Part shown: positions 1-63,834 of the stretch, one piece after another | Position numbering within the stretch: position 1 is the stretch's first letter | How the letters are laid out: every line of letters starts with the position of its first letter | DNA from: Armatimonadota bacterium | GTDB taxonomy: Bacteria > Armatimonadota > DASRZA01 | Length of the DNA stretch: 63,834 nucleotides | Direction of reading: 5' to 3' | NCBI GenBank assembly: GCA_035686845.1 | Contig: DASRZA010000447.1 | Coordinates: 1 to 63,834 of the forward strand | Program-made: the position numbers and the translations under genes | Notes under the pieces: model-generated | Told to the model about the DNA's origin: nothing | Seen by the model: only the letters and a program-made list of their open reading frames with translations | Database searches by the model: none

Positions 1-467
1 CTCTATCTTGGCTTCATCTCGTTGTGCTGCGCGCTCGATGGGCTGTTGAGGAGTCCAGCCGAGTTCCTTGAGCAATCGTGAGACGTGACTCTTATGATAG
101 GTAACGCCATATTCCAACTCTATCACCCAAGCAACTCTATCACCCGAGCAACTCGAGCACATGTCCAAAGCTCGCCCGCAAAACCGTAAGCCTCAGCGCC
201 GTGACAGAGAAACTCCGGGATCTCTCCGAGCTGTATTGGGCTGAGTTTAGGTGGACTGCCTGGACGAGGCCGTGACAGCAGTGCCTTCTCGCCCCGTTGG
301 CGCGCTGTCTTCAACCACCGACTGACGGCTGTCTTCGAAACATGAAGAGCTTGAGCGATGTCCAGTCCACTCCAACCCTCCTGACTCAACTCTACGGCTC
401 GAAGACGGCGCCACTGTTTCAGAGCAGCGTCGTTACCCAGCTTCTTGGGAGTGTGTGAGGTTGTCAT
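1..467 (-). pseudogene. IS630-family transposase, N-terminal part, frame-disrupted
   Basis: ORF 123..467 encodes an HTH-type N-terminus (GLDIAQALHVSKTAVSRWLK). Bases 1..114, read in a different minus-strand frame, give ELEYGVTYHKSHVSRLLKELGWTPQQPIERAAQRDEAKIE, the usual IS630-type continuation. Removing one copy of the 17-bp duplication at 115..148 joins the two frames as ...ARVARVIELEYGVTYHK... Confidence 0.75.
115..148. repeat. 17-bp tandem duplication, with a partial third copy following it
   Basis: caactctatcacccaag at 115..131 and caactctatcacccgag at 132..148, followed by caactc at 149..154. 17 is not a multiple of 3. Confidence 0.9.
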
Positions 468-650
468 ACTCTACATATAGCCTTACCTCCAAAGTTAACC
501 ATAGAGTTAACCTAATTATGCATCGCTCAGTAAGTGCGGACCGGTAGGTCGGTGATTTCTCTTACAAGCGAGCACGCGCGTCCTCCAGCAAGAAGAATGA
601 AACCGCCTCAGCCACAATATTCAACTGTATGCCGAACATGGGATCCAACG

Positions 651-1412
651 TTATGGATGCTCAGGCCGCACGGCGATAGAGAGCGCCTGACAGAGTGGCG
701 TGAAGTGTGTTACATTACCCGTGTAAATCGCGCCGCAACCCACCGAGCGCGCCTCCAATGCGATAATTGTGTCTCCGAGGCGCTGCCATTTCCGAATGCC
801 AAGATCGAAGCGTTGGTTTTGAATGTCCGCGAGCGCACTCGTGACTTTCCCCGAGTGATCGCCCGGCTCTTGATTCATGCGTTGGTAGATGCAATTCACG
901 CGCGTCGACCCCGACTGAAGGAACTGCTTCAATCCCGCGGGAGCGGCCTTCGGTGGAAATGCTGCCCCCATTACAAACACTCCACCCTCCAGGCGAGGGA
1001 GGACGTCCCCAGCGGCACAGTTTGTAGGGTCCTGCAATTGACAACCGGCTTCGTCGAACCACCCCATCACGCCATCTTCGATAAAGCGTCTGAGTATCCG
1101 CAGTGCGCCTTCGCGGGTCCTGCCCTGATCCACCGCCCAGTGTAAAAAGGTGGGCACCAATTCCTTCTGTCCGCCCCGGCGGGTTTGCGCGTGGCTCCAC
1201 GCGTCATGCAGATTCGCTGCTTTTACGCACACGCCGTACGCATCCACGGCGGCTCGCAGGAAGGTGTTGAGGTACTCAGCCCGTACGTAGGTCGAGGTCA
1301 CGCAGCGCCGGCTGTCGAGCGTTCGCTGAATACGCTGCTTCACCTCCCTGGATTTGGTGATGCGCCAGATGAAGATCGTCGTCTCCACAAAGAGCGGCTC
1401 TTCATCGTTCAC
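651..1412 (-). CDS. PIN-like domain protein with a large central insertion; putative RNase or toxin
   Basis: The N-terminus LFVETTIFIWRI resembles PIN strand 1, with E in place of the usual D. It also has TSTYVRAEYL and a C-terminal GDTIIALEA...IYTGNVTHFTPL, which resembles the PIN D..IAA.A...L.T.N..F block. The overlapping ORFs 534..1145 and 715..1200 are R/G/P-rich antisense artefacts. Confidence 0.55.
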   Translation of the reverse strand: MNDEEPLFVETTIFIWRITKSREVKQRIQRTLDSRRCVTSTYVRAEYLNTFLRAAVDAYGVCVKAANLHDAWSHAQTRRGGQKELVPTFLHWAVDQGRTREGALRILRRFIEDGVMGWFDEAGCQLQDPTNCAAGDVLPRLEGGVFVMGAAFPPKAAPAGLKQFLQSGSTRVNCIYQRMNQEPGDHSGKVTSALADIQNQRFDLGIRKWQRLGDTIIALEARSVGCGAIYTGNVTHFTPLCQALSIAVRPEHP

Positions 1413-1436
1413 GAAAGACTATCTCGATCGCGGCCT

Positions 1437-2114
1437 TCAACTCCCTGCGTCGGCTGCATCGGGACAGTAGCCGAACTTCTCTAGCGAGGGTATCCAGTTG
1501 AGGCCGCCGCGGCACAATTCCCGTGAGAACCGCGACAGATCAATCTTATCGGCCCTGGTGACGACGATTTCGACTATTGCGCGGCGAACTCTCTCGAAGT
1601 TCTTTAAGGTGAACTCATCAACCGACTCATTGAGCAGTACCAGGCGCGTTTCCATCGCAGCCATGCTCAGGTCGTCGTACCCGTACGACGCAGCCGTCTC
1701 CTCCATGTCCCAGAGCGCCTCACCGAGGCTGGCCGCGGCTTCAGCGCGAAATGAAGGCAAATCAACGGCCTCAACGAAGCGCTGCAGTCCCTCCTGCACG
1801 CTATCCCGCGCGGCTTCGAGCCGCGGCGGAGCGCCGCTCTCATCCGCTATCCGTAAGCTGTAATCCTCACCGCGCAACCACGGCGCGATCAAGCCCGGTA
1901 AGGGGCCGTTGTAAGTCTCAGTCGTAATCCCGCGCCACGAGAGCGTGCCCCGTCGCCGGACATCCTTGACCGTTGGTGACCACCGGATGCGCCCGGCCGG
2001 CGCCTTTGAATCGACGTTCGGGACCGCCCGTACCGGTGAGCGCGACAGGATTCCCACCACCCCATTTGAACCACCGGTACCCAGTAGAAGGCTGTCTGCA
2101 GGCGCAATTCTCAT
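1437..2114 (-). CDS. Hypothetical protein, middle gene of the three-gene module
   Basis: I chose the internal ATG at 2114 (MRIAPADS...) because it forms an ATGA overlap with the stop of the upstream gene at 2111..2113. The ORF-track start at 2204 would overlap that gene by 94 nt. No motif recognised. Confidence 0.55.
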   Translation of the reverse strand: MRIAPADSLLLGTGGSNGVVGILSRSPVRAVPNVDSKAPAGRIRWSPTVKDVRRRGTLSWRGITTETYNGPLPGLIAPWLRGEDYSLRIADESGAPPRLEAARDSVQEGLQRFVEAVDLPSFRAEAAASLGEALWDMEETAASYGYDDLSMAAMETRLVLLNESVDEFTLKNFERVRRAIVEIVVTRADKIDLSRFSRELCRGGLNWIPSLEKFGYCPDAADAGS

Positions 2115-4108
2115 TGAGATGTCTCCCCATTTGATGGTTCGAGTTTGAACTGACCCAGGATGAGATAGAGGTGAAGTACGGTATCCAGAACGGGCCCCAC
2201 GCATTGATTCGGATCGATCACGCCATGAGCCACGCGGTTTCGAAGGTTCCAGCCGGCGGGATCAGCCATGACCAGGCGGATGTATTCTCGGATCTCGGCC
2301 GGAATCACGGCCTGTACCTCTCCGAAGCGCAGGAAAGCGCCAAAGTTTGAGTCAAGCTGCCATCCATCAACGCCCCGGCGGCGATTGATTGCCGGCATTC
2401 CCGCCCGTTCGAATAGAGTCCGGATGACATCCTCAAACTGCAGAGCGAGGATGTGGATCGCGCTGACGTAATCGTCCGCGAAGTAACGCTCGAAGCCAAC
2501 GCTGATTATTTCAAGGTTGTTTTCATCTACGAAGCCATAGGAGCCAACGTACTCGGTCAGCGCTGGCGCATTCAGACCCCGCTCTCGAAGCCTGGTAAAG
2601 AGCGGCGCCAAAACAGCTGCAGCGTTAATCGTAATCCAAAGAAGAAGGTTCCGATCCCGCTCGCTGGCCAGCCATGCAGGGTCGATCGCTTGCTTCGCGC
2701 CCTCATTTGAGATTTCCGGGCTGCCTGACGCGGCATTCTCAGCCCGCCGGTCGCGGGCCGGCACGTGAGCCACGGGAATCTCGTCAACGACCAGCGTCCT
2801 GGGAATAAAGTGGATCAGATGCCTTTGTTCCGCTGCCTGGCGGGCCTGCTGCTCAGCAAGTTCCAAATTCGGCAAAAGAGAACCTTCGGACGCGACCCGC
2901 TTCAAGCATTCCGCCAGGTTATCCGGCTGAAGCAGAGGTCCCAGCAGCTCCTCCAGTTCCTCTTCGGGGACCTGGAAGGGAACTGAAATAGCGCCCATCT
3001 CTCGGCGCCCAAGGCGGTACTGCTCTCTGATCTTACGCTTGAGCTCGTTTACTCTTCGCAGCAGCTCCTCACGATGCTTGATGGGTGTGCGGTGATCATT
3101 CCTAAGGCGTTCGTAATGGTTGAGGGCCATTTCGTACAGACCCGCGGCCGCCAGATGGCGTGGGCGTGGGCCGGTCGTGCGGCTTAGCGCCTCGCTTTCG
3201 AGGGATTCTCCCTCTCTGAGGCGTAGAAGGCAAACAGTTTCGCGGTCACCCTCAAGCTCGGCGGCGCGGGCAGCCAGTCCGAGGAACTCCTGTTCTCCCC
3301 AGCGGTCATCGGCCGCGGCATTCTGGTCTGCGAGCTCAAGTGCGGCGTCCTCCACTTCCGTCAGCTCCTGATCTCCGACCACCGAGGCGCCCAGTCGATC
3401 ACGGATGTACAATGCAATTCTGCTGAATTCTACTACCCACCGGCCGGGCGGGTGGCGAAGGTCCCGACCATTCCGGATCGACGCCGTTTGATTCCGAATC
3501 AAGCAAAGGAGTTCTTTAACGAGCCCTTTCACACGCGGCCTATCGCCGATTTGCATGGCAATATGCGAAGCACAATCCAGAGCCACGGCGGATTCCAATA
3601 GTGCGTTGTTTCGGTCGGAATCTGAAAACAGCCGGGCGCTCTTAAGATAGGCGTCGATCGACGCGCGCGCATCAAGATGATCGTGGAGTCTCTCCCAGCG
3701 AATATCGCGAAACCGTGCCGCCACTACCGGGTTTGCAGTTGCACCCGCTCGCTTGGCGAGGTAGTCGAGCATAGTCTCGGTGAAAGAATCAGGGTCGGGA
3801 AACGTGTTGCCGTTCTCGAACTGCAGAAATCCGGTCAGCCGCGCGCTACCTCTGGAAGCGTCCTCTTCAGAGGAAATGATCGACGTGCGGATGACGAGGC
3901 TGAGAGCGAGGTACTCCCAGCGCAAGTGTTCCAGATCCGTGTCGGGAAGATGCTCTTGCACCCTGGAGAACGTGTTCTCAACTTCGCGGGCCAGTTCTCG
4001 TGCAGGACGTGGTGGCTCGGCCTTGTCCAGACTCGAGAATAGAGAATTGAGCTCGCCCGAGCCTTCGTCTTCAGTCATACTGCTCGCTCCGTAATCCAGC
4101 TCGATCAT
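2111..4108 (-). CDS. Large alpha-helical protein with a C-terminal HEPN-like Rx4H motif (DUF4209/Abi_C-like)
   Basis: 665 aa. The C-terminus contains ...ADPAGWNLRNRVAHGVID..., in which RNRVAH fits the HEPN Rx4-6H signature. The overall layout resembles DUF4209-type proteins; that is a recollection, not a search result. Confidence 0.6.
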   Translation of the reverse strand: MIELDYGASSMTEDEGSGELNSLFSSLDKAEPPRPARELAREVENTFSRVQEHLPDTDLEHLRWEYLALSLVIRTSIISSEEDASRGSARLTGFLQFENGNTFPDPDSFTETMLDYLAKRAGATANPVVAARFRDIRWERLHDHLDARASIDAYLKSARLFSDSDRNNALLESAVALDCASHIAMQIGDRPRVKGLVKELLCLIRNQTASIRNGRDLRHPPGRWVVEFSRIALYIRDRLGASVVGDQELTEVEDAALELADQNAAADDRWGEQEFLGLAARAAELEGDRETVCLLRLREGESLESEALSRTTGPRPRHLAAAGLYEMALNHYERLRNDHRTPIKHREELLRRVNELKRKIREQYRLGRREMGAISVPFQVPEEELEELLGPLLQPDNLAECLKRVASEGSLLPNLELAEQQARQAAEQRHLIHFIPRTLVVDEIPVAHVPARDRRAENAASGSPEISNEGAKQAIDPAWLASERDRNLLLWITINAAAVLAPLFTRLRERGLNAPALTEYVGSYGFVDENNLEIISVGFERYFADDYVSAIHILALQFEDVIRTLFERAGMPAINRRRGVDGWQLDSNFGAFLRFGEVQAVIPAEIREYIRLVMADPAGWNLRNRVAHGVIDPNQCVGPVLDTVLHLYLILGQFKLEPSNGETSQ

Positions 4109-4114
4109 GGATTC

Positions 4115-4123
4115 ATTCTATCA
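4115..4123 (-). promoter_or_regulatory. Extended -10 element (TGATAGAAT) 6 nt upstream of the 4108 ATG; implies a leaderless mRNA
   Basis: The minus strand reads gatagatgTGATAGAATgaatccATG, and there is no Shine-Dalgarno sequence between the -10 element and the ATG. Confidence 0.4.
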
Positions 4124-4144
4124 CATCTATCAGAACACGCTCCA

Positions 4145-4180
4145 TAAGCAAAAGGCCATCCGGTCTCCCAGATGGCCTTC
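4145..4180 (-). terminator. Intrinsic terminator downstream of the tRNA pair
   Basis: The minus strand reads GAAGGCCATC-tgggagaccg-GATGGCCTT followed by TTGCTT: a 9-bp GC-rich stem followed by a U-rich tail. Confidence 0.7.
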
Positions 4181-4192
4181 CGATAACTTGCA

Positions 4193-4264
4193 CTCCCCCG
4201 ACTGGACTCGAACCAGTAACATTTCGGTTAACAGCCGAACGCTCTGCCATTGAGCTACAGGGGA
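4193..4264 (-). tRNA. tRNA-Asn (anticodon GTT), CCA not encoded
   Basis: The reverse complement is TCCCCTGTAGCTCAATGGCAGAGCGTTCGGCTGTTAACCGAAATGTTACTGGTTCGAGTCCAGTCGGGGGAG. The anticodon loop is CTGTTAA, a GTTCGAGTC T-arm is present, and the acceptor stem pairs TCCCCTG with CGGGGGA. Confidence 0.9.
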
Positions 4265-4280
4265 TCGTATTTAGTTTTAA

Positions 4281-4356
4281 TGGTGGAGGCAAGCGGGCTC
4301 GAACCGCTGACCTACTGCGTGCAAAGCAGTCGCTCTCCCAGCTGAGCTATGCCCCC
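4281..4356 (-). tRNA. tRNA-Ala (anticodon TGC), CCA encoded
   Basis: The reverse complement is GGGGGCATAGCTCAGCTGGGAGAGCGACTGCTTTGCACGCAGTAGGTCAGCGGTTCGAGCCCGCTTGCCTCCACCA. The G3:U70 identity pair is present and the anticodon loop is TTTGCAC. Confidence 0.92.
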
Positions 4357-4399
4357 CTGCCCTCTCTTACCCTCGCCGCCCGGTTCCTGCGGCAATCCA

Positions 4400-4428
4400 A
4401 TTATACCGTCCGCGGGAAAGAGTGTCAA
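4400..4428 (-). promoter_or_regulatory. Consensus sigma70-type promoter for the tRNA-Ala/tRNA-Asn unit
   Basis: The minus strand reads TTGACA (4428..4423), a 17-nt spacer, then TATAAT (4405..4400). It lies about 40 nt upstream of the tRNA-Ala 5' end. Confidence 0.75.
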
Positions 4429-4445
4429 CCCAAAAAACCGGTGGT

Positions 4446-4477
4446 GGGTATTGGGTGTTAAGTGACGGGTATTGGGT
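4446..4477. repeat. Two perfect 11-bp direct repeats (GGGTATTGGGT) spaced 21 bp apart, start to start
   Basis: Copies lie at 4446..4456 and 4467..4477, followed by related ttgggtaac and ttaggtaac motifs. They sit between divergent promoters. Confidence 0.8.
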
Positions 4478-4540
4478 AACAGTTATTAGGTAACGCGATT
4501 CGTGTGATAGGACTCCGGAAGTTCGGGAAAGGATGAGGCG

Positions 4541-5068
4541 ATGGAACAGATCAGGGGACTGCTGCAGGACTATATCGCGAGCCCGGGAGCGCCACCGAAA
4601 CCTGCGGAAGCCGTGCATCAGGATTACCAAAATGTTGCGCAGACCGCGCCGAAGGATGTAGTCGCGCAGGGAATTGCATCAGCGTTCCGATCCAACCAGA
4701 CACCTCCGTTCGCTCAAATGGTGTCCAGCCTCTTCGATCAGTCGGGGGGACCGCAGCGGGCCAATCTGTTGAACCAGCTTTTAGGAGCAGCCGGGCCGGG
4801 ATTGGCTTCGGATGTTCTATCTCGCCTCGGCCTCTCCGACCTGGCCGGATCGCTCGCCGGTTCACAGGGAAATGTGACGCCTGATCAGGCGTCGCGAGTT
4901 CCGGCGCCCGCAGTGAAAGAGATGGCGTCACAGGCTGAGAGCCAGGATCCGTCGATCGTCGACACGCTGAGCCGTTTCTACGCTGATCATCCCGAAGAAG
5001 TGAAGAAACTCGGCCACGAAGCCCTCTCGATAGCAATGTCGGCGATGGGGAACCGCTCGGTCGCGTAG
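4541..5068 (+). CDS. Hypothetical protein
   Basis: 175-aa ORF with balanced composition, preceded by aaaggatgagg. No motif recognised. Confidence 0.55.
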   Translation: MEQIRGLLQDYIASPGAPPKPAEAVHQDYQNVAQTAPKDVVAQGIASAFRSNQTPPFAQMVSSLFDQSGGPQRANLLNQLLGAAGPGLASDVLSRLGLSDLAGSLAGSQGNVTPDQASRVPAPAVKEMASQAESQDPSIVDTLSRFYADHPEEVKKLGHEALSIAMSAMGNRSVA

Positions 5069-5102
5069 ACAGCGATCTGATGGCCCCGGCGACTCCATCA
5101 CC

Positions 5103-5744
5103 TCAGTGATGAGCGCGCATGGAATCTTTGCCTGCGCCCGGTTGCACGTGAACGATGAGCGCGTTCAGACCGTGTTTGCTCCGCGCGGCAAAGGTCATGG
5201 CTCGATCGCCGGGGCGCAGCCGGGAGAATGGCATCGTGTGAGCGACGACTATCCGGGCGCCGGGGAGCAGCCTGACGTGAATCAGTTTGCCGCCGGGCCC
5301 TCGCAGCGTCAATGGATTGGCCTTGATGACCCGGCCGATCCCGCCAAAACCGGAGGATGGCGGTGGGACGCCTGCGGCCGACGCGGGTGGAAACAGCACC
5401 AGCATCCGGGCGCTGAGAATGCCGTGAGTTTCGGTTCCGATAGCGTGCGCGTTCCAACCGGGTTTGATACTGGCGCGGGCGCCTGGATCGAGCTTGAAAA
5501 AGTGACTGGCGTGGGTCACGCCAAGACGGACCGAGGCGCCGTTCATCGATTTGAGAACGTAGTAACCAGCGCCGGTTCGGACGACAATGCCCATCGCTTT
5601 CGGCATGGTTCCGGATGCCGGCATGGCAGGCAATCGCATATTTCGAGCAGCGCCAGGGCTTGCCATGCCGCCCCGGGCTATCGCGCCCGAGCCCGTCAGG
5701 AGCGACAGAGCCGCAGCCGCGATCACGATCTTACTAATCCTCAT
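5103..5744 (-). CDS. Secreted hypothetical protein
   Basis: N-terminal signal peptide MRISKIVIAAAALSLLTGSGAIA, with two similar internal segments. The overlapping plus-strand ORF 5106..5777 is R/G-rich. Confidence 0.6.
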   Translation of the reverse strand: MRISKIVIAAAALSLLTGSGAIARGGMASPGAARNMRLPAMPASGTMPKAMGIVVRTGAGYYVLKSMNGASVRLGVTHASHFFKLDPGARASIKPGWNAHAIGTETHGILSARMLVLFPPASAAGVPPPSSGFGGIGRVIKANPLTLRGPGGKLIHVRLLPGARIVVAHTMPFSRLRPGDRAMTFAARSKHGLNALIVHVQPGAGKDSMRAHH

Positions 5745-5935
5745 TCGAAAGCTCCTCCGTCACATGGGGGCGCATGATGGCCGGGCGCCCGACAATCTGA
5801 ACGCGTGGCGCGGCCAGATGCCCGAGAGAATGTTTCGCGTGCGAGGATGAATATCCTTCCGGGCCGGGCCAACTCAGGGGATAACAGGGAGCGCCGCGGC
5901 GCCATAATCCGACTGCCGCGGCGCGATCACACCAT

Positions 5936-7681
5936 TCATTCCGGAGGAGGCGCAGCGGGCCAGGTCACGCCGCCACGCCGGGCGAAGTGCCGTCCTTCGC
6001 CCTGAACGCGCTGGTTGAGATCGGCGCTGGTCGCGCGTTCCACCTGCAGGGTTCCGATGAGGAGAGCGCCGTAACTCAGCAGAAGAATGCAGCCAACCGC
6101 GGCGCCGGACCGCCGCATCCAGCATACGAGGCTTCCTGTCAGTGGCTTGCGGCGTATGAGCGCCGTGGCCGCGACGAGGAGCAGAAGCAGAATCGGCAGC
6201 CCGACCACGGCTACTACGCAAAATGGACGGACGCCAAACGGGTCCGACATTACGGCGAGCATCATGCCGGCCGGGACCGACAGCCAACCGCCAATACGGG
6301 GATCGGCCAGCGAGATAAAATGAACGACATTACCGAACGCACCCGTCCAGGGACGGAACCACGCCCCGGCCGCCAGCGCTGAAATGAAGACAACTGCGGT
6401 TAACAGCGGGGTAATCCCGTACCGACGGCGCCAACGAAGTCCGGCAATACCGGCGAGGAAGAGAAAGCAGAGCCCGCTGGGGAGAACCGTAAGGTCGAGA
6501 ATCCACCAGGCTATTAGACGCAGCATTGGATCGCCGCCCAGCGGCTCAATGACGAATGCGCTCTCCGCAAGGTTCCGAACCCGGCTCGAATTGTCCAATT
6601 CGTTCTTTGCCCAACGAGCCTCATTCCGCGCTCCGAGACGATTCAAATAGGAAAGATAAGCCCTCTCCTCGGCGATGGAGCACTTTTCAGATGAGGACCA
6701 GTCACCGACTCGAAGTGAAGGGGCGCCGCCCGGCCGGGTGGCGCCCAGTCGAGAAATCGCGACCCCTACCAGGGAACCGATGAAGCTCGTGCTATCGGCG
6801 CGTATCAGCCCGCCGCAACGCATAACCGCGTGCCGAATAGCGATTCCATCCGCAGGGTGTCCGCTTTTTTCAGCCTTCATGGCAAGGTACACGGCCACCG
6901 TCGCGGCAGCGCGGAGCGCTGATAAATGAGGGAGCCAGACCTGCCCGTAGGCAGCCTCCATTTGAAGTGCGCTCAGCCTCCCTTCTGTCGCGCGTGCGAG
7001 TCGGAGATCGGCAATCGCTTCATCAGGCACGTAATCATCGAAGAAGGGCTTCTCACTCGCGCGCCGGATGGCATCGAGCGCTTCGCGATCTTGATGGACG
7101 GCAAACAGGCCCGCCGCCTCCATCATTGGGAAGTACGCGTTATTGGGGTCGAGGCGCTCGCCGATCGTTGCGGCTTTTTCGAACGTACAGACGTCACCGG
7201 GTCTTGAGGCCCCCGGACGATGGAATTGTGGGAGATGGCCATCGATTAAGAGGTACTCCTCATCGCGATTGACACGGACGGGCCCCTCAGTCATGCAGCG
7301 AATCAAGTGGGCGTAGAGCTCAGGGCGGCGAGGATATCGCGCGATGAGGGATCCGAGGCGGGCCATGCGAGTCAAAGCCGTAGGGGGGCTTCCATCCGGA
7401 GCGACCGTTATCGCTGCTGAGACCTGCATCTCATAATCGTTCGGATGTCGAGCGGCTTCCCGATTGAGCCTGGCCGGGAGATCACTCCGCGGACCCGGTT
7501 CGATAGCAAGCTGCTTCATTCCGACATTGCGAAGATTGTCCTGCACCCCCGGAACGGGATTGAGGAGAGAGCGCCACTGAGCACGTAAAAGCCAGCCGGT
7601 GGAGGGCAGGATTAAGAGCGCCGCAAGAACGGCGACCGTCGACCAGAACAGCCGGCGAAGATTGCGCGGGTTGGTAAACAT
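5936..7681 (-). CDS. Polytopic membrane protein of unknown function
   Basis: An N-terminal TM helix (LFWSTVAVLAALLILP), a soluble middle region and several C-terminal hydrophobic helices. Confidence 0.6.
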   Translation of the reverse strand: MFTNPRNLRRLFWSTVAVLAALLILPSTGWLLRAQWRSLLNPVPGVQDNLRNVGMKQLAIEPGPRSDLPARLNREAARHPNDYEMQVSAAITVAPDGSPPTALTRMARLGSLIARYPRRPELYAHLIRCMTEGPVRVNRDEEYLLIDGHLPQFHRPGASRPGDVCTFEKAATIGERLDPNNAYFPMMEAAGLFAVHQDREALDAIRRASEKPFFDDYVPDEAIADLRLARATEGRLSALQMEAAYGQVWLPHLSALRAAATVAVYLAMKAEKSGHPADGIAIRHAVMRCGGLIRADSTSFIGSLVGVAISRLGATRPGGAPSLRVGDWSSSEKCSIAEERAYLSYLNRLGARNEARWAKNELDNSSRVRNLAESAFVIEPLGGDPMLRLIAWWILDLTVLPSGLCFLFLAGIAGLRWRRRYGITPLLTAVVFISALAAGAWFRPWTGAFGNVVHFISLADPRIGGWLSVPAGMMLAVMSDPFGVRPFCVVAVVGLPILLLLLVAATALIRRKPLTGSLVCWMRRSGAAVGCILLLSYGALLIGTLQVERATSADLNQRVQGEGRHFARRGGVTWPAAPPPE

Positions 7682-7807
7682 CTTGGCTCCTTGTTTTAGA
7701 GCATTATGGATCGCGCGTGAAAGCGATGTCGGGGCAGCTCAATGTACGCATGATAACCGATCTGCCGTCGAATTGCAATGCCTGAGACGCGGGAGAGCCG
7801 CAATGTG

Positions 7808-9559
7808 TCAGGGATTGATGGCGACTATTCTGATTGGATAGTGGCCCACGCGATAGGTGGTGACGAGATGTCCGCTTCGGATCAGATTGCCGTACGTTCT
7901 CGGGACCTGGGCTTCATGGCCGTCATAAACAAGGTAACGAACGCCCCAGGCGCGCAATTGCGCCGGGGGTACGGGGATCCAATCGATCTTGTAAAGAGGC
8001 GCGCGAGTCATGAGACCGAGAGTGGGCGCCCAGTTGTCACCCGCAAAGGCTCTGCCGTGAACGAGCCGGCTGAGCCGGCGCCCCGATCGAATAAGAGTGT
8101 ATCGCGGCTGGGCAGCCCAGCGTGCGTATGGCAGCCAATCACCGAAGATTAAAATTGCTCCGAGGAGGACCGGCGCGATCCACCGGGAGACCGGCGCGGG
8201 AATCGATACCCACTTCCATGCCGCAAAACTTCCTATCAAAAGAATCACGGCCAACGCCATCAGTCCTTCAATTTTCGGCAGGTCCTGTTGGGGCGGATAA
8301 TGAGGTATCACCAAGGAAGCGGCATCGACATAAATCAGCCAGCCCGCGGCGGCGACCGGGTTGAGGGGGCGGCCGGCGCCGCCATTCCAGAGCCACTGCG
8401 CGCCTCGCGCGGCGAGCGCCGCGGCAGCCGGCACAAACAAAATGGTGAATCGCGGCGGCCGGTAACTTTGAGGCGCCAGGTATACTAATCCGGTGATCAG
8501 CCAGAACGAAAGCAGCACACCCCAGCGATCCCGATCCTGAAGAGAGGCAGCGACACCGGCGGCCGCGAGGCAAATCAGCGGAACACCGCGTGCGCCCCAG
8601 ATTCCGGGCACGGTGAGCGCCTGCCGCGAGAGCACGAGCGGACGAAGGTCCCAGAGAGTGGCAGCGTTCAGGCGGAACGCTTCCCGAAATTGATCGAAGA
8701 GCGCCTGGTGCGGCAGCACGAAGAGCTCCCGGTACAACAGACATGAAATCGCGAGGACCATGAGAAACACCCAGAGCGGCAGTCGGGAACGAATCCACCC
8801 GGCCGCTGTCGTACGCGCACGGCGCCGTTCGGGAGCGAGACGGTGAGCCGGCTGCCATAGTAGGAAGAGAACGATCGGCGGGAAGAGCACGGCGCCGGTC
8901 GGTTTGATGAGGAAACTGACGAAGAGCAGGATGGCGGAGAGCGCGGCCCAGGCAATGGATTTTCCGTGCCCGGTCGGGCGCGCGGCCGGAGATCCAGCGC
9001 CCGGGTTTTCAGCCGCGCCATGCTTCGAATCGCCGCCGGCCTGAAATGCCGCCGCCGCGGCTGCGGTGGTAACGCCCGAGAGCAAGCCTTCGATCAGCTC
9101 AAGCCGGCCGTACATCACAAAGAGGTAATCGGTCCCCAGAAGCAGGGCAGCGAGGAGCGCGGCCCTCCAGCCCCATTCGCGCCAGCAGATCGTCGTCACG
9201 AGGAGAATCGCGAGCATCGCGCCGAAAACGCTGAGGAGTCGAACCGAAATGAGTCCGAGCCCGAAGGCACGGAAGGCCATATAGCTGATGGCGGTGAATC
9301 CGGGCGTTTGCGCCAACACGTTGTCGCCAGGAGAAATCCAGGCGCCCGCAAGCAGCCGGTGGCGCGCGTTGAGCGCGTACGTGCCCCCATCATTGAAGAT
9401 CGATCGGCTCGAACTGAGGCTTTCGGGAGGGTCAGCGGAGAGGTGAAAGAGACGCAATCCGGCGGCGAGCGCCAGAACGAGGAACAGAGCGACCGCACGA
9501 CGAGGATGCCCGGATGCAAAGCGGGGGCGCCGGCCGGCCGGCGCCGATCCGGAAATCAC
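7808..9559 (-). CDS. PMT/ArnT-like (GT39/GT83-type) membrane glycosyltransferase
   Basis: 583 aa and multi-TM. The N-terminal block LALAAGLRLFHLSADPP...FNDGGTYALNA resembles dolichyl-phosphate-mannose/ArnT-family enzymes. Confidence 0.65.
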   Translation of the reverse strand: MISGSAPAGRRPRFASGHPRRAVALFLVLALAAGLRLFHLSADPPESLSSSRSIFNDGGTYALNARHRLLAGAWISPGDNVLAQTPGFTAISYMAFRAFGLGLISVRLLSVFGAMLAILLVTTICWREWGWRAALLAALLLGTDYLFVMYGRLELIEGLLSGVTTAAAAAAFQAGGDSKHGAAENPGAGSPAARPTGHGKSIAWAALSAILLFVSFLIKPTGAVLFPPIVLFLLWQPAHRLAPERRRARTTAAGWIRSRLPLWVFLMVLAISCLLYRELFVLPHQALFDQFREAFRLNAATLWDLRPLVLSRQALTVPGIWGARGVPLICLAAAGVAASLQDRDRWGVLLSFWLITGLVYLAPQSYRPPRFTILFVPAAAALAARGAQWLWNGGAGRPLNPVAAAGWLIYVDAASLVIPHYPPQQDLPKIEGLMALAVILLIGSFAAWKWVSIPAPVSRWIAPVLLGAILIFGDWLPYARWAAQPRYTLIRSGRRLSRLVHGRAFAGDNWAPTLGLMTRAPLYKIDWIPVPPAQLRAWGVRYLVYDGHEAQVPRTYGNLIRSGHLVTTYRVGHYPIRIVAINP

Positions 9560-11895
9560 AGCTCCAGCGAGCTTTCCATCGGAACTACTATCTCCTGGGA
9601 TGAGGGCAGCGGGTCCGGGACCTGGATCACGAGCAGCGCCACGTCGTCACGCAGCACCCCTTCCGCGAAAGTAGTGGCCGCTTCAAGGAGCATCCGAGCC
9701 GTCTCATGCGCGCTGCCATCGATCTGACCTAGGAGGGTTTGAAGGCCTTCGGTATCCAGAAAATCATCATCGCGCCGGGCGTCGGAGAGGCCATCGGTGT
9801 AAAGCACAAGAGTATCTCCGGCTCGGAGTTCGGCGACGTGGGTGGGAAACGACACCAGGCTGCTGTCCACGACTCCGAGTACGACTCCCTCGGCGTGGAG
9901 CAGCGCCACGCTCCGATCCGAGCGGCGGAGAAGCGGGGGTTGATGCCCGGCGTTGGCGAAGCGCATCTCCCAATTCTCGAGATCGATCACCCCGTAGAAT
10001 AACGACACAAATCCCTGCGCGGTGGGGGAGGATCGGAGCGAGCCGGCGAAACAGGCCGCGTTGACGCGAGAAAGCACTCTGGAAGGCTCATTGTCTTCCA
10101 GCGCATAGGATCGCAGCGCGTACTTGACCGCGGCAGTCTGCACCGCGGCGCGGAGTCCTTTGCCCGACACGTCCGCGATCACAAATCCGATGCGGCGGGG
10201 GCCAAGCGGAATTACGTCGTAAAAGTCTCCTCCCAGCTCGGTTTCGTCGAGCGCGGCCCGATACTGGCGAGCAATGGATAGACCGCCGAGTTTCGGGGGA
10301 ATATCGGGCAGCATCGCCTTTTGCATGGTCTCGCCGACACGCCGCTCTCGCTCGAAGGCCGCCTGGATCTGGAGGGCAACGCCGGCATGACGGGCGAGCA
10401 GTTCCATGATACGTACATCGTCTTCGGTGAAGCGATCGGCTTCGGTTTTGGCGCCCACGAAGAGGACCCCCGCAACCGCGCCACCCGGCACCACAATTGG
10501 CGAGCAGATATAAGAATTAACGTCCAACGCCGGGTTTATTTCGAGACCGGGTGCGGGTCGTGCCCCATCGTCTACCGAGGCCCGGGTATCATGATGAAGC
10601 CATACCCATCCCGGAACGCCTTCGCCCGCGACCCAATGATGGTCAAGGCTCGTCCAGCGGGATCCATCCCACCATTCTCTGAGCCAGAGTTGATCATTAT
10701 CCACCTGGGCCAAAAAGGCGACCTCGGCGCGAGTGACAAACGCCGCGTCCTGCGTGATGCGCCGCAAGAGCCGCTGCGGATTTCGTTCGGTTCGGATTCC
10801 TTCGAGTAGACTCAGCAGCACGTTTAGCTGCTGATTCCGGTCGCGGAGCAGATCCTGATTCGCCTGTAAACGCTCGGCCATAAAGTTGAAGGCGTCTCGC
10901 AGCGAATCCATCTCGGTGCCGGTCTTCATGTTGACACGGTACCCCACGTCGCCGCTCGCGATGGCCTGTGAGGCGCGCTGCATTCGCTGAATGGCGTAGA
11001 GAAGCGCGCCGCTTGCGCTCCAGAAAAGGGCGAACATCAACAGGAGACCAACCAGAGTGCCGATGACGGTGACGCGCTGCTCCCGGTAGATTGGCGCCCG
11101 AGCAAGCCTGGCGTCCACAACGGCAGCGGCGGCCCAACCAAAAATCTTCACCGGCGCGTAAGCCGCGATCAGAAACTGGCCGGTTTTTGAACTGAGCGAG
11201 GCCCCTTCCGTTGGAACGCCTGCGATTGCCCGTCCGACAGCCGGCGCTGACAGCGCGCCGCGCGGGAGATCGCTCCAGTCAGTCGGACGGCTGTCAACCA
11301 CCTGCGCATCGCTATCCAAGATAAGAATGTAGGAATAGTCGGTCGCCTGGCTCGGGAGCGCCGCCCTGATCCAACGGGTGCTTACGATCCCACGAAGAAT
11401 ACCGCGGCGTCCCGTGGCGCCTTCGACCGACACCGCCAGGTGGATGCCGCCGGCGCCGCCTTTATCGACAACGTGCTTTAGAGACCAGCGGCGGCCGCTC
11501 GCGACCGCGCGGACCGCAGGGTCGGAGCGGATCTGAGCCGGGGTTTCATCGCTGTCTCCAACGCGGATGACGCGGTCGCTCGCAACAAAATCCAGGCTCC
11601 TGAATTTTTCGCTCTGGATTGAAAACAGCCGGCGAAGAAAGGCCCCCCGCTCCTCATCCCGCCATGTTGTCTGCTGGGCGAGTTCGAGGGCTGCGGTCTG
11701 CTCAGTTCGGAGCGCCGCGGCAAGCAGCGCGCCGGTTGTGCCGGCCGCGGAAACGCTCAGGTCGGTCATTGTATCTTCAAGCGTTCGCTGGTGGAGATCC
11801 GACCAGCCCTCAAAAGTGGTCGCGACCACCCCACCCAGAAGTAAGGCGATAAGAAGAAACACCAGCAGCAGTCTTGTTCGAATCGAGCGGCCCAA
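9556..11895 (-). CDS. Membrane sensor PP2C (SpoIIE/RsbU-type) phosphatase with HAMP and GAF-like modules
   Basis: An N-terminal TM helix, an extracytoplasmic region and a second TM helix precede a HAMP-like segment (IASGDVGYRV...). The C-terminal SpoIIE block reads GGDFYDV...IADVSGKGLRAAV...YTDGLSD. It overlaps the downstream gene by 4 nt. Confidence 0.8.
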   Translation of the reverse strand: MGRSIRTRLLLVFLLIALLLGGVVATTFEGWSDLHQRTLEDTMTDLSVSAAGTTGALLAAALRTEQTAALELAQQTTWRDEERGAFLRRLFSIQSEKFRSLDFVASDRVIRVGDSDETPAQIRSDPAVRAVASGRRWSLKHVVDKGGAGGIHLAVSVEGATGRRGILRGIVSTRWIRAALPSQATDYSYILILDSDAQVVDSRPTDWSDLPRGALSAPAVGRAIAGVPTEGASLSSKTGQFLIAAYAPVKIFGWAAAAVVDARLARAPIYREQRVTVIGTLVGLLLMFALFWSASGALLYAIQRMQRASQAIASGDVGYRVNMKTGTEMDSLRDAFNFMAERLQANQDLLRDRNQQLNVLLSLLEGIRTERNPQRLLRRITQDAAFVTRAEVAFLAQVDNDQLWLREWWDGSRWTSLDHHWVAGEGVPGWVWLHHDTRASVDDGARPAPGLEINPALDVNSYICSPIVVPGGAVAGVLFVGAKTEADRFTEDDVRIMELLARHAGVALQIQAAFERERRVGETMQKAMLPDIPPKLGGLSIARQYRAALDETELGGDFYDVIPLGPRRIGFVIADVSGKGLRAAVQTAAVKYALRSYALEDNEPSRVLSRVNAACFAGSLRSSPTAQGFVSLFYGVIDLENWEMRFANAGHQPPLLRRSDRSVALLHAEGVVLGVVDSSLVSFPTHVAELRAGDTLVLYTDGLSDARRDDDFLDTEGLQTLLGQIDGSAHETARMLLEAATTFAEGVLRDDVALLVIQVPDPLPSSQEIVVPMESSLEL

Positions 11896-12060
11896 TCGAC
11901 TCTTACTCCCGTCCCTCTAACCGGCCCGATCCTGTTACCGGGCGCCGGCATAAAGGGGCACATTACGCTCCGACGCGCGGACTATGCTCGTTCCATCTAA
12001 TACGCCCTGGCGCAGGTTCACCGGCGGCCCTTCGACCCATCCAAAATGGGGTGGCATTCC

Positions 12061-12100
12061 GGCCCCCAGTCCCCAATTCTGGGGGCGGCGACTGCCGGCT
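12061..12100. repeat. Copy A of a dispersed hairpin (REP-like) element
   Basis: ggcccccagtccccaattctgggggcggcgactgccggct. It is near-identical in architecture to 47191..47230. Confidence 0.75.
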
Positions 12101-12218
12101 CATTTGCGCGGGAGCGCGTTATCCCGACGGCGCCACAAAGCTCACCTTCGCTGCAGGTCTAATTGATTGTACAGGAAAGCGTGAAAGAAGCAAACAGTAG
12201 GATAACTTAAGTCATCGC

Positions 12219-12248
12219 TTGACACTGGATAAACCGCGGTGATATACT
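12219..12248 (+). promoter_or_regulatory. Strong sigma70-type promoter with no downstream plus-strand gene
   Basis: TTGACA (12219..12224), an 18-nt spacer, then TATACT (12243..12248). Confidence 0.6.
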
Positions 12249-12254
12249 CGATTT

Positions 12255-12390
12255 GGAAGGAGGTGGTGTGAATAATGGATATACGCACACACGGGGGTTC
12301 TGAAGCTTAGGCAGCCTCGTAAGAGGTCTGCCTGCCTTCAAATCTACGCAGCCCTCGGCAAAGGGACGGTCGTGAGGCCGTCCCTTTGTG
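12255..12390 (+). ncRNA. Candidate small RNA or micro-ORF transcript of about 135 nt
   Basis: It runs from just after the promoter to the hairpin at 12360..12387. It contains AAGGAGG (12257..12263). It also has a GNRA-capped hairpin (aggcagcctc-GTAA-gagg-t-ctgcct, 12309..12333). Two possible tiny ORFs are present: ATG 12275 (MDIRTHGGSEA) and GTG 12268 (MNNGYTHTRGF). Confidence 0.35.
12360..12387. terminator. GC-rich hairpin, possibly a bidirectional terminator
   Basis: AAAGGGACGG-tcgtgagg-CCGTCCCTTT. It lies 10 nt past the stop of the minus-strand gene at 12397 and at the end of the candidate plus-strand transcript. Confidence 0.55.
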
Positions 12391-12396
12391 CTGTAC

Positions 12397-14337
12397 TTAT
12401 GGCTTCTCATCCAGGGTCACACCGCCGGGCCCGATGAAATAGGCGATCCGGGAATAGCGTCGCTGTGGGTCATGATCTCGAAGCAGATCGTTGGTCACGA
12501 TGGGGCATTCAAGCCGGCGCGCCTCGGTCAAGAGTGAAAGGTCCGCGTCCGTCCGGCTCTGCGCGAACCGGATCTCACCGCGCAATTCCCAGCGGTTGAG
12601 CCGATCCGGGTTTTTGACCTGGAAGAGAAGTGAAGCGTCGCAAAGAATAATAATCGGGAAAAAGCCGGCTTCCAGCAGTTTCTGGCGCACCGCGCGGATG
12701 TTTTCAAGGTTGGGACCGCTCTCCTGGTTATTTCCATCCCACGCGACGTTGCTGCCATCCACGACCACCGGGCGAGTGGAGGCGCTGAGCACGCGGCGAG
12801 CGCCGGGCAGGTAGGCGTTGGCGCCTTCAATAACGTGCAGCGCTGCCTGCCTCACTTCGCCGCTCTGGCCGGCGGCCCATTTTCTGAAGGGATCTACCAG
12901 CGATTCGTCTGCGGCGGCGATCGCGGCTGCCAACTGGGAAGCGGAGAGCGATCCGCCTGGCGCGCCGGGCCACGGCGCCTCTACCCGCTTGTGCTCGACC
13001 ACCAGCGCCGGCTGCAGTCTTCGCCACAGACCGCGTTTGAGGCGGCGAGCGAGTGACTCGAAGGTCTTTGCAGCGTCGAGCGAAGTTCGGAGAAGCTCGC
13101 CATAGAGCTGCGCCACCTGCTCCACTTCCGCGCGGGAACCCGCGTCGGTGATTTCGAGCAGCTTCTCCATGCGCCACGTAACGTCGGCATCGCCGGGCGC
13201 GGCACGGATGCTCTCGCAGAATTCCGCTACCGCCTCTTGACGCCGGTTTTCGGCCAGTGCCGTTGCGCCCGCGTGATAATGATATTGTCCGACCTCTTCG
13301 GCGCTGCCGCCCAACGTGAGGGCCTCCAGCATGAGCTTCCGGGGGACCGGATTTACGGGGTCGAGGTCCAGCCATTCCCGGGCGTAAGCGGCAGCCGCGT
13401 CGAACAATCGCTTTTCGATCAGGCGCTGCAGCACCTGTCGGCTGAGATCCACGCTGGTCGCGACCGACGGCGGCGCGGCGCCCCGATTCGCCGCCGGCGC
13501 CCGGTCCGTGAGGCTCGAAACCGTCTTTACCTTTTCACGCCGGAGCGCCTTCGCGGCGCGATCCGCCCGGGCGGTCTCCTCATCCAACTTCTTCTGCAGC
13601 CGCTCCAACTTCCGGCGAGCCGACTTCAAATCCTCTTCGGCGCTATGCTGGAGCCGGCGCGCTTCATTCAATTCACGACGGGCGGATTCCAGATCCTTGC
13701 GCTCTGCCAGGGGATCAGCGCGAGACGGCGGCTCCCGAGGCTGGATGGAGGCGGCTGCTCGCGGCTTTCCGGCGTGCTCTGATTCCCGCGGCTTTCCGGC
13801 GTGCTCTGATTCCCGCGGCGCGGTCTGGCGCTTCTCGGAATCTGAGATTCCGAAGGCGATCGTGGGCACGGGGGAGACTACATGTTCAGCGACGCCCGAG
13901 ATAGAGGCGTCCGGGCCATCGGAGGGTTCCGGTTCCTCCAGACAATCAGCCGGCGCCGACGCTGCATTGAGGCCCGTGCGTGGATGCAGAATCAGCGCCC
14001 ACTGGACCACTTCGGCGCCATGCTGCGCCGCCAGCTCACGGATACCCTCATCGGCGGGTGGATCGGGAAGCTGCTCCAGCGCCGTGAAGAGGTCTCCCCG
14101 AAGATGCTCAAATCGAGAGGAGAGCGCGTTGAGGGCGTCTGTGGTATGCAGCAATTCCTGAATTCGCTTGCGAATGATCGGGCTGGTGAGCGACTTTGGA
14201 TCCGATCGGAAGCCAACGAAGATCCGGCGCTCCAGGTTAGCGTCGCGCAGACTCACAATCAGTTCGCGTCCGCCGATGAGGGTGATCAGCGCACTGAGCG
14301 ATGGCAGCGAAGCCCTCTCATCGGGATCGATTGTCAT
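12397..14337 (-). CDS. Zc3h12a-like NYN-domain ribonuclease with a long helical/coiled-coil N-terminal region
   Basis: The C-terminus reads RPVVVDGSNVAWDGNN...GFFPIIILCDASL...IVTNDLLRD, matching the VIDGSNVA-type NYN motif. The start was moved to the ATG at 14337 (MTIDPDER...), which makes an ATGA overlap with the rlmN stop. Confidence 0.7.
   Translation of the reverse strand: MTIDPDERASLPSLSALITLIGGRELIVSLRDANLERRIFVGFRSDPKSLTSPIIRKRIQELLHTTDALNALSSRFEHLRGDLFTALEQLPDPPADEGIRELAAQHGAEVVQWALILHPRTGLNAASAPADCLEEPEPSDGPDASISGVAEHVVSPVPTIAFGISDSEKRQTAPRESEHAGKPRESEHAGKPRAAASIQPREPPSRADPLAERKDLESARRELNEARRLQHSAEEDLKSARRKLERLQKKLDEETARADRAAKALRREKVKTVSSLTDRAPAANRGAAPPSVATSVDLSRQVLQRLIEKRLFDAAAAYAREWLDLDPVNPVPRKLMLEALTLGGSAEEVGQYHYHAGATALAENRRQEAVAEFCESIRAAPGDADVTWRMEKLLEITDAGSRAEVEQVAQLYGELLRTSLDAAKTFESLARRLKRGLWRRLQPALVVEHKRVEAPWPGAPGGSLSASQLAAAIAAADESLVDPFRKWAAGQSGEVRQAALHVIEGANAYLPGARRVLSASTRPVVVDGSNVAWDGNNQESGPNLENIRAVRQKLLEAGFFPIIILCDASLLFQVKNPDRLNRWELRGEIRFAQSRTDADLSLLTEARRLECPIVTNDLLRDHDPQRRYSRIAYFIGPGGVTLDEKP
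13761..13814. repeat. Perfect 27-bp tandem duplication, in frame
   Basis: gcggctttccggcgtgctctgattccc occurs twice (13761..13787 and 13788..13814) and encodes ESEHAGKPR twice in the NYN protein. Confidence 0.9.
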
Positions 14338-15482
14338 TTGGCGGAGGAAACGCCGGAATCGAGATGGAGCGAAGGCGCGATGGCAGAGACATCCGGCGCC
14401 GCGGCGCCCGGCACGGAAGCGCCCCCTATGGCGTCGGTCGAGATTAGCGTCTGCTTCCGAAGCTGGCCGCACGCGGCCATAATCTCCTGGCCCCGTTCCA
14501 TGCGCTGGGTGACCGCGATGTTAGACTGTTCCAGGATACGCCTGAACTGGGTAACTTCAGCCGGTCGAGGAGCGTGGTACTCGTCGCTGGCGCCCGGGTT
14601 ATAAGGAATTAGATTGACGTGATTCTGCCCCCCGCGGATCAGTGCCGCCAGTTGACGGGCGTGTTCCGGTTGATCGTTGACTCCCCGCAGCAGGACATAT
14701 TCAAAGGTAACGCGGCGGCCGGTTTTCTCTTGGTAGGCGTCACAGGCGGCCAGGATCTCGGACAGAGGATAGCGGCGGGCGACCGGGATCAGCGTCTGCC
14801 GTATCGCATCGTTGGGGGCGTGGAGCGAGACGGCCAGGGTGAACGGTTCATTCTCGCCGGCGAGGGAAAGCATCTCGGGAACCAGGCCAACGGTTGAGAT
14901 GGTGATATGGCGCATCGGGACGCCGATCTCGGAGTGCATGATGCGGGCGGCTTTGAGAACCTCGCGGGTGTTCATTAGCGGCTCGCCCATGCCCATAAAA
15001 ACCACGTGCGTGTAAGTCCGCCCGGTTAACCGGCGCGCGGTGAGGAGCTGATCGACGATTTCGCCGGCGCTTAGATTTCGGGAGTAGCCGCTCCGGCCGG
15101 TGGCGCAGAACGTGCAGCGAATTGGGCAGCCGGCCTGCGACGAGACACAGATAGAAGTTCGATCCGCGAAGGGGAGCGAAACCGTTTCAATGGATTCGCC
15201 ATCGGACAGTCCGAAGAGGAACTTCTCGGTTCCGTCCTTCGCCTGCTGGCGTCGAACCAGGGTGAGGCAGTTGAGCCGGGCTTCGTCACTGATGCGTTTG
15301 CGGAGCGCGGTCGGGAGATCGGTCATGGCGTCGAATGAGTCGACGCCGCGCGCGTACATCCAGCGGGCGATCTGCCGGCCGCGGTAGGCGGGTTCTCCCC
15401 AGCCGGCTGCGATCGCCTCAAGCTCTTCCCGGGTTTTGCCGGGTAGGACCGCGGCGCCACTTTCTATTGTATTATCACTCAT
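14334..15482 (-). CDS. rlmN: 23S rRNA/tRNA adenine-C2 methyltransferase RlmN (radical SAM)
   Basis: CPIRCTFCATG cluster motif, GEPL, and a C-terminal ...AACGQL. The start is set at ATG 15482 (MSDNTIESG) to avoid overlapping the upstream gene. Confidence 0.88.
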   Translation of the reverse strand: MSDNTIESGAAVLPGKTREELEAIAAGWGEPAYRGRQIARWMYARGVDSFDAMTDLPTALRKRISDEARLNCLTLVRRQQAKDGTEKFLFGLSDGESIETVSLPFADRTSICVSSQAGCPIRCTFCATGRSGYSRNLSAGEIVDQLLTARRLTGRTYTHVVFMGMGEPLMNTREVLKAARIMHSEIGVPMRHITISTVGLVPEMLSLAGENEPFTLAVSLHAPNDAIRQTLIPVARRYPLSEILAACDAYQEKTGRRVTFEYVLLRGVNDQPEHARQLAALIRGGQNHVNLIPYNPGASDEYHAPRPAEVTQFRRILEQSNIAVTQRMERGQEIMAACGQLRKQTLISTDAIGGASVPGAAAPDVSAIAPSLHLDSGVSSAK

Positions 15483-15513
15483 ACCAGAAGTATAGAGGCG
15501 CGCCGGAGGGGAG

Positions 15514-16668
15514 TCAAACGGGAGCAGGTCTTGCGAGGGATCGGAGCTTTGCCACAATTGGAGGAAGCGACTCGATCACGGCATCGACGTCGGCGCTGGT
15601 GTTTTGACGTCCCAGCGAGATTCGCAGCGATCCGTGCGCGTAATCGGGCGGCACACCCATGGCCAACAGCGCGTGCGGCGGCTCCAGTGAACCGGAGGAA
15701 CAGGCGGATCCTGCCGAAGCGGCGATCCCGATCTGATCGAGCGCCAGCAGCACCGCTTCGCCCTCCACGCCGCGGAAGCAGAAACTCGCGTGGTTGGGCA
15801 GTCGTCGGGTCGGGTGCCCGGTTACGATGGTGTCGGGAACGCGTTCCGGAATCTCAGTGAGAAGCCGGTCACGCAGGGCGGTTTCGGCGGCAGCCTCGGA
15901 TCCGAGCCTATCAACGCTTCGCTTCAGCGCCGCGGCGAGGCCGACGATTCCGGCGACGTTTTCGGTGCCGGACCGCCGGTTCTTCTCCTGGCCGCCGCCG
16001 GTAATCTGGGCATGGAGACGGGTACCGGAACGGATATAGAGCGCGCCGACCCCCTTGGGACCATAGATCTTGTGCCCCGAAAGCGAGTGTAGATCCACGC
16101 CAAGAGCGTCAACGTCGATGGGCAGCTTTCCTGTGGTCTGCACGGCGTCGGAATGGAAATAGACGTTACGCTCCCGGCAGATATCGCCAATCACCGCGAT
16201 TGACTCGACAGTTCCCACTTCGTTGTTGGCGTGCATCACGGTGACCAGGATCGTGTCGCTCTCGATAGCATCCGCGACGGCCGCGGGATCGACGAGCCCG
16301 GTTGGATCAACGGGAATGATCGTGAGCTCGAAACCCTCTCTTTCGAGCGCGTGGCAGGTTTCAAGCACCGATGGATGCTCGATGGCGGAGACAACAATGC
16401 GCCGTCCCCTGGATCGCCGGGCGGAGGCGACACCTCGAATGGCGAGATTATTGCTTTCGCTTCCTCCGCCGGTAAAGATGATCTCGTTGGGAGACGCGCC
16501 CAGGCACGCCGCTACCGTTTCCCGGGCATTTTCCACCGCCTCCCGCGCCTGCCGGCCGGCCGCGTGGATGCTGTTCGGGTTCCCGAACACCTCGCCGAAA
16601 TAGACCTCCATCTCGGCCCGCACGCCGGGATCTAGCGGGGTGGTAGCGGCGTTATCCAGATAAATCAC
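15514..16668 (-). CDS. Cysteine desulfurase (NifS/IscS family, PLP-dependent)
   Basis: IYLDNAATTP, SAIEHPSVL, SLSGHKIYGPKGVGALY (PLP lysine) and SAGSACSSG (catalytic Cys loop). I prefer the GTG at 16668, preceded by GGGGAG 6 nt upstream. The ORF-track start is 16713. Confidence 0.85.
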   Translation of the reverse strand: MIYLDNAATTPLDPGVRAEMEVYFGEVFGNPNSIHAAGRQAREAVENARETVAACLGASPNEIIFTGGGSESNNLAIRGVASARRSRGRRIVVSAIEHPSVLETCHALEREGFELTIIPVDPTGLVDPAAVADAIESDTILVTVMHANNEVGTVESIAVIGDICRERNVYFHSDAVQTTGKLPIDVDALGVDLHSLSGHKIYGPKGVGALYIRSGTRLHAQITGGGQEKNRRSGTENVAGIVGLAAALKRSVDRLGSEAAAETALRDRLLTEIPERVPDTIVTGHPTRRLPNHASFCFRGVEGEAVLLALDQIGIAASAGSACSSGSLEPPHALLAMGVPPDYAHGSLRISLGRQNTSADVDAVIESLPPIVAKLRSLARPAPV

Positions 16669-16759
16669 GATCGACTCCCCTCGTCCGGCGCCGGTTTTTG
16701 GGGAACGCTGCATGGCGCCGATGCTTATGATCGCACTATAGCACGGGGAAGGAAGATCG

Positions 16760-17137
16760 TTACCGGGCCCCTCTACGCGTCAGCAGCGCCAGCGTCTCCG
16801 GCTGTTCCGACGCGAACGAGATGAGCGGCTTGCCGTGGGATTGCCTTTTTTTGCTGTTAATCAAGAGCGGATCGGCGTCCAGAAACGCTGCCACCTGATC
16901 GGTTAGACCCAGCACACAGGCGGCGTAGATATCCATCGGAGCGCCCTGGGCGAGGAGGAATTCGATGATATCCTTCCGCTTCATCTGGCAGGCCGCGCCG
17001 AGAGCCGTTTCATTGCCGTTGGCCATGCTGAGCAGCAGCGGCCGGTCGGCCAGCAATTGCCGGACCCGGTCGAGGTCGCCATGAGCCGCCTCGACAAAGG
17101 CCTTCACGTCACTTTTCGTAATCCCGGTTGCACCCAT
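16760..17137 (-). CDS. Ankyrin-repeat protein
   Basis: NGNETALGAACQMKRKDIIEFLLAQGAPMD is a typical ANK repeat pattern. Confidence 0.65.
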   Translation of the reverse strand: MGATGITKSDVKAFVEAAHGDLDRVRQLLADRPLLLSMANGNETALGAACQMKRKDIIEFLLAQGAPMDIYAACVLGLTDQVAAFLDADPLLINSKKRQSHGKPLISFASEQPETLALLTRRGAR

Positions 17138-17558
17138 TTGAATACCTCTTTCGCCAGTGTACCCGGAGCAGACAAGGATGGACGCTGCCGCGCCTTGGTC
17201 CGCGGCTGGAAAGAGATTATATCATGTTCATCCGCAGCCGGGGCGAGGCGGGAAACGGGTTCGTCGCCGGCCGAAGCCACTCGCGCAAGCCGTACGCGGA
17301 GATTATGCCATGATCCCCCCGGGACCTGACGGGGCAACTGTGGTAGAATGTCGGAAGTTACGCCTCGCGCCCGCTTTCCGACAGCCTGCTTTGGCGGGCT
17401 TCGTATGGCTGCAGCATCGGAGTTCAGCCCGATGTGGACAGAGGCAATCGAACGCAGGCGCGGAGGCCTGCGCCACAAGGATCGAGGATGAGGTAAGCGC
17501 ATCGGCGCCTCGCGCCCCGTACCTCGCGCCTGCTTTTGACCGGGAGGAGAATTCGATA

Positions 17559-18074
17559 ATGCATTTACGTACTGGCGCCGGGATGGCGCTGTTGGCGTTG
17601 GTAGTGGGTGGCAGCGCGTTGGCGGCGGCGACGCATAAGCAGTTTGAGGGAGGGGTTACGCTGTACGAGAAAGGCCACGATCAGATGGTCGTCTGCAGCG
17701 TTGACAGCCCCTATCTCTGCAATATGATCCGGTTGTATGGTGGGACGAAGACGGTGCTGGCCGCGAATGGTAAGCCCGCAAAACTGGCGCGGGGAGAGTA
17801 TGTTTCGGTAGATGCTGCGGCTCAGCCGGGCGCCCCGGTTGCACTCACCGTGAGAGTATATCCCGACCGTGCCGTGCGAACGATCAAGGGGTTCAAGCCC
17901 GCGAGCACGCAGCGAGATGAAACGGTCCTGAAGCGGCTGCCGGGAGTGCGAGCCGTTAAGCTCATGCCCGAGCTTGGCGAGGTCTATCTCACGTTCAACA
18001 GCAAGACCTCCGCCGCTGACATTGCGAAGCGGGCGAAGCGCAAGGGAATCCAGCTTGTCCTCCCTGGAGCCTGA
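17559..18074 (+). CDS. Secreted hypothetical protein
   Basis: ATG at 17559, preceded by GGGAGGAG. The signal peptide is MHLRTGAGMALLALVVGGSALAAA. The 134 upstream codons of the ORF-track entry are R/A/P-rich. Confidence 0.6.
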   Translation: MHLRTGAGMALLALVVGGSALAAATHKQFEGGVTLYEKGHDQMVVCSVDSPYLCNMIRLYGGTKTVLAANGKPAKLARGEYVSVDAAAQPGAPVALTVRVYPDRAVRTIKGFKPASTQRDETVLKRLPGVRAVKLMPELGEVYLTFNSKTSAADIAKRAKRKGIQLVLPGA

Positions 18075-18570
18075 CAGCGAGACGGTCGGCGAGGCCGCGA
18101 CCGGCGTAACGCTTGATCACGTGAACATCGTGGTGACCGACATGGCGCGCTCGGTGGCGTTTTATGAGACGTTCCTGGGTCTCCGCAGGGGTTTTGAGGG
18201 GGTTCTGAAGGGCGGGTGGATCGATACGGTGACCGGTCTCGAATCTGTCGAGGCGCGCTGCGTCTTCATGGAAAGCGGCGATCTACCGGTTCGACTGGAG
18301 CTGCTGGAGTACGTGAATCCCGTAGGAGCGCCCATCTCGGAAACCAGAGCGCCACATCTTCCCGGCGTCCGGCACATCGCCTTCCGCGTGGCTGATCTGG
18401 ATGCGTTCTGTGGCCGGCTTCAGCGCGGGGGCATCCGGCTGATTTCCGGTCCTACCCCGGTCCCCTTCCTTCTTCCCGGCGGGATCAGAAAGCGGCTCTG
18501 CTACTTCTACGATCCCGATGGCGTGCTGCTGGAGGCGGCGGAGTACCGGAGGGGGTGTGTGGGAGGGTGA
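17974..18570 (+). CDS. VOC/glyoxalase-family protein; start uncertain
   Basis: LDHVNIVVTDMARSVAFYETFLGL and VRHIAFRVADLDAF...YFYDPDGVLLE. The true start may be a TTG near 18022 or 18055, because the ORF-track start overlaps the previous gene by 101 nt. Confidence 0.7.
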   Translation: MARSISRSTARPPPLTLRSGRSARESSLSSLEPDSETVGEAATGVTLDHVNIVVTDMARSVAFYETFLGLRRGFEGVLKGGWIDTVTGLESVEARCVFMESGDLPVRLELLEYVNPVGAPISETRAPHLPGVRHIAFRVADLDAFCGRLQRGGIRLISGPTPVPFLLPGGIRKRLCYFYDPDGVLLEAAEYRRGCVGG

Positions 18571-18640
18571 GTGTGTGAGTGGGGGAGTGTGTGAGTGTGT
18601 GAGTGGGGGAGAGGGTGGGAAAGTGAGAGGGTGGGACGTG
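18548..18640 (+). repeat. G/GT-rich degenerate tandem repeat tract
   Basis: gagtgtgtgagtggggga occurs at 18569..18586 and 18593..18610, within a tract of many GGG/GGGGG runs. The tract straddles the VOC stop codon. Confidence 0.8.
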
Positions 18641-18727
18641 GCGCCGCACGCCCGCGCCTCGCTCCCAACGCCCAGGACCTATAATTCGGCGCCCAACACC
18701 GAGCACCCAATTCCTAAAACCTAATAC

Positions 18728-19798
18728 CTAAGTCCTATCCCGGTTGAGGGTGCAGATGAGACCGCACTGTTCATGCTCAAACTGGATGGTGGCATGGTCG
18801 ACCTGGTACCGGTTCCAGAGAATTGATTGGATCCGGCTGCGAATTCCCTCGGTCTGGCTGAGGGCCTGGTCGTCGATCACGATATGTCCACTCAGGGCGT
18901 TGCGGCCGGGGCAGAGGCTCCAGACGTGCAGGTGATGCACCCCTTGAACGCCCGGCAGAATGGTTAGAGTTTGCTCGAGCTCGTGAATATCCACGCCCGC
19001 GGGCGCCCCCTCCATGAGCACGTTGGTGGTCTCGACCAGGATTTGCCACGCGCCCCAGACGATGATGAGCGCAATCCCGATGCTGAGGATGGGATCGATG
19101 ATGGTCCATCGCGGCTCAACGGCGATGATGATTCCGCCGACGATGACGCCGGCCGAGGCCGCCGCGTCCCCTAACACGTGGAGCAGGACGCTCCGGACGT
19201 TCAGATTATCGGAGTGACTGTGGCCGAGCATCCGGGCGATGCCAAGATTGACGAGAAGGGCCACCAGCGCAACGCCAAACATGATCGGCGCGTGGATGTG
19301 CCCCACCGGGCGCCGGATCCGGTTGATGGCTTCCCAGCCGATGAATCCGGCGATGGCGATGAGGGTCACCGCGTTGACAAGCGCCGCCATGATGCCGGCC
19401 CGGTGGTAGCCGTAGGTGCGCCGTTCAGTGGGAGGACGGTTGGCCTGAAATTGGGCATACCAAGCGAGCGCGAGGGCCGCAACGTCGGTGACCATGTGGG
19501 CTGCGTCGCTGAGCAGAGCGAGGCTGTGCGCCATAAACCCGCCCACCACCTCCGCTGCCAGAATGATCAGTGTCAGGCCAATGGAAGTGACTAGCTTCTG
19601 GGCGGTATCGGCATGAGCGAAATGCGAATGACCGACCACGGCATCACGATGGTCATAAGTTTGATCAGGACCCTGCCGATCTGATTCGCATTCGCTGCCG
19701 ACATGATCTTCTTGAAAACCAGGGCTCACGATTGGATCATTAGGGGCTCTGGATTCCTCGTCGACCGTGTCCTGACTGATTTCGTTGCGCTCTAACAT
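18728..19798 (-). CDS. Cation diffusion facilitator (CzcD/ZitB-type) metal efflux transporter
   Basis: HSLALLSDAAHMVTD, six predicted TM segments, and a C-terminal cytoplasmic domain reading HHLHVWSL... Confidence 0.85.
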   Translation of the reverse strand: MLERNEISQDTVDEESRAPNDPIVSPGFQEDHVGSECESDRQGPDQTYDHRDAVVGHSHFAHADTAQKLVTSIGLTLIILAAEVVGGFMAHSLALLSDAAHMVTDVAALALAWYAQFQANRPPTERRTYGYHRAGIMAALVNAVTLIAIAGFIGWEAINRIRRPVGHIHAPIMFGVALVALLVNLGIARMLGHSHSDNLNVRSVLLHVLGDAAASAGVIVGGIIIAVEPRWTIIDPILSIGIALIIVWGAWQILVETTNVLMEGAPAGVDIHELEQTLTILPGVQGVHHLHVWSLCPGRNALSGHIVIDDQALSQTEGIRSRIQSILWNRYQVDHATIQFEHEQCGLICTLNRDRT

Positions 19799-19809
19799 GT
19801 CAATGGCTG

Positions 19810-19829
19810 AAAAGACCCCAATTGGGGCG
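19810..19829 (-). terminator. Short hairpin with a U-tract after the 19855 gene
   Basis: The minus strand reads cGCCCCaattGGGGTcTTTT. Confidence 0.3.
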
Positions 19830-19854
19830 AATGCGGTTCCACCTACCTCTATTA

Positions 19855-20628
19855 TTATGGTAGCCGCACCTCCAACTCGACCCGCGTCAGTTGGAGATCG
19901 GCCGAATTGACGTTGGGGTTAGGAAAGAGCACGTTTCCGGTGGGCGTGAGATCGACGACCTTGGATTGATGCAAGTCGAGGAGCGGAAGCGAACCCTGGT
20001 CGAGACTATCGACCGGTTTTGGTGGCGCGTTCGGGTTGTTCTCGATATGATCGGTGGTGATGACGTTCACGACGACGCCTCCGGGAAGCGCGCGCGTGGC
20101 GGTGCTTCCAGTCATACCGTTCAGGCCCAGGTTGGCGAGCGGCACGGCGACCGTGAGCGCATTGCCGGATCCGGAGAGCGACGTGGAGAATGGCGGGCCA
20201 ATGAAGACCCCGCCGGCGGCTACCGCTGCGGGAGTGGTGGCCGGGTTGGAGGTGTCGATGCTATACTCGGAAGCCTGGCCGGCATGGTATTCCACGTAAT
20301 CAGTAATAATGCCGGTGCCCCATCCGTTGCCCCAGCCACTGACGCCGCTGTTGGCTTGCACAATGGCGAAGGGCCCCAGTTCCGGGTGGGCGTCCTGGGC
20401 GTTCGTCGTCGGGCTTGCCTGAAGGGCTACAAAATAATAATACGAGGGGTTAATCTGGCCCTGCACCTGGAGAGTGACAAACAGAAGCGCCTTCGTCCCT
20501 GCTGCAACCGTGGCGGGATAGCGTGCGCAACCGGCGGGTCCGAAGCTGATTGCGGATGCGGCGAGGAATAGCAGAAGACCACGGCGTCTGGGCGCGTGGA
20601 TCGGATGAAGCTTAGTAGGCAAGGGCAT
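19855..20628 (-). CDS. Lipoprotein of unknown function
   Basis: Signal sequence plus lipobox-like ...AISFGPAGC. Confidence 0.6.
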   Translation of the reverse strand: MPLPTKLHPIHAPRRRGLLLFLAASAISFGPAGCARYPATVAAGTKALLFVTLQVQGQINPSYYYFVALQASPTTNAQDAHPELGPFAIVQANSGVSGWGNGWGTGIITDYVEYHAGQASEYSIDTSNPATTPAAVAAGGVFIGPPFSTSLSGSGNALTVAVPLANLGLNGMTGSTATRALPGGVVVNVITTDHIENNPNAPPKPVDSLDQGSLPLLDLHQSKVVDLTPTGNVLFPNPNVNSADLQLTRVELEVRLP

Positions 20629-20664
20629 GGAGAGAGCGTTATCCTCTGAAGCAGGGAGTACGGA

Positions 20665-20892
20665 ATGGCCGAACAGAAACAGAGCGACGCGGAGGGGGAT
20701 CCGGCTCGCGGCGGGGCGGGCTGCGCCATCGCGCTCGGCGGGATAGTGGCGATCATGATACTTGTGGTTGGAGTTCTCCTCGCGTGGCCTTATCTAACCG
20801 GAAAGAGCCGGCGAGCGCACGGCCCCGTGGTGACCCACTCGATGACACCGCTCCTGCCGCCGCCCGAGCACAGCGACCTCGGGCCGAACTAA
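20665..20892 (+). CDS. Small single-pass membrane protein (hypothetical)
   Basis: 75 aa with one TM helix (CAIALGGIVAIMILVVGVLLAW) and GGGAG upstream. Confidence 0.35.
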   Translation: MAEQKQSDAEGDPARGGAGCAIALGGIVAIMILVVGVLLAWPYLTGKSRRAHGPVVTHSMTPLLPPPEHSDLGPN

Positions 20893-20900
20893 CAAACGGG

Positions 20901-22394
20901 CTAAAAGAACTTCTCGATAGTCTGCGCGTAGATGGCCTGGCCGCGGGAATCCGGTTGGTTTACGCCGTTGGCGAGCAGCGCCGTGTAGGGAATACCCTCG
21001 TCGGCCAGGTGTTCCCACTGCCGGGAGACGTCTGCGAGGCCCACATTCTCCGCCCGGGCAACTTCCCGGATCACTTTCACGTCGGGCCGGTTGTCTTTGC
21101 CCCGGAGCGACTTGATGCCCATCATTTTCGGCATAACGAAATTCGGGGTCGTGAGGATCACCTCGCTGCCCGCTTTCTTCATTTGATCGACCGCGGCCGT
21201 ATAATCCTTCTTCAGCTCTTGAGCCGTTAGCCCTGAGTCGTTGACGAATTCCACCACGACGAGATCGGGATGGTGAGAAAGCACGTCTTTATCGAGGGAA
21301 GGCAAACGCTGCTGAATGTTGGCGCCTGCAGCGCCGGCGTTGACGACATTGAGATTCGCGCCTTTGAACTCACCTTCGAGGGCCTTCGCCACAAGGTCGG
21401 GAAATCGCTGTGAAGGATCACTCAGCGCCTGACCCTCGGTGACACTGTCGCCCCAGAAGACAATGGTAACCTTACTGTTGGCCTGCAGCTTGGCGCGAGT
21501 ATGGCTGACCTCAGCGACCATCGCCTTGCGCTCTTGCTCCGTTGGGGCCGGGAGGGGCGATCCCACGGGAAAAATCGAGTCGGCGGTGAGACGATCGGTG
21601 TTGTAGCTCAAATAAACAGTGGCGAGCGCGAGGGTATCTTTGTCCGCCTCGGGGGCTTCGGGAGCTGTGCGCGCCGGAACGCCTTTCTTAAGCTGGAGTG
21701 TCCCGTCAGTCCGAAGCTCGATCGTATCCAACCGCATCTGCCGAACCTTATAATCCACAAAAACCGGCTGTCCCACGGGGATGGCGCCGCCCGGCTTGCG
21801 AGATAGCTCGCCCCAAACGGGATCCAGAAGGTAATCGACGTCCTTCTTGTAGAGATGGCGCGGCGGCGCGGCCGCGCTCCAGACGGCGACCGAAATGGGA
21901 TCAAGCGCGTTGGGCAGCGTGGCGCCGCCGCTAATCAGGGCTTTGAGCGGCACGCCATGGTCTGCGGAGCTGGTCGAGGCGTCGGGCAGCACAATACTCT
22001 CCCCGGTTACCGTGGTTTCGGGCGCCGGGGTCTCATTGAGCACTCCTGGCTGGGTGATTGGGATCTGCTTTCCCGCAATCATCGCGGCGCCCGGGTCTAC
22101 CTTCAGCGTCCACTTTGCGCTGGGCGACACACGGAGGCCCGACTCGACGCCCGGATTGCCGCTCCTCGCCCGCAAACCGGCGAGAGTTGGCCCGGTGGAA
22201 TTAGGGTTTGAGTTGAATCCGCCGCCGGCGCCGCCCTCCGGGAATTGGCCCGTGCCGCTTCCCAGACCAAGCGGCTGGGAGCACCCTCCGGCAAGTAGAG
22301 TGAAACAGGCGGCGACGGTTAGCAAATATGCCGGGCTGATCCGGCCGGTTTCCGTCAAAAGTCTCTTCAGCGATCTGGTTGGCGCCGTGTTCAT
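20901..22394 (-). CDS. Lipoprotein with a C-terminal SGNH/GDSL hydrolase domain
   Basis: Lipobox LLAGGC. The C-terminal blocks IVFWGDSVTEG ... VVVEFVNDSG ... match SGNH blocks I and III. Confidence 0.7.
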   Translation of the reverse strand: MNTAPTRSLKRLLTETGRISPAYLLTVAACFTLLAGGCSQPLGLGSGTGQFPEGGAGGGFNSNPNSTGPTLAGLRARSGNPGVESGLRVSPSAKWTLKVDPGAAMIAGKQIPITQPGVLNETPAPETTVTGESIVLPDASTSSADHGVPLKALISGGATLPNALDPISVAVWSAAAPPRHLYKKDVDYLLDPVWGELSRKPGGAIPVGQPVFVDYKVRQMRLDTIELRTDGTLQLKKGVPARTAPEAPEADKDTLALATVYLSYNTDRLTADSIFPVGSPLPAPTEQERKAMVAEVSHTRAKLQANSKVTIVFWGDSVTEGQALSDPSQRFPDLVAKALEGEFKGANLNVVNAGAAGANIQQRLPSLDKDVLSHHPDLVVVEFVNDSGLTAQELKKDYTAAVDQMKKAGSEVILTTPNFVMPKMMGIKSLRGKDNRPDVKVIREVARAENVGLADVSRQWEHLADEGIPYTALLANGVNQPDSRGQAIYAQTIEKFF

Positions 22395-22729
22395 AAATCA
22401 TTCTCCATCAACGACCCGGCCGGGGCGCCGGCGTCTGCCATTCGTTCAAGAGTCCTGTCGGCAAGACCCACAACAGCCGGGTCGCGTTCCGTTTCCAGTG
22501 CCCGCAGCAAGGTGGCAGGCGCAATTCGCCCTATCCGGAGGAGCTTTTGAGCCGGCGCGTCCGCGGTTATCGGACTCAGTGGCGCGGCGTCACGAACGGC
22601 ATCCAGACATTCCAACACTTTGCGGCGATCCAGCAGGCTCAGGTCATTCTTAGGTTGCCGGAGCCGGGGCTCGCGGCCGGATGGTTTCAACTCATTGGCC
22701 CTCGGTACAGAGCGCCTACGATCCAACAA
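22391..22729 (-). CDS. Hypothetical protein
   Basis: 112-aa ORF with a 4-nt overlap with the downstream SGNH gene. Confidence 0.45.
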   Translation of the reverse strand: MLDRRRSVPRANELKPSGREPRLRQPKNDLSLLDRRKVLECLDAVRDAAPLSPITADAPAQKLLRIGRIAPATLLRALETERDPAVVGLADRTLERMADAGAPAGSLMENDL

Positions 22730-22889
22730 TCCCGTATTCGCAGGCGCCCAGGTGAATTCCTGCGGGCGGAACGAGGACGTACGAAACTAGACCGGCTTAC
22801 CCTGAGACGTCGGACGCCCCGGCGGTCGGCCCCGGCGGAGTGGCCCCACCGGTCCCCGTCTCCCGTCCTTCGTCCTCCGTCCGCGCGGA

Positions 22890-23891
22890 TCAGTAGCCGG
22901 CTTCCTTATCAACAACGTTTCGGAGGGGTTGGCCCTGCAAATAGCGCCGGAGGTTGTCGAGGAAGATGCGGGCCGCCCGGGCGCTATAATTTGCGTGAGA
23001 ACCCGAGTAATGCGGCGTAATCATCACGTTCTCCATTTTCCAGAGCGGATGGCCGGCGGGGAGCGGCTCGGGTGCGGTGACGTCGAGAAGGGCCGCGGCG
23101 GGCCGGCCGCGCTGCAGCGCATCCACCAGCGCAACGGTGTTGATCGTGCCGCCCCGGCCGGTATTGATCAAAACCGCGCCCTCGCGCATCGCCGCAAACT
23201 CACGCCGGTCTATCATATTCCGCGTTTCGCTGGTCAGAGGCAGCGAATTCATCACCACGTCGGATTCGGAGAGGAAGTCAAACAGATTCTCGGGGCCGAA
23301 GACCCGATCAACGTCGGGGTGGGCCGCGGCCGTCCGCCGGAGGCCAATCACGCGCATTCCGAAAGCCCGGCCCACCCGGGCGCTGTGCGTTCCGATGGCG
23401 CCCAGGCCAAGAAGCCCGAGTGTCTTTCCCTCCAGAATCGGAATGTCGCCGCCCAGGCCGGATCCATCCCATCGACCTTCGCGCTGACGATCGCGCGCCG
23501 CGCAGAGCCGGCGGTTATAAGCGAGCAGCATCCCGAACATATGCTCCGTAATAGGCTCGGCGTGGATGCCGCTGGCGTTGGTGAGCATCGCGGTGGACGC
23601 CCGCACTTCCGGGGTGAGGCGCGAATCAACACCGGCCCCCGTAATTTGAACCCAGCGCAGCCGGGAAGCTTGCGGCCACTCCGCAGGTGGCAGCCAGCCA
23701 TACACAACTTCGATCGCTTTGAGAAGCTCCGGTCGCGAGTCCAGATCGGCCCGCGTGTAGATCACGATCCGCTCCGAGATGGCGCGGCATTCTTCGGCGA
23801 GGCCCTCCTCATCCGACGCGAGCAGCAGATTGACCGGCTCGTCGGCTGCGGCCGCCTGATCCGGCATTTGCACTCCGATCGTGGCTGACAA
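22890..23891 (-). CDS. D-isomer-specific 2-hydroxyacid dehydrogenase family protein
   Basis: GKTLGLLGLGAIGTHSAR (NAD fold), NTGRGGTI, and LDVTAPEPLPAGHPLW...TPHYSG. Confidence 0.85.
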   Translation of the reverse strand: MSATIGVQMPDQAAAADEPVNLLLASDEEGLAEECRAISERIVIYTRADLDSRPELLKAIEVVYGWLPPAEWPQASRLRWVQITGAGVDSRLTPEVRASTAMLTNASGIHAEPITEHMFGMLLAYNRRLCAARDRQREGRWDGSGLGGDIPILEGKTLGLLGLGAIGTHSARVGRAFGMRVIGLRRTAAAHPDVDRVFGPENLFDFLSESDVVMNSLPLTSETRNMIDRREFAAMREGAVLINTGRGGTINTVALVDALQRGRPAAALLDVTAPEPLPAGHPLWKMENVMITPHYSGSHANYSARAARIFLDNLRRYLQGQPLRNVVDKEAGY

Positions 23892-23969
23892 CGTTATTCT
23901 CCCCTTTCGTGCGCTGGATTGAGAGCCAACTTGTGGTGTGTCACAACGATGACGTTCTTTCGGATCACG

Positions 23970-25055
23970 TCACGTATTCGCCCGGCTTCGATAGAGCGCC
24001 AATTTGCCGTGGGGTACGACGATGACAGTAGCCCACCGGGGAGGAGTCCGCGCTCGAGTCAATTCCTTGCCATCAAAACAGTAGACGGTGGCATCGTCCT
24101 CGTCCCGGTAATACTCGCCGGTCACGAGCTTGCCGGTTCGGAGACGGGAATAAGCGCGCGTGATCCGCCGGTAGAGGTCCGGGACGTCGTATCCGAGTGG
24201 GTCCTCCCACGCGTAGCTGTCTTCAATCGAGGTTTCCTCCTGAAAGTTGTTCCAATCGGCGATAGTGACGTATTCCGGATTCGTTTTTAACACTTGAAGC
24301 CACATCCGCACGTAAAGCCGGCCGCCTTCCCGCGGCTCCTCGAGCGGATCTTTGCCCTGATGCTCGACATTCTGCGGAAAACGATGGCCCGGCCAGATGC
24401 TCATACACTCTTTCAGCGCCGGCGGCGGATAATAAGAGCCCCATCCCCACGTCTTATTCTTCAGCATCGCCGCATGGTTATCGCCATTATAGACCCAGCG
24501 CACGGTGAATCGGGGATCCACGAAGTCGCTCGGTCCGTAATTTTTATCGGTGTCAATGAGCAGGAGCGGTTTGCCACCCAGATGGAAATAGGACGGGCGC
24601 TGCGCCCAGTGAGTCCAGTAGTAGTCGGCGGCGACCTGCTGCGCGGCGCGTCCACCGGCCCGCATCTCGCCGCCGCCGCCGATGCAGATGGGGATACGTT
24701 TGTCAGCCGGCTGCTTATCCATGAAGTCGAACCACGCCCGGATGTTATCGTTGATCCGGCCGCCGTCGTTTCCCACGCCGTTGGTATCGTCTATGATCAG
24801 AAATTGTATTCCCAGGTCTCGAAACTGCGCGAAGTCTTTAGCGATAATCGCCGGATCACCGGCGGTGTACGGTCCACCAACCGGCAGGATATGGCAGTGA
24901 TCCCAATGATGGAACTGATCGTCCTTCGTCCACCACGCGGTATACCAGAGGCCAATCCGGGGTTGAACCGGGGCGGCCGCGGCCGGCTGGGAGAGCAGGA
25001 CCGCCGCGAGGATAGCGATGGCGGGGGCGCACGTGGCGTACTTGAGAGGGTACAT
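23970..25055 (-). CDS. Secreted protein, possibly glycoside-hydrolase-like
   Basis: The start is set at ATG 25055 (MYPLKYATCAPAIAILAAVLLSQPAAA signal peptide). The W/Y/D-rich body (LWYTAWWTKDD...FLIIDDTNGVGNDG) suggests a TIM-barrel carbohydrate enzyme. The family is not identified. Confidence 0.5.
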   Translation of the reverse strand: MYPLKYATCAPAIAILAAVLLSQPAAAAPVQPRIGLWYTAWWTKDDQFHHWDHCHILPVGGPYTAGDPAIIAKDFAQFRDLGIQFLIIDDTNGVGNDGGRINDNIRAWFDFMDKQPADKRIPICIGGGGEMRAGGRAAQQVAADYYWTHWAQRPSYFHLGGKPLLLIDTDKNYGPSDFVDPRFTVRWVYNGDNHAAMLKNKTWGWGSYYPPPALKECMSIWPGHRFPQNVEHQGKDPLEEPREGGRLYVRMWLQVLKTNPEYVTIADWNNFQEETSIEDSYAWEDPLGYDVPDLYRRITRAYSRLRTGKLVTGEYYRDEDDATVYCFDGKELTRARTPPRWATVIVVPHGKLALYRSRANT

Positions 25056-25398
25056 GTTTTGAAGGATAGCCTCAAACCACCGCAGAACACAATAGCATGA
25101 TATTGGGTCGAATTCGCCCACCCGCCGGGGCCTTCCGGTTATCGACAGATCATCCGAATGAAAGAGTGATGGACGATGCTCGGTCCCCATACCTTCCCAA
25201 TCTCGCTCGCTCGCACCCTCCTAAACCCGAATGTTACCATTGATCCGGAGCGAGCATGGAAAATCAAGCGTTGAGAGGCGCCGCGTTCGCCGCCGCGGTG
25301 GTTAACGCGCAGGCGGTCACATCCGTCGCGCCCCCGACGCGGTACGATGTTATCCCCTTCCCGCGGCAGGTACGATGGCAAACGATGGGATGCAGTGA

Positions 25399-25761
25399 TC
25401 CAGACGTGCAAACCTCACGACGGCTTTTGCCCGGCAAAATGGGATTCGATACGGTTACTGCGCGACAGATGAGAACGTGAAGACCCCGTAATTGGTCATT
25501 GATATGGGGAAGGACGTCACGTCCAACGTGATCCGCGTGCGGGAGAACATCAAACTCGGACAGCGGATAGAGCAATTCGGGCTGGATTCCTGGCAAGATG
25601 GAACGTGGCGGCCGCCGACCGAGCGTGCGAGTGTCGGCGCCTGCCGATGGACGCGGATCAACCACGAGGTGAGCGCCACCAAAGCGCAGCCGCGAATCAT
25701 CCGGCGCCCGGTCTGCCCGGCGCTGTCGGATTTTGGCCATTTTGAAGAACCGAAGGCCTGA
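25399..25761 (+). pseudogene. Relic of a discoidin/F5-8-type-C-like carbohydrate-binding domain
   Basis: One frame reads ...CATDENVKTP*LVIDMGKDVTSNVIRVRENIKLGQRIEQFGLDSWQDGTW..., with an in-frame TAA at 25489. The pattern resembles the C-terminal modules of fucosidase-type glycosidases, but no upstream catalytic domain is present. Confidence 0.35.
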
Positions 25762-25836
25762 ACCGCAGCGATCGTTGGGTAGGAGCACGCCGCGAGCATT
25801 TCGAGAGAGAGAGAACTCATTCTGAAGGAGCTATTA

Positions 25837-28428
25837 ATGATGGAACCAAATCGGCGCGCCGCGGTCGCGGCTCTCGCGGCGGTGGTCGCAGGTCTGCTGG
25901 CGCCGCTTCCGGCGCTGGCGCAATCGCCCGCTAACACGACGGAATTTCGCCCGCCGGCGGTACCCCTGGTCACCTTCGACCCGTACCTGAGCATCTGGTC
26001 GGAGGCGGATCACCTCACGGACGAAAATACCCGGCACTGGACACGGCGTGAGCAGTCGCTGCGAAGCCTCATCCGGATCGATGGCAAAACGTATCGCTTG
26101 ATGGGCGCCGATCCCGCCGCGGTTCCAGCGTTCCCGCAGACCGGTTTACGCGTGTTTCCGACCCGCACCATTTACAATTTCGACAATGCGCACGTCCACG
26201 TCACCATGACCTTTATGACGGCGGCGCTGCCTCACGATCTGAACATTTTATCCCGGCCCTTGAGCTATATCACCTGGCAGGTCCGATCGGTCGATGGAGC
26301 GCGGCACACCGTCTCGATCTACGACAGCGCCAGTTCTGAGCTGGTGGTCAACACGCCAGATGAGAAGGTGGATTGGTCACGGGCGCGCATGGGAACTCTG
26401 ACCGCCATGCGAATGGGAACGGTGGACCAGCCCATCCTCCAGATGTCGGGGGATGGCGTGCGGATCAACTGGGGCTACGCTTATCTCGCGGCGTCCCGCG
26501 CGCAATCAACGTCGGCGATCGGCGGTGACCAGACTCTGCTCAGCTCCTTCGTGGACCACGGCGCTCTTCCGGCCCGGGACGATACCCGGGCCCCCCGCGC
26601 GGTCAGCGACGATCAGCCGGTAATGGCGTTGGTATTTAACCTGGGCGTCATCGGCGCGGCCCCCGTATCGCGGCACGTCATGGTGGCCTACGATGAGATT
26701 TACGCCATCAAGTATTTTGGGCAGAAGCTGCGGCCATACTGGCGGCGCAATGGCGCGACGCCATCCACGCTTCTTCAGAGCGCCGAACACGATTACACTA
26801 ACGTTTCGCAGCGGTGCGCCGCATTCGACCAGGAGTTGATGGCGGATCTTAGTCGAGAGGGCGGCCCACGGTACGCTCAGCTTGCGGCGCTCGCCTATCG
26901 CCAATGCCTGGCCGGCACGGGCCTCGCCGCCGACGCCAACAAGCAGCCCCTCCTCTTCACGAAAGAAAACACAAGCAACGGGGATATTGCGACCGTCGAC
27001 GTCATCTTTCCCATGGATCCGATGATGATTCTCTTCAGCCCGACTCTGGCGAAAGCGTCACTCGTCCCCGACCTCAGCTACGCCGCGTCCGGCCGGTGGC
27101 GCTTTCCGAATGCGCCGCACGATCTGGGAACCTACCCGATTGTTCGAGGCACGGACAACGGTGGGGAAGGCATGCCGGTCGAGGAGAGCGGCAACATGAT
27201 CATTCTCTGCGACGCCATCGCGCAGGAGGATGGGAATGCCAGGTTCGTTGCGCCGTGGTGGTCCAAGATCACGCAGTGGGCGCAATACCTCGAAAAGTAT
27301 GGGCTTGATCCCAAAAATCAGCTCTGCACCGATGATTTTATGGGTCACCTGGCGCATAACGCGAATCTTTCGGTGAAGGCAATTCTGGCGCTCGCCGCCT
27401 ACGGCGATCTTTGCCGGATGCGCGGCGATAAGGCCGACGCGGCACGGTATACGAAAGAGGCGAAAACCGACGCCGCGCACTGGGTTCGCGTAACGGCGGA
27501 TGGCGGCCACTCCCGCCTGGCGTTTGACCGGCCCGGCACCTGGAGCCAGAAGTATAACCTGGTCTGGGATAAGATTCTAGCCCTTAATGTTTTTCCCCCG
27601 AGCGTCGCGCAGCAGGAGATCGCTTACTATAAGAAAATGATGCAGCCTTACGGCGTCCCGCTCGACTCCCGGACGCATCTCACCAAGACCGATTGGTCAC
27701 TCTGGAGCGCGACTCTGGCCAGCAGCAAGGCCGACTTTGAGACGCTGGTATCACCGATCTATGATTACATGGACCGTACCAGCTCGCGAGATCCGCTCGT
27801 GGATTCCTATGTGACCGATAATATCAAAAGCGATGGAATGCACGCCCGCCCGGTTGTCGGCGGCCTCTTTATCAAAATGCTGGCGGATCGGGCCATGTGG
27901 AAGAAATGGTCGAGCGGCGACCGCACGAAAGTGGGCAATTGGGCGCCGATCCCGGCCCGGCCGAAGCTTGTAGTCGTCGTTCCCACGGCGATGCAGCGGC
28001 CGGCCATCTGGAATTACACGACCCAGCGTCCCCCGGACGGCTGGACCAAACCCGGTTTCGACGATTCACAATGGAAGCAAGGCCGGGCCGGATTCGGAAC
28101 GACCGGAACTCCCGGCGCGGTCATCGGGACCACCTGGAATACCGATGACATCTGGCTTCGCCGGACGCTCACCATGCCGGCCGGGAACCATCCAAACCTT
28201 GTCTTTCTCGTCTATCATGACGAGGACGTTCAGATCTTCGTGAACGGCGTTCCCGCTGCCGGTGAGGCCGGCTTTGCTACGAGTTACGTCCCGTTGGACA
28301 TAACCGCGCCCGCCCGCGCGATGCTGAAGCCCGGTGCGCACGTCACCCTCGCCGTTCACTGCCACCAGACGACCGGTGGTCAGGATATCGACGTGGGTCT
28401 CGCGAGCGTCGTTCAGAAAACGCGATGA
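25837..28428 (+). CDS. Glutaminase-A-like glycoside hydrolase family protein (DUF4964/DUF5127/DUF4965/DUF1793 architecture) with a C-terminal beta-sandwich
   Basis: Signal peptide followed by PPAVPLVTFDPYLSIWS...; 863 aa. The architecture is recalled from family knowledge. Confidence 0.7.
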   Translation: MMEPNRRAAVAALAAVVAGLLAPLPALAQSPANTTEFRPPAVPLVTFDPYLSIWSEADHLTDENTRHWTRREQSLRSLIRIDGKTYRLMGADPAAVPAFPQTGLRVFPTRTIYNFDNAHVHVTMTFMTAALPHDLNILSRPLSYITWQVRSVDGARHTVSIYDSASSELVVNTPDEKVDWSRARMGTLTAMRMGTVDQPILQMSGDGVRINWGYAYLAASRAQSTSAIGGDQTLLSSFVDHGALPARDDTRAPRAVSDDQPVMALVFNLGVIGAAPVSRHVMVAYDEIYAIKYFGQKLRPYWRRNGATPSTLLQSAEHDYTNVSQRCAAFDQELMADLSREGGPRYAQLAALAYRQCLAGTGLAADANKQPLLFTKENTSNGDIATVDVIFPMDPMMILFSPTLAKASLVPDLSYAASGRWRFPNAPHDLGTYPIVRGTDNGGEGMPVEESGNMIILCDAIAQEDGNARFVAPWWSKITQWAQYLEKYGLDPKNQLCTDDFMGHLAHNANLSVKAILALAAYGDLCRMRGDKADAARYTKEAKTDAAHWVRVTADGGHSRLAFDRPGTWSQKYNLVWDKILALNVFPPSVAQQEIAYYKKMMQPYGVPLDSRTHLTKTDWSLWSATLASSKADFETLVSPIYDYMDRTSSRDPLVDSYVTDNIKSDGMHARPVVGGLFIKMLADRAMWKKWSSGDRTKVGNWAPIPARPKLVVVVPTAMQRPAIWNYTTQRPPDGWTKPGFDDSQWKQGRAGFGTTGTPGAVIGTTWNTDDIWLRRTLTMPAGNHPNLVFLVYHDEDVQIFVNGVPAAGEAGFATSYVPLDITAPARAMLKPGAHVTLAVHCHQTTGGQDIDVGLASVVQKTR

Positions 28429-29468
28429 GAAATCGATCGGTTAAGCAGGGCGCTGTACCGGGTCACGACAACAGCCGGAAGAAACTCTTCTCGTTCCCGG
28501 ACATGATCTGGGATTTAATCCAGGGTTTTGTTCGCGGCCCCTGGGTCGCGGAACTCGACATCCAGACGCTTGAGAGGGTCAATGCCAGCTTCATCACGGA
28601 TAACTTGCGGGGTCGCGAAGATGACATAATCTGGCGGGTACAATGGAGAGGCGCGTGGATCTATGTTTACGTCCTGATGGAGTTCCAATCCACCGTCGAT
28701 CCCATGATGGCGCTGCGAATGATGGCCTACGAGAGCGTGTTCTATCAGGACAGCGTTAACACAGGAGCCGTACCGTCGGGTTCCAAACTCCCCGCGGTAT
28801 TACCGCTGGTCCTCTATAATGGATCGAGGCCATGGACAGCGGCTCAGAATATAGCAGATCTCATAGGACCAATGCCCGAGGGGCTGGAGCGATTCCGACC
28901 GCAGCTTCCATACCTGCTGCTGGATGAAAAGCAGTGCAGCGAGGTAGATACAGGTCCCCTGCCGAACTTAGCCGCAGCGATGTTCAAGTTAGAGTACTCC
29001 AGAACAGCGGAGGGAGCCAGGGAAGTGGTAGAATTATTATTGGAGTGGCTCAAGGGGCCAGAAAAGGCGGATCTGGCGCGGGCGTTCACAGCCTGGATCA
29101 AACAGGTACTGCTGCCCTCACGACTGCGAGGGGTACCGCTGCCGCCGATCGAAGATCTGAAGGAGGTAAAGGCGATGTTAGAAGAATCGACAATCGATTG
29201 GACCCTTCCCTATCGTGAACAGGGTCTCCGCGAAGGCAGACAACAAGGGCTAAAGGAAGGAAGGCAAGAAGGAAGGCAAGAAGGAAGGCAAGAAGGAAGG
29301 CAGGAAGGTGCGGCAGAGATTCTGACGCGGCAGATAGAACTCTCTTTTGGACGCCTTACCGAAGCAACGCGCCGGCGAATCGCCGAGGCGGACACTGAGA
29401 CGCTGCTGGCCTGGTCGGAGCGAGTGCGGACCGCCCAGCGAGTTGAAGACATCCTGGATCCCGCATAG
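28425..29468 (+). CDS. Rpn/YhgA-like PD-(D/E)xK recombination-promoting nuclease or putative transposase
   Basis: HDNSRKKLFSFPDMIWDLIQGF..., DIIWRV...IYVLMEFQS, and a C-terminal EGRQ-repeat tail. It has an ATGA overlap with the upstream gene. Confidence 0.75.
   Translation: MRNRSVKQGAVPGHDNSRKKLFSFPDMIWDLIQGFVRGPWVAELDIQTLERVNASFITDNLRGREDDIIWRVQWRGAWIYVYVLMEFQSTVDPMMALRMMAYESVFYQDSVNTGAVPSGSKLPAVLPLVLYNGSRPWTAAQNIADLIGPMPEGLERFRPQLPYLLLDEKQCSEVDTGPLPNLAAAMFKLEYSRTAEGAREVVELLLEWLKGPEKADLARAFTAWIKQVLLPSRLRGVPLPPIEDLKEVKAMLEESTIDWTLPYREQGLREGRQQGLKEGRQEGRQEGRQEGRQEGAAEILTRQIELSFGRLTEATRRRIAEADTETLLAWSERVRTAQRVEDILDPA
29256..29303. repeat. 12-bp tandem repeat, 4 copies (gaaggaaggcaa)
   Basis: Copies at 29256..29267, 29268..29279, 29280..29291 and 29292..29303; the last has one mismatch. 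They encode (EGRQ)n. Confidence 0.9.
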
Positions 29469-29478
29469 CCCGGAAAGC

Positions 29479-30639
29479 TCACGAGCGTTCCCTCAATACG
29501 CGCCGCGAAGTACCGGATGGGACGCCACAGATTAAATCGGTGTAGAGGACCTCGTACTGCGCCGTTGACCAATCTGCGTTATGGGCGCGTGCCCACGCCA
29601 GCGCGTTTCGTCCCAACTGACGGCGGCGGATTGGGTCGGCCAGAAGATCGAGAACAGCGGCGGCGAGCGCACGATCGTCGCCGACGGGAACCGCGAAAGC
29701 GGCGCCTGGCGCGAGCTGGGCCACGTGCCCTACGGCGGTCCCTACGGTAGGAAGCCCCGCGGCCGCGGCCTCGAGCGTCACCACCTCTCCGGCCTCGTGC
29801 AGCGAGCTGTGCAGCAGCAAATGACTTCTCGCCATGAAGTCGGCGACCTGCCCGCTAGGCTGGAAGCCATGAAATTGAACGGAATCCCCCAGTTCCAGTT
29901 CCGCGGCCAGGCGATGGATGGCGCCGTTCAACGTATCCATACCCACGATATCGAGCCGGGTGTTGGGATTGACGGCGTGGATTCTGGCGAATGCCCGCAG
30001 CAGCGTGGGCTGGTCCTTCACGCGGTTGAGGCTGGCAACGTGAAGGAGAGTCCACGGCGGATGCGGCGGTGGAGACGTGGGAGGCGAAAAGAGGTCGGTG
30101 TCGACACCAAACGGCGCGAGCAGCGCGTCACGCCGGAGTCTACGGACCAGTTCAAGGTTGTAGGGGCTCTCCACCGTCACCATCTGAGCGAGACGAAGCG
30201 CAACTGCAACAGTCATCCGGGCACGGATGCTCAATTGGGAACCGTAGTCAATCTGCGGGACCCGCGCCAATTCCCCACCAACGACGGACACGACGCATGG
30301 AGCGCGAAATAATCGGCCGGCCAGGGCCGCCGCGAGTCCACTTTGCGAGGCCCACAGCCCATGAAACACGTCGAAGCCGCCCGCAGCGTGTTCACGCCAG
30401 ATCATTTGCAGCGTGCTCGTCATCAGCCGGAGAAGCCGTGGTCGACGGCGTTCTTCCCCAACATTATGGATTTGGGCGCCCACGAGAGGGTAGTGAGCCG
30501 GCCAGGGATACTGCTGCAGCGTGAAGACGTGGACCTCGTGCCGCCTCGCCAGCCGCTCGACGAACCATAGAAAAATCGGGAGCACTCGCTCGGTCCCGCT
30601 GCGATCGAAGCCGCCGGGCGCCACCAATCCTATCTTCAT
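29479..30639 (-). CDS. GT4-family (GT-B) glycosyltransferase, last gene of the 13-gene operon
   Basis: The start is set at ATG 30639 (MKIGLVAPGGFDRSGTE), giving an ATGA overlap with the upstream stop. The C-terminal block reads ...LLHSSLHEAGEVVTLEAAAAGLPTVGT. Confidence 0.75.
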   Translation of the reverse strand: MKIGLVAPGGFDRSGTERVLPIFLWFVERLARRHEVHVFTLQQYPWPAHYPLVGAQIHNVGEERRRPRLLRLMTSTLQMIWREHAAGGFDVFHGLWASQSGLAAALAGRLFRAPCVVSVVGGELARVPQIDYGSQLSIRARMTVAVALRLAQMVTVESPYNLELVRRLRRDALLAPFGVDTDLFSPPTSPPPHPPWTLLHVASLNRVKDQPTLLRAFARIHAVNPNTRLDIVGMDTLNGAIHRLAAELELGDSVQFHGFQPSGQVADFMARSHLLLHSSLHEAGEVVTLEAAAAGLPTVGTAVGHVAQLAPGAAFAVPVGDDRALAAAVLDLLADPIRRRQLGRNALAWARAHNADWSTAQYEVLYTDLICGVPSGTSRRVLRERS

Positions 30640-31799
30640 ACGAATTCCCCCGGTCGGCGCAGAGAGGTGAGCGGGATTTGCGCAGACGCCGTTCGTGGGA
30701 TCAGTGTCTGATAGGCGGAGACGGCCCGCCGCCCGATCGCTTCGAAGGTGAACCGGTCCTCGAAGAATCGGCGGATTTGGACGCGGGTATCCGCCGCGAG
30801 CCGGCTTTCCCAATCTACGAGAGTGTGCGCCAATGATGCGGCGTCTCCCACGCGCCACAGTCCGCCCCACCGGCCGTTATCGGTCAATCGTCGAAACGAG
30901 GGTATATCTGTCAGGATCGGTACCGCCCCGCAGGAAATTGCTTCCAGCGCCGCATATCCGCTGCCCTCGTGATGACTTCCGAGGAGAAAGAGGTCCGCGC
31001 TGTTGTAAAACGCTTCCAGCTCGGCATGCGGTCGCGGACCAATTAGAGTCACGCAGCGGGCGACGCCCGGCCGCGAGCGGAGCCATGAGAGCACCTGCGG
31101 AAGCAGCGGCGCCTCGCCGTAAATCATCGCCAGCCTGGCGCGCGGTCGATCCTGAAGAGCCATCGCAAAGCCATCCAGCACGGTGAGTGGATCCTTGTTG
31201 GGGTCCAGGCGTCCCACCCAGAGACATAACGGATCTCCATCCATTCGAATCTGAGCGCGAGCTTCATGGCGGGGCAGCAGAGAGAAACGGCTGGAACCCT
31301 CCATTAGCTCTAACACCGGGGTCTCCGGAGACAGCAGCCCCTGACTCAACCAGGGTAATGACTGTTCCCTGGCGGTAAAGATTACCGCATCCATCTGCCG
31401 GAGAGACAATCGGAGGGCTGTACGTGCGAACGGATTGCTCGGCCGCCTGTCGGCATGGTCTTGGATCACGATCGGCGCTCCTGAAAGGAGCGATTTCAAC
31501 CTCCGCGCCTGAGGTGCGAAGCTCATGCCATTGACATGCACAACGTCGGGACGCAGGCTGGCTATCACAGAATGGAGCTCGGGGGACCGAGCGCCGGCGC
31601 CCCGTTCGTTCACAAAGTGATATTCTACGGCGCCGATAGAACGTCGTATGTTAGCTTTGAACCGCTGGACAACCACCGACTCCACGCCGGCCGCCGCCAG
31701 CCCTTCCGCCCATCCGACGAGCGTTCCGTACCGCCGGAGCAGGTCTTCAGGAGTCGCCAGATCCGAGTCATAATAGTAATTAACGGAAACCACGCGCAT
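30636..31799 (-). CDS. GT4-family glycosyltransferase
   Basis: MRVVSVNYYY..., and the GT-B C-terminal block LFLLGSHHEGSGYAALEAISCGAVPILTD. The start shares 1 nt with the upstream TAA. Confidence 0.75.
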   Translation of the reverse strand: MRVVSVNYYYDSDLATPEDLLRRYGTLVGWAEGLAAAGVESVVVQRFKANIRRSIGAVEYHFVNERGAGARSPELHSVIASLRPDVVHVNGMSFAPQARRLKSLLSGAPIVIQDHADRRPSNPFARTALRLSLRQMDAVIFTAREQSLPWLSQGLLSPETPVLELMEGSSRFSLLPRHEARAQIRMDGDPLCLWVGRLDPNKDPLTVLDGFAMALQDRPRARLAMIYGEAPLLPQVLSWLRSRPGVARCVTLIGPRPHAELEAFYNSADLFLLGSHHEGSGYAALEAISCGAVPILTDIPSFRRLTDNGRWGGLWRVGDAASLAHTLVDWESRLAADTRVQIRRFFEDRFTFEAIGRRAVSAYQTLIPRTASAQIPLTSLRRPGEFV

Positions 31800-32809
31800 T
31801 AGCGAAACCTCGATTCGATCCAGGTTCTGAACAGAAGAGCCGTGCTGCCCGGATCATCGCCGACCTTGAGACGTATGAGCGGCAGCGCCAATAAACGGTC
31901 GGCCGCGCGTTCCATAGCCGGTCGACAGACGGGGGGATCGCCCTCGATCCCTGTTAGCGACTTCCGGACCGCCGCGGGATCGGCGTCATCAATCCGTGTC
32001 TCGTTTCCGGACGTGCGATTCAGCAGCGCGACCGCACAAAGCCGGGTTCGAGAGAGGCTGGCGCCTTCCCGAATTACGTCTATGGGTATCCGGAACTTCT
32101 CCTCGCCGTTTAACCTTTTGATACTGGTCAGGCGATCCGCAGCCGGCAGCCAATTAAAGAATCTGCAGGCTTCCGGCAGAAGATGCAGATAGCGGCCACA
32201 CCCCCAGGCGACCAGTTCGGATGCCCCGTCGTCGATGAACGCGATATCTTCGGCGGCGATCCTGAATCCGGCCCGTACGCATGCGCAAGAAAGCGTGGAT
32301 TTGCCCGATCCGTTCGTTCCGGTAAGCAGTACGCCGCAGCCGGCGTACGACAATGCCGCGGCATGCATGGTGGCGGGCCGGTAACGGCTGCCGAGAAACA
32401 GTAATACGCATTCAATGAGATTCTCCTGGAAGAAGGCGCGGCGCTCCAGTAGATCGCGGCTAAGCTGCATGATTGCCTCGCCGCGGCGCCGATCCGCCGC
32501 CACCGAGGATACTCCTACTTGAAGCGAGAAACAGTCCTCATTTCGCTCGAAACGAACTGACGAGAGTACCTGATCCGGATCGGAATCCCTCTCGTCGACC
32601 AACCAGCATTTCAGCCGCACTGAAGGCGCGTTGGGATCCGCGTGACTCAACGGATCTAATACTCCCTTTGCCAGATCGAGAACCTCTGGCGAATTCGATA
32701 TGAGGCGAACCCGGACCCCGAGAAGGCTGCCGTCAAAAGACGGGTACGAGGTGAACACTACGGTCTGCCGCCCAGCGCGTGCACCTGCTCCTGACTCCAT
32801 CAGCTCCAT
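31799..32809 (-). CDS. HprK-related kinase-like P-loop protein
   Basis: GVLLTGTNGSGKSTLSCACVRAGFRIAAEDIAFID matches the HPr kinase C-terminal P-loop pattern. TGATG junction with the upstream gene. Confidence 0.65.
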   Translation of the reverse strand: MELMESGAGARAGRQTVVFTSYPSFDGSLLGVRVRLISNSPEVLDLAKGVLDPLSHADPNAPSVRLKCWLVDERDSDPDQVLSSVRFERNEDCFSLQVGVSSVAADRRRGEAIMQLSRDLLERRAFFQENLIECVLLFLGSRYRPATMHAAALSYAGCGVLLTGTNGSGKSTLSCACVRAGFRIAAEDIAFIDDGASELVAWGCGRYLHLLPEACRFFNWLPAADRLTSIKRLNGEEKFRIPIDVIREGASLSRTRLCAVALLNRTSGNETRIDDADPAAVRKSLTGIEGDPPVCRPAMERAADRLLALPLIRLKVGDDPGSTALLFRTWIESRFR

Positions 32810-33975
32810 CAGAAAGCGATATCCGCAAGGAGGCCAATCTCATGGGATCCGTGGTCCTGGCTCACGTATTCGGCGCTCAGACGAAGATGGGGATACGGAT
32901 AACCCCGAAGCGATATGAGCCGCGCATCGGAGTAAGCGGTTTTGCCGCCCATGGATACCGTTTGCACTCCCAATCGCGCCGTAATCCCGAGGCGCGGCAT
33001 CAGTAGATCGTCAGCCTCTAGGAAAGCGCTGCGCAAGATGCCCGCCTGTCCGCTGCCCGTCGGGTTATTATCCTGCCCATAAACAGCCGCGCCGCTTAAC
33101 TGGACTGTTCGCCAGTTGTAAAGTCCATCCAGTCCGATGCGTCGAGAAGTCTGGTGGCTGGAAGGGTCGGCGGGATCACGGGGAGGATGAGCGAACAACG
33201 CGAAGATGCCCGCGGTCTTTCCGGCGGGACCGGTAGCGACTCGCATGAATAGATCGCGGAATCGCCCAAAGAACTGCCGATCGCCCACCTGGTTACCCGT
33301 CGCCAGAAACGCCGGGGCGCCGGCGACAAGGTAACCGCGTACATTTCGCGGATCACCCGCCGCGATCTGAATACCGGTCATCGCGGAGCCCAGGACCACG
33401 TCGTTGCCGAAAATCCCCCCAGTAAAGAGCAGCGGCTCAAAGACAGTCGTCCGGTTGATGACCGGGCTGTAGGCGTAGGGCAGCTCAAACTGTCCCGCCT
33501 TCACCATCACCTTTTGCTTATCGTCCACCACCTGCTGCACCCAGAGCTCATAAGTCGGGAATGACTGAGTCTTATCGTCGATGAAGAGTGAATGATGCAT
33601 ATAAAACGATGTGCGTTGTGTGAGGAGACCCCCGGCAAGAAGCTGTGTGTCGGTGAAATTGGCGCGGCTCGATCCCGGCTCGAACTGCTCGTGGGTCGGC
33701 TCAATCTGCACCGCGATTGGAATTGTCTTCTGCCACGCAAGTGGAGATTTGTTCTCCGCTCCCGGCATCCGGAATCCGTTTGCTTTGAATTCCTGCCCAA
33801 ACGTATTCAGTCGAGGGAAGCCGTCGTGGCAGGCCTGGCAGGGGAAATGATACGTCCTCGCGAAGAACGGGGTCGCCTTCGCCGGTTTAGCTGTCAGAAG
33901 CAGCGCGGCGACAGCCGTCACCATAAGAACGGTTGGGAACCACGCTGCTTGCTTCTGAATGTATCGCGTTTGCAT
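32809..33975 (-). CDS. Predicted outer-membrane beta-barrel protein with an N-terminal CxxCH motif
   Basis: I prefer the ATG at 33975, preceded by AAGGAG 6 nt upstream. Signal peptide, then TYHFPCQACHDGFPRLNTFG. Alternating hydrophobic strands run throughout, and the sequence ends in a terminal Phe (...LLADIAF). Confidence 0.6.
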   Translation of the reverse strand: MQTRYIQKQAAWFPTVLMVTAVAALLLTAKPAKATPFFARTYHFPCQACHDGFPRLNTFGQEFKANGFRMPGAENKSPLAWQKTIPIAVQIEPTHEQFEPGSSRANFTDTQLLAGGLLTQRTSFYMHHSLFIDDKTQSFPTYELWVQQVVDDKQKVMVKAGQFELPYAYSPVINRTTVFEPLLFTGGIFGNDVVLGSAMTGIQIAAGDPRNVRGYLVAGAPAFLATGNQVGDRQFFGRFRDLFMRVATGPAGKTAGIFALFAHPPRDPADPSSHQTSRRIGLDGLYNWRTVQLSGAAVYGQDNNPTGSGQAGILRSAFLEADDLLMPRLGITARLGVQTVSMGGKTAYSDARLISLRGYPYPHLRLSAEYVSQDHGSHEIGLLADIAF

Positions 33976-33986
33976 CGGTATCTCCT

Positions 33987-35402
33987 TCAAATGGTTCCGA
34001 TGAGCCGGATGAGGACGCCGATCGTGATCCGAACGAGCCGCAGCATCCGGTAGGGGTAGAACAGGGCGCGTCGAAAACGTCCCCTAACGCCATATTGATC
34101 CCGAACGATCTCTCCCGTTGGAATCAGCCATCGCAGCAGAATCGAAGGGCGAATCCAGGGCGCCCGCGCCATCAGCCATCGACGGATTACTATTTCGTGT
34201 CCCGGCGCATCGTCAGCCCGCAGCACATAAGCGGGCGATAGCCGATGCCGACTCCATCCCACGACCGCGGTTGGAGTGGACCGTTCAGACTTCGCCTCAA
34301 CAGCATCAGGCGGTGATCTGACTGAGCCATGCGGCGCCCACGCTTCGCGGCCGATCGGGAGCGATTGCCGCGACTCCATCGCTTCAGCCGGAACCGGAAC
34401 ACCTAATTCCCGATGTACGAAGATCAGCCCTCCACGCAGCGCCGACGATACTCCGAATGAATGCGCGAGCGACAGCGCGGAATCCCAGTCGATGCCGCCA
34501 TCACTGCGCTGGATTACGAGGCTGATATCCTGGGCGAAGAGAAGCCGAGTCCAGGCGTGCTGAACCGCGTGCTGCGCGAGGTGGACGAGAGCTGCTTCGG
34601 GAGAGAGCACGCGCGCCGGAGCGCCTTCTGGAAAATGGATCATCCGGCTGGTACGGAAGACGGATTCATGATCGTGCTCTCTCGCGCAGCCGAAGCCATC
34701 GCGCAGCAGCGTCCAATGGATTTCGACCGCGATCCGGTGGCAGTGCCTCGCTATCGCAGCGGAATCGATCGCTGCGTCAAACTCAGGCGCGACGGCGCTT
34801 GTAGCGATATCTTCTGAACCGGAGAAAGACCAGCACTGATGAGCCCTGGCCTGGAGACTCTCGACGCTATCGGAACGATAGCCGATCGCGGCCGCTACCC
34901 GACCGGCAGCTTCACACTGAGCCGGATCGACCAGCAGATCGATGTCGGCGAACGGACGATGCCTCCAATCGGGATAAACAGTTTGAGCGAGCGCCGGTCC
35001 TTTGAGGAGAATGACCGGGATTCCGGCGCCGTCCAGCGCTCGAATCAACCGCGCGGCCTCTCGCAGCAGCACTTCGGTTCTAAACGCGCTGCCCTCGTAA
35101 AGGCTTTCAACGCGTGCTGCAATCGCCGGCGGCGCCAGAGGATCGGACCGGTAGTCCCGCAGGTAGAGCGCCAACTGCAGAATCAGACCGTGGCGAATGC
35201 TCTTCGCGACCAGCAAGCCCCAGTTGATACCGGTTAGCGATCGGGAGATGTTATCGGGACTCCGCAGCGCGTGTCCCAGCTCTCGACGCGCGTCCGCAGG
35301 GTCCGGACGGGCGCAGGCCAGCAGCGCTCTTTCGTGCGGGAGCAGATGCTGGTCCGCGGGCCGGCCGAATCTTACCATCTTGGAGAAATCGAGGCCGTTC
35401 AT
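33987..35402 (-). CDS. Uncharacterised nucleotidyltransferase family protein (NTP_transf_5-like)
   Basis: GIPVILLKGPALAQTVYPDWRHRPFADIDLLVDP is the signature block of this family. ATGA overlap with the upstream gene. Confidence 0.65.
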   Translation of the reverse strand: MNGLDFSKMVRFGRPADQHLLPHERALLACARPDPADARRELGHALRSPDNISRSLTGINWGLLVAKSIRHGLILQLALYLRDYRSDPLAPPAIAARVESLYEGSAFRTEVLLREAARLIRALDGAGIPVILLKGPALAQTVYPDWRHRPFADIDLLVDPAQCEAAGRVAAAIGYRSDSVESLQARAHQCWSFSGSEDIATSAVAPEFDAAIDSAAIARHCHRIAVEIHWTLLRDGFGCAREHDHESVFRTSRMIHFPEGAPARVLSPEAALVHLAQHAVQHAWTRLLFAQDISLVIQRSDGGIDWDSALSLAHSFGVSSALRGGLIFVHRELGVPVPAEAMESRQSLPIGREAWAPHGSVRSPPDAVEAKSERSTPTAVVGWSRHRLSPAYVLRADDAPGHEIVIRRWLMARAPWIRPSILLRWLIPTGEIVRDQYGVRGRFRRALFYPYRMLRLVRITIGVLIRLIGTI

Positions 35403-36949
35403 AGACTCTCTCGCTGCGGCTCACGGAGCGGAATATGGCGGCGCGCCAGATCCAGTTCCCAGGGATTGTGGTAGTGGCTCGTGGCGTAGCGCCAGCGAGC
35501 TAATTCTCGGAGAAACGCCTTGCCCCAGCGCGGCGTGCGGTAATCTTGGATGGTCGGGAACCGGCACTCAATCACCCTGGCGAAATCCTTGATCCGCTGG
35601 CGGGACGCCGGAGTCAGCCAGGGGGCGTCGTCGTGGCATACGTACCGTACCCACTGCGGCTCTGCCCATTCCTCGGGTGTAGCCGGGAGATCAGGGCCCG
35701 ACGGTCCGTAGCTCGCCAGCACTGGTAACGATGAACCGCCCGGACACGGTTTGCGCTGCGGCGTGGGACTGTAAAAGTAGAGAATCACCTCACATTCCGG
35801 ATGAATCGCCTTGAGACGCCGGACGAATCGCAGCGTCTGGTCCATCTCGCCCTCGGGATCCTCGGGGCCGCCAAGAATGAATGAGAATTCCGGAATGACG
35901 CCGTATTCGCGGCACCGTCGCGCGGCCTCCAGCGTGTGCTCGACCCGCGTGCCTTTCTTCATGCGAGCTAACGCGCCGTCGCTCGCGGACTCCGCGCCTA
36001 TGTAGGCCATGCGCAGCCGGCTCTTGCGAATCAGATTCCAGGTGGCGGATGAGAACCGGGCCAGCGTGTCAGCCCGCGCGTAACACCACCAGGGCATCTG
36101 GAGAGAAGCGAGCGCTTCCAGCATCGGAATGCTGCTCTCTTCACGGTCAAAGAAGTTGTGATCGTAGAACTGGAGCGCATCGGCGCCGTAGCGATTCCGG
36201 AGCGTGCTGGCGGCCTGGAAGAGGCGATTGGGCGCGGGAAGAAGCGTCCGTCCATTAAACATCGACGCAACGCCGCAGAAACCGCAGCGATACCGGCAGC
36301 CGATTGCGGCCTGGTGGACCGCCGTCCGCCGTCCCAAGAAACTGGGCCGCAGATAGGGCTGCACGTCCCCCACCCTCTCGTAAGGTAGAGGCGGGAACAT
36401 GTCGGGTGAGTCCAAACAGCGATCCGGGTTGTGAATGATGCCGGACTGGTTTTTCCAGGTGAGTCCCGCGACCAGGTGGAGAGATTCTGGTTCTCGCGCT
36501 GAGGCCGGCGGGGCCGGTGGGCCGGCGACGGGCAGTCTCTCCAGCAGCTCCAGGAGCGGCGCCTCCCCCTGCCCTCGCACAACGTAATCCACATAGGGCG
36601 CGTTGATCGCCGCCTCCGCGTAGAGTGTGGGGAAGTATCCGCCCCACGCGATTGGTATGTTCGGATGCTCCCTGCGAATGGCAGCGCTGATCTCGATTGC
36701 CGGCGCCACCTGGGGGCCGGGCATGACGGTGACGCCAACCAGGAGGTGAGGCTCGGCCGCCAGCGTTTGCAAGGCGGTCCCGACCGGGTCGGAATCCATG
36801 TTCCCATCGATGATCTGGTAGGGGAAGCGTCCTTCCAGGACCGCGCCAAGCGCTAGCAGCGACAAAGGCAGCCTGACGCTTCGTCGCGAGCACGCCCGCG
36901 GGTTAATGAGAAGAACGGGCCGGATGTCGTTTACTGTGCGCTGACTCAT
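35399..36949 (-). CDS. B12-binding-domain radical SAM enzyme no. 4
   Basis: The start is set at ATG 36949 (MSQRTVNDIRPVLLINP), giving an ATGA overlap. Rossmann-like N-terminal domain (LLALGAVL...IPIAWGGYFPT) followed by the CRYRCGFC cluster motif. Confidence 0.8.
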   Translation of the reverse strand: MSQRTVNDIRPVLLINPRACSRRSVRLPLSLLALGAVLEGRFPYQIIDGNMDSDPVGTALQTLAAEPHLLVGVTVMPGPQVAPAIEISAAIRREHPNIPIAWGGYFPTLYAEAAINAPYVDYVVRGQGEAPLLELLERLPVAGPPAPPASAREPESLHLVAGLTWKNQSGIIHNPDRCLDSPDMFPPLPYERVGDVQPYLRPSFLGRRTAVHQAAIGCRYRCGFCGVASMFNGRTLLPAPNRLFQAASTLRNRYGADALQFYDHNFFDREESSIPMLEALASLQMPWWCYARADTLARFSSATWNLIRKSRLRMAYIGAESASDGALARMKKGTRVEHTLEAARRCREYGVIPEFSFILGGPEDPEGEMDQTLRFVRRLKAIHPECEVILYFYSPTPQRKPCPGGSSLPVLASYGPSGPDLPATPEEWAEPQWVRYVCHDDAPWLTPASRQRIKDFARVIECRFPTIQDYRTPRWGKAFLRELARWRYATSHYHNPWELDLARRHIPLREPQRESL

Positions 36950-38442
36950 GCGAACGCTCCCTTCCGAAGCGTGATTGAGGTGAGCGCCAGCGCCGCCCCG
37001 GGGGAGAGCACCATCCGGAAATCGCTGCCATTCTGACTGTTCGCCAGGCGCGGGTTGGTAAGGCAAAACGACGCTGTATGGTTCACGCCATCTCCTGTTA
37101 GCTGAACGGGGGCGGTCGTTCCGTAGGGATCGTCCCAGGAGTCGTACTCCACGCGCAGACTGCCGGCGCCGCGATCTTCGTACGTCACGTCCAGCAGAAG
37201 CGGCTCGCATGAGTGTCGATTCCAGTAGAAGTCATCACTCACGGCGAACGGCATTCCGGCCTGCTTCGTACCCGCGCAGAGAAGAGCGCGGGCGCCGCTT
37301 TCGGCTGCGATCAGCCGGACGGCAGGTTTGTCCGGGCGGTGAATGAGATGCAGCCCACCGAACGGGGCGCCGGGTTCAAAACTGAGCTGCTTCACCGCGG
37401 CGAACCGGTCGTGACTCTGATAGCTGACATGCCGGGACCAGTGGCGAAAAACCTGGCGAACGTCTTCCCGGTAGGCTGCGGGCACGCTTTCCGCCGTCGA
37501 TTCTTGAAGCCAGGTATGAATGAGCTCCGGGAATGTGTCCAGCGGGATGCGGGACGCCGAGGATCGCAGCGATTCGACCCCGGTGAAATAATTCCAACCG
37601 GCCTCGCCACCCGCCTCACATTCGGCTGCGTTCAGAAGAAGCGCGAGGGCAGGCAGTTCGTAACGCGGCCGGTGGGGCATTGAAGGGAGGTCATACCAGC
37701 CGATCGCAGGTCGTACGTCGAGACGTCGCTCGGGAATATCAGTGCGCCAGTGGAGCAGCAGGTCATTCCGCGCAAGACTATTGAGCGCATGTTTGTCGGG
37801 TTCATGATCGGCGACAATAACACTGGTGTGCTCGTCCCAGAGCTCGATTATACTCCCGGGTCGGGACAGGTAGTCCAGGTCCCTCCGCATCTCACGCATC
37901 GGTTGGTCCCACAGGTCCACGCCCGTCGCGGGAGCATCCATGAACTTGCCCCATCGCGGCAGCAGCCAATCGAAACACGCGCGGGTTAAATCGTATTCCT
38001 CCACTCTCTCGCCACGGAATTCATCGCCTCGGAGACGCTGATGGAGGCCTTCGATGATGAAGTTGAGCTTCGCGGTGGTGTCGTCGATATAGATGAAGAA
38101 ATCGCCGCAGCGCGACAAACGCTCCAGCAGCTCCCGCTGCTCCAACGCTTGCTCGGGATGGAGAAATGCCCAGACCGGGAGGAGCGCGTCGGCGTCGAGA
38201 TGATGCGTCGTTATGGTGTGGTTCTTAATCTGTTCCCAGGCGACGTGGGATTCTCCGGCCCGAACGTCTGCGAGGAACTTCAGCACGCTCGCTGTGCTGG
38301 TATCGGCAGCGTACCGCGGGTGATTGTTATGGGGCGAATGGTGACTGAAGAACAAACCCCATAAGCCCGGGTACAGGATCATATCGACAGCGATGATGTC
38401 ATGCCGTCCCAGAATGCCGGGATGAAAGGCTTCGAATTTCAT
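36946..38442 (-). CDS. Hypothetical protein (498 aa) with no recognisable motif
   Basis: Balanced composition. It is ATGA-coupled at both ends to a methyltransferase and a radical SAM gene. Confidence 0.6.
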   Translation of the reverse strand: MKFEAFHPGILGRHDIIAVDMILYPGLWGLFFSHHSPHNNHPRYAADTSTASVLKFLADVRAGESHVAWEQIKNHTITTHHLDADALLPVWAFLHPEQALEQRELLERLSRCGDFFIYIDDTTAKLNFIIEGLHQRLRGDEFRGERVEEYDLTRACFDWLLPRWGKFMDAPATGVDLWDQPMREMRRDLDYLSRPGSIIELWDEHTSVIVADHEPDKHALNSLARNDLLLHWRTDIPERRLDVRPAIGWYDLPSMPHRPRYELPALALLLNAAECEAGGEAGWNYFTGVESLRSSASRIPLDTFPELIHTWLQESTAESVPAAYREDVRQVFRHWSRHVSYQSHDRFAAVKQLSFEPGAPFGGLHLIHRPDKPAVRLIAAESGARALLCAGTKQAGMPFAVSDDFYWNRHSCEPLLLDVTYEDRGAGSLRVEYDSWDDPYGTTAPVQLTGDGVNHTASFCLTNPRLANSQNGSDFRMVLSPGAALALTSITLRKGAFA

Positions 38443-39125
38443 CTTGCGTCCGCCGTTTGGATTTCCAACACCAGAGCCACGGGAGTTTCGAGCGCGGATC
38501 GATCAAATCGCGCGCCCGGTGGAATATCGTAGGGGTTTAGCCGCGGCTCCAGTTTCCGAATAATCCTCAGATTCAGTTTCGTACAGGCGATTCGCCAACC
38601 GTCGAGTGTGTGGAAATGATGGCGGACGGCGTACGTTTGGCCATCGGACCGAAAAGTGCGCTGCCAACCGAGTTTCTCGCCTACCGGGTGAAGATCGCTG
38701 CAGATGATCTTTCCGCCCGGGCAAGCCACGCGGGAGAGCTCGGCGAGCGCGCGCGGGAGCGACGGCACATGTCCGATAGCCAGGGCGCAGATGACGAGAT
38801 CAGCCCATCCTGTGCCGACGGGCAGCGCTTCCAGGCTGCCGAGCGCCAGCAAGCCGGGCGCCCATTCACCGCTCGCACGTTCCAGCATCTCTAGCGAACG
38901 GTCCACACCCAGCAATCGCCGGGCGCCCCGACGCGCGGCTTGCAGCATGTAGCGCCCGGCGCCACACCCGGCGTCCAACACCGAGTAAGCGGATAGATCG
39001 GAAGGCATCAGACTGAGCATGGCGCGCTCCTCCGCGAGCATCAGTGGGTTGTGGGCGTACGGCGGATAATTGTCGGCCCAGAGACGGTACGCTTCGACAG
39101 GATCCAGGATTGGAATTTCAGCCAT
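38439..39125 (-). CDS. Class I SAM-dependent methyltransferase
   Basis: VLDAGCGAGRYMLQAARRGARRLLGVDRSLEML (motif I). The start is set at ATG 39125, preceded by GGAG, and overlaps the upstream stop by 8 nt. Confidence 0.75.
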   Translation of the reverse strand: MAEIPILDPVEAYRLWADNYPPYAHNPLMLAEERAMLSLMPSDLSAYSVLDAGCGAGRYMLQAARRGARRLLGVDRSLEMLERASGEWAPGLLALGSLEALPVGTGWADLVICALAIGHVPSLPRALAELSRVACPGGKIICSDLHPVGEKLGWQRTFRSDGQTYAVRHHFHTLDGWRIACTKLNLRIIRKLEPRLNPYDIPPGARFDRSALETPVALVLEIQTADAR

Positions 39126-40317
39126 GGGAATTCTCCGGTTCCAGGCCAGGTTCCAGGCCCGCCGCGCCCCGCCGCCCGAGGGCGGACGCAGCGATGAGTT
39201 TCGGGATTCCGTCCAATCGCACGCGCGCTGTCTCGACGTGGCAGGCCGCGAACCATGGCTCGAAATCGGGATCGGCAATTACCGGTACTCCGTCCTTCAC
39301 CACCGCCCGGATCTCACTCCGTGTTAGCGTTAACAGCTCGTCGCCCGGATCCCGCCCCGTATCGCGGAGAATCATAAGATCAGCGTGCATACCTGGCGCC
39401 ATCCCACCCACCTCCGGCATTCGGAGCAATCTGGCGCCCGCGCTTGTGACAAGCTCGAATAGCTGGGGCGGGCTCAGATCACTTAACGCGGCTGCTGTCT
39501 TCAACTCTTCCAGCAGGTCACTTGAACCGGTCAATCGAGAATCAGTCCCCAGCGCCAGCCTTCCGGCGCCCTGCAAACGTCTCGGCGCCAGCGTTCTACC
39601 AAACAATCTCTGGTTGCTGTGGGGACACCAGACCACGCCGGCGCCCCGCCGAATGACTCGATTCAGGTCAGCGTTCGTCAGGCACACCCCGTGAATGAGC
39701 ACGGTGTTGGGTCCCAGACAGCCGATATCGTCCAGTTCGTCGATCTCGATAGCCGCCACGTCATCGATTCCCTCCGCGAGATGAATAAACCACGGCATCG
39801 CCGGAGGTGTCGCCCTGCAGCTTTCCATAACGGGCGGGCCGTACTGCAGCGAGGATCGACTTTTGTCCTTCGTTCCAAGCCCTAGTGAGTGGCTCCAGCC
39901 ATAATCTCGAAGCACGCGTACGGGGAAATCCGGAGCGGCGAGCACCGGATGGAGTGGATCGTGGTGCGCTACTGTGGTCACTCCGGATAAGACATTCTTC
40001 AGACCTCCGTGCCAGAGACGGACGTCGACTGGAACAGCGAGCGCCGCCATAACCTCTGGCTGCTTGAAAAAGGGCTGAAATGCGTCCATCCAGGCATAAC
40101 TGTTTGGGAAGGGCGAACGATGACGAAGACGAGGAATGCTGTTGAGATGCAGATGATCATGCGAGTTAATAAGCGCCGGCGAGACAAGATGCCCGCGCAG
40201 ATCCAGCCTCAACTCCGCCGACTCCGAATCCACGATCCGACCTTCCGCGAAATACAGTGAGCGCTTGACACTCCTGCCCCCATCCACCACCCGAATTCCA
40301 TCCAACGCCACAACCAT
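39118..40317 (-). CDS. Amidohydrolase-superfamily metallohydrolase
   Basis: LINSHDHLHLN (HxH metal motif), later LIHGVCL and DSRLTGS. The start is set at ATG 40317, preceded by GGGGAG. The ORF-track start at 40434 would overlap the upstream gene. Confidence 0.65.
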   Translation of the reverse strand: MVVALDGIRVVDGGRSVKRSLYFAEGRIVDSESAELRLDLRGHLVSPALINSHDHLHLNSIPRLRHRSPFPNSYAWMDAFQPFFKQPEVMAALAVPVDVRLWHGGLKNVLSGVTTVAHHDPLHPVLAAPDFPVRVLRDYGWSHSLGLGTKDKSRSSLQYGPPVMESCRATPPAMPWFIHLAEGIDDVAAIEIDELDDIGCLGPNTVLIHGVCLTNADLNRVIRRGAGVVWCPHSNQRLFGRTLAPRRLQGAGRLALGTDSRLTGSSDLLEELKTAAALSDLSPPQLFELVTSAGARLLRMPEVGGMAPGMHADLMILRDTGRDPGDELLTLTRSEIRAVVKDGVPVIADPDFEPWFAACHVETARVRLDGIPKLIAASALGRRGAAGLEPGLEPENSHG

Positions 40318-40372
40318 ACCACCCGCTCCCCTATACGCTCGAACGCTGATATTCTCGGGCGTCCTTCGTCCG

Positions 40373-41836
40373 TTACGACAACTTCTGCGGCGTGCGAATC
40401 CACTCGCTAACCACCTTCTCCAGAGGAAAACCATACCGATTGTGCGCGCAGCGCCATCGCGCCATTTTCTGAATTGGGACGCTCCAGGGTTTCACTCGAT
40501 CCCAGGCGATCTGCTGATAGAACTTAAATCGCTCAACGCGTTGGTACTTCTCCGGCGACACCCACGGTCCGGCTGATCCCACAAAATCAAAGTCCGCCCA
40601 TTCCTCCAATGAATCGGGTAAACGGTAACCTTTCCGAACCGCGTCTTCGGTAATAGATGAGCCGGGATACGGTTTGAAGTAAAAAAACGGTGTGGTGAAG
40701 CGAGGGCTTAAAGAGCGGAGCCGTTTCGCCACTTCGAAGGACGCCTGAACACTCACCTCTGATTCATCGGGAAAGCCAACAATGAAGGGGAAGATCGCGC
40801 CGACGTCATGCCTGCGGCATTTGTCGGCGCTCGCAAAGACCTGCGCCAACTTAATATCCTTCCGGATACGGTCGATCATTTCCTGAGAACCCGACTCAAC
40901 GCCGATGAGTACGCGCCTCAACCCCGACTGTCGGCATTTAGCCATTACCGCTTCGGGCAGACGATCTCCCTGGTCGGCCCGCATCGTGGCGGCCCAGGTG
41001 ATGGGCAGCCGGCGCCGCAGAAACTCCTCGGCAACCGCGTCGACCCGCTCCACGCGAGTGAAGAAGGTCTCATCCTGAAAGTTCAGGTCATCGAACCGGT
41101 AGGCGCGCCATAACGCCCGGATTTCTTCACCCATCCGTTCCGGATCCAGCCCCGTCCATTTTCTGCCGTACACAAACGGATCGGCGCAGAAAGCGCAGCG
41201 AAAGTGGCAGCCTTGTGAAGAGATATAATCGATCTGCCGCTTCCCCTTCAGGCGAAAATACTCTTCCACCGGAAGCAGGCCATAGTTGTGCGCACGAAAA
41301 TGACTGACACCATTCATGGCACGGGGAGCGTTGAGGCGCACTTCCCCGGAATCTGAGCGGTAGGCGCATCCCTCGCAGCCCTCCATTGACTGCCCCTCGT
41401 CGATTCTCCGAACGATTTCTGCGAATGTCTCCTCGCCCTGGGCCTGCACGGTAATGTCCACGCTCGTCTCTGCCAGGCACTCACAACCGAAGAGGGAGGG
41501 ATGCCAGCCGCCCCAGATAATCGGTAAATCGGGGCGCGCCGCTCGGGCCGATCGGGAGATTTTAATAGCGTCACGGATGGGATTTCCCGTCAGAACGCTC
41601 ACTCCCAGGCAGAGAGCATCCGTTAGATGTTCGCGCAGCGCGGCCTCGGGATCGGGTTTCAGCCGGCCATCCACAATCACGACTTCGTATTGGGCTGGAT
41701 CCAGATGCGATCCCACCGCGAGCAGACCCAGCGGCATCGTGAAGAAGACGGCGCGCGGATTGTAAAGCACGACTTTGCGGCGTGTCGACGCCCGCCGTGG
41801 TCGCCCGATCTGTATGAGACTGTTCCGCGCTGTCAT
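40373..41836 (-). CDS. B12-binding-domain radical SAM enzyme no. 3
   Basis: KVVLYNPRAVFFTMPLGLLAVGSHL...IIWGGWHPS, followed by the CHFRCAFC motif. Confidence 0.8.
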   Translation of the reverse strand: MTARNSLIQIGRPRRASTRRKVVLYNPRAVFFTMPLGLLAVGSHLDPAQYEVVIVDGRLKPDPEAALREHLTDALCLGVSVLTGNPIRDAIKISRSARAARPDLPIIWGGWHPSLFGCECLAETSVDITVQAQGEETFAEIVRRIDEGQSMEGCEGCAYRSDSGEVRLNAPRAMNGVSHFRAHNYGLLPVEEYFRLKGKRQIDYISSQGCHFRCAFCADPFVYGRKWTGLDPERMGEEIRALWRAYRFDDLNFQDETFFTRVERVDAVAEEFLRRRLPITWAATMRADQGDRLPEAVMAKCRQSGLRRVLIGVESGSQEMIDRIRKDIKLAQVFASADKCRRHDVGAIFPFIVGFPDESEVSVQASFEVAKRLRSLSPRFTTPFFYFKPYPGSSITEDAVRKGYRLPDSLEEWADFDFVGSAGPWVSPEKYQRVERFKFYQQIAWDRVKPWSVPIQKMARWRCAHNRYGFPLEKVVSEWIRTPQKLS

Positions 41837-41838
41837 CT

Positions 41839-42732
41839 TTACCGCTTCTCCAGCTCGATCAGATAATGATCACAGAAGTGCGAGAGCGGCGGATACGCCT
41901 CCAGTCGGCGCTCCCAGGCGTTCAGCCGCTCCGTCAGATTCGGTCGCGCTGCAGCCCAGGACTCGGCGAAGGGAGGAGGCGTCAGCGCACCGATTCCTGC
42001 GGTTCGCAGCAGTTGGAATTGCGGCGTAAACGCTCTTGCGACCGCCCGCGCTGAAGGATAACGAACCGTGATCCCGCGCCATTGAACGCCACCGAATCGC
42101 AGCCGGCGAAACGCCTTACGGGGCTGACCACGGCGCAAAAGCCAGAGCCATTCCCAGGGGCAGAGCGGCGCCATGATGCACAGCAGCGCCACTGCGCCCG
42201 GACGCAGCCGCTGAGCCAGAGCCTGCGCCGTCTTTCTCAGGTCGGCAACACAGTTCAAGCTCCCAAAATTGAACAGCGCGCCGTCGAATGGATGGATGAG
42301 TTCCGGGAGCGGGGAAGAGGCCAAATCTTCAATCGCCAGTTGGCGCAGAGAAACAAGGCTGGCGAAGCCGGCCCGAACTACCTTCTCCTGCGTCGTCCGT
42401 ATCATGCTGGCTGAGATGTCGGCCGCCACGACCTGAACGCCCCGCCCGGCCAGGTAAAGCGCGTCTGCTCCCGTTCCGCAGCCCATATCCAGAACACGAT
42501 CGCCCGCTCGAAAACGGACGTCGAGGCGCTGCCAGACCGCGGCGCGGAAGAGTGAACCAATCAGCGTGTTCGTAAAGAGCCGATCATAATCTCGCGCCAG
42601 CGGATCGAACACGGCGCCGTTCGACGTCGGGGGAGGCAAGGTCGTCTCCGGAAAGTGGCGTATCGAAGAGACGTCCGACGACTGAGCCAAAGATGGTAGT
42701 TCCGGATTTCGCCGGCACTCAAACCTTCTCAT
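41839..42732 (-). CDS. Class I SAM-dependent methyltransferase
   Basis: VLDMGCGTGADALYLAGRGVQVVAADIS. ATGA overlap with the upstream gene. Confidence 0.75.
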   Translation of the reverse strand: MRRFECRRNPELPSLAQSSDVSSIRHFPETTLPPPTSNGAVFDPLARDYDRLFTNTLIGSLFRAAVWQRLDVRFRAGDRVLDMGCGTGADALYLAGRGVQVVAADISASMIRTTQEKVVRAGFASLVSLRQLAIEDLASSPLPELIHPFDGALFNFGSLNCVADLRKTAQALAQRLRPGAVALLCIMAPLCPWEWLWLLRRGQPRKAFRRLRFGGVQWRGITVRYPSARAVARAFTPQFQLLRTAGIGALTPPPFAESWAAARPNLTERLNAWERRLEAYPPLSHFCDHYLIELEKR

Positions 42733-44120
42733 CCTTCTACCTCCCCGGCAGCGGCCAGCAGCGAGAGACGAGCGTTAGCGGCTTCAATTCTAATTCGGCT
42801 GGCTTCCGCGAGGTCCGTATCCTCCAGGCGATACGCCGCCACTTCACTGCGCAGCCAGCGGTCGGCATGACGGTAATAGTCGCGGGAATGGCGTCCGGCA
42901 ATGATAAAATCCCGATCCGTCGACTCCTCCCAGGAGCGCGTGGGCCGCACACGGTCCGACACGTCTTGAAAATACGGAGTGTTCTTGATCGGATACGCCA
43001 CCGTCGTGAAGAAAACGTCCGGGTTCGCCCGCTTCACGTGATCTATGGTCGCCTCAATGTCGTCCAGAGTCTCGCCCTCGTAGCCCCACATCAGGAACAT
43101 CCCAACTTCGATCCCGTGGCGCTGCGCCGCGTGTGTTGCCCACTGCACCTGTTCGGCGGTTACGCCGCGCTGCATCGAATCGAGCACTCGCTGGCTGCCG
43201 CTCTCAGATCCGATCCAGATCCGGTAGCATCCGAGACCCGCCAACGCCTCGAGCACCCCTTCCTTCAACATGCGATCCGCACGGGAGATTGTCTCAAACG
43301 GGAGTTTGATATTCCGACGTTTGAGCTCCGCGGCGTAGTTGTAGAGCCATGGATGGCTGATCGTGAAAACGTCATCCGAGTACCACACCTGATCGGGCTT
43401 ATAAGTATCACGGATGAACTCCAGCTCGTCGGCGCAGTCCAAAAAACTGCGCCGACGATGGCTGTACCCAAAAACCGCATGGGAGCACCAGCGGCATTTG
43501 TAGGGGCAGCCTCGGGCCGTAATGAGATTCACGCTGCCGCGGCCGTGATGCCCCCGCCAGATGTCCACGTAGGCGGGGATGTCCACCGCCGCGCGATCCG
43601 GCCATGGAAGGCTGTCAATATCCGAGATTTGGGCGCGCGGCGGGTTGTCGACAACCCTCCCGAATTCATCGCGGAACCAGACGCCGCTGAGACCTTGCAG
43701 CCGGTTTGGACCCCGATCTCGGAGCGCGGGGAGCAGCTCAGCAATCGTTTCTTCACCCTCTCCGATCACCACCACGTCAGCGCCATGATCCAGGTATTCG
43801 GTGGGATAGTTGGCGCTCTCCGGGCCGCCCAGAACGACTACCCAGCCATGCTTCTTTGCTTCTGCAATGATCGCGAGCACGCTGCCGCGCGTGATGAGAT
43901 TGGTATAAACGCCGAGCACTCCTCCAGGTTCAGCCGCCAAACGCGCATATAGCTTTGAGCGAGCGCCGAGCGTCGTATCGTAAATCTCGGGCTGGAATCC
44001 GGCGCGTTTCAGGTACGACGAAAGATACATCAGCCCCAGCGGAGGGTAAGGCTTCATTATCTTCTGCTCTTTTTCGTCTTCGCACAGAAAATAGCCATGT
44101 GTCAAGAGTACGTCTACCAT
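42729..44120 (-). CDS. B12-binding-domain radical SAM enzyme no. 2
   Basis: MVDVLLTHGYFLCEDEKEQKIMKPYPPLGLMYLSSYL..., the CPYKCRWC motif, and GGGAGGG upstream of the ATG. Confidence 0.8.
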   Translation of the reverse strand: MVDVLLTHGYFLCEDEKEQKIMKPYPPLGLMYLSSYLKRAGFQPEIYDTTLGARSKLYARLAAEPGGVLGVYTNLITRGSVLAIIAEAKKHGWVVVLGGPESANYPTEYLDHGADVVVIGEGEETIAELLPALRDRGPNRLQGLSGVWFRDEFGRVVDNPPRAQISDIDSLPWPDRAAVDIPAYVDIWRGHHGRGSVNLITARGCPYKCRWCSHAVFGYSHRRRSFLDCADELEFIRDTYKPDQVWYSDDVFTISHPWLYNYAAELKRRNIKLPFETISRADRMLKEGVLEALAGLGCYRIWIGSESGSQRVLDSMQRGVTAEQVQWATHAAQRHGIEVGMFLMWGYEGETLDDIEATIDHVKRANPDVFFTTVAYPIKNTPYFQDVSDRVRPTRSWEESTDRDFIIAGRHSRDYYRHADRWLRSEVAAYRLEDTDLAEASRIRIEAANARLSLLAAAGEVEG

Positions 44121-44167
44121 CTGCCCTCCCGGTTCCCACCCACGCCCACTCTTACAAACCCGGGCGC

Positions 44168-45667
44168 TTACTCTCGTTTACTTAGATCGGGGCGCGCAAG
44201 CACACCATTTCGTTTGGGTATCCGAGTTGGCGCGGCGCTGCGATGCTCTGCTTCCAACCGACCCAGCTCCAACCACGCGTGGTTGAGCCGATCCAGGTCA
44301 ACCAGCAGTTCTGACGAGATCTGGCCGGAGACCATCCGCTGACGCAGTTTGAGATCCAGGTGCAGCAGGTCGTGGAGACTGCGGTAGAACGGTGTGGTAT
44401 ACGTTCCCTGGAACATCATTGCGAGATCGCCACTGTCGCTCCAGTTCGTTTTGGGGCCAAGCTGCTCTGCCACCATTTCGTGAAAGCGCGTGCCAGGCAA
44501 TGGATAGCTGACGCTGACCCCGATATCGTCTGGCAGCGTGTCGCGAATCATCCGAACCGTCGCGAGGATATCTTCAAACGTCTCACCCGGGTACCCGAAC
44601 TGGATGAAAAAGCAGGCCCGCACGCCAGCGCCCTTTAGGTACGCGCGAGCCGCGGCGATCTCATCCACGGTGATGCCTTTATCCATCGCGTCCAGCGTCT
44701 TCTGGCTGCCGCTCTCCGCGCCCATCCAGACTTCCACGCATCCGGCTCGAGCGAGATCCCGGGCGACCTCGAGGGTTATGAGATCGGCGCGGGATTGAAT
44801 GGTGAACGGAACTGCGGCGTCTAGCGCAGTCACCTCCCGCTCGAACTCCTTCACCCATTCCGACCGCAGTCCGAAGATATCATCGGCAAACCAGAAGTGA
44901 TCCGGCCGAAGAGTCCTCTTCAAGAGAGCCATCTCGCCCGCTACGTTCGCAGGCGACCGGATGGCGTAGCGCTGACCCCAGATCGGCTTCGCGCACCAAT
45001 TGCAGTGGAACGGGCAGCCTCGGGTGGTCACCAGATTCAGGCCAAAGTAACCATGCGCGATCTTCCAGCGTTCACGGTATCGCTCCACGTCGAGCAGATC
45101 CCAGGCCGGATAGGGGAAGCAATCGAGAGATCGCTCCGGTGTTCGCTCCGGGCCCCGTCGGACTATTCCAGGGAGGTCGGGGTCGGGCACGGCCACCCCC
45201 GCAATACTCAAGATTGGTCCCGGATGCCGACCGAACAGAGCGTCCATCAGCTCAACAAGACTGTTCTCCCCTTCGCCAACCAGCGCGAATTGAACACCAT
45301 GCCGGAAATACAGGTCCGGGTGATCGCCCACGTCCGGCCCAGCGGCTATCACTGATGCGCCGGACCGGCGAGCGATCTCCGCCATCCGCTGCGCCGCGTC
45401 CCGCATCCGACCCAGGCACATCTTGGTCAGAAAATTGAAGTTGTCTTCATAAACCGCCACGAAACGCGGCGAATGTTGACGAAGCGCGGCCTCAAACTCA
45501 TGCTCCCCATCCGAAAGCATGGCGTCGAACAGCGCCACCGAATAGCCGCGATCTCGCAGCAGCGCAGCCGCATAGAGCGTCGCGAGCGGCGGATACGGCT
45601 TCATTTTTGCTGTTTGCTTCGCATCATATTTTAGAAAATATGAATGGGCGAGAAGTATATCGACCAT
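44168..45667 (-). CDS. B12-binding-domain radical SAM enzyme no. 1, first gene of the operon
   Basis: The start is set at ATG 45667 (MVDILLAHSYFLKYDAKQTAKMKPYPPLATLYAAALL) by alignment with its paralogue. CPFHCNWC motif. Confidence 0.8.
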   Translation of the reverse strand: MVDILLAHSYFLKYDAKQTAKMKPYPPLATLYAAALLRDRGYSVALFDAMLSDGEHEFEAALRQHSPRFVAVYEDNFNFLTKMCLGRMRDAAQRMAEIARRSGASVIAAGPDVGDHPDLYFRHGVQFALVGEGENSLVELMDALFGRHPGPILSIAGVAVPDPDLPGIVRRGPERTPERSLDCFPYPAWDLLDVERYRERWKIAHGYFGLNLVTTRGCPFHCNWCAKPIWGQRYAIRSPANVAGEMALLKRTLRPDHFWFADDIFGLRSEWVKEFEREVTALDAAVPFTIQSRADLITLEVARDLARAGCVEVWMGAESGSQKTLDAMDKGITVDEIAAARAYLKGAGVRACFFIQFGYPGETFEDILATVRMIRDTLPDDIGVSVSYPLPGTRFHEMVAEQLGPKTNWSDSGDLAMMFQGTYTTPFYRSLHDLLHLDLKLRQRMVSGQISSELLVDLDRLNHAWLELGRLEAEHRSAAPTRIPKRNGVLARPDLSKRE

Positions 45668-45778
45668 ATTCGATCCTATCGGTGGCACGTCAAGTTTGGC
45701 CGGATTAAAAGATAGTGAGCCTGGACTACAGCAATGGACTAACGCCCAATACCGAGACGGCGTCCAGGCTTCAGGTAT

Positions 45779-45787
45779 ATTATAGCA
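45779..45787 (-). promoter_or_regulatory. Extended -10 promoter element (TGCTATAAT) for the 13-gene operon
   Basis: The minus strand reads tcTTGCTATAATatacc, inside the only AT-rich patch of the 443-bp upstream region. Confidence 0.5.
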
Positions 45788-45812
45788 AGACAAAGTGGGG
45801 AAATTGTCACTT

Positions 45813-45833
45813 TTATCTATTTATAATAGATAA
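45813..45833. promoter_or_regulatory. Perfect 8-bp inverted repeat (TTATCTAT-N5-ATAGATAA), candidate operator or activator site
   Basis: ttatctat ttata atagataa. It lies about 26 to 54 nt upstream of the -10 element. Confidence 0.5.
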
Positions 45834-46110
45834 TCTCGTCTCGGTACTGCCTCTCATCTAATGTGGCGTGAGCTCCTGTGGGCGCCCGATAGACGCGACA
45901 ATGCGGCCGTCTGATGACGGATGCCGGGGAAGAGGACGCGGCCGTGTTTAGCGCGTTTACGAGGTGACTGACGCGCGACGGGGGCGCCCGTGCAGAGGAT
46001 CCGGCCTGGATGCGGCCGGCGTGAAGGCGCGCTACGCCAAGCGATGGATTGGCTGAGGGCCGACTGAGACGCGATTTATGAAGCGTTCAATTCGGCCCCC
46101 TAACTCACGC

Positions 46111-47124
46111 TCAGACGTTGTGGATAAACCCATCCATGGCCGCGGTTTTGACGGTCGCCGCTCCTACGTTCTCCTCGAAGTTCTCGAGGTTGAAGAGCGA
46201 GAGGACGCAGCAGTGGAAAATCGGGCCTTTACCGGAGATCGGTGACGTTGCCGACAGGGAGTAGCGGACGCAGGCGCGGCCTGGCATATCCGGCGCGCCC
46301 ATCTGCTGCCGGATATCAGCGTCGCCGCGCACTTTGCCCAATCCATGCGCGACCGTCTTCATGGCGGTCATACCGATGCCGGCCTTGTGCGCCTTCGCGA
46401 AGACTTCAATCACGTCCGGCGTGGTGGTAGCGCTCATCCATACCTGCATGCTGTCGATGATGCCTGAATCGATCTCCGCCTGGATGATTTCAGGATACGC
46501 CGGGTAATTCTCAGGATGGGAATGCTGCGAAACGCCGAAGTACTTCACTTTGCCTTCCCGCTTCAGCCGCTGGAACGCCTTATAGGTGCCGGTCTGGTTT
46601 TTGAAAGCGTCCACCGAATGCCAGCCGAAATGCGCGCGGAAGATATCGAAGTATTTCAAGCCCGTACGGTCCAACGCCGTTACAACCTGCTGGTACGCCT
46701 GATCTTCGTTATCCGGATTGTTGGGCGTTGAATCGACCGTCAAGTCGGTATAATAAGAGTCGCGGGGCAGCCCCTGAAACTCGGCCGGCATCGATTTCCA
46801 GTATCCTGCCTTGTGGACAAAATTCGCGCCCAGCGCCAGCGCCGGCGCATAAAGATCACGATTCCAATCGGTGGAGATGAGAACCCGGCTCACCTCCATG
46901 GCGCCCATCCGTGTTCCGAGCTTCATCCGTTCCAGCTTGCCCACGCGGTCGGCCACCAACTCCGCGGCTTCGGCCTTCTGGTGCAGCGTGAGGACTCCGA
47001 TTCCCGCCAGGCCGGCTGTCGCCAGGCCGGCGCTCGCCGTAGCCTGCGACATTCGCCGCATAAATTCCCGCCTGCTCAACGGCTTTAACTCTTTATCTCC
47101 ATTGCCTTCAGATTCTCTCTGCAT
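46111..47124 (-). CDS. Tat-signal protein, aldo/keto-reductase-like
   Basis: SRREFMRRMSQATASAGLATAGLAG twin-arginine signal. The body has AKR-like blocks (REGKVKYFGVSQHS). Confidence 0.5.
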   Translation of the reverse strand: MQRESEGNGDKELKPLSRREFMRRMSQATASAGLATAGLAGIGVLTLHQKAEAAELVADRVGKLERMKLGTRMGAMEVSRVLISTDWNRDLYAPALALGANFVHKAGYWKSMPAEFQGLPRDSYYTDLTVDSTPNNPDNEDQAYQQVVTALDRTGLKYFDIFRAHFGWHSVDAFKNQTGTYKAFQRLKREGKVKYFGVSQHSHPENYPAYPEIIQAEIDSGIIDSMQVWMSATTTPDVIEVFAKAHKAGIGMTAMKTVAHGLGKVRGDADIRQQMGAPDMPGRACVRYSLSATSPISGKGPIFHCCVLSLFNLENFEENVGAATVKTAAMDGFIHNV

Positions 47125-47190
47125 GGGACATCGGTCCTTTCGAAAAACGGAATAGCACGCCAGGGCGTAAGTTCACCGGCAGCCGCCGCT

Positions 47191-47230
47191 GGCCCCCAAC
47201 CCCCAATAATGGGGGCGGCGGCCGGCTTTT
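47191..47230. repeat. Copy B of the dispersed hairpin (REP-like) element
   Basis: ggcccccaacccccaataatgggggcggcggccggctttt. Compare 12061..12100. Confidence 0.75.
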
Positions 47231-47276
47231 TTCTGCCGGAATGCAATTGACTAACTCTATCCGGGAAAGCCCGGTC

Positions 47277-47783
47277 TCAGCCTTCTCTTAGCGTCCACTC
47301 CCGCGCGAGGCGAGCGGAGCCGCTGAACTCGGTGGATTGGAGCAGTTGATCAAGCCGGCTGAAAAGCGTCAGTACCGGCATTGCGCACGACTCATCCCCG
47401 ATCGGTTCGCCGGTCCTGGCGTCCCACCACTCCTGCCAGCATCCTTCGGGCAATTGACGCGACTTCAGCACGTGCGCCGCGTGCGCAGCCCGACCCAAAA
47501 AGGGCCCGCTGGCCGCCGCCCCCATCTGAGCCAGCGCTTCCATGCAATCCGCCGCATAACTTATCGAAAGCGACCGTTCGTCCGGGCAGAGCGGAAACAA
47601 TGCCCAAGCCCACCCAACCGGCGCGGTCCGGCTCAGTATCGCATCCGCCGCCTTCATCGCGGCCAGCCACAACCGGTCTCGCTCGTCCGCATCCTCCGAA
47701 AGTGTCCATTCCAACAGCAGGCCCCGGACACGCTGCGGGAGAGCGTTGGACGGATGAGGTAGTAAGTCGGATCGCCCGGCCAT
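47277..47783 (-). CDS. Hypothetical protein
   Basis: 168-aa ORF. A weak QW-like motif (EGCWQEWWD) is the only feature. Confidence 0.45.
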   Translation of the reverse strand: MAGRSDLLPHPSNALPQRVRGLLLEWTLSEDADERDRLWLAAMKAADAILSRTAPVGWAWALFPLCPDERSLSISYAADCMEALAQMGAAASGPFLGRAAHAAHVLKSRQLPEGCWQEWWDARTGEPIGDESCAMPVLTLFSRLDQLLQSTEFSGSARLAREWTLREG

Positions 47784-47806
47784 TTACCCCGGAATCTCCC
47801 AGAGGA

Positions 47807-49732
47807 TCAAGTCTCGCCCTCCTCCTCCTTCATGCGATAAATCTCGCGGGCGGCGGCGGCGTATTCGTGGTCTTTGCCCTTATCCTTGCGAGCGGTCCAA
47901 TCCCCACGATAGAAGCCATCGGTCCATTTCTCTTCCGGGGCTTTGTACTCTCGATCTTCCTGGAAAGTGTAGACGACAATCGAGTGATCCGGAAGCACCG
48001 GGCAGTGATACTCACAGATGCCGCAGCCGGTGCAGAGCTTTTCGTCTACCGTCGGAACCCGCTTGGTGCGGCCCTTGTTGCCCGACGCCGTAATCGGCTG
48101 GGTGGGGTCCTTGGGCAGGCTGTCGTCAAAAACATCCCGGAATATGACCGCAGAATAGGGACAAACTTCCGCGCAAACGATGCAATCGCGGCCGCCGTTC
48201 CAGGCTACGCAGGTATTGTGGTTGACGTTCGCCAAGCCCATTTTGATCTTGTAACGCTTATCCTGCCAGGTGAATGGTCGGATGGCGTGGGTGGGACAGA
48301 CATCTCCACAGGAAGTGCATTTTTCAGCGCAAGGCCCGATGCTTGGCACTAAGAGCGGCGTCCAGATTCCTTCCCATCCGGTTTCCAGCATCGCCGGCTG
48401 AAGAGCGTTCGTAGGGCACACTTTCATACATTCGGCGCAGCGGGTGCAAGCGGAGAGAAATTCTTTTTCGGGCAGCGCGCCGGGCGGGCGCATCGCCTTG
48501 TTGTTGCGGGGGTAGCGCCGCATGATTCCCTGGTAGTTGGTGGCGCTGCTCTTCGCGGCGCTGGCCCAGAGAAGACCGGCTCCAATGGCGCCTATAATTC
48601 GCCGGCGTCCCAGATCGATCCCCGGCTGAGGCTTTGGTGTCTCGATCTTGCGGTCGCGGTTCTTCGCAAAGATGAGCGCGCTGAGCGGCGCCGGGACCTT
48701 CGCCTCGATCTGGATTACGTCTGTAGGACAGATCGTTTCGCAGCGGAAGCACTGGATGCATTCGGTGATGGCGTGGGTCACCTCTTCCGTCGCCTTCGCA
48801 TCCAGGTTCTCGTAGCATCCGTGGCGGCTCTGCGCCTCACACTTCTTGCAGTGGATGCAGCCATCCATGTGAACGTAATGCCGGAGCCACGCCCATCGAG
48901 AGAGCAGCCCGAGCAGGCCGCCATAGGGACAGAGGTTCCGGCACCAGAACCGCTCCTGCGTGGAGGAAAGGGCGATGATTCCCACCATAATCAGCAGGAT
49001 GGGGATGCTGTTGTAGTACACCATCGTCGGCAGGTGCCAGGTCGAAATACTGATGTCGAACCGGGAGTAGGCGAAATTCCCGAGACCAATCTGATCCATG
49101 CCGCTCAGGAATCCGTTCCATACGTACGCGATCGGGCCGTAGATACAGAATGTGAATGTCCGGGTGATCAGGCTCAATGGATCTCCGAACGCCAGGATGT
49201 CCACGCCAAAGACCAGCGCGCCCAGGCCCACCAGGAGGTACACGAACTTGAAGTTACGGTACTTCCGGGTTTCGGTTCGCTTGCGATTGTAGAAAATTCG
49301 GCCCTTGCGATAGAGCAGCCGGTCGCTGATATCGATGAGGGTGCCGAGTGGACAGATCCAGCCGCAGAAGATCCGGCCACCCCAGAGCGTGAGCAGCAGA
49401 ATGAAGAGCGACGGGCCAATGGCGTAGACCGCGAGATGATGACTCGCGACCCAGTTCTTGAGGACAACGAGAAAATCCAGCATCATGAAGAGGTCTTTTG
49501 GGATGCCCCATTTGGGACTGCCCGTAACCGTCGTCATGAAGAAAAAGAGAAGGAAGAGCCCGAAGAGCGTCAACTGCACGGTGCGACGAATCGTCACAAT
49601 ACGGTGCGCTGCCTTGTTGCCCGGCGATTCGCGCATACGGCGCTTCTGCTCCGGAGTAAATCGAACCGGCGCCTCGGGGCTCGACTTCGTGAGATCAGTG
49701 ATAGAGATGGGGCGGGACGCGGGGGTTTCCAT
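47807..49732 (-). CDS. Membrane polyferredoxin resembling a NapH-like plus NapG-like fusion
   Basis: The N-terminal TM region carries CGWICPLG and CRNLCPYG motifs. Six further CxxCxxCxxxCP-type motifs follow: CIHCKKCEAQ, CIQCFRCETICP, CTRCAECMKVCP, CTSCGDVCP, CIVCAEVCP and CTGCGICEYHCP. There is an internal GRRRIIGAIGAGLLWASA segment. Confidence 0.7.
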   Translation of the reverse strand: METPASRPISITDLTKSSPEAPVRFTPEQKRRMRESPGNKAAHRIVTIRRTVQLTLFGLFLLFFFMTTVTGSPKWGIPKDLFMMLDFLVVLKNWVASHHLAVYAIGPSLFILLLTLWGGRIFCGWICPLGTLIDISDRLLYRKGRIFYNRKRTETRKYRNFKFVYLLVGLGALVFGVDILAFGDPLSLITRTFTFCIYGPIAYVWNGFLSGMDQIGLGNFAYSRFDISISTWHLPTMVYYNSIPILLIMVGIIALSSTQERFWCRNLCPYGGLLGLLSRWAWLRHYVHMDGCIHCKKCEAQSRHGCYENLDAKATEEVTHAITECIQCFRCETICPTDVIQIEAKVPAPLSALIFAKNRDRKIETPKPQPGIDLGRRRIIGAIGAGLLWASAAKSSATNYQGIMRRYPRNNKAMRPPGALPEKEFLSACTRCAECMKVCPTNALQPAMLETGWEGIWTPLLVPSIGPCAEKCTSCGDVCPTHAIRPFTWQDKRYKIKMGLANVNHNTCVAWNGGRDCIVCAEVCPYSAVIFRDVFDDSLPKDPTQPITASGNKGRTKRVPTVDEKLCTGCGICEYHCPVLPDHSIVVYTFQEDREYKAPEEKWTDGFYRGDWTARKDKGKDHEYAAAAREIYRMKEEEGET

Positions 49733-49743
49733 TGGAGCATGCC

Positions 49744-50751
49744 TCAGACGGAAATCTCGTTCAGTTTCAGCTTGCTGATGTCTATCTCGCCGCGGCCCAA
49801 CTGGTTCGCCAGCATCAGGTGGGGAACCTGGTCCGGCGTGACGCCTTTGACCGTCAGGAATTGGCAGCAGTAGGAGTCCACCGCGACCGGGTCGATGCCG
49901 ACCACTACTTTGTTGGGCGTGGTCACCTCACCGGGACCCTTTGGTCCGCGGGTCTGCAGGGCGCGGGTCGCGTCCGCCACGATAAGGGTGGGCCTGACCG
50001 CGCAGTTCAGCTCGGCGATGCAATCGTGGAGGCCGTAGCGGTGGTAATCCTTTCGATTCCAGATATTCCCCATCAGTTTCTTCATCGAGATGGTGATCAC
50101 CGCCGCCTCATGGTCCTTCACGACCGGCATACAAATAAAACTGTCCGCTAGCATAATGTCATGCGGAATCATCTGCTGGATGCGATTGTAATGGTGGCGT
50201 GACTCGTAAGGCTTGCCGTCCATGGTCTTGGGAACAGCCGCAGGGATATTGATATCTTTGTAGAGCGACGCGTCCGTGGGAGAGAGAAGCGTCGCTTTGG
50301 TGCCTGCTACCGCGCGGTTGGCGCCGCAGATGTCAAACGCCAGTTTCCAATCGTCTAACGTGTAATCGATGCAGGTGATCTTCCGGGCGCCGGCTTTCTC
50401 ACAAAGCTGGACAACGGCGCGGAGGACATCGGGATGCGTGGTGGCCGCCTGGTCCGGCGTCCGCATCCATCCCATGTTGGGGCTCAGAACGACGTGATCG
50501 CCTTTATGCACAAACTTTTCGATACCGCCGAATTCATTGATCGCCCGCTCCGTGACCTTCGCGTAGTTGTTCGGAGCTCCCTCCACAACGGAGAGATCGT
50601 ACCCGTGCGGCTTCGTACCGCCCCGCATTCGCGGCTTACCAAAACTGGTGTCGCCGACAAATGTAAGTCCGTAGAGACCACCTAAGACGCCGGCGCCGGC
50701 GGCTACCTCTAAGAACTGACGTCTTGAAAACCCATTCTTTTCCTTCGCCAT
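49744..50751 (-). CDS. Tat-signal DUF362-family protein
   Basis: FSRRQFLEVAAGAGVLGG signal. KGDHVVLSPNMGW...TTHPDVLRAVVQLC resembles the DUF362 core. Confidence 0.65.
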   Translation of the reverse strand: MAKEKNGFSRRQFLEVAAGAGVLGGLYGLTFVGDTSFGKPRMRGGTKPHGYDLSVVEGAPNNYAKVTERAINEFGGIEKFVHKGDHVVLSPNMGWMRTPDQAATTHPDVLRAVVQLCEKAGARKITCIDYTLDDWKLAFDICGANRAVAGTKATLLSPTDASLYKDINIPAAVPKTMDGKPYESRHHYNRIQQMIPHDIMLADSFICMPVVKDHEAAVITISMKKLMGNIWNRKDYHRYGLHDCIAELNCAVRPTLIVADATRALQTRGPKGPGEVTTPNKVVVGIDPVAVDSYCCQFLTVKGVTPDQVPHLMLANQLGRGEIDISKLKLNEISV

Positions 50752-50850
50752 GCGATCCCCCCCTCTACGTTCCGATTCATCGTACTCATATCACGTGAGC
50801 GCCTTCAGCTTCTCGTCATGCCCTCGGGCCGGCGGCGCTCAACTTCGCGG

Positions 50851-51759
50851 CTACTTCAATTTTGCCGCCGCGGCCCGAACAAGCGCCTGGGCTTTCGGCA
50901 TATTCGTGGCCCGCACAACGCCGACGAGGTAGGGGCCCCTGGCCGCCACCACGACGTTGCGAGCGAACCGGTCTAGCACACTGAAACCCGTCTCGCCCTT
51001 TAGCGGCGCTAAATCGCGGTTTCCCTTTTCGTAGGCAAGGTACTTTTGATACGCCGCGCGTGCGCCGGCGGCGGAAGGAAACTGTGCGATGAAAAGCTCC
51101 GCAGTGGCGCCAAGCGCAGGGTATCGGGCCGTAACCGCGTTGCTGACAAACGCGTGGCCGGCGACATTCGCTTTGACGTATTTTTCCGAGGCGGACTTCA
51201 TACCGGGCGGAAGTTTTTGGAGCAGCTCCGGCTGGGCGCTGGAGCCATGGATCCGGGCTGCAACGGCACGGGCAAGCGTCAACATCCCGTTTTTGAACTG
51301 AGCGGACCGTGAGATCGACGCGAGCCGGATGAGGTACCGGCCTTTCCAGAAGCTCATCCCGGTGCCATCGGTTGTGCGTGCTCCACCGGCGCCCACGTTG
51401 ACGGGCTGGCTTCCCTCTCGGTCCTGGCTGAAGAGACCAAAGGCATTCAGGGGATTGCTCATATCGTAAACGTTCACGTCGATCGACGGGTTCGGCCGGC
51501 CGTTGGGAGAGTAGCGGGCGTCGACGCATGATAGGAACGCGTACTCCTTCACGGCGTCGGCCCCGCCATCAATCAGATCGTACAGTGTATCGGGACCGTA
51601 GTCTTTAGGAGCGCCGACCATCTTCCAGCCCGCCACGGCTCCCGTTGCAGGCAAAAGGGTTCGAAGCGAGGCCGCCGATGCCCGACTCACCGGCATCATC
51701 CATCCCAGCGCGACCGCGACCCCAACTACCATCCATCCCCGCCAATTCCCAACCCGCAT
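50851..51759 (-). CDS. Secreted hypothetical protein
   Basis: The start is set at ATG 51759 (MRVGNWRGWMVVGVAVALGWMMPVSRASA signal peptide). Confidence 0.55.
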   Translation of the reverse strand: MRVGNWRGWMVVGVAVALGWMMPVSRASAASLRTLLPATGAVAGWKMVGAPKDYGPDTLYDLIDGGADAVKEYAFLSCVDARYSPNGRPNPSIDVNVYDMSNPLNAFGLFSQDREGSQPVNVGAGGARTTDGTGMSFWKGRYLIRLASISRSAQFKNGMLTLARAVAARIHGSSAQPELLQKLPPGMKSASEKYVKANVAGHAFVSNAVTARYPALGATAELFIAQFPSAAGARAAYQKYLAYEKGNRDLAPLKGETGFSVLDRFARNVVVAARGPYLVGVVRATNMPKAQALVRAAAAKLK

Positions 51760-51858
51760 CGACACGCGCCTTTCTTTTACGATTTCTTCCCACCAAAGAG
51801 GAACGTCATTGAGAGTGTAGACGCTGAGCATGGGCTATTGGTTGCAGCGCGGGTCTGA

Positions 51859-52176
51859 TCAATCCAATGGATAGGTAGTCATGAATACCCGAACGGGGTC
51901 GTCCGACTCCGGAAAGTCCGTCTCAAGGGAGTTGAAACGTCTGCCGCGACCCTCCATCTTTGCCTTATAGCGCAGGGTCGCATCCACTTCCCACGCGCAC
52001 GGGCTGGAGGCAGGCGCTTCATCATACACGTCGTTTCCCCATCTTGCGCGTTTGGGATATTGGCGGCGCTGGCGCGTGTCGTATTTGCCGCTGAAGGTAA
52101 TTTTCGTAGGACCAACGTCTTCCCATCGGGAGGTAGTTTCGTTATGGACGACGCGATCTCCTGCATATTTTATCAA
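51859..52176 (-). CDS. Doubtful small ORF
   Basis: The composition looks protein-like. However, the TTG start abuts a hairpin, no SD sequence is visible, and there is no motif. Confidence 0.2.
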   Translation of the reverse strand: MIKYAGDRVVHNETTSRWEDVGPTKITFSGKYDTRQRRQYPKRARWGNDVYDEAPASSPCAWEVDATLRYKAKMEGRGRRFNSLETDFPESDDPVRVFMTTYPLD

Positions 52177-52177
52177 G

Positions 52178-52210
52178 GTCGCTCGGTGGGGCCGAGCGAC
52201 ACGGATTTTT
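52178..52210 (+). terminator. Terminator-like hairpin with no obvious upstream plus-strand gene
   Basis: GTCGCTCGG-tgggg-CCGAGCGAC, then acgga and TTTTT (52206..52210). Confidence 0.4.
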
Positions 52211-52293
52211 CGGCCGTTGATCGGAACGGTTATCCTCTTAATGGAGGTGCGAGTTTTCGGAGGCGTTTGCGAGATTTTTATGAAGGGGGCGTC

Positions 52294-53127
52294 ATGAATC
52301 CAGATTGTCTTGAGTACCGGCTCACCGAAACTGAGCGCCGCACATTTAACGAAACGGGGCTGCTCACCATTGAGGACGCGCTGTCCGCGGCGCAGGTGGA
52401 CGAATTGACGGCGCTCGCCGACGCGATTTTCGAGCGGCGGCTTTCAGACGGACATGACCCGCACTCCAGCCTCTTCTATCCCAACTTTATTCCGGACTCG
52501 CCGCTGTTTGCCGACCTTGTGGATTATGAGCGAGTCCTACCCAAAGTCTGGGGGATTTTGGGCTGGAACATCTATCTCTATCACGCTCATCTGATTGTGA
52601 CTCCGCCGTCGGGCAAGACAAAAGACGATAAGACATTCGGCTGGCACCAGGACAGCGGCCGGGTAAACGTGGAGATGGAGAGCCATCCACGGCCGCGGTT
52701 ATCGCTCAAAGTGGCCTACTTCCTCTCGGATACGAGTGAACCGGACCGAGGCAACTTCTGGGTGATTCCCGGCAGCCATCTGAACGATACGATCAACCGG
52801 CCGGAAAATGGGGTGGGACAGCCGGCCGGGGCGGTTCCGGTGCTGGCGAAACCGGGTTCGGCGGTCTTCTTTGACCGGCGGCTCTGGCACACAGCGTCCC
52901 CGAACTGGTCGAATATCACGCGCAAAGTCCTGTTTTACGGCTATGGCTACCGCTGGATCCGCACCAAAGACGACATGACCGTCCAGGATCTTTGGGAACA
53001 GAGTGATCCGGTCCGCCGGCAGATGCTCGGCTGGGGAGTCAACTGCAACGGCCATTTTTCCCCTACCGACGACGATGTTCCGCTCCGGGTCTGGCTCCGG
53101 GAGCAGAGTCCGGAGGAGGCGTCTTGA
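52294..53127 (+). CDS. Phytanoyl-CoA dioxygenase (PhyH) family Fe(II)/2-oxoglutarate oxygenase
   Basis: The start is set at ATG 52294 (MNPDCLEY...). WHQDSG (HxD), VIPGSH and WHTASPN blocks. Confidence 0.75.
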   Translation: MNPDCLEYRLTETERRTFNETGLLTIEDALSAAQVDELTALADAIFERRLSDGHDPHSSLFYPNFIPDSPLFADLVDYERVLPKVWGILGWNIYLYHAHLIVTPPSGKTKDDKTFGWHQDSGRVNVEMESHPRPRLSLKVAYFLSDTSEPDRGNFWVIPGSHLNDTINRPENGVGQPAGAVPVLAKPGSAVFFDRRLWHTASPNWSNITRKVLFYGYGYRWIRTKDDMTVQDLWEQSDPVRRQMLGWGVNCNGHFSPTDDDVPLRVWLREQSPEEAS

Positions 53128-53213
53128 GACATGAGCGGGTTTTCACGCACTCAAATTGAATGGGTTTGTGCGACATAAGCCGCATACGATTGGCGCTCCC
53201 GGCCGGAGGAAGA

Positions 53214-54056
53214 ATGCGAAAGATTACAGACGCTGAGATAGAGTTCTTCGATAAGAATGGATATGTGATTTGCCGTGGGGCGCTTCACGCGGATGAGTTA
53301 AACGAGTTCCAGCGGGAGTCGGCGCGGCTGATTGACGAGATTCAATCGGGAGGGCCGGCGGATAAGATGTGCATGAGGGGACCGGAAGGGATTCCTTACT
53401 ATCTTACTTATCTGCACGCCAATCCGAATCATTTCTCGCTGCGGCTGCTCGCCCATCCCTTTGTGGGCGACCTGCTGACCCGGATGGTGGGGCCGGATTT
53501 TATCCCCTGCTATGAATCGCTGGTGTTCAAGCTGCCGGGGCATGGATCCTCGGTGCCGTGGCACCGGGATGGTAACCCGACCACCGGCCAGGAGCGAATC
53601 TTCAATATCGACATCTACCCGGACCGGTCGACGATAGAGAATAGCTGCGTCTGGGTTGTCCCGGGCAGCCATCTCTGGGAACCGGATCGGGCGAACGAGA
53701 TGATCCAGGCTGGCCGGAAGAATTTTGACCTTCCCGACGCGGTTCCCGCCGAAATGGAACCGGGCGACGTCCTTCTTCACCATGTCAAAGTACTGCATGG
53801 CAGCACGGTGAATCGCAGCTCGGAGCTCCGGCGCGTCGTGTACTTCGATAACCGGGCGGCAAGCTGGAACGAGCAGTACGGCTGGTTTAAACCGGAGACG
53901 ATCCGGAAGCGATGCCGGCTTTACCAGTACGCGCTCCACGAGCGGCGAACCAACCCCTACCCGTCGGACGATGAGATATTCCTATACTCCCCGCCCGCGG
54001 GGCTTCCGACCTGGAATCCGGGCGAACCGGTCGATTTGCATGCCGCGCGCGAGTAG
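53214..54056 (+). CDS. Phytanoyl-CoA dioxygenase (PhyH) family oxygenase, second copy
   Basis: The start is set at ATG 53214, preceded by GGAGGA. FFDKNGYVICRGAL, WHRDGN, VVPGSH and LHGSTVNRS. Confidence 0.75.
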   Translation: MRKITDAEIEFFDKNGYVICRGALHADELNEFQRESARLIDEIQSGGPADKMCMRGPEGIPYYLTYLHANPNHFSLRLLAHPFVGDLLTRMVGPDFIPCYESLVFKLPGHGSSVPWHRDGNPTTGQERIFNIDIYPDRSTIENSCVWVVPGSHLWEPDRANEMIQAGRKNFDLPDAVPAEMEPGDVLLHHVKVLHGSTVNRSSELRRVVYFDNRAASWNEQYGWFKPETIRKRCRLYQYALHERRTNPYPSDDEIFLYSPPAGLPTWNPGEPVDLHAARE

Positions 54057-54063
54057 GGATTCC

Positions 54064-54831
54064 TCACCAGTTCCGGCGAGGGCTCACCGTTCGTGAGAGG
54101 GGCGCTCGTGGGACGCCTTCGTAGAGCGCCAGGTCGTACCGGGCGAAAAAGTAGAGACCGGCCCGGCGGAAATGCTCATCGTAGTCCGGGTCACCGGGTT
54201 CACGGGAACCGGATGCGCGGATCAACTCGCTATGCTGTTCCAGGAGGAGCAGCGGGTTCCGGTTGACGTGATGCGCGCTTATATAGAGGAACGGGTTTGT
54301 CCGCACCAGAGCGAAGAGCCGGTCGCGGGCGAGCAGCAGATAGATAAAGCCGGCATTGTCGGACCGGAGTGCGCTCCCGAGATCCTGAGGGTCGAAAAAG
54401 GGAGCGGATGCGCTGCCAGTCACAGAGGGATGAACGTGAAACGTGCCGACGAAACGTCCGCCATCGATGAACGGCATATAGCGGGAATGCGACGTAAGCA
54501 TGCCCGGGAATTCCAGCCGGCCATTCTTCAAGACCATGGGAAAGCCGGATTCCACACCTGGCAGCGCGTTCTGATAGACGTTCAGAAAAAGCGCCGCATG
54601 CTCGCGGAAATCGAGCGTCCACGGCAGTTGGTCAATCCGCCGCGCTATCGTATCGTCGGATGCGCGGGCGATCCATTCCAGCGTGCTGAGCCTGTCCGCA
54701 GTCCCCTGTCCTTCCAGAATGACGGCCGGCAAAGCGACCGGCGTTTCCAATTCTCCTCCCATCGATACTGTTCGTTCGCCCACGAAGCCCCTCTCGTGGC
54801 TGTGTCTTATCCGGTGTAACACAGCAGGCAT
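54064..54831 (-). CDS. Hypothetical protein
   Basis: 255-aa ORF. It contains FHVHPS...FFDPQD, which only loosely resembles a JAMM motif. Confidence 0.5.
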   Translation of the reverse strand: MPAVLHRIRHSHERGFVGERTVSMGGELETPVALPAVILEGQGTADRLSTLEWIARASDDTIARRIDQLPWTLDFREHAALFLNVYQNALPGVESGFPMVLKNGRLEFPGMLTSHSRYMPFIDGGRFVGTFHVHPSVTGSASAPFFDPQDLGSALRSDNAGFIYLLLARDRLFALVRTNPFLYISAHHVNRNPLLLLEQHSELIRASGSREPGDPDYDEHFRRAGLYFFARYDLALYEGVPRAPLSRTVSPRRNW

Positions 54832-54875
54832 CGCGCGTTAGCAGCGTCCCACTCTCCGAGCGCCATCCTCCCGCC

Positions 54876-56090
54876 TTACTCCCGGCGGCGGATCCAGAGG
54901 ATGGCGACGTCGTCCTGCAGATCGCCCTTTGTGAAGGCCCCTATGGTCGACAGCAGAGCGTCTACCGCCGCGGCCGCCGGCGACATCTTCTGCTGCAGCA
55001 CAAAGTTTTGGAGGCGCTCGGTCCCGAAGAAGCCGTCCGCGCCGCGAGCTTCGGTGACGCCGTCGCTGTAGAGAACAAGTCCGTCTCCCAGGCCGATCTC
55101 CACGATGGCGCCCTCGTAGGTAGCGGTGGGGGCGTGGATGACTCCGAGCATAAGACCGGTGCTGGATAGTTCCTCCAATGGCCCGCCTGGGGCGCGCCAG
55201 AGAAGGCCGGCGTCATGCCCGGCGTTGGAATAAACGAGTGAATGGGCTGTAGTGTCCATAATGCCGAGAAATGCTGTGGCGTAGCGGTCCCTGTAAGGCG
55301 ACTCTGCGAGCATTTCGTTTACCGCGGCGATGCAATCGGGTGGACTCATCCTGCCAAAGGCGAGAGCACGGAGGCCGTAACGAATTTCCGCCGTATGCAC
55401 GGCCGCCTCGATCCCGTGCCCGGTGACGTCGCCAAGCAGAATCACGTACCGTCCGCGCCCGAGGTTAAAGACATCGATAAAATCACCGCCGACCTTCGGG
55501 TTACGCGATGCGGGTTGGTAGGCGAACGCGATATCGTAGCCCGGCGGCTCGGACGCGTCGGGGAGGAGGGCGCGCTGGAAGACGATCGCCAGGGCGTGCT
55601 GCGTCTCGTATTCGGATCGCAGGTTACGTTCCTCGCGCCGGACGCCGGCAAGCAGCGCGGAAATACCAAGAGCAGTAAATACGAAGACCGCAATCCGGAG
55701 GTCGTTGGGGGTGTCGAGAGCTGCGTCGGCCCATGTTGGTACCGTCCAGATAGCTTCAGCGGCGACCGCGAGCGCGGTGGCAAAAATCGCGTGGAAATAT
55801 CCCCATCGGAACGCAGCCCAGAGCACGATGAAGAGATAGAGAAAGATCCCTCCCGGGTTTTCCCGCAGGGTGTGGTCGCTGAGCGCGAGACAGAGCGAAA
55901 GGATGAACGAAGCGCCCAGCACGCTGCCGGCGCCGCGACCAGGGCTGTCGGCCGAGATCCAGCGCCAGGCGCCCTGGACCGCGCCCGCGATGCGCTTTAC
56001 TGAATCCGGAATGACTTTGGTGCTGATAGGCTCTTGCTGCATGGCCGCCCGGTCCGGCGCTTGTAATCCGGCGGAGCGGCCGCGGTCCAT
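54876..56090 (-). CDS. Membrane-anchored PP2C (SpoIIE-type) phosphatase
   Basis: N-terminal hydrophobic helices, followed by VGGDFIDVF...LGDVTGHGIEAAV...LYSDGVTEA. Confidence 0.8.
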   Translation of the reverse strand: MDRGRSAGLQAPDRAAMQQEPISTKVIPDSVKRIAGAVQGAWRWISADSPGRGAGSVLGASFILSLCLALSDHTLRENPGGIFLYLFIVLWAAFRWGYFHAIFATALAVAAEAIWTVPTWADAALDTPNDLRIAVFVFTALGISALLAGVRREERNLRSEYETQHALAIVFQRALLPDASEPPGYDIAFAYQPASRNPKVGGDFIDVFNLGRGRYVILLGDVTGHGIEAAVHTAEIRYGLRALAFGRMSPPDCIAAVNEMLAESPYRDRYATAFLGIMDTTAHSLVYSNAGHDAGLLWRAPGGPLEELSSTGLMLGVIHAPTATYEGAIVEIGLGDGLVLYSDGVTEARGADGFFGTERLQNFVLQQKMSPAAAAVDALLSTIGAFTKGDLQDDVAILWIRRRE

Positions 56091-56208
56091 CGCTTCGGAA
56101 GGCGCCGCGCTTCACCGGACGTGACACTACTGATTCAATTGTACGGGAAGTACAAAAGTGAGCGCTCTTTCTGCGAGAGGATCCCGTTAGAATCCGCCGT
56201 TTCGGGGA

Positions 56209-56236
56209 TTGACCGCGCGAGCCATTCCCTTAGAAT
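56209..56236 (+). promoter_or_regulatory. Sigma70-type promoter for the RIC gene
   Basis: TTGACC (56209..56214), a 16-nt spacer, then TAGAAT (56231..56236). Confidence 0.45.
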
Positions 56237-56293
56237 TTAGGGAGGCGGCGTGTATGTGAGTCAACGCGTCAGTGAAGAATGTGGAGAATCCCG

Positions 56294-57034
56294 ATGAATG
56301 AAATCGAACTAACCAAGCCATTGGGGCAGCTTGTCGCCGAAAACCCGGCGCGAGCGCGTGTTTTCGACCAACACGGGATCGATTATTGCTGCGGTGGGAA
56401 AAAGCGGCTTTTCCAGGCCTGCGCCGAAAAGTCGCTGGATCCTGCAGCGGTCATTGCCGAGCTGCACGTCGCTGACCATGTACTGGATCCCGAAGACGCC
56501 CAGCGCTGGAGCAATATGAGTATCGCTGAGCTCGTCGATCACATCGAGAGCACCCATCATTTTTATCTCCGGAACGAGCTTCCGCGCCTCTCGTATCTTA
56601 TTGAGAAAGTCGTCTCTGCGAATGCCGATCGCCACCCGGAATTGTATGAGATCGCGTCCGTCTTCAGCCAATTCCGTGCCGAGGCCGAGGTCCATTTGCA
56701 CGATGAGGAGACAATCATGTTTCCACTCTGCCGAGAGCTGGAAAACCCGCATCCCCGGCTGCGGCGCCGATCGGGCACGATTCGCACTCTCTTCAACTCG
56801 ATGGAGGACGATCATTCGGCGCAGGCGGCTGATCTGGCGGAGTTGAAGAGGCTCACCAATAACTTCACGGCGCCCACCGACGCGTGCGACAGCTATCGAG
56901 TGATGCTCGACACGCTGGCCCACGTGGTATCCGATACGTACCAGCACGTTCACAAGGAAAATAACATCCTCTTCCCTCGCGCTGCCGCCCTCGAATCGAG
57001 CCGGTCAGCCTCCCATGAGGAGGTTATGTCATGA
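56294..57034 (+). CDS. Iron-sulfur cluster repair di-iron protein (RIC, ScdA/YtfE family)
   Basis: FDQHGIDYCCGGKKRL (ScdA_N motif), followed by hemerythrin-like His/Glu-rich helices. The ATG at 56294 is preceded by GGAG. Confidence 0.85.
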   Translation: MNEIELTKPLGQLVAENPARARVFDQHGIDYCCGGKKRLFQACAEKSLDPAAVIAELHVADHVLDPEDAQRWSNMSIAELVDHIESTHHFYLRNELPRLSYLIEKVVSANADRHPELYEIASVFSQFRAEAEVHLHDEETIMFPLCRELENPHPRLRRRSGTIRTLFNSMEDDHSAQAADLAELKRLTNNFTAPTDACDSYRVMLDTLAHVVSDTYQHVHKENNILFPRAAALESSRSASHEEVMS

Positions 57035-57117
57035 GTGCAGCCGGCGGTGACGGAGCGATCACAGCCGGCTTTCATGCGCTAAAGTCGCGGGAGATACAGA
57101 ATGGTAAGGAGTTATGA

Positions 57118-58164
57118 ATGAGACAGATTTCACTCACCTCGCGCCCTCGCAGAGCGTGGGAGGTGGATGAGTCGGGTTTCCCGCGAGCGGGTACCGTAGA
57201 AGAAAAACTGAGGTTTCTCGTTTATTACGCGGTGCTGGCGCCTTCGACGCGCAACACTCAACCCTGGATCTTCCGAACGCATAATAACGCCATTGATCTC
57301 CTGATGGATCCAACCCGGGCGCTTCCCGTGACTGACCCGGAGCATCGTGAAATGATCATAAGCTGCGGCGCCGCAGCCTTCAATCTTCGCGTGGCAATCC
57401 GCCATTTTGGCTATCTGGATCGGTTCATGGCCTTTCCCGATCCCGCTGAGCCGAGTCTGTTGGCGCGGATCGGGCTGGGCGCTCCGGCCATCGCATCGAA
57501 ACAGGAGGAACTTCTGTTCCACGCGATCAAGCTGCGCCGCACATATCGACATCCGTTTCTGGATCGCGCGCTCCCCGAGCCTATGCTCTACCGATTAAAA
57601 ATGGGCGCGCGGCAGGATGGAATGTGGCTGCATTTTTTGGACAAGAAGCCCGAGCGTGAGGCGATGGTGAAGCTCATTGCTGAGGCTGAATATCGACAGT
57701 TGCACAACGGCGCCGCACGTCGAGAAATCCTATCCTGGATGCACCCGGCGCCGCGCCTCGATCAAGATGGCGTACCCGCTTACGCCCTTGGATCAATACC
57801 CCACGTACGAGCGCCCGGCATGGCGGTCTTCGGCGCCCGGAAGACGAAGTTGGATGAAGTCACACTCGACTCCGAAAATCTCGCGCGCGTGGCGCCGGCG
57901 CTCGCCGTGCTGGGAACCGCTTCAGACGACCCCGGCGCGTGGCTGCGCGTCGGACAGACGTTAGAAGAGATTCTGCTCTCGTGCGCCGCCGATCGCGTGT
58001 TCGTATCGTTTATGAATCAGCCGGTGCAGATCGCGGAGCTGCGGCCGCGAGTGGCGGAGATCGTTGGCGAAACGGGCTACGCCCAGATCATCCTGCGGCT
58101 GGGATATGGCGCTTCGGCGACGCCGACGCCGCGGCGATCGACCGAAGATGTTCTAATCTCGTGA
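57118..58164 (+). CDS. Acg-type tandem nitroreductase-fold protein
   Basis: YAVLAPSTRNTQPWIF, about 350 aa in total, with a two-lobed layout. Confidence 0.7.
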   Translation: MRQISLTSRPRRAWEVDESGFPRAGTVEEKLRFLVYYAVLAPSTRNTQPWIFRTHNNAIDLLMDPTRALPVTDPEHREMIISCGAAAFNLRVAIRHFGYLDRFMAFPDPAEPSLLARIGLGAPAIASKQEELLFHAIKLRRTYRHPFLDRALPEPMLYRLKMGARQDGMWLHFLDKKPEREAMVKLIAEAEYRQLHNGAARREILSWMHPAPRLDQDGVPAYALGSIPHVRAPGMAVFGARKTKLDEVTLDSENLARVAPALAVLGTASDDPGAWLRVGQTLEEILLSCAADRVFVSFMNQPVQIAELRPRVAEIVGETGYAQIILRLGYGASATPTPRRSTEDVLIS

Positions 58165-58541
58165 GACTAACGATGGCGGAAGCAGGCGCAGCGCCGCCAT
58201 TCAATCCGCCATTTAGGGGATGCCTGTTCGCGGCGCCACCGCTAACATTCTCCCAACAGCGCACCGGCGCCCCGTGGCGGGACGGTGAAAGTTGAGTAGG
58301 GGCCCGCGGTGTGCTGCGCGTCCACGCGGAGAGAGAAAGACCAATGCAAGCGATATTGACCGACATGAATCAGGTGTCCCTCGGCGGTAATAGCACGGCG
58401 ACGAGTGGAAGGCGCTTCTGTTGTCCTGATTTTCGTGACACGCGGTCCACAGAAAGATCGCATCATCACGCCCGGAGAACCCACGTCGCCCGGAGCGTCC
58501 CCTGCGAAATCTGGCATAAGCCGCATCATAATATCCACGCG

Positions 58542-58919
58542 ATGACCGGCAGCCCCGCGACGGAACGATCGGAGGACATTCTCAAAATTGAAACTTCCCT
58601 GGTTAGAACCGGGGGATGTATTCTGCAGGTCGACGGTGAGGTGGATATCCTGACGGCGCCCCGCCTGAAGGCAGAGATATTCGGAGCGTTAGATCGTGGT
58701 TATTCCCTGGTGGTGATAGACCTACGAGGCACCACCTTTTTGGACGCGAGCGGGATTCGCGAACTGCTCGCGGGTCTGGGCGAATCCCGCCGCCGCAAGG
58801 CGCGCCTGGCGCTGTTCCAACCCAGCGCCATCGTTCGCCGCGTGCTCAGCGTCACCGGTCTGGACACTCTGTTCACTGAACTGGACGGCGAAGAAGCTCG
58901 ATGCATCCAGCGCCGGTAA
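58542..58919 (+). CDS. STAS-domain anti-sigma-factor antagonist
   Basis: The start is set at ATG 58542. LQVDGEVDILTAPRLK...VVIDLRGTTFLDASGIRELL... contains the conserved phosphorylatable Ser context DASG. Confidence 0.75.
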   Translation: MTGSPATERSEDILKIETSLVRTGGCILQVDGEVDILTAPRLKAEIFGALDRGYSLVVIDLRGTTFLDASGIRELLAGLGESRRRKARLALFQPSAIVRRVLSVTGLDTLFTELDGEEARCIQRR

Positions 58920-59944
58920 AGTCGCGTTATTTCCCGGAAGGGACGGGCGTAATAGCCGCGATAGATCTCGCCGCGTTTGAGCGTCTGGTAAAACGCGCCG
59001 GTTTGACCATCATGCGCGTCGCTGCGAGAATTCTCATTCAGAATATAGAGATCGCTGCTGAAACCGGCCAGCAATCCGGGTCTCGCGCTCTTTCGGATAA
59101 GTTCCGCCGCGAGTTCATTCCGCCCGGCCGGCAGCGGCATGTTTTTATTCGCGTCGTCATAGCCCGGATAGCGTCCGCGTGGCGTGGCGTGATAATCCCA
59201 GGCGACGACGATGAGATTCCATACGGTCGGCCTGGATTGAGAATTACGCTCTTTGACCCAACGGCGCAGCGTGTCGGCGCCAAAGCCAGGCTGCAGCCAG
59301 TCATCGTGATTACGGGCGCCATCGCAGAACCCGCTCCAGGTGTCCTCTACCGCAGCAATAAACGGGGCCTTGAGCGCCTCTCCCGGCTGCAGCCCCAGGC
59401 GTATGAGGCCCTTCGGATAGAGTCCGGCGAGAATAGTAAGGCTGTTTCCCTGGTTGCGCCCGACGTAGATGTCGTAGACCGCGATACGATCCGCGTTGAT
59501 CTTGCGCCGAAAGAACGCACAGAGACTTCGCAGCTCGCTCTCTGAGAAGACCCGGGTCTGATCGCGGTCGTACATCTTCAAGACGAGCGCAGGAACAATC
59601 TCCACCGAGCGCGGAAGCCGATCGCGCCAGCAGGTGAAGACGGCGCGGGCGTCCTTGAGCGACATCTCGTGGTGATAAATCAGGTAGAGCCGATTCGCCC
59701 CGTAGTGCCCGGAGAGGAGCCGGGCCGCATTGCCTATTTCTGAGGGTGTGGGAGGCGGAGTCGCCGGGTAGTCCGGTCCGTAGTAGCCCTTTTGCGTAAA
59801 CAGACCCAGAGACGCGTTCAACCAGTAAGAATGTTCGAGCGTGGGAGGCGCCGCGGCGGCGGGTTTGATATGGCCGGCGAGAAACGTGGCAATCAGTAAG
59901 ATGAGGATGGGGACACTCGCACCCGACCTCTTTGAGCGAGTCAC
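58700..59944 (-). CDS. Secreted hypothetical protein; its 3' tail runs antisense through the STAS gene
   Basis: GTG start at 59944. The signal peptide is VPILILLIATFLAGHIKPAAA. The last roughly 70 codons are R/S-rich and overlap 58700..58919. Confidence 0.55.
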   Translation of the reverse strand: MTRSKRSGASVPILILLIATFLAGHIKPAAAAPPTLEHSYWLNASLGLFTQKGYYGPDYPATPPPTPSEIGNAARLLSGHYGANRLYLIYHHEMSLKDARAVFTCWRDRLPRSVEIVPALVLKMYDRDQTRVFSESELRSLCAFFRRKINADRIAVYDIYVGRNQGNSLTILAGLYPKGLIRLGLQPGEALKAPFIAAVEDTWSGFCDGARNHDDWLQPGFGADTLRRWVKERNSQSRPTVWNLIVVAWDYHATPRGRYPGYDDANKNMPLPAGRNELAAELIRKSARPGLLAGFSSDLYILNENSRSDAHDGQTGAFYQTLKRGEIYRGYYARPFREITRLYRRWMHRASSPSSSVNRVSRPVTLSTRRTMALGWNSARRALRRRDSPRPASSSRIPLASKKVVPRRSITTRE

Positions 59945-60033
59945 GCTGCGGTTCCGAGTTCTGATTCTGTCCGTTTCGTGGGGGCGGCAAGCTGGGCTAC
60001 CTCGGCGGGGCTCAACTTAATAATCACGTTCAT
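59941..60033 (-). CDS. Candidate 30-aa upstream ORF
   Basis: GGAGG lies 7 nt upstream of the ATG at 60033. It encodes MNVIIKLSPAEVAQLAAPTKRTESELGTAA. Its TGA overlaps the GTG start of the downstream gene, forming a GTGA junction. Confidence 0.35.
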   Translation of the reverse strand: MNVIIKLSPAEVAQLAAPTKRTESELGTAA

Positions 60034-60284
60034 GAAAGACCTCCGTGCGATGGGCGTGGTACCATGACTTTATCATACCGAAACCCGTAGTAAAGCGCTT
60101 TTAGGGAATTCTCTTTTACCTTCCAATTCGCGTTGCGTGCAAACAAAGACTTTAAATATGGGAGACGAACAAAAGAGGAATGGTGTACGCATTCTGTCGA
60201 AACTGAGTGAAGCTGACATGGGGCGGTGCTGGCGCCACCTTACTCGAATATGGCGCCGGCGCCCGTCCCACAGGGAGATCCTCC

Positions 60285-61478
60285 ATGAACTTCGCAGAAT
60301 CGGCATCACGTCTGGCGGGCCAACTAAGCGAGCGGCGCTCCATGGTCGCGACTGAGGAGGCGGTGAAACAGTCGCTCATTCTCCCGTTCATTCAGCTGCT
60401 TGGTTTCGATATTTACGACCCGCGCGAGGTCATTCCGGAATACAAAGCTGGCTGGGCGAAGGTAAACGAGAAAATCGACTACGGTCTCGCGATCAACGGC
60501 GTGATGGCCCTGTTCATTGAGGCCAAAGGCCCTCATGAAGTTCTGGTCAACTATGATCCCCAGCTTGCCAAATACTTCAACTCCACACCGGAGGTGAAGT
60601 TCGCGATTATAACCAACGGAATCCAGTACCGCTTCTTCACAGACCTTCAGGAGCCTAACATCCTGGACAAGAAGCCATTCCTGGAGTTTGACGCTGAGAA
60701 GGTTACCGACGCGGAGATCTCGATCTTAGAGAAGTTTCAGAAAGAGACCTTCAATGTCAAAGCTCTCGTAGCGTACGCTGAGGACCTGATTTACCTCTCC
60801 ACCCTCAAACATACCTTCCGCAGCCTGCTTCTGGAACCATCGCCAGAGCTCGTCAAGCTCGCGATCAAGAGCACATCGCTTGTCGACGGTTTAGTAACAC
60901 AGAAAGTCGTGGACCGGTTTCGGCCGCTGGTAAAGGAAAGTATTTCTTCTGCAATTCTCGATATCGTCGGTGAGAGCTTCCAAGCCGGGCAGTTGAAGGA
61001 GGCGCCGGAAATCGCCGCGGTTCCCGATCCTACTCCCGCAGCGCCGTTGATAGATGAGCCGAAGAAAGATGCGCGGGAGATCACGGCTATAGAGCTCGAA
61101 TTATACGGCAGAATCATCTCGATAGTACAGCCGGATCTTCCTGAACCAGACGTGATCTGTTATGGAACATCGACCGCATACCTTACCATTCAGTATGGGC
61201 GTGCAGCGTTCAACAGGAATTGGATCCTGCGCCTTTACACGCGAGTCTTTCGCGGGAAATTCGCGATAGTGGTGCGTATTCCTGTTGAGCGCGTTAACGA
61301 ATTAGCGCCTGGGTTCGAGGTGGACGAGGCGCCCCAGATGCCTGGGGGCAGCCGCCTCTACTTTCACTCCGTTGACGATTTAGATCGACTCAAGCCCCTA
61401 CTCGTTGAGGCAGCGAAGCTCGCCGCCGGCCTCATCGCTCCGCACCCGCTCCCGGCCGGCGAAACCGCGGCGAGTTAA
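60285..61478 (+). CDS. HsdR_N-type PD-(D/E)xK domain protein with an unknown C-terminal domain
   Basis: EEAVKQSLILPFIQLLGFDIYDPREVIPEY...KIDYGL...ALFIEAKG fits the type I restriction R-subunit N-terminal nuclease-fold pattern (D...E.K). The ATG at 60285 is preceded by GGGAG. Confidence 0.65.
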   Translation: MNFAESASRLAGQLSERRSMVATEEAVKQSLILPFIQLLGFDIYDPREVIPEYKAGWAKVNEKIDYGLAINGVMALFIEAKGPHEVLVNYDPQLAKYFNSTPEVKFAIITNGIQYRFFTDLQEPNILDKKPFLEFDAEKVTDAEISILEKFQKETFNVKALVAYAEDLIYLSTLKHTFRSLLLEPSPELVKLAIKSTSLVDGLVTQKVVDRFRPLVKESISSAILDIVGESFQAGQLKEAPEIAAVPDPTPAAPLIDEPKKDAREITAIELELYGRIISIVQPDLPEPDVICYGTSTAYLTIQYGRAAFNRNWILRLYTRVFRGKFAIVVRIPVERVNELAPGFEVDEAPQMPGGSRLYFHSVDDLDRLKPLLVEAAKLAAGLIAPHPLPAGETAAS

Positions 61479-61664
61479 AGATGCGCAGGGCTCACGTCCG
61501 GCGCCGCTCATCAGACGCCGGCGAATTAGCGATCGGGACTAGCCGGCGTGGATCGTCGATCAGGGGGTGTTTTGCTTCGCTGAAACGTGCAGCAAAACCA
61601 GTTTGCGATCAAGGAATACGGTCGGCTCGAGGCGAAATGAAACGTTGGGAGCAAAATTTGAAAC

Positions 61665-63332
61665 ATGTCATCTGAACGGGAGAGTTCTCCACGCATTTTT
61701 GATAGCGCCGAACAATGGACTGATCTCGATTCGGCGGAAATCGTGATCGGACTGGTGGCTCCAATCGGCACCGACCTATCATGTGTCGCGGACGATCTAA
61801 TCGACGAGCTAAAGCGAGTTTCCTATCAAGGCGTACTAATACGACTCTCGAGGCAGCTTCGAGAGCTCAGTCGTCCTGATATCAAGGCGATTCTCGAAGA
61901 CGTGTTGGACGATGGACCGGCCGATATCCGCATGGCGGCTTACATGGACGCGGGCGACAAGTTTCGTGAACTGTTCGGCAAGGACGCTGTCGCAAGATTG
62001 GCGATCGGGGCAATAATGGCGGAGCGCCGCGAGCTCGTGAGTCGAGCTAAGGCGGCGATTCCAATTGAAAGCGTTACGGACGACCGCGCCCCGGCTGTTA
62101 TTGCTCCGGTCGACAGGTTCGCCTATGTCCTATATCAGCTCAAGCGGCCAGAGGAGGTCCAATGCCTCCGGGAGGTGTACGGACCCGCATTTATTCTTAT
62201 CGCGGTTCATACTCCCAGGGAGCAACGTGTAAGGAATTTGGCGGAAAGGATTGCGCAAAGCCACCATGAGTACCAGAAAGCGAAATATGGCCCTCACGCT
62301 GAGACGCTTGTCTTGCGCGATGAGGCTGATTCCCAGAAAGACGTCGGCCAAAATGTAAGCGATACCTTTCACCTGGCGGATGTTTTTATCGATGGCGCAA
62401 CTCCGGACCAACGAAGGATGGGAATTCATCGCTTCGTTGAGTTGCTGTTTGGAAACACTTTTTATACGCCAACCAAGGATGAACAGGGTATGTTTCATGC
62501 TCACGCGGCATCCCTTCGCTCGGCGTCGTTAGGAAGGCAGGTCGGCGCGGTTTTCGCCACCGAAGGAGGAAGTATTGTCGCGGTCGGATGTAATGAGGTT
62601 CCCAAAGCCGGAGGTGGGATGTATTGGCCGCGGGATCACGGGGACGCACGCGATCATGTCCTCGGTAAGGATCCGAGCGATGAGATGAAGCGGGATGTCC
62701 TGGCGGATATACTTAAGAGATTGAATGAAGCAGGTTGGCTCGAACGTTCACGGTCGGATCGGACGCTGAGCGATCTCATGCATGATGCGCTGGAGGAAGG
62801 TCTCATGAACGGCGCACACTTCATGAACCTCATCGAGTTCATGCGACCGGTACACGCCGAGATGGCGGCTCTCTGCGACGCAGCTGAGAGAGGCGCTTCG
62901 CTTAAGGGCGCCACTCTCTATGTGACTGCATTCCCGTGTCACGTGTGCGCGAAGCATATCGTAGCGGTGGGCGTCGACCGGGTGGTGTTCATCGAGCCCT
63001 ACCCGAAGAGCCTGACGGTTAAGCTTTACAGCGACTCGATAAAACTGGACCCCCCAGATATATCCTCGGAGTATGTGCGATTCGTCGCATTTGTTGGCGT
63101 CGCGCCTCGGCGTTTTCGGGATTGGTTCATGATGGTAAACCGAAAGGACGCGATGGGGAATCTCATTCGATGGGACGGAGCAAAATCCCGCGCGAGATTG
63201 GGCGACTGGGCTCCAATGCTTGACGCGACGGTTTTCAGGGAAAAACTCAAATATAACGCTCTCGCTGTATGGACAGGAGGGCAATCGCCGAGTGTGGAGG
63301 AAACTAATGCTGCAGAGAGGATGGATGGCTAA
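61665..63332 (+). CDS. Kinase-like N-domain fused to a dCMP/cytidine deaminase domain, resembling anti-phage dCTP deaminases
   Basis: The C-terminal zinc motif is HAEMAAL ... PCHVCAKHI (HAE...PCxxC). The N-terminus reads IVIGLVAPIGTD... 555 aa. Confidence 0.7.
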   Translation: MSSERESSPRIFDSAEQWTDLDSAEIVIGLVAPIGTDLSCVADDLIDELKRVSYQGVLIRLSRQLRELSRPDIKAILEDVLDDGPADIRMAAYMDAGDKFRELFGKDAVARLAIGAIMAERRELVSRAKAAIPIESVTDDRAPAVIAPVDRFAYVLYQLKRPEEVQCLREVYGPAFILIAVHTPREQRVRNLAERIAQSHHEYQKAKYGPHAETLVLRDEADSQKDVGQNVSDTFHLADVFIDGATPDQRRMGIHRFVELLFGNTFYTPTKDEQGMFHAHAASLRSASLGRQVGAVFATEGGSIVAVGCNEVPKAGGGMYWPRDHGDARDHVLGKDPSDEMKRDVLADILKRLNEAGWLERSRSDRTLSDLMHDALEEGLMNGAHFMNLIEFMRPVHAEMAALCDAAERGASLKGATLYVTAFPCHVCAKHIVAVGVDRVVFIEPYPKSLTVKLYSDSIKLDPPDISSEYVRFVAFVGVAPRRFRDWFMMVNRKDAMGNLIRWDGAKSRARLGDWAPMLDATVFREKLKYNALAVWTGGQSPSVEETNAAERMDG

Positions 63333-63510
63333 ACTCAACATAGAAGTACGGGACTGGGCCGTCGACTATGCTGAGTATCGTCGGAAGGAGATCGAGGCTG
63401 GAAGACTTCCTATCATCGTTCGGAGATCTATTAAGGACCGGACGACCGATCAGACGGACATTACGGCAGACGAAGCGGAACGTCGTTCCGTAGCCGCTTG
63501 CACTGAATGA
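63325..63510 (+). CDS. Small hypothetical protein overlapping the deaminase stop
   Basis: The ATG at 63325 (MAKLNIEVRDW...) overlaps the deaminase TAA by 8 nt. An alternative ATG lies at 63307. Confidence 0.4.
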   Translation: MAKLNIEVRDWAVDYAEYRRKEIEAGRLPIIVRRSIKDRTTDQTDITADEAERRSVAACTE

Positions 63511-63788
63511 CCTGCTGCTCTTATTTGACGCCTACTCCGCTCGAGCTCCGACCGCTTGCTTGCCGCGCTCGCGGGTGGCCGGCTGTCCCGACCACGTTGA
63601 GTTGGCGAGGGATCGGCGCTGGCTTCGAGATGGAAAAACTGCCGAGGATGGAGTTGGGCGCGTGATGATCGTACGCCTCAATCTTGCAATGATCATGCCT
63701 GCACGCCCGCCGCGGCTCGAATCGGGCGTCTGGCCGGACGGCGGCGCAGGCTGCTCCGATTCGCTCGCGACTTACTCATGCCGCGTGC

Positions 63789-63826
63789 CCCGTTCATTGA
63801 GCAATGCGATAGGCCCAATGAACGGG
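63789..63826. other. 11-bp perfect inverted repeat near the window edge
   Basis: cccgttcattg (63789..63799), a 16-nt loop, then caatgaacggg (63816..63826). Confidence 0.6.
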
Positions 63827-63834
63827 ACCGCGCC

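Follow-up and report, generated by a model that had tools for sequence, protein, structure and literature searches.

The question raised by this locus is whether three co-oriented genes on the minus strand, lying between tRNA-Asn and an IS630-like relic in a 63,834-nucleotide stretch of Armatimonadota DNA (hereafter the window), form one conflict module built around two putative RNases. An earlier note on this DNA had proposed such a module, pairing a HEPN-like with a PIN-like protein beside tRNA genes and a dead insertion sequence. The three open reading frames and both neighbours were recovered, with the following layout.

651-1412, minus strand: g3, open reading frame of 253 aa with a GTG start; predicted PIN-like nuclease that contains a large helical insert
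1437-2114, minus strand: g2, open reading frame of 225 aa; putative antitoxin-like partner
2111-4108, minus strand: g1, open reading frame of 665 aa; DUF7380 plus DUF4209 (HEPN) protein
4193-4264, minus strand: tRNA-Asn(GTT), confirmed
4281-4356, minus strand: tRNA-Ala(TGC), confirmed
4149..4182, minus strand: 15-bp hairpin followed by UUUUGCUU, resembling a terminator at the end of the tRNA operon, immediately 5' of g1
1..467, minus strand: N-terminal part of an IS630-like transposase, frame-shifted and cut by the contig end

The ATG of g2 overlaps the TGA stop of g1 (caATGAgaatt) and 24 nt separate g2 from g3, as the earlier note had it. Because each of the three has diverged homologues elsewhere, they are more than chance open reading frames. 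The true start of g1 may be Met11 (ATG at 4078), which has GGAG 8 nt 5' of it and gives a product of 655 aa, the length called by the gene caller (P0006). A perfect sigma-70 consensus precedes the tRNA pair (4428-4400), and the hairpin that closes it has a free energy of -27.5 kcal/mol (z -5.1). On the other side, the relic consists of an open reading frame with HTH_29/23/32 matches at 123-467 and an HTH_33 segment in another frame at 1-126, the two being separated by a 17-nt tandem duplication at 115-148.

The HEPN assignment of g1 draws on two Pfam domains and a conserved motif.

3533..3796, minus strand: DUF7380 match in g1 (aa 105-192, Pfam E 1.2e-7)
2162..2434, minus strand: DUF4209/HEPN domain of g1 (aa 559-649, Pfam E 5.7e-12)
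2225..2242, minus strand: Rx4H predicted catalytic motif R623-N-R-V-A-H628 of g1, read from the sequence

Published work assigns DUF4209 to the HEPN superfamily as the C6orf70/ERMARD family, predicts RNase activity for it and places its bacterial members in RM-related operons (PMC3710099). Against the DUF4209 model (PF13910), g1 scored 46 bits with a gathering cut-off of 22.3, and the DUF7380 match was also above its cut-off. The motif sits within GWNLRNRVAHGVID, residues 619-632, which is near the C-terminus but not at the very end of the protein, where the earlier note had placed it. R623-x4-H628 is invariant in the homologues L033 (38% identity) and P0007 (25%), and G-x-NLRN-x-VAHG is kept unchanged at 25-38% identity. 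In the L038 homologue (36%) the catalytic Arg is replaced by Gly, so that HEPN catalysis may be dispensable. Outside the loci that carry all three genes, g1 is at most 25% identical to anything found, and our searches returned no relative with a solved structure. The defence-profile scan proposed in the earlier note identified PDC-S39 as the sole PADLOC match at the locus (E<=1), with no Abi_C or ApeA-type match; g1 aligns with this model almost over its full length (E 2.8e-38, model positions 78-581 of 615), and the L033 and L038 homologues match it as well. To our knowledge, PDC-S39 is a candidate only, with no experimental validation. On the basis of these sequence features, we consider g1 a predicted HEPN RNase of DUF4209 type.

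In g3, two PIN blocks enclose a long insert.

1272..1397, minus strand: PIN block at the N-terminus of g3 (aa 6-47: first strand with E10-T11, second strand, helix with E46)
798..1271, minus strand: helical insert of g3 (aa ~48-205)
663..797, minus strand: PIN block at the C-terminus of g3 (aa 206-250: invariant D214, IIALE helix, T231-x-N233-x-x-H236-F)

The VETTIFI, GDTIIALEA and YTGNVTHF blocks named in the earlier note are all present, and its insert of roughly 130 aa corresponds to a segment between the catalytic blocks (about residues 48-205) that amounts to roughly 100-130 aa net. The PIN assignment itself is supported by the family and by modelling; g3 by itself has no significant profile match in any searched library, and none to PIN families at E<=1. 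Among 131 family members, however, 12 matched Pfam PIN (PF01850, best E 4.5e-6), with matches to PIN_12 and PIN_3 as well, and the family profile aligned with VapC 7by2 in two collinear segments (E 0.059). An AF2 model of g3, built on family relatives (pLDDT 96.3), was compared by Foldseek with 1y82, VapC4 5h4h, PH0500 and VapC2 3zvk, giving probabilities of 0.66-0.96 over ~248 columns and TM values, normalised to the target, of 0.54-0.59, with both terminal blocks aligned; the E-values were 0.4-0.8 because of the insert. In this model g3 adopts a PIN fold, a parallel sheet with flanking helices. The probable active-site residues are E10, E46, D214 and N233/H236, the last of these occupying the fourth acidic position. 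Across the 131 members, D214 never varies; an acidic residue (D or E) stands at position 10 in 125 and E at position 46 in 111, N or D is found at position 233, and H, D or E at position 236. A subset of VapCs also has N/H at the fourth position, for example TFNVRHY in L034, and the motif D..IA...T.N..H[FY] is common to the g3 family and this canonical VapC.

A profile search for g3 relatives among 1.84 billion representatives yielded ~289 clusters at 50% identity, with mostly full-length members of ~250 aa from Armatimonadota, Chloroflexota, Clostridia and Nostocales plasmids. Some members are fused to an HSDR_N domain. A Cys4 site lies in or just beyond the helical insert in 120 of 131 relatives. 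The subclade of the window has lost three of the four cysteines; g3 itself retains C132, with F152, A159 and W209 at the other positions.

The size and coupling of g2 are as first described, but the protein is not the motif-free blank of the earlier note; it has a conserved domain and a syntenic place beside the g3 family.

1482..1826, minus strand: conserved domain at the C-terminus of g2 (aa ~97-211), with a GL-x-W-[IL]-P motif at its end

Pairwise comparison of this domain with the partners in L033 and L001 gave E 1e-8 to 4e-9, and an HMM of the g2 group matches the Clostridium partner in L006 (E 2e-4). A gene of ~136-225 aa lies directly upstream of the g3 relative, co-oriented and often overlapping, in 22/22 tabulated loci and likewise in those found later (L033, L034, L036-L039); the two genes overlap or are separated by at most 28 nt, and in L005 a frameshift breaks up the upstream gene. 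In Chloroflexota, five of the partners have a Phd/YefM antitoxin domain at the N-terminus (best E 7.5e-13). In g2, the library profile scan showed no recognisable DNA-binding domain, and profile scans of g2 and g3 gave no nucleotidyltransferase match. Neither family is covered by a model in Pfam, NCBIfam, PADLOC or PHROG. From its position and conservation, g2 is most likely an antitoxin-like partner of the g3 family. Given the PIN-like g3 family, the obligatory upstream partner, the Phd/YefM domains in Chloroflexota and the parAB neighbours in Nostocales, the two genes constitute a candidate VapBC-like type II toxin-antitoxin-type pair, of a family undescribed in the searched libraries.

Co-occurrence of the three genes, which the earlier note had named as a check, was found in two other metagenomic loci, L033 and L038, where the gene order is likewise g1-g2-g3; the window, L033 and L038 differ entirely in their flanking genes. 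Identities (window to L033, window to L038, L033 to L038) were 38/36/54% for g1, 26/27/34% for g2 and 41/42/51% for g3, a congruent divergence across the three genes. All three known members of the g1 subfamily adjoin a g2-g3 pair, and our searches found none away from it. The g2-g3 pair makes up the conserved core; its distribution is much wider than that of the trio, and it occurs without a DUF4209 gene in L001, L034, L039, Chloroflexota, Firmicutes and Nostocales. Other DUF4209 genes occur solo on plasmids and in a P4-like element, so g1 and the pair are clearly able to work apart. Elsewhere the pair is preceded by other first genes, namely one for a NOV_C/DUF3883 nuclease-like protein (L034) or a ~220-aa family termed A' (L005, Firmicutes). 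In Nostocales the g3 family is found on eight plasmids, and in the two inspected the pair lies beside parA/parB and a recombinase. The contexts are mixed and not consistently housekeeping: those of L001, L038 and L039 look chromosomal or housekeeping, with FTHFS in L001 and URO-D in L039 as neighbours, L009 has pyrimidine biosynthesis genes nearby, defence-type neighbours are present in L033 and L034, and the L005 module is flanked or disrupted by IS elements. Across the profile and structure searches, the co-occurrence and the contexts, none of the refuting conditions named in the earlier note held.

The locus is plausibly a predicted bacterial conflict or defence module. On balance, we think it probable that the HEPN RNase and the VapBC-like pair act as one such module encoded by a three-gene operon. 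In this scheme g3 would be a metal-dependent nuclease of PIN fold, with RNA as its most likely substrate, and g2 its cognate inhibitor, binding through the conserved C-terminal domain. Loss of g2 by proteolysis or blocked synthesis would end neutralisation and free a toxic g3, leading to growth arrest. In this lineage g1 is inherited together with the pair, possibly with a physical link to it, and the trio would serve abortive infection or addiction; g1 may be an infection- or stress-responsive RNase with anti-phage function, with the pair as its fail-safe or stabiliser. A real though limited possibility is that two independent neighbours travel together as small mobile cargo, a solo HEPN gene of the DUF4209/PDC-S39 type and a separate toxin-antitoxin pair that merely stabilises the DNA carrying it. 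The self-sufficiency of the pair in most lineages, the single-gene nature of PDC-S39 and the solo DUF4209 genes agree with this, as does the g3 of the window, which is equally far from the trio loci (41-42%) and the pair-only loci (40-42%). However, the exact gene order is kept at three loci although all flanks differ, g1 and g3 diverge in parallel, the g1 subfamily was never found apart from the pair, and the g1 stop overlaps the g2 start.

A housekeeping role, in which g2-g3 would process RNA or DNA as a nuclease plus adaptor subunit and g1 would be an unrelated protein of RNA metabolism, is highly improbable. It would fit the housekeeping surroundings of L001, L039 and L009 and the large insert and Cys4 site, which are atypical of VapC toxins, but the patchy distribution of the family, its plasmid members beside par loci, the IS elements at L005, the Phd/YefM fusions of the partners, the defence-type neighbours in L033 and L034 and the HSDR_N fusions all argue against it. 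A genomic island inserted at tRNA-Asn, with the module as its cargo, is also unlikely; the earlier note had suggested it from the position of the module, which directly follows the 3' end of the tRNA and adjoins the IS630-like element. No integrase is encoded within 1-4192, the tRNA 3' end (12-29 nt) has no second copy anywhere in the window, and the GC content of 0.591 lies within about 1 SD of the remaining window (0.607 +/- 0.016), that is, there is no compositional anomaly. Moreover, the searches returned no syntenic relative whose site is empty, and the contig ends inside the IS, placing the far boundary out of view. Insertion at the tRNA is not demonstrable here. A broader and doubtful extension of the single-module reading is that g2-g3 is a chassis that teams with interchangeable first-gene effectors or sensors, the whole being a modular defence family with several nucleases that has so far escaped recognition. 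The two nucleases would then be coupled by the antitoxin-like protein, and the insert with its Cys4 site, which the subclade of the window has lost, would serve as a metal or redox sensor.

These observations place a divergent DUF4209 HEPN subfamily, hitherto a single-gene defence candidate, in an operon locked to a widespread PIN-like toxin-antitoxin-type family that is absent from the profile libraries and has an unusual Cys4 insert and a characteristic partner. With this locus, the idea of a dual-RNase module can be put to a concrete test. If the reading is correct, the known toxin-antitoxin families would gain a new one, and functional work on bacterial DUF4209/ERMARD-like HEPN proteins would have its first starting point.

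HEPN Rx4-6H RNases are known from conflict contexts such as HEPN-MNT and the Abi HEPN proteins (AbiD/F Abi_C and PrrC/RloC-type latent nucleases) (PMC3710099). The present locus resembles them in joining a predicted HEPN Rx4-6H RNase, g1, to a presumed controlling partner, but it has no MNT nucleotidyltransferase, the partners of g1 are the PIN pair, and g1 itself has no Abi_C or ApeA-type match. With DUF4209/ERMARD proteins and PDC-S39 it shares the DUF7380+DUF4209 architecture, the Rx4H motif and the near full-length profile match. In contrast to PDC-S39 and the plasmid DUF4209 genes, which are solo, the very divergent g1 heads a three-gene operon in the window, L033 and L038.

Compared with VapBC, including the Phd/YefM-VapC hybrids, g2-g3 has the same arrangement of a gene in the antitoxin position upstream of, and coupled to, a PIN-fold gene. 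The g3 family conserves the acidic triad positions and the C-terminal D..IA...T.N..H/D-F motif, and relatives have partners with Phd/YefM domains or lie beside plasmid par loci. The differences are that g3, because of an insert of roughly 150 aa, has ~250 aa compared with ~130 aa for VapC, that this insert holds a Cys4 site in most relatives, lost in the g3 of the window, that g3 matches no library profile, and that g2, at ~180-225 aa, has no detectable DNA-binding domain. Three-component toxin-antitoxin systems such as TAC (toxin-antitoxin-chaperone), omega-epsilon-zeta and paaR-paaA-parE likewise extend a canonical pair by a third co-transcribed gene, whose product in those systems is a chaperone or small regulator. 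In the present locus the third gene encodes a predicted RNase of 665 aa, and unrelated proteins, the A' family or NOV_C/DUF3883, take the first position in other lineages.

The three minus-strand ORFs that the earlier note had read as a HEPN-like, a motif-less and a PIN-like gene are all present, with the TGA of the first (g1) overlapped by the ATG of the second (g2) and a gap of 24 nt between g2 and the third (g3). The tRNA genes and the IS630 relic described beside them were also found, the latter as a frame-broken N-terminal part of a transposase.

Features of the locus
2111-4108, minus strand: g1, ORF of 665 aa
1437-2114, minus strand: g2, ORF of 225 aa
651-1412, minus strand: g3, ORF of 253 aa with a GTG start
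4193-4264, minus strand: tRNA-Asn, upstream of the trio on the same strand
4281-4356, minus strand: tRNA-Ala, upstream of the trio on the same strand
4428-4400, minus strand: perfect sigma-70 consensus promoter (TTGACA-17-TATAAT) upstream of tRNA-Ala/tRNA-Asn
4149-4182, minus strand: terminator-like 15-bp hairpin then a U-run, right after tRNA-Asn (-27.5 kcal/mol, z -5.1)
123-467 (HTH_29/23/32) and 1-126 (HTH_33, in the other frame): N-terminal part of an IS630-like transposase, downstream of g3

The start of g1 is perhaps Met11, and its called product has 655 aa. Chance ORFs were rejected because all three genes have homologues. Judging by its sequence signals, the tRNA operon is driven by the consensus promoter and closed by the hairpin, so that the trio is probably served by start signals of its own, located in the short stretch ahead of g1. 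A 17-nt tandem duplication (CAACTCTATCACCC[A/G]AG, twice) at 115-148 inside the IS630-like gene accounts for the frame shift between its HTH_29/32 and HTH_33 segments, and the contig end falls within this element. The g2-g3-IS junction is repeated, at 99% protein identity, on a 1.85-kb contig of another sample. The window comes from a Chthonomonadales-like member of the Armatimonadota, and relatives of the neighboring genes are at best only 37% identical. Elsewhere in it, a 555-aa protein (61665-63332, plus strand) matches cytidine/deoxycytidylate deaminase and MafB19-like deaminase.

The assignment of g1 to the HEPN ribonucleases with an Rx4H motif was supported by a DUF4209 match of 46 bits against a Pfam cut-off of 22.3; DUF7380 was matched as well. 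The motif G-W-N-L-R-N-R-V-A-H-G (R623-x4-H628) recurs unchanged in a homolog at 38% identity (locus L033) and is kept as G-L-N-L-R-N-H-V-A-H-G in the protein P0007 at 25% identity. The defence-system profile scan that the note had proposed matched g1 over nearly its full length to PDC-S39, a PADLOC single-gene candidate system, with an E-value of 2.8e-38. DUF4209, the C6orf70 family, has been placed in the HEPN superfamily as a predicted active RNase, with bacterial members found in restriction-modification-related operons (Anantharaman et al. 2013, PMC3710099). The g1 sequence is very divergent, P0007 being its sole relative in a word-indexed search of 5.8 billion proteins, and scans of loci with g1 itself or with its alignment gave no match. 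P0007 stands solo in a P4-like integrative element that also carries AlpA, AAA_25 and DUF5677 genes, and the 225-aa gene adjoining it, when compared with g2, was not g2-like. Plasmid DUF4209 genes are likewise solo and lie near integrases, recombinases, toxin-antitoxin pairs and a type III-like methylase with a helicase. Assignment of g1 to the ApeA or Abi_C type was rejected for lack of matches, and a HEPN-MNT module was rejected for lack of a nucleotidyltransferase partner.

The PIN-like reading of g3 stood on fold and family-level profiles, not on a match of the protein itself, which hit nothing in Pfam, NCBIfam, PADLOC or PHROGs. Searching 1.84 billion representatives with a profile built from g3 plus three 40%-identical relatives brought up 289 clusters, mostly of full-length proteins of about 250 aa. 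The family consensus runs F-[LV]-[DE]-T-T ... [ST]-S-x-Y-V-x-x-E-[FY] ... D-x-T-x-C ... C-x6-7-C ... G-x-x-C-x-x-L-G-D-x-I-I-A-L-E-x-P ... T-T-N-x-x-[HD]-F. In the 131-sequence family alignment, position 214 (numbered as in g3) is an invariant Asp, position 10 is Asp or Glu in 125 sequences and position 46 is Glu in 111, while position 233 is Asn or Asp and position 236 is His, Asp or Glu. Pfam PIN was matched by 12 of the 131 members (best E-value 4.5e-6), PIN_12 and PIN_3 by single members, and no other family recurs among them. The VapC structure 7by2 matched the family profile in two collinear segments (E-value 0.059), hhalign comparisons of the family with single VapC sequences were weak, and the C-terminal motif aligns with that of a canonical VapC at locus L034 (DSLIAA...TFNVRHY). 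An earlier AF2 model of g3 on a four-sequence alignment (pLDDT 76) yielded nothing usable in Foldseek; a reliable model was obtained only with the 131-sequence alignment (AlphaFold, pLDDT 96.3, pTM 0.93). Its top Foldseek matches include archaeal and bacterial PIN/VapC structures (1y82, 5h4h VapC4, 1v96/1ye5 and 3zvk VapC2) with probabilities of 0.66-0.96 and target-normalized TM scores of 0.54-0.59 over about 248 columns spanning both termini; the E-values are just 0.4-0.8 because a helical insert of about 150 residues intervenes. This fold, together with the family-level profiles, supports the modeled g3 as PIN-like with a large insert. The g3 structure had no match in a viral structure library, and no family member was found in the viral contigs or phage genomes searched. 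In some family members, P0140 and P0151 (454-473 aa), the PIN-like domain is preceded by a fused HSDR_N domain, the PD-(D/E)xK-like N-terminal domain of type I restriction R subunits. Another PIN-superfamily nuclease domain, of the Zc3h12a-like NYN RNase type (Pfam E-value 9e-8), forms the C terminus of a 691-aa protein at 12397-14472 on the minus strand of the window.

Four Cys residues, in and beside the helical insert, are conserved in 120 of the 131 relatives (alignment A3) and presumably form a Zn or Fe-S site in the family. They correspond to g3 positions 132, 152, 159 and 209 (window 1015-1017, 955-957, 934-936 and 784-786). The subclade of the window's g3 (eight sequences) carries C-F-x-W in place of the four Cys, indicating that the site was lost there and hydrophobic residues took its place.

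No family match was found for g2 in Pfam, NCBIfam, PADLOC or PHROGs, and a word-indexed search returned only g2 itself. Directly upstream of every g3 relative with readable context, though, lies a gene of about 136-225 aa in the same orientation, often with an overlap of 4-8 nt. Twenty-two partner loci were tabulated, namely L001 (a Chthonomonadaceae MAG), the short contig L003 and 20 Chloroflexota/Clostridia loci; L033, L034, L038, L039 and the Nostocales plasmids were found afterward. Closer partners are homologous to g2 with pairwise E-values of 4e-9 to 2e-4. The link to the distant partners comes from a common C-terminal domain that closes with G-L-x-[WF]-x-P and an acidic tail, and from profile searches in both directions: an HMM built from the distant partners alone put the four Chthonomonad-type partner ORFs in the first four places among 839 ORFs, and an HMM of the g2 group matched the Clostridium partner in L006 (E-value 2e-4) and had 13 syntenic partners among its best 40 of 1256 ORFs. 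In five Chloroflexota partners the N-terminal domain is a Phd/YefM antitoxin domain (best E-value 7.5e-13), which corresponds to the classical plan of antitoxins, with DNA binding by the N-terminal domain and toxin binding by the C-terminal region. Members with the four Cys are also found on eight Nostocales plasmids, under the annotation "hypothetical protein". On the two inspected, Nostoc PCC 7120 pCC7120gamma (record 1569-2840) and N. punctiforme pNPUN03, the partner has 136 aa and the pair adjoins parA/parB and a tyrosine recombinase, a typical place for an addiction module. On the basis of the upstream partners, the Phd/YefM domains of five of them and the plasmid par setting, g2-g3 is best read as a putative VapBC-like type II toxin-antitoxin-type pair.

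The order g1-g2-g3 recurs at two other loci, and g1, g2 and g3 agree in their pattern of pairwise identities.

The trio at three loci (g1; g2; g3; flanks)
Window: flanked by tRNAs and the IS630-like element
L033: 2290-4203; 4241-4795; g3-like gene ending at 5591; flanked by an MqsA-like antitoxin, an AAA_14/DUF4143 ATPase and an N6_N4 DNA methylase
L038: 5338-7377; 7406-8008; 8001-8783; flanked by an ECF sigma and anti-sigma pair, a TPR protein and a beta-helix protein
Identity, window to L033: 38%; 26%; 41%
Identity, window to L038: 36%; 27%; 42%
Identity, L033 to L038: 54%; 34%; 51%

Since these flanks are unrelated, it is the trio and not the neighborhood that is conserved, and all three known members of the g1 subfamily adjoin the pair. 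We lean slightly toward the trio being a functional unit. A different view, which we consider less likely, is that g1 and g2-g3 are independent neighbors, co-mobilized as cargo and not functionally wired. The kept order speaks against it. Against a strict three-component system, the pair is also found without DUF4209 in L001 (after FTHFS), L039 (after URO-D), Chloroflexota and Nostocales, and other proteins can take the first position. In L034 this is a 177-aa NOV_C/DUF3883 protein. In L005 (2394-3131) and nine Clostridia loci (upstream genes of L006, L008, L009, L014, L015, L020, L021, L023 and L024; alignment A7), it is a family of about 220 aa with an invariant C-terminal F-x-C-D-x-x-D-L motif, giving another three-gene version of the module. 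This family had no match in Pfam or the PDB, and its relation to g1 was rejected (hhalign probability 0.15). The window's g3 is, moreover, no closer by identity to the trio loci than to pair-only loci, and in the L038 homolog of g1 the motif reads GWNLGNRVAHG, with Gly replacing the catalytic Arg, so the HEPN domain there may be inactive.

In the proposed mechanism, g3 would be a metal-dependent PIN nuclease that g2 keeps inactive through its own conserved C-terminal domain; loss of g2 would free g3, and g1 would supply a second RNase of HEPN type. The trio, co-inherited in this lineage and probably co-transcribed, would form a conflict module acting in abortive infection or addiction.

The neighbors of the relatives are mixed and not uniformly housekeeping, which is usual for toxin-antitoxin modules. 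Defence-type neighbors (methylases, a VapBC pair, NOV_C) occur in L033 and L034; the setting of the pair-only locus L034, with its small NOV_C/DUF3883 protein, canonical VapBC-like pair and DUF1156 DNA methylase (113-646, 1954-5538), is defence-island-like. In the Chthonomonadaceae MAG locus L005 (3118-5383), the g2-like gene is frame-shifted, an IS4-like transposase cuts the g3-like gene and an IS3-like element lies upstream; by these lesions, this copy is decaying. The pair lies at par loci on the Nostocales plasmids and among ordinary chromosomal genes elsewhere. The proposed island at tRNA-Asn was not borne out: the trio locus has no integrase, the window no second copy of the tRNA-Asn 3' end, GC is unremarkable (0.591, the remainder of the window having 0.607 +/- 0.016), and no syntenic empty site was found, syntenic relatives and repeats being missing.

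Neither the g2 nor the g3 family is present in Pfam, NCBIfam, PADLOC or PHROGs, and the analysis defines a predicted, unannotated toxin-antitoxin family and a recurring HEPN and PIN operon. The g1 protein is a member of DUF4209/HEPN and matches PDC-S39; however, it departs from the single-gene definition of PDC-S39 as part of a recurring operon. The g2-g3 pair resembles VapBC in its proposed mode of working, with Phd/YefM-VapC hybrids as the nearest analogs, but its size, the insert, the four-Cys site of the family and the architecture of the partner set it apart.

Follow-up and report, generated by a model that had tools for sequence, protein, structure and literature searches.

Which product is made by an operon that packs four B12-binding radical SAM (rSAM) enzymes together with methyltransferases, a kinase, a nucleotidyltransferase and two glycosyltransferases? 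Such an operon lies on the minus strand of the window, that is, the whole 63,834-nt stretch of Armatimonadota DNA analysed here. The earlier note had described 13 head-to-tail genes, and ORF calling confirmed them: all 13 ORFs are present between positions 29479 and 45667 and, when start codons supported by a ribosome-binding site are chosen, every overlap and gap it had listed is reproduced. Specifically, eight of the 12 junctions overlap, as ATGA at 42729/42732, 38439/38442, 36946/36949, 35399/35402 and 30636/30639, as TGATG at 32809, as TAATG at 31799 and by 8 nt at 39118/39125, and the genes at the remaining four stand 2-55 nt apart (47, 2, 55 and 11 nt). The 13 genes are a real, tightly packed operon, within which promoter-like and terminator-like sites show no excess.

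Its upstream boundary is to be moved, as position 45833, previously taken as the end of the operon, is the outer edge of a palindrome and not the end of a gene. The 317-nt intergenic region ahead of the first gene, rSAM1, holds this AT-rich, perfect 21-bp palindrome (TTATCTATT-NNN-AATAGATAA; 45813-45833, without strand), a candidate operator located just upstream of a minus-strand TATAAT hexamer (45779-45784). The palindrome has a single match in the window and none in 100 shuffles, and is not conserved among 95 related loci; a riboswitch search returned no candidate. The longest rSAM1 ORF starts at a TTG at 45793; the likely start is the ATG at 45667, which opens with MVDILLAHSYF, paralogous to the MVDVLLTHGYF of rSAM2.

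Pfam recovers four proteins combining B12-binding and Radical_SAM domains, two class-I SAM methyltransferases (MT1 and MT2), one Amidohydro_1 protein, one NTP_transf_5 protein and two family 4 glycosyltransferases (GT4a and GT4b). These domain calls agree with those made before, as do the motifs CPFHCNWC, CPYKCRWC, CHFRCAFC, CRYRCGFC, SHDHLH, CQACH and the P-loop GTNGSGKST, the call of an HprK-like kinase being the weak one. None of the 13 genes reaches the cut-off of a curated characterised family, and all NCBIfam equivalog scores fall far under their cut-offs, which bears out the earlier statement that no pathway could be named. rSAM1 (44168-45667; 499 aa, CPFHCNWC; PF02310 and PF04055), which reaches no NCBIfam cut-off, is 31% identical to rSAM2 (42729-44120; CPYKCRWC) and has orthologues of 50-72% identity in most of 80 loci. 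Of all genes in the cluster family, rSAM2 shows the strongest conservation: at least 550 GTDB species carry relatives 62-77% identical to it, and at E<=1e-50 its relatives form at least 7989 90%-identity clusters; its closest structure, 9ccb/QCMT, is matched with an E value of only 1.3e-14. MT1 (41839-42732) invariably adjoins rSAM2 in the related loci. rSAM3 (40373-41836; CHFRCAFC) and rSAM4 (35399-36949; CRYRCGFC), the latter with orthologues of 52-73% identity, are 28% identical to each other, and an rSAM-SPASM gene replaces or accompanies rSAM3 in loci L003, L006, L009, L010 and L011. MT2 occupies 38439-39125.

Two further genes lie among these enzymes and are restricted to a small subset of cluster-family members. 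The Amidohydro_1 protein (39118-40317), a COG0402-type metal-dependent deaminase of the amidohydrolase superfamily, carries the motifs HxH, HLAEG, HGV and LGTDS, and its closest structures are 3hpa, 7ww2 (8-oxoguanine deaminase), 4f0r (MTA/SAH deaminase) and guanine deaminases; it is a guanine/SAH-deaminase-type enzyme and not a deacetylase. The second, the 498-aa protein that the earlier note listed as unknown (36946-38442), is assigned to DUF6687 by Pfam, has no signal peptide and was modelled with pLDDT values of 87.8 and 90.9. In these models, the N-terminal domain (residues 1-345) is a DHH-like phosphoesterase by fold, with a predicted activity: Foldseek matches PAP phosphatase, RecJ and Cdc45, the best fold matches being DHH/DHHA1 phosphoesterases (archaeal PAP phosphatase 8a8k, RecJ and NrnA), whose His/Asp clusters are kept (invariant H34, D47, H81-x-D83-x-D85 and D114), although similarity at the sequence level is absent and the TM-score of the DHH match is low (0.31). 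The modelled C-terminal domain (residues about 350-498) is a CBM-like beta-sandwich with modest Foldseek matches to CBM22, CBM16, CBM29 and CBM6 (E about 1e-4 to 1e-5), a fusion that sets the protein apart from DHH/DHHA1 phosphoesterases. Elsewhere, the C-terminal domain occurs two to six times in proteins with GH42 or GH99-like domains, and a DUF6687 N-terminal domain is fused to a PF00483 sugar-1-phosphate nucleotidylyltransferase (NTP_transferase).

Downstream of rSAM4, the Pol-beta-type NTP_transf_5 nucleotidyltransferase (33987-35402; Pfam, 156.7 bits) has no relative in the PDB by sequence and has orthologues in loci L010, L013, L014, L016, L093 and L094. It is followed by a secreted protein (32809-33975) that matches no Pfam or NCBIfam family, is annotated solely as a hypothetical protein and has few organism-labelled matches, which are Chthonomonadaceae. 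The earlier note had called it a beta-barrel with a CxxCH motif: an alignment of five orthologues reveals a signal peptide, the conserved CxxCH, a C-terminal Phe and a conserved motif after the signal (TPFFAR.Y..C..CH.GFPRLN.FG), and the protein is probably an outer-membrane beta-barrel, the barrel fold itself remaining putative. The P-loop kinase (31799-32809; GTNGSGKST) matches Hpr_kinase_C below the Pfam cut-off (27.4 versus 33.3 bits), with further weak matches to TIGR04352 and to the HPr kinase structure 1ko7 (E 5.5e-4, P-loop region only); in other phyla, few accessory genes accompany the rSAM core as often as the gene for this kinase. GT4a (30636-31799) has orthologues of 32-56% identity, and orthologues of GT4b (29479-30639), the final gene, adjoin the rSAM core in Chloroflexota, Actinomycetota, Gemmatimonadota, Planctomycetota and Alphaproteobacteria. 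The stop codon of GT4b and a convergent YhgA-like transposase gene are separated by 10 nt.

Comparison across genomes revealed that the operon is a composite of two conserved, separable blocks: block A, from rSAM1 through rSAM4, and block B, comprising the NTP_transf_5, the outer-membrane protein, the HprK-like kinase and the two GT4s. The earlier description of an operon built around four rSAMs was correct as to the four enzymes and understated this modularity, the operon being a fusion of two blocks. The core of block A, rSAM1-rSAM2-MT1, recurs with 62-77% identity in no fewer than 550 species, which belong to at least eight phyla. Linkage of A and B is known in three gene orders, other phyla included: A then B in the window and in L010, where NTP_transf_5 sits inside block A, and B then A in L013 and L016. 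Recurrence of this gene set in other phyla and in three different orders takes it beyond chance. In addition, rSAM2-MT1 is flanked by HprK-like and GT4b genes in Actinomycetota, Gemmatimonadota, Planctomycetota and the cultured Altererythrobacter segetis. The earlier note had proposed looking for the same gene set in other genomes, and its reading survives that check, since synteny is kept far beyond this genome. Additions in related clusters include GT2s, a GT2 and methyltransferase fusion, GT-C-like proteins, a sulfotransferase, a TylF-type O-methyltransferase and LytR-CpsA-Psr. None of the genes matches a characterised pathway, and the operon joins a widespread, unstudied set of B12-rSAMs and methyltransferases to a kinase, nucleotidyltransferase and glycosyltransferase module.

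Most likely, the product is a sugar conjugate of the cell envelope that carries methyl groups and phosphate. We propose, tentatively and with a probability a little short of even, that the operon directs the cytoplasmic assembly and radical/SAM methylation of a phosphorylated glycoconjugate, with both modules acting on the same product as one biosynthetic operon. What is observed is which genes are present, how closely they are packed, their conserved linkage, the folds of their domains and the lack of RiPP hallmarks. Each step of catalysis is inferred, as is the acceptor, which we take to be non-ribosomal (a sugar, lipid or small molecule). Block B would be a phospho-glycosylation module, in which the HprK-like kinase phosphorylates a hydroxyl, NTP_transf_5 then activates or extends the added phosphate, and GT4a and GT4b transfer sugars from nucleotide-sugar donors on the cytoplasmic side. 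Block A would tailor the carbohydrate-containing intermediate, the paralogous pairs rSAM1/2 and rSAM3/4 methylating or rearranging unactivated carbons and MT1 and MT2 adding O- or N-methyl groups. The cytoplasmic DUF6687 protein might bind the glycan through its CBM-like domain and remove a phosphate or nucleotide, and the deaminase may act on a base-like group of the intermediate or clear the inhibitory by-products 5'-deoxyadenosine and SAH. The resulting glycolipid or oligosaccharide would be destined for the envelope, the site of the secreted CxxCH protein.

This proposal is favoured by the phosphate logic of a kinase, a nucleotidyltransferase and a DHH-like phosphoesterase within one operon. 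The link to carbohydrate comes from the CBM-like domain and its occurrence in proteins with GH42 or GH99-like domains, the PF00483 fusion, the additions in related clusters named above and the setting of lone block B copies in glycosyltransferase-rich loci, beside GT4/GT2/TPR proteins of 700-1200 aa; together these strengthen the glycoconjugate suggested in the earlier note. GenK, GenD1, Fms7 and MoeK5 act on sugars. All four are among the characterised B12-rSAM C-methyltransferases (review PMC12931638). Conversely, the CBM evidence is weakened by the modest fold match and by the fact that beta-sandwiches also bind non-sugars, it is not obvious what a purine/pterin-type deaminase would do to a plain glycan, and every characterised HprK-like kinase targets a Ser of a protein or peptide. 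The operon encodes no acceptor-forming enzyme. It is also unlike a standard polysaccharide locus, since a priming glycosyltransferase, a flippase, a polymerase and an ABC exporter are all missing, as are genes for making nucleotide sugars.

Pairs of an HprK-like kinase and an NTP transferase are typical of RiPP tailoring in lasso peptides and linear polyphosphorylated peptides (LPPs), where the kinase phosphorylates a hydroxyl and hexoses go onto the phosphate (PMC9266682; PMC13381572). All characterised pairs of this kind act on peptides, which keeps viable the RiPP alternative already raised in the earlier note: as the main rival reading, it is possible, if on the doubtful side, that the acceptor is a ribosomal peptide or protein encoded elsewhere, phosphorylated by the kinase on Ser, where NTP_transf_5 and the GT4s would build a glycosyl-phosphate chain, with the B12-rSAMs and methyltransferases methylating side chains as in proteusins, bottromycin and methyl-coenzyme M reductase. 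PsmK indeed phosphorylates a C-terminal Ser and PsmN is responsible for the hexoses on phospho-Ser (PMC9266682), and the LPP core likewise sets an HprK-like kinase beside an uncharacterised NTP transferase in glycosyltransferase-rich loci (PMC13381572). The lasso peptides paeninodin and pseudomycoidin are tailored by such a pair too, sometimes with glycosyltransferases; our likening of NTP_transf_5 (PF14907) to PsmN/LppN is by description. By contrast with these systems, the operon has no precursor, PqqD or RRE (RiPP recognition element), lasso cyclase, leader peptidase (SpI-like, B2 or other protease) or exporter (MsbA-like or other transporter), and its kinase and nucleotidyltransferase are combined with an outer-membrane protein and four B12-rSAMs. 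The closest solved structure to rSAM2 and rSAM3, which share its B12-binding and radical SAM architecture, is the methyl-coenzyme M reductase glutamine C-methyltransferase QCMT/MgmA (9ccb), a protein-modifying enzyme that speaks against a glycan substrate; the match is distant (E 1e-12 to 1e-14), TIGR04014 scores 67-96 bits against a cut-off of 360, and the operon's carriers are non-methanogenic bacteria. One recurring accessory methyltransferase is HemK/PrmC-like, and rSAM-SPASM proteins, a class rich in peptide maturases, are encoded in the five loci named above and 18 others, although their best matches are low-scoring tetrapyrrole and cofactor enzymes. RiPP maturases would be expected to be far less conserved across phyla than these rSAMs (60-77% identity), a conservation that makes a variable peptide substrate improbable, as does the lack of the RiPP genes listed above and of any precursor-like small ORF: the window holds none, as noted earlier, and a comparison of about 90 related loci yielded no conserved one, nor a conserved RRE, protease or transporter. 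Carbohydrate is also indicated by the CBM-like domain and by the fusion to a nucleotide-sugar enzyme.

The deaminase, which retains all catalytic motifs of purine/pterin/SAH deaminases, raises the unlikely prospect of a nucleoside-, pterin- or flavin-type scaffold (a cofactor- or antibiotic-like glycoside in the style of aminoglycosides or nucleoside natural products) that is deaminated, C- and O-methylated, phosphorylated and glycosylated. Where the cluster occurs in Bryobacterales, it includes RibBA together with a second GTP cyclohydrolase II and a gene resembling flavin reductase, and the gene mix recalls gentamicin-type clusters, a resemblance that we take to lie in two GT4s, B12-rSAMs, rSAM-SPASM, methyltransferases, a kinase and a Pol-beta-type nucleotidyltransferase. 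Gentamicin/fortimicin and moenomycin clusters (GenK, GenD1, Fms7 and MoeK5) similarly combine B12-rSAMs with GT4-type glycosyltransferases, SAM methyltransferases and a kinase. The operon differs from them in having no 2-deoxy-scyllo-inosose (cyclitol) synthase, aminotransferase, or prenyl or phosphoglycerate enzyme, and its rSAMs are distant from any solved or curated member; genes for a cyclitol synthase, aminotransferase, GTP cyclohydrolase or resistance are missing from the whole window, the deaminase and DUF6687 genes are confined to their small subset, and antibiotic clusters would not usually combine so wide and sporadic a spread with very high conservation. Tailoring of hopanoid or other membrane-lipid side chains, the analogy drawn in the earlier note, now appears very improbable. 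The combination of glycosyltransferase, hydrolase and B12-rSAM does follow hopanoid logic (HpnI glycosyltransferase, HpnK deacetylase, HpnJ ring contraction, HpnP/HpnR methylases), the B12-rSAMs show sub-threshold matches to HpnJ, HpnR and rSAM_ladder_B12, and the L001 cluster adjoins lpxC-fabZ-lpxA-lpxB-msbA. However, HpnJ, HpnR and HpnP are unmatched, all scores lying 4-10 times under equivalog cut-offs (22-103 bits against 578 and 650 for HpnJ/HpnR), the glycosyltransferases are GT4 and not GT2, the hydrolase is a COG0402-type deaminase and not a YdjC-type deacetylase, shc, hpnH, hpnI, hpnK and other lipid-synthesis genes do not recur in 80 loci, and hopanoid genes are found in none of about 90. 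That blocks A and B are functionally independent neighbours serving two pathways has a small probability: L093 and L094 carry block B with no block A inside 10 kb, and most phyla have the rSAM core without NTP_transf_5 or the outer-membrane protein, but rSAM4 and NTP_transf_5 overlap by ATGA, the blocks are linked in three orders, with NTP_transf_5 embedded in block A in L010, and HprK-like and GT4b genes stand beside the rSAM core in distant phyla.

The thirteen-gene operon draws on known enzyme superfamilies and represents a family of biosynthetic gene clusters that is uncharacterised; its gene content, packing, conserved linkage and folds are directly observable. Its open reading frames (ORFs; n = 13) run head to tail on the minus strand, from 29479 to 45793 when the longest possible starts are taken, and comprise block A (the radical SAM genes rSAM1 and rSAM2, methyltransferase MT1, rSAM3, a deaminase, MT2, a DUF6687 protein and rSAM4) followed by block B (an NTP_transf_5 nucleotidyltransferase, a putative outer-membrane protein, an HprK-like kinase and the glycosyltransferases GT4a and GT4b). 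With each start codon placed at the one preceded by a purine-rich ribosome-binding site, every junction read by the earlier note was reproduced on the minus strand: ATGA overlaps at 42729/42732, 38439/38442, 36946/36949, 35399/35402 and 30636/30639, one-base overlaps at 32809 (TGATG) and 31799 (TAATG), an 8-nt overlap at 39118/39125 and, at the remaining junctions, gaps of 47, 2, 55 and 11 nt. The genes share one direction and overlap or lie at most 55 nt apart, and a consensus scan of the operon interior showed promoter and terminator sites to be in no excess; both observations are consistent with a single transcription unit. No ORF reaches the outer end previously given to the operon, 45833. 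The start of rSAM1 is most likely the ATG at 45667, from which the predicted N-terminus, MVDILLAHSYF, mirrors the MVDVLLTHGYF of rSAM2. Position 45833 is the outer edge of a perfect 21-bp AT-rich palindrome, TTATCTATT-TAT-AATAGATAA (45813-45833), which is unique within the window of this 60% GC contig and lies just upstream of a TATAAT hexamer, inside the 317-nt spacer ahead of rSAM1. This palindrome may be an operator; it is absent from 95 related loci, and a search for a riboswitch ahead of rSAM1 found none.

All four radical SAM proteins exceed the Pfam cut-offs for PF02310 and PF04055, and each has the class B arrangement, in which a B12-binding (Rossmann-like) domain at the N-terminus precedes a radical SAM core that bears CxxxCxxC. 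The motifs listed in the earlier note (cysteine motifs, HDH, CxxCH and Walker A) are all present in the translations, and Pfam agrees with its domain assignments for the radical SAM proteins, methyltransferases, nucleotidyltransferase and GT4s. Radical C-methylation or rearrangement by these enzymes would probably be cobalamin-dependent. AprD4 and ArsL homologues possess a similar domain yet bind no cobalamin (PMC12931638), and AprD4 is among the structures closest to rSAM3. The closest solved structure to both rSAM2 and rSAM3 is 9ccb, that is, QCMT, the glutamine C-methyltransferase of methyl-coenzyme M reductase, at E-values of only 1e-12 to 1e-14. Compared with equivalogs including BchE, HpnJ, HpnR, PhpK, BzaD, MgmA/QCMT, ApyD, rSAM_ladder_B12, AprD4, TsrM-type enzymes and others, none of the four reaches an NCBIfam equivalog cut-off (best scores of 64-121 bits against cut-offs of 251-775). 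BchE, the name that JGI gives automatically to rSAM2 homologues, was rejected as a label, the score of 121 bits falling far below the 481 required. Identity is 31% between rSAM1 and rSAM2 and 28% between rSAM3 and rSAM4; the proteins therefore make up two pairs of old paralogues and fall into four distinct orthologous groups, each under strong constraint across phyla, in a superfamily most of whose groups are unexplored (PMC12931638).

The 498-aa protein that the earlier note had left without a family belongs to DUF6687 (Pfam), and its AlphaFold models are confident, with a pLDDT of 87.8 over the full length and of 90.9 when residues 1-345 are modelled. Foldseek matched its C-terminal beta-sandwich to CBM22, CBM16, CBM29 and CBM6, and an exhaustive profile search found this domain repeated two to six times in proteins of 500-2300 aa, the three large ones scanned carrying GH42 or GH99-like/DUF5010 domains. 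The domain shows the jelly-roll beta-sandwich and the attachment to glycoside hydrolases expected of a carbohydrate-binding module (CBM), and may bind sugars. For the N-terminal domain, the top Foldseek matches are all DHH-family proteins (the archaeal PAP phosphatase 8a8k, RecJ and Cdc45); the match to 8a8k has an E-value of 6.9e-4 and a probability of 0.99 but a low TM-score of 0.31, and the DUF6687 profile found no match among PDB sequences. Invariant His/Asp clusters (H34, D47, H81-x-D83-x-D85 and D114) stand out in the alignment. The N-terminal domain occurs on its own in many proteins, and in one case it is joined to a sugar-1-phosphate nucleotidylyltransferase of PF00483. Because the DUF6687 protein of the operon lacks a signal peptide, it is read as cytoplasmic; we predict a DHH-like phosphoesterase joined to a glycan-binding-type module. 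The amidohydrolase (Amidohydro_1 in Pfam) keeps the motifs SHDHLH, HLAEG, HGV and LGTDS, and all its top PDB and NCBIfam relatives are 8-oxoguanine, SAH/MTA, guanine or atrazine-type deaminases, the NCBIfam matches lying below equivalog cut-offs. By sequence relationship it is an enzyme of the COG0402 deaminase branch and not a sugar deacetylase. MT1 and MT2 are class-I methyltransferases (Pfam).

Block B opens with a clear NTP_transf_5 match (156.7 bits, Pfam). The HprK-like kinase, whose gene is separated from NTP_transf_5 by that of the putative outer-membrane protein, matches its relatives weakly (Hpr_kinase_C, 27.4 against a cut-off of 33.3; TIGR04352, 33.6 against 200; HprK in the PDB, E 5.5e-4). 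GT4a and GT4b exceed the Pfam cut-offs for both Glyco_transf_4 and Glycos_transf_1, the pairing expected of GT-B fold GT4 enzymes. The 388-aa secreted protein between nucleotidyltransferase and kinase (32809-33975, minus strand) falls into no family and has orthologues in related loci (L010, L013, L014 and L016). A signal peptide and a C-terminal Phe occur in five of five aligned orthologues, in which TPFFAR.Y..C..CH.GFPRLN.FG is strictly conserved directly after the signal peptide. The protein is probably an outer-membrane barrel, and its CxxCH could be a covalent haem c site; its family is annotated only as 'hypothetical protein', and the few labelled matches are from Chthonomonadaceae. The methyltransferases, hydrolase, kinase and GT4s lie far below every NCBIfam equivalog cut-off, with no equivalog reached by GT4a or GT4b, and none of the 13 genes attains a characterised one, in keeping with the initial statement that no pathway could be named.

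The gene set recurs in other genomes, which answers the call in the earlier note for a check of synteny. DUF6687 homologues are rare (about 50 protein clusters); carriers, found with an alignment query after a single-protein query had returned nothing, number 4 of 185,579 GTDB species, in Chthonomonadaceae/Chthonomonadia (Armatimonadota) or Roseiflexaceae/Ca. Ribeiella. Around these homologues the order rSAM1-rSAM2-MT1-rSAM3-deaminase-MT2-DUF6687-rSAM4 is kept. L013 has 13 of 13 genes, with NTP_transf_5, outer-membrane protein, HprK, GT4a and GT4b upstream of rSAM1, and L016 shares this B-then-A order; L010 has 12 of 13, with an rSAM-SPASM gene instead of rSAM3 and NTP_transf_5 inside the radical SAM block. 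From this recurrence in other arrangements, the operon resolves into blocks A and B, whose relative arrangement takes three forms. Free-standing copies of block B also occur (NTP_transf_5, outer-membrane protein, HprK-like kinase and two GT4s; L093, 8638-14734; L094, 7484-13426), with no radical SAM genes within 10 kb in either locus and, in L094, adjoining GT4/GT2/TPR proteins of 700-1200 aa.

The radical SAM core is far more widespread. Relatives of rSAM2 at 62-77% identity occur in at least 550 species, from Acidobacteriota, Chloroflexota, Gemmatimonadota, Actinomycetota, Planctomycetota, Proteobacteria and Entotheonella, and the core as a whole spans eight or more phyla at 60-77% identity. 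At E<=1e-50, rSAM2-like sequences form at least 7989 clusters in the protein database. Across 80 loci (called in GC-rich cases with a GC3-weighted caller, length-based calling having given antisense artefacts), the constant element is rSAM1-rSAM2-MT1; its commonest partners are rSAM3, rSAM4, HprK-like kinases and GT4b, and others that recur are extra class-I and HemK-like methyltransferases, rSAM-SPASM proteins, GT2s and a GT2-methyltransferase fusion. Lineage-specific additions include LytR-CpsA-Psr (LCP) in Acidimicrobiia and, elsewhere, GT-C-like proteins, a sulfotransferase or a TylF-type O-methyltransferase; in some relatives GT-C-like, LCP or MsbA-like genes lie nearby. In the cultured Altererythrobacter segetis (GCA_011320115.1; L095, 6449-21363), GT4b and an HprK-like gene point away from the series rSAM1-rSAM2-MT1-rSAM4-like-MT2-like-deaminase-like, after which come genes for a 483-aa protein, a TylF-type O-methyltransferase, a cupredoxin, an MsbA-like ABC transporter and a Trp-halogenase-like protein. 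The 483-aa protein occupies the DUF6687 position and is not homologous to DUF6687.

Several loci have further neighbours. In a Chthonomonadaceae metagenome-assembled genome (L001, 15653-21497) the cluster borders directly on a lipid A block of divergent orientation (lpxC, fabZ, lpxA-like, lpxB, msbA-like and DUF374), and after rSAM4 come a copper-binding (plastocyanin-like) protein of 407 aa and a sulfotransferase. A secreted protein of about 1900 aa, without a Pfam match and with His-rich motifs (HHLHHQHAHQW and HCHFYPH) reminiscent of multicopper oxidases, is encoded just upstream of the radical SAM core in L062 (140-5926) and eight other loci, mostly from Thermoanaerobaculia; Holophagales/Acidobacteriota loci have a 1385-aa CarboxypepD_reg-repeat protein in its place. 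Bryobacterales clusters (L083, 2335-3405 and 7808-8407; also L055 and L064) contain RibBA (DHBP synthase/GTP cyclohydrolase II), a second GTP cyclohydrolase II and a flavin-reductase-like gene, a set that could point to a building block made from GTP or a flavin, or to cofactor supply.

The most economical reading is one of two blocks, and we infer all of its catalytic steps: block B would install phosphate and sugars, and block A would decorate the resulting carbohydrate-containing intermediate. The four specialised radical SAM enzymes would carry out radical C-methylation or rearrangement, MT1 and MT2 would add O- or N-methyl groups, and the DHH-CBM (DUF6687) protein would trim a phosphate or nucleotide. 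The deaminase might modify a base-like group or clear 5'-deoxyadenosine and SAH, since six SAM-consuming enzymes would make these by-products in quantity and its relatives include MTA/SAH deaminase. For the acceptor we favour a non-ribosomal molecule, to which we assign a little less than an even chance, because the radical SAM proteins are 60-77% identical across phyla, no precursor was found and by far the most accessory genes encode carbohydrate enzymes. The serious, though less probable, rival is a peptide or protein encoded elsewhere. HprK-like kinase and uncharacterised NTP transferase pairs in the literature are peptide-tailoring enzymes (PMC9266682, PMC13381572): PsmK phosphorylates the C-terminal Ser of pseudomycoidin, with PsmN responsible for the hexoses on the phospho-Ser (PMC9266682), and the core genes of linear polyphosphorylated peptides (LPPs) include an HprK-like kinase and such an NTP transferase in glycosyltransferase-rich loci (PMC13381572). 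The operon resembles this phospho-glycosyl tailoring of lasso peptides and LPPs in logic. Against a peptide acceptor, the window holds no candidate precursor, as had been noted at the outset, and no conserved small intergenic ORF was found across 11 and then about 90 related loci; in a three-way search, the first-pass results and third-pass top clusters were antisense shadows of conserved genes, and two small ORFs near block B of L093, one near that of L094 and a 168-aa ORF in the window have no relatives in other loci. No Pfam or NCBIfam domain for an RRE/PqqD, leader peptidase or exporter occurs in the 13 proteins; the HprK-like N-terminus might still harbour a cryptic RRE. By these searches, neither the precursor gene nor the accessory set that mark a RiPP cluster was found.

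Carbohydrate pathways offer a second likeness in logic, to the routes to aminoglycosides and moenomycin, in which B12-type radical SAM enzymes C-methylate sugars. Hopanoid side-chain tailoring, the analogy drawn in the earlier note from a glycosyltransferase, a deacetylase and B12-type radical SAM enzymes, is a looser one: it loses one leg, the hydrolase being of deaminase type, and the HpnJ/HpnR/HpnP equivalogs, shc, hpnH, hpnI and hpnK are absent from the operon and none recurs in the 80 loci. Hopanoid or lipid tailoring has in our estimate almost no chance of being correct, and what defines membership of the aminoglycoside/moenomycin and hopanoid pathways is lacking from the operon. The C-methylating enzymes of the aminoglycoside and moenomycin pathways are listed in PMC12931638. 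Across the 13 genes and their immediate flanks, the priming phosphoglycosyltransferase, flippase or exporter, polymerase and nucleotide-sugar genes of Wzx/Wzy- or ABC-dependent polysaccharide systems are absent. A nucleoside-, pterin- or flavin-type small molecule as the product is improbable. That blocks A and B, found joined in three orders and block B also alone, are two merely adjacent modules is very improbable. Anti-phage defence, prompted by GT4-conflict Pfam matches, was rejected: no PADLOC model matched the GT4s, kinase, NTP_transf_5 or DUF6687, and the sole match was a weak generic radical SAM one (27.9 bits). Searches of the literature found no description of this cluster and nothing useful on DUF6687, on NTP_transf_5/HPr kinase or on B12-binding radical SAM proteins together with glycosyltransferases in exopolysaccharide synthesis.

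Tentatively, and at clearly less than even confidence, we propose that the pathway marked out by the rSAM1-rSAM2-MT1 core, together with the HprK-like kinase and the GT4s that accompany it, leads to an undescribed class of molecule. Such a molecule would be an envelope or cytoplasmic compound based on carbohydrate, on which four distinct, uncharacterised radical SAM enzymes of B12 type carry out C-methylation or rearrangement and a kinase installs a phosphate. If true, sugars would be the target of a new radical chemistry, and bacteria would share a glycoconjugate that is both new and widespread. The cluster is of interest for its breadth and conservation; the operon gives four radical SAM orthologous groups a defined, conserved genetic context, and the kinase, nucleotidyltransferase and glycosyltransferases of that context supply concrete candidate substrates. 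The presence of the cluster in cultured A. segetis makes genetics feasible. A methylated phosphoglycan or glycolipid product would give the envelope a new component common to soil and water bacteria (for example Acidobacteriota, Chloroflexota, Gemmatimonadota, Acidimicrobiia and Armatimonadota); were it peptide-based, the phospho-glycosyl RiPP family would extend well beyond Bacillota.

Downstream, a convergent YhgA-like (Transposase_31) gene (28425-29468, plus strand) ends 10 nt from the GT4b stop and may be the edge of a mobile or rearranged segment, which would fit the variable order of the blocks in relatives. Upstream, genes at 46111-51831 (minus strand) encode a TAT-signal aldo-keto-reductase-like protein, the 168-aa orphan ORF, a 641-aa membrane polyferredoxin (Fer4_5/Fer4_7), DUF362 and DUF6599; they were left out of the operon because none travels with the cluster in any related locus, and could together constitute a redox module of their own. 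Two adjacent PhyH-family dioxygenase genes lie 6 kb upstream of the operon (52060-54056, plus strand), and in L004 a PhyH gene (13391-14164) directly follows rSAM4. Also near the operon are genes for a weakly GH99-like protein (23970-25190), a type of domain also attached to DUF6687 C-terminal repeats in other proteins, and a GtaA-type six-hairpin glycoside-hydrolase-like protein (25837-28428). The sole Rfam matches of the window are two adjacent tRNA genes at 4193-4356 on the minus strand.
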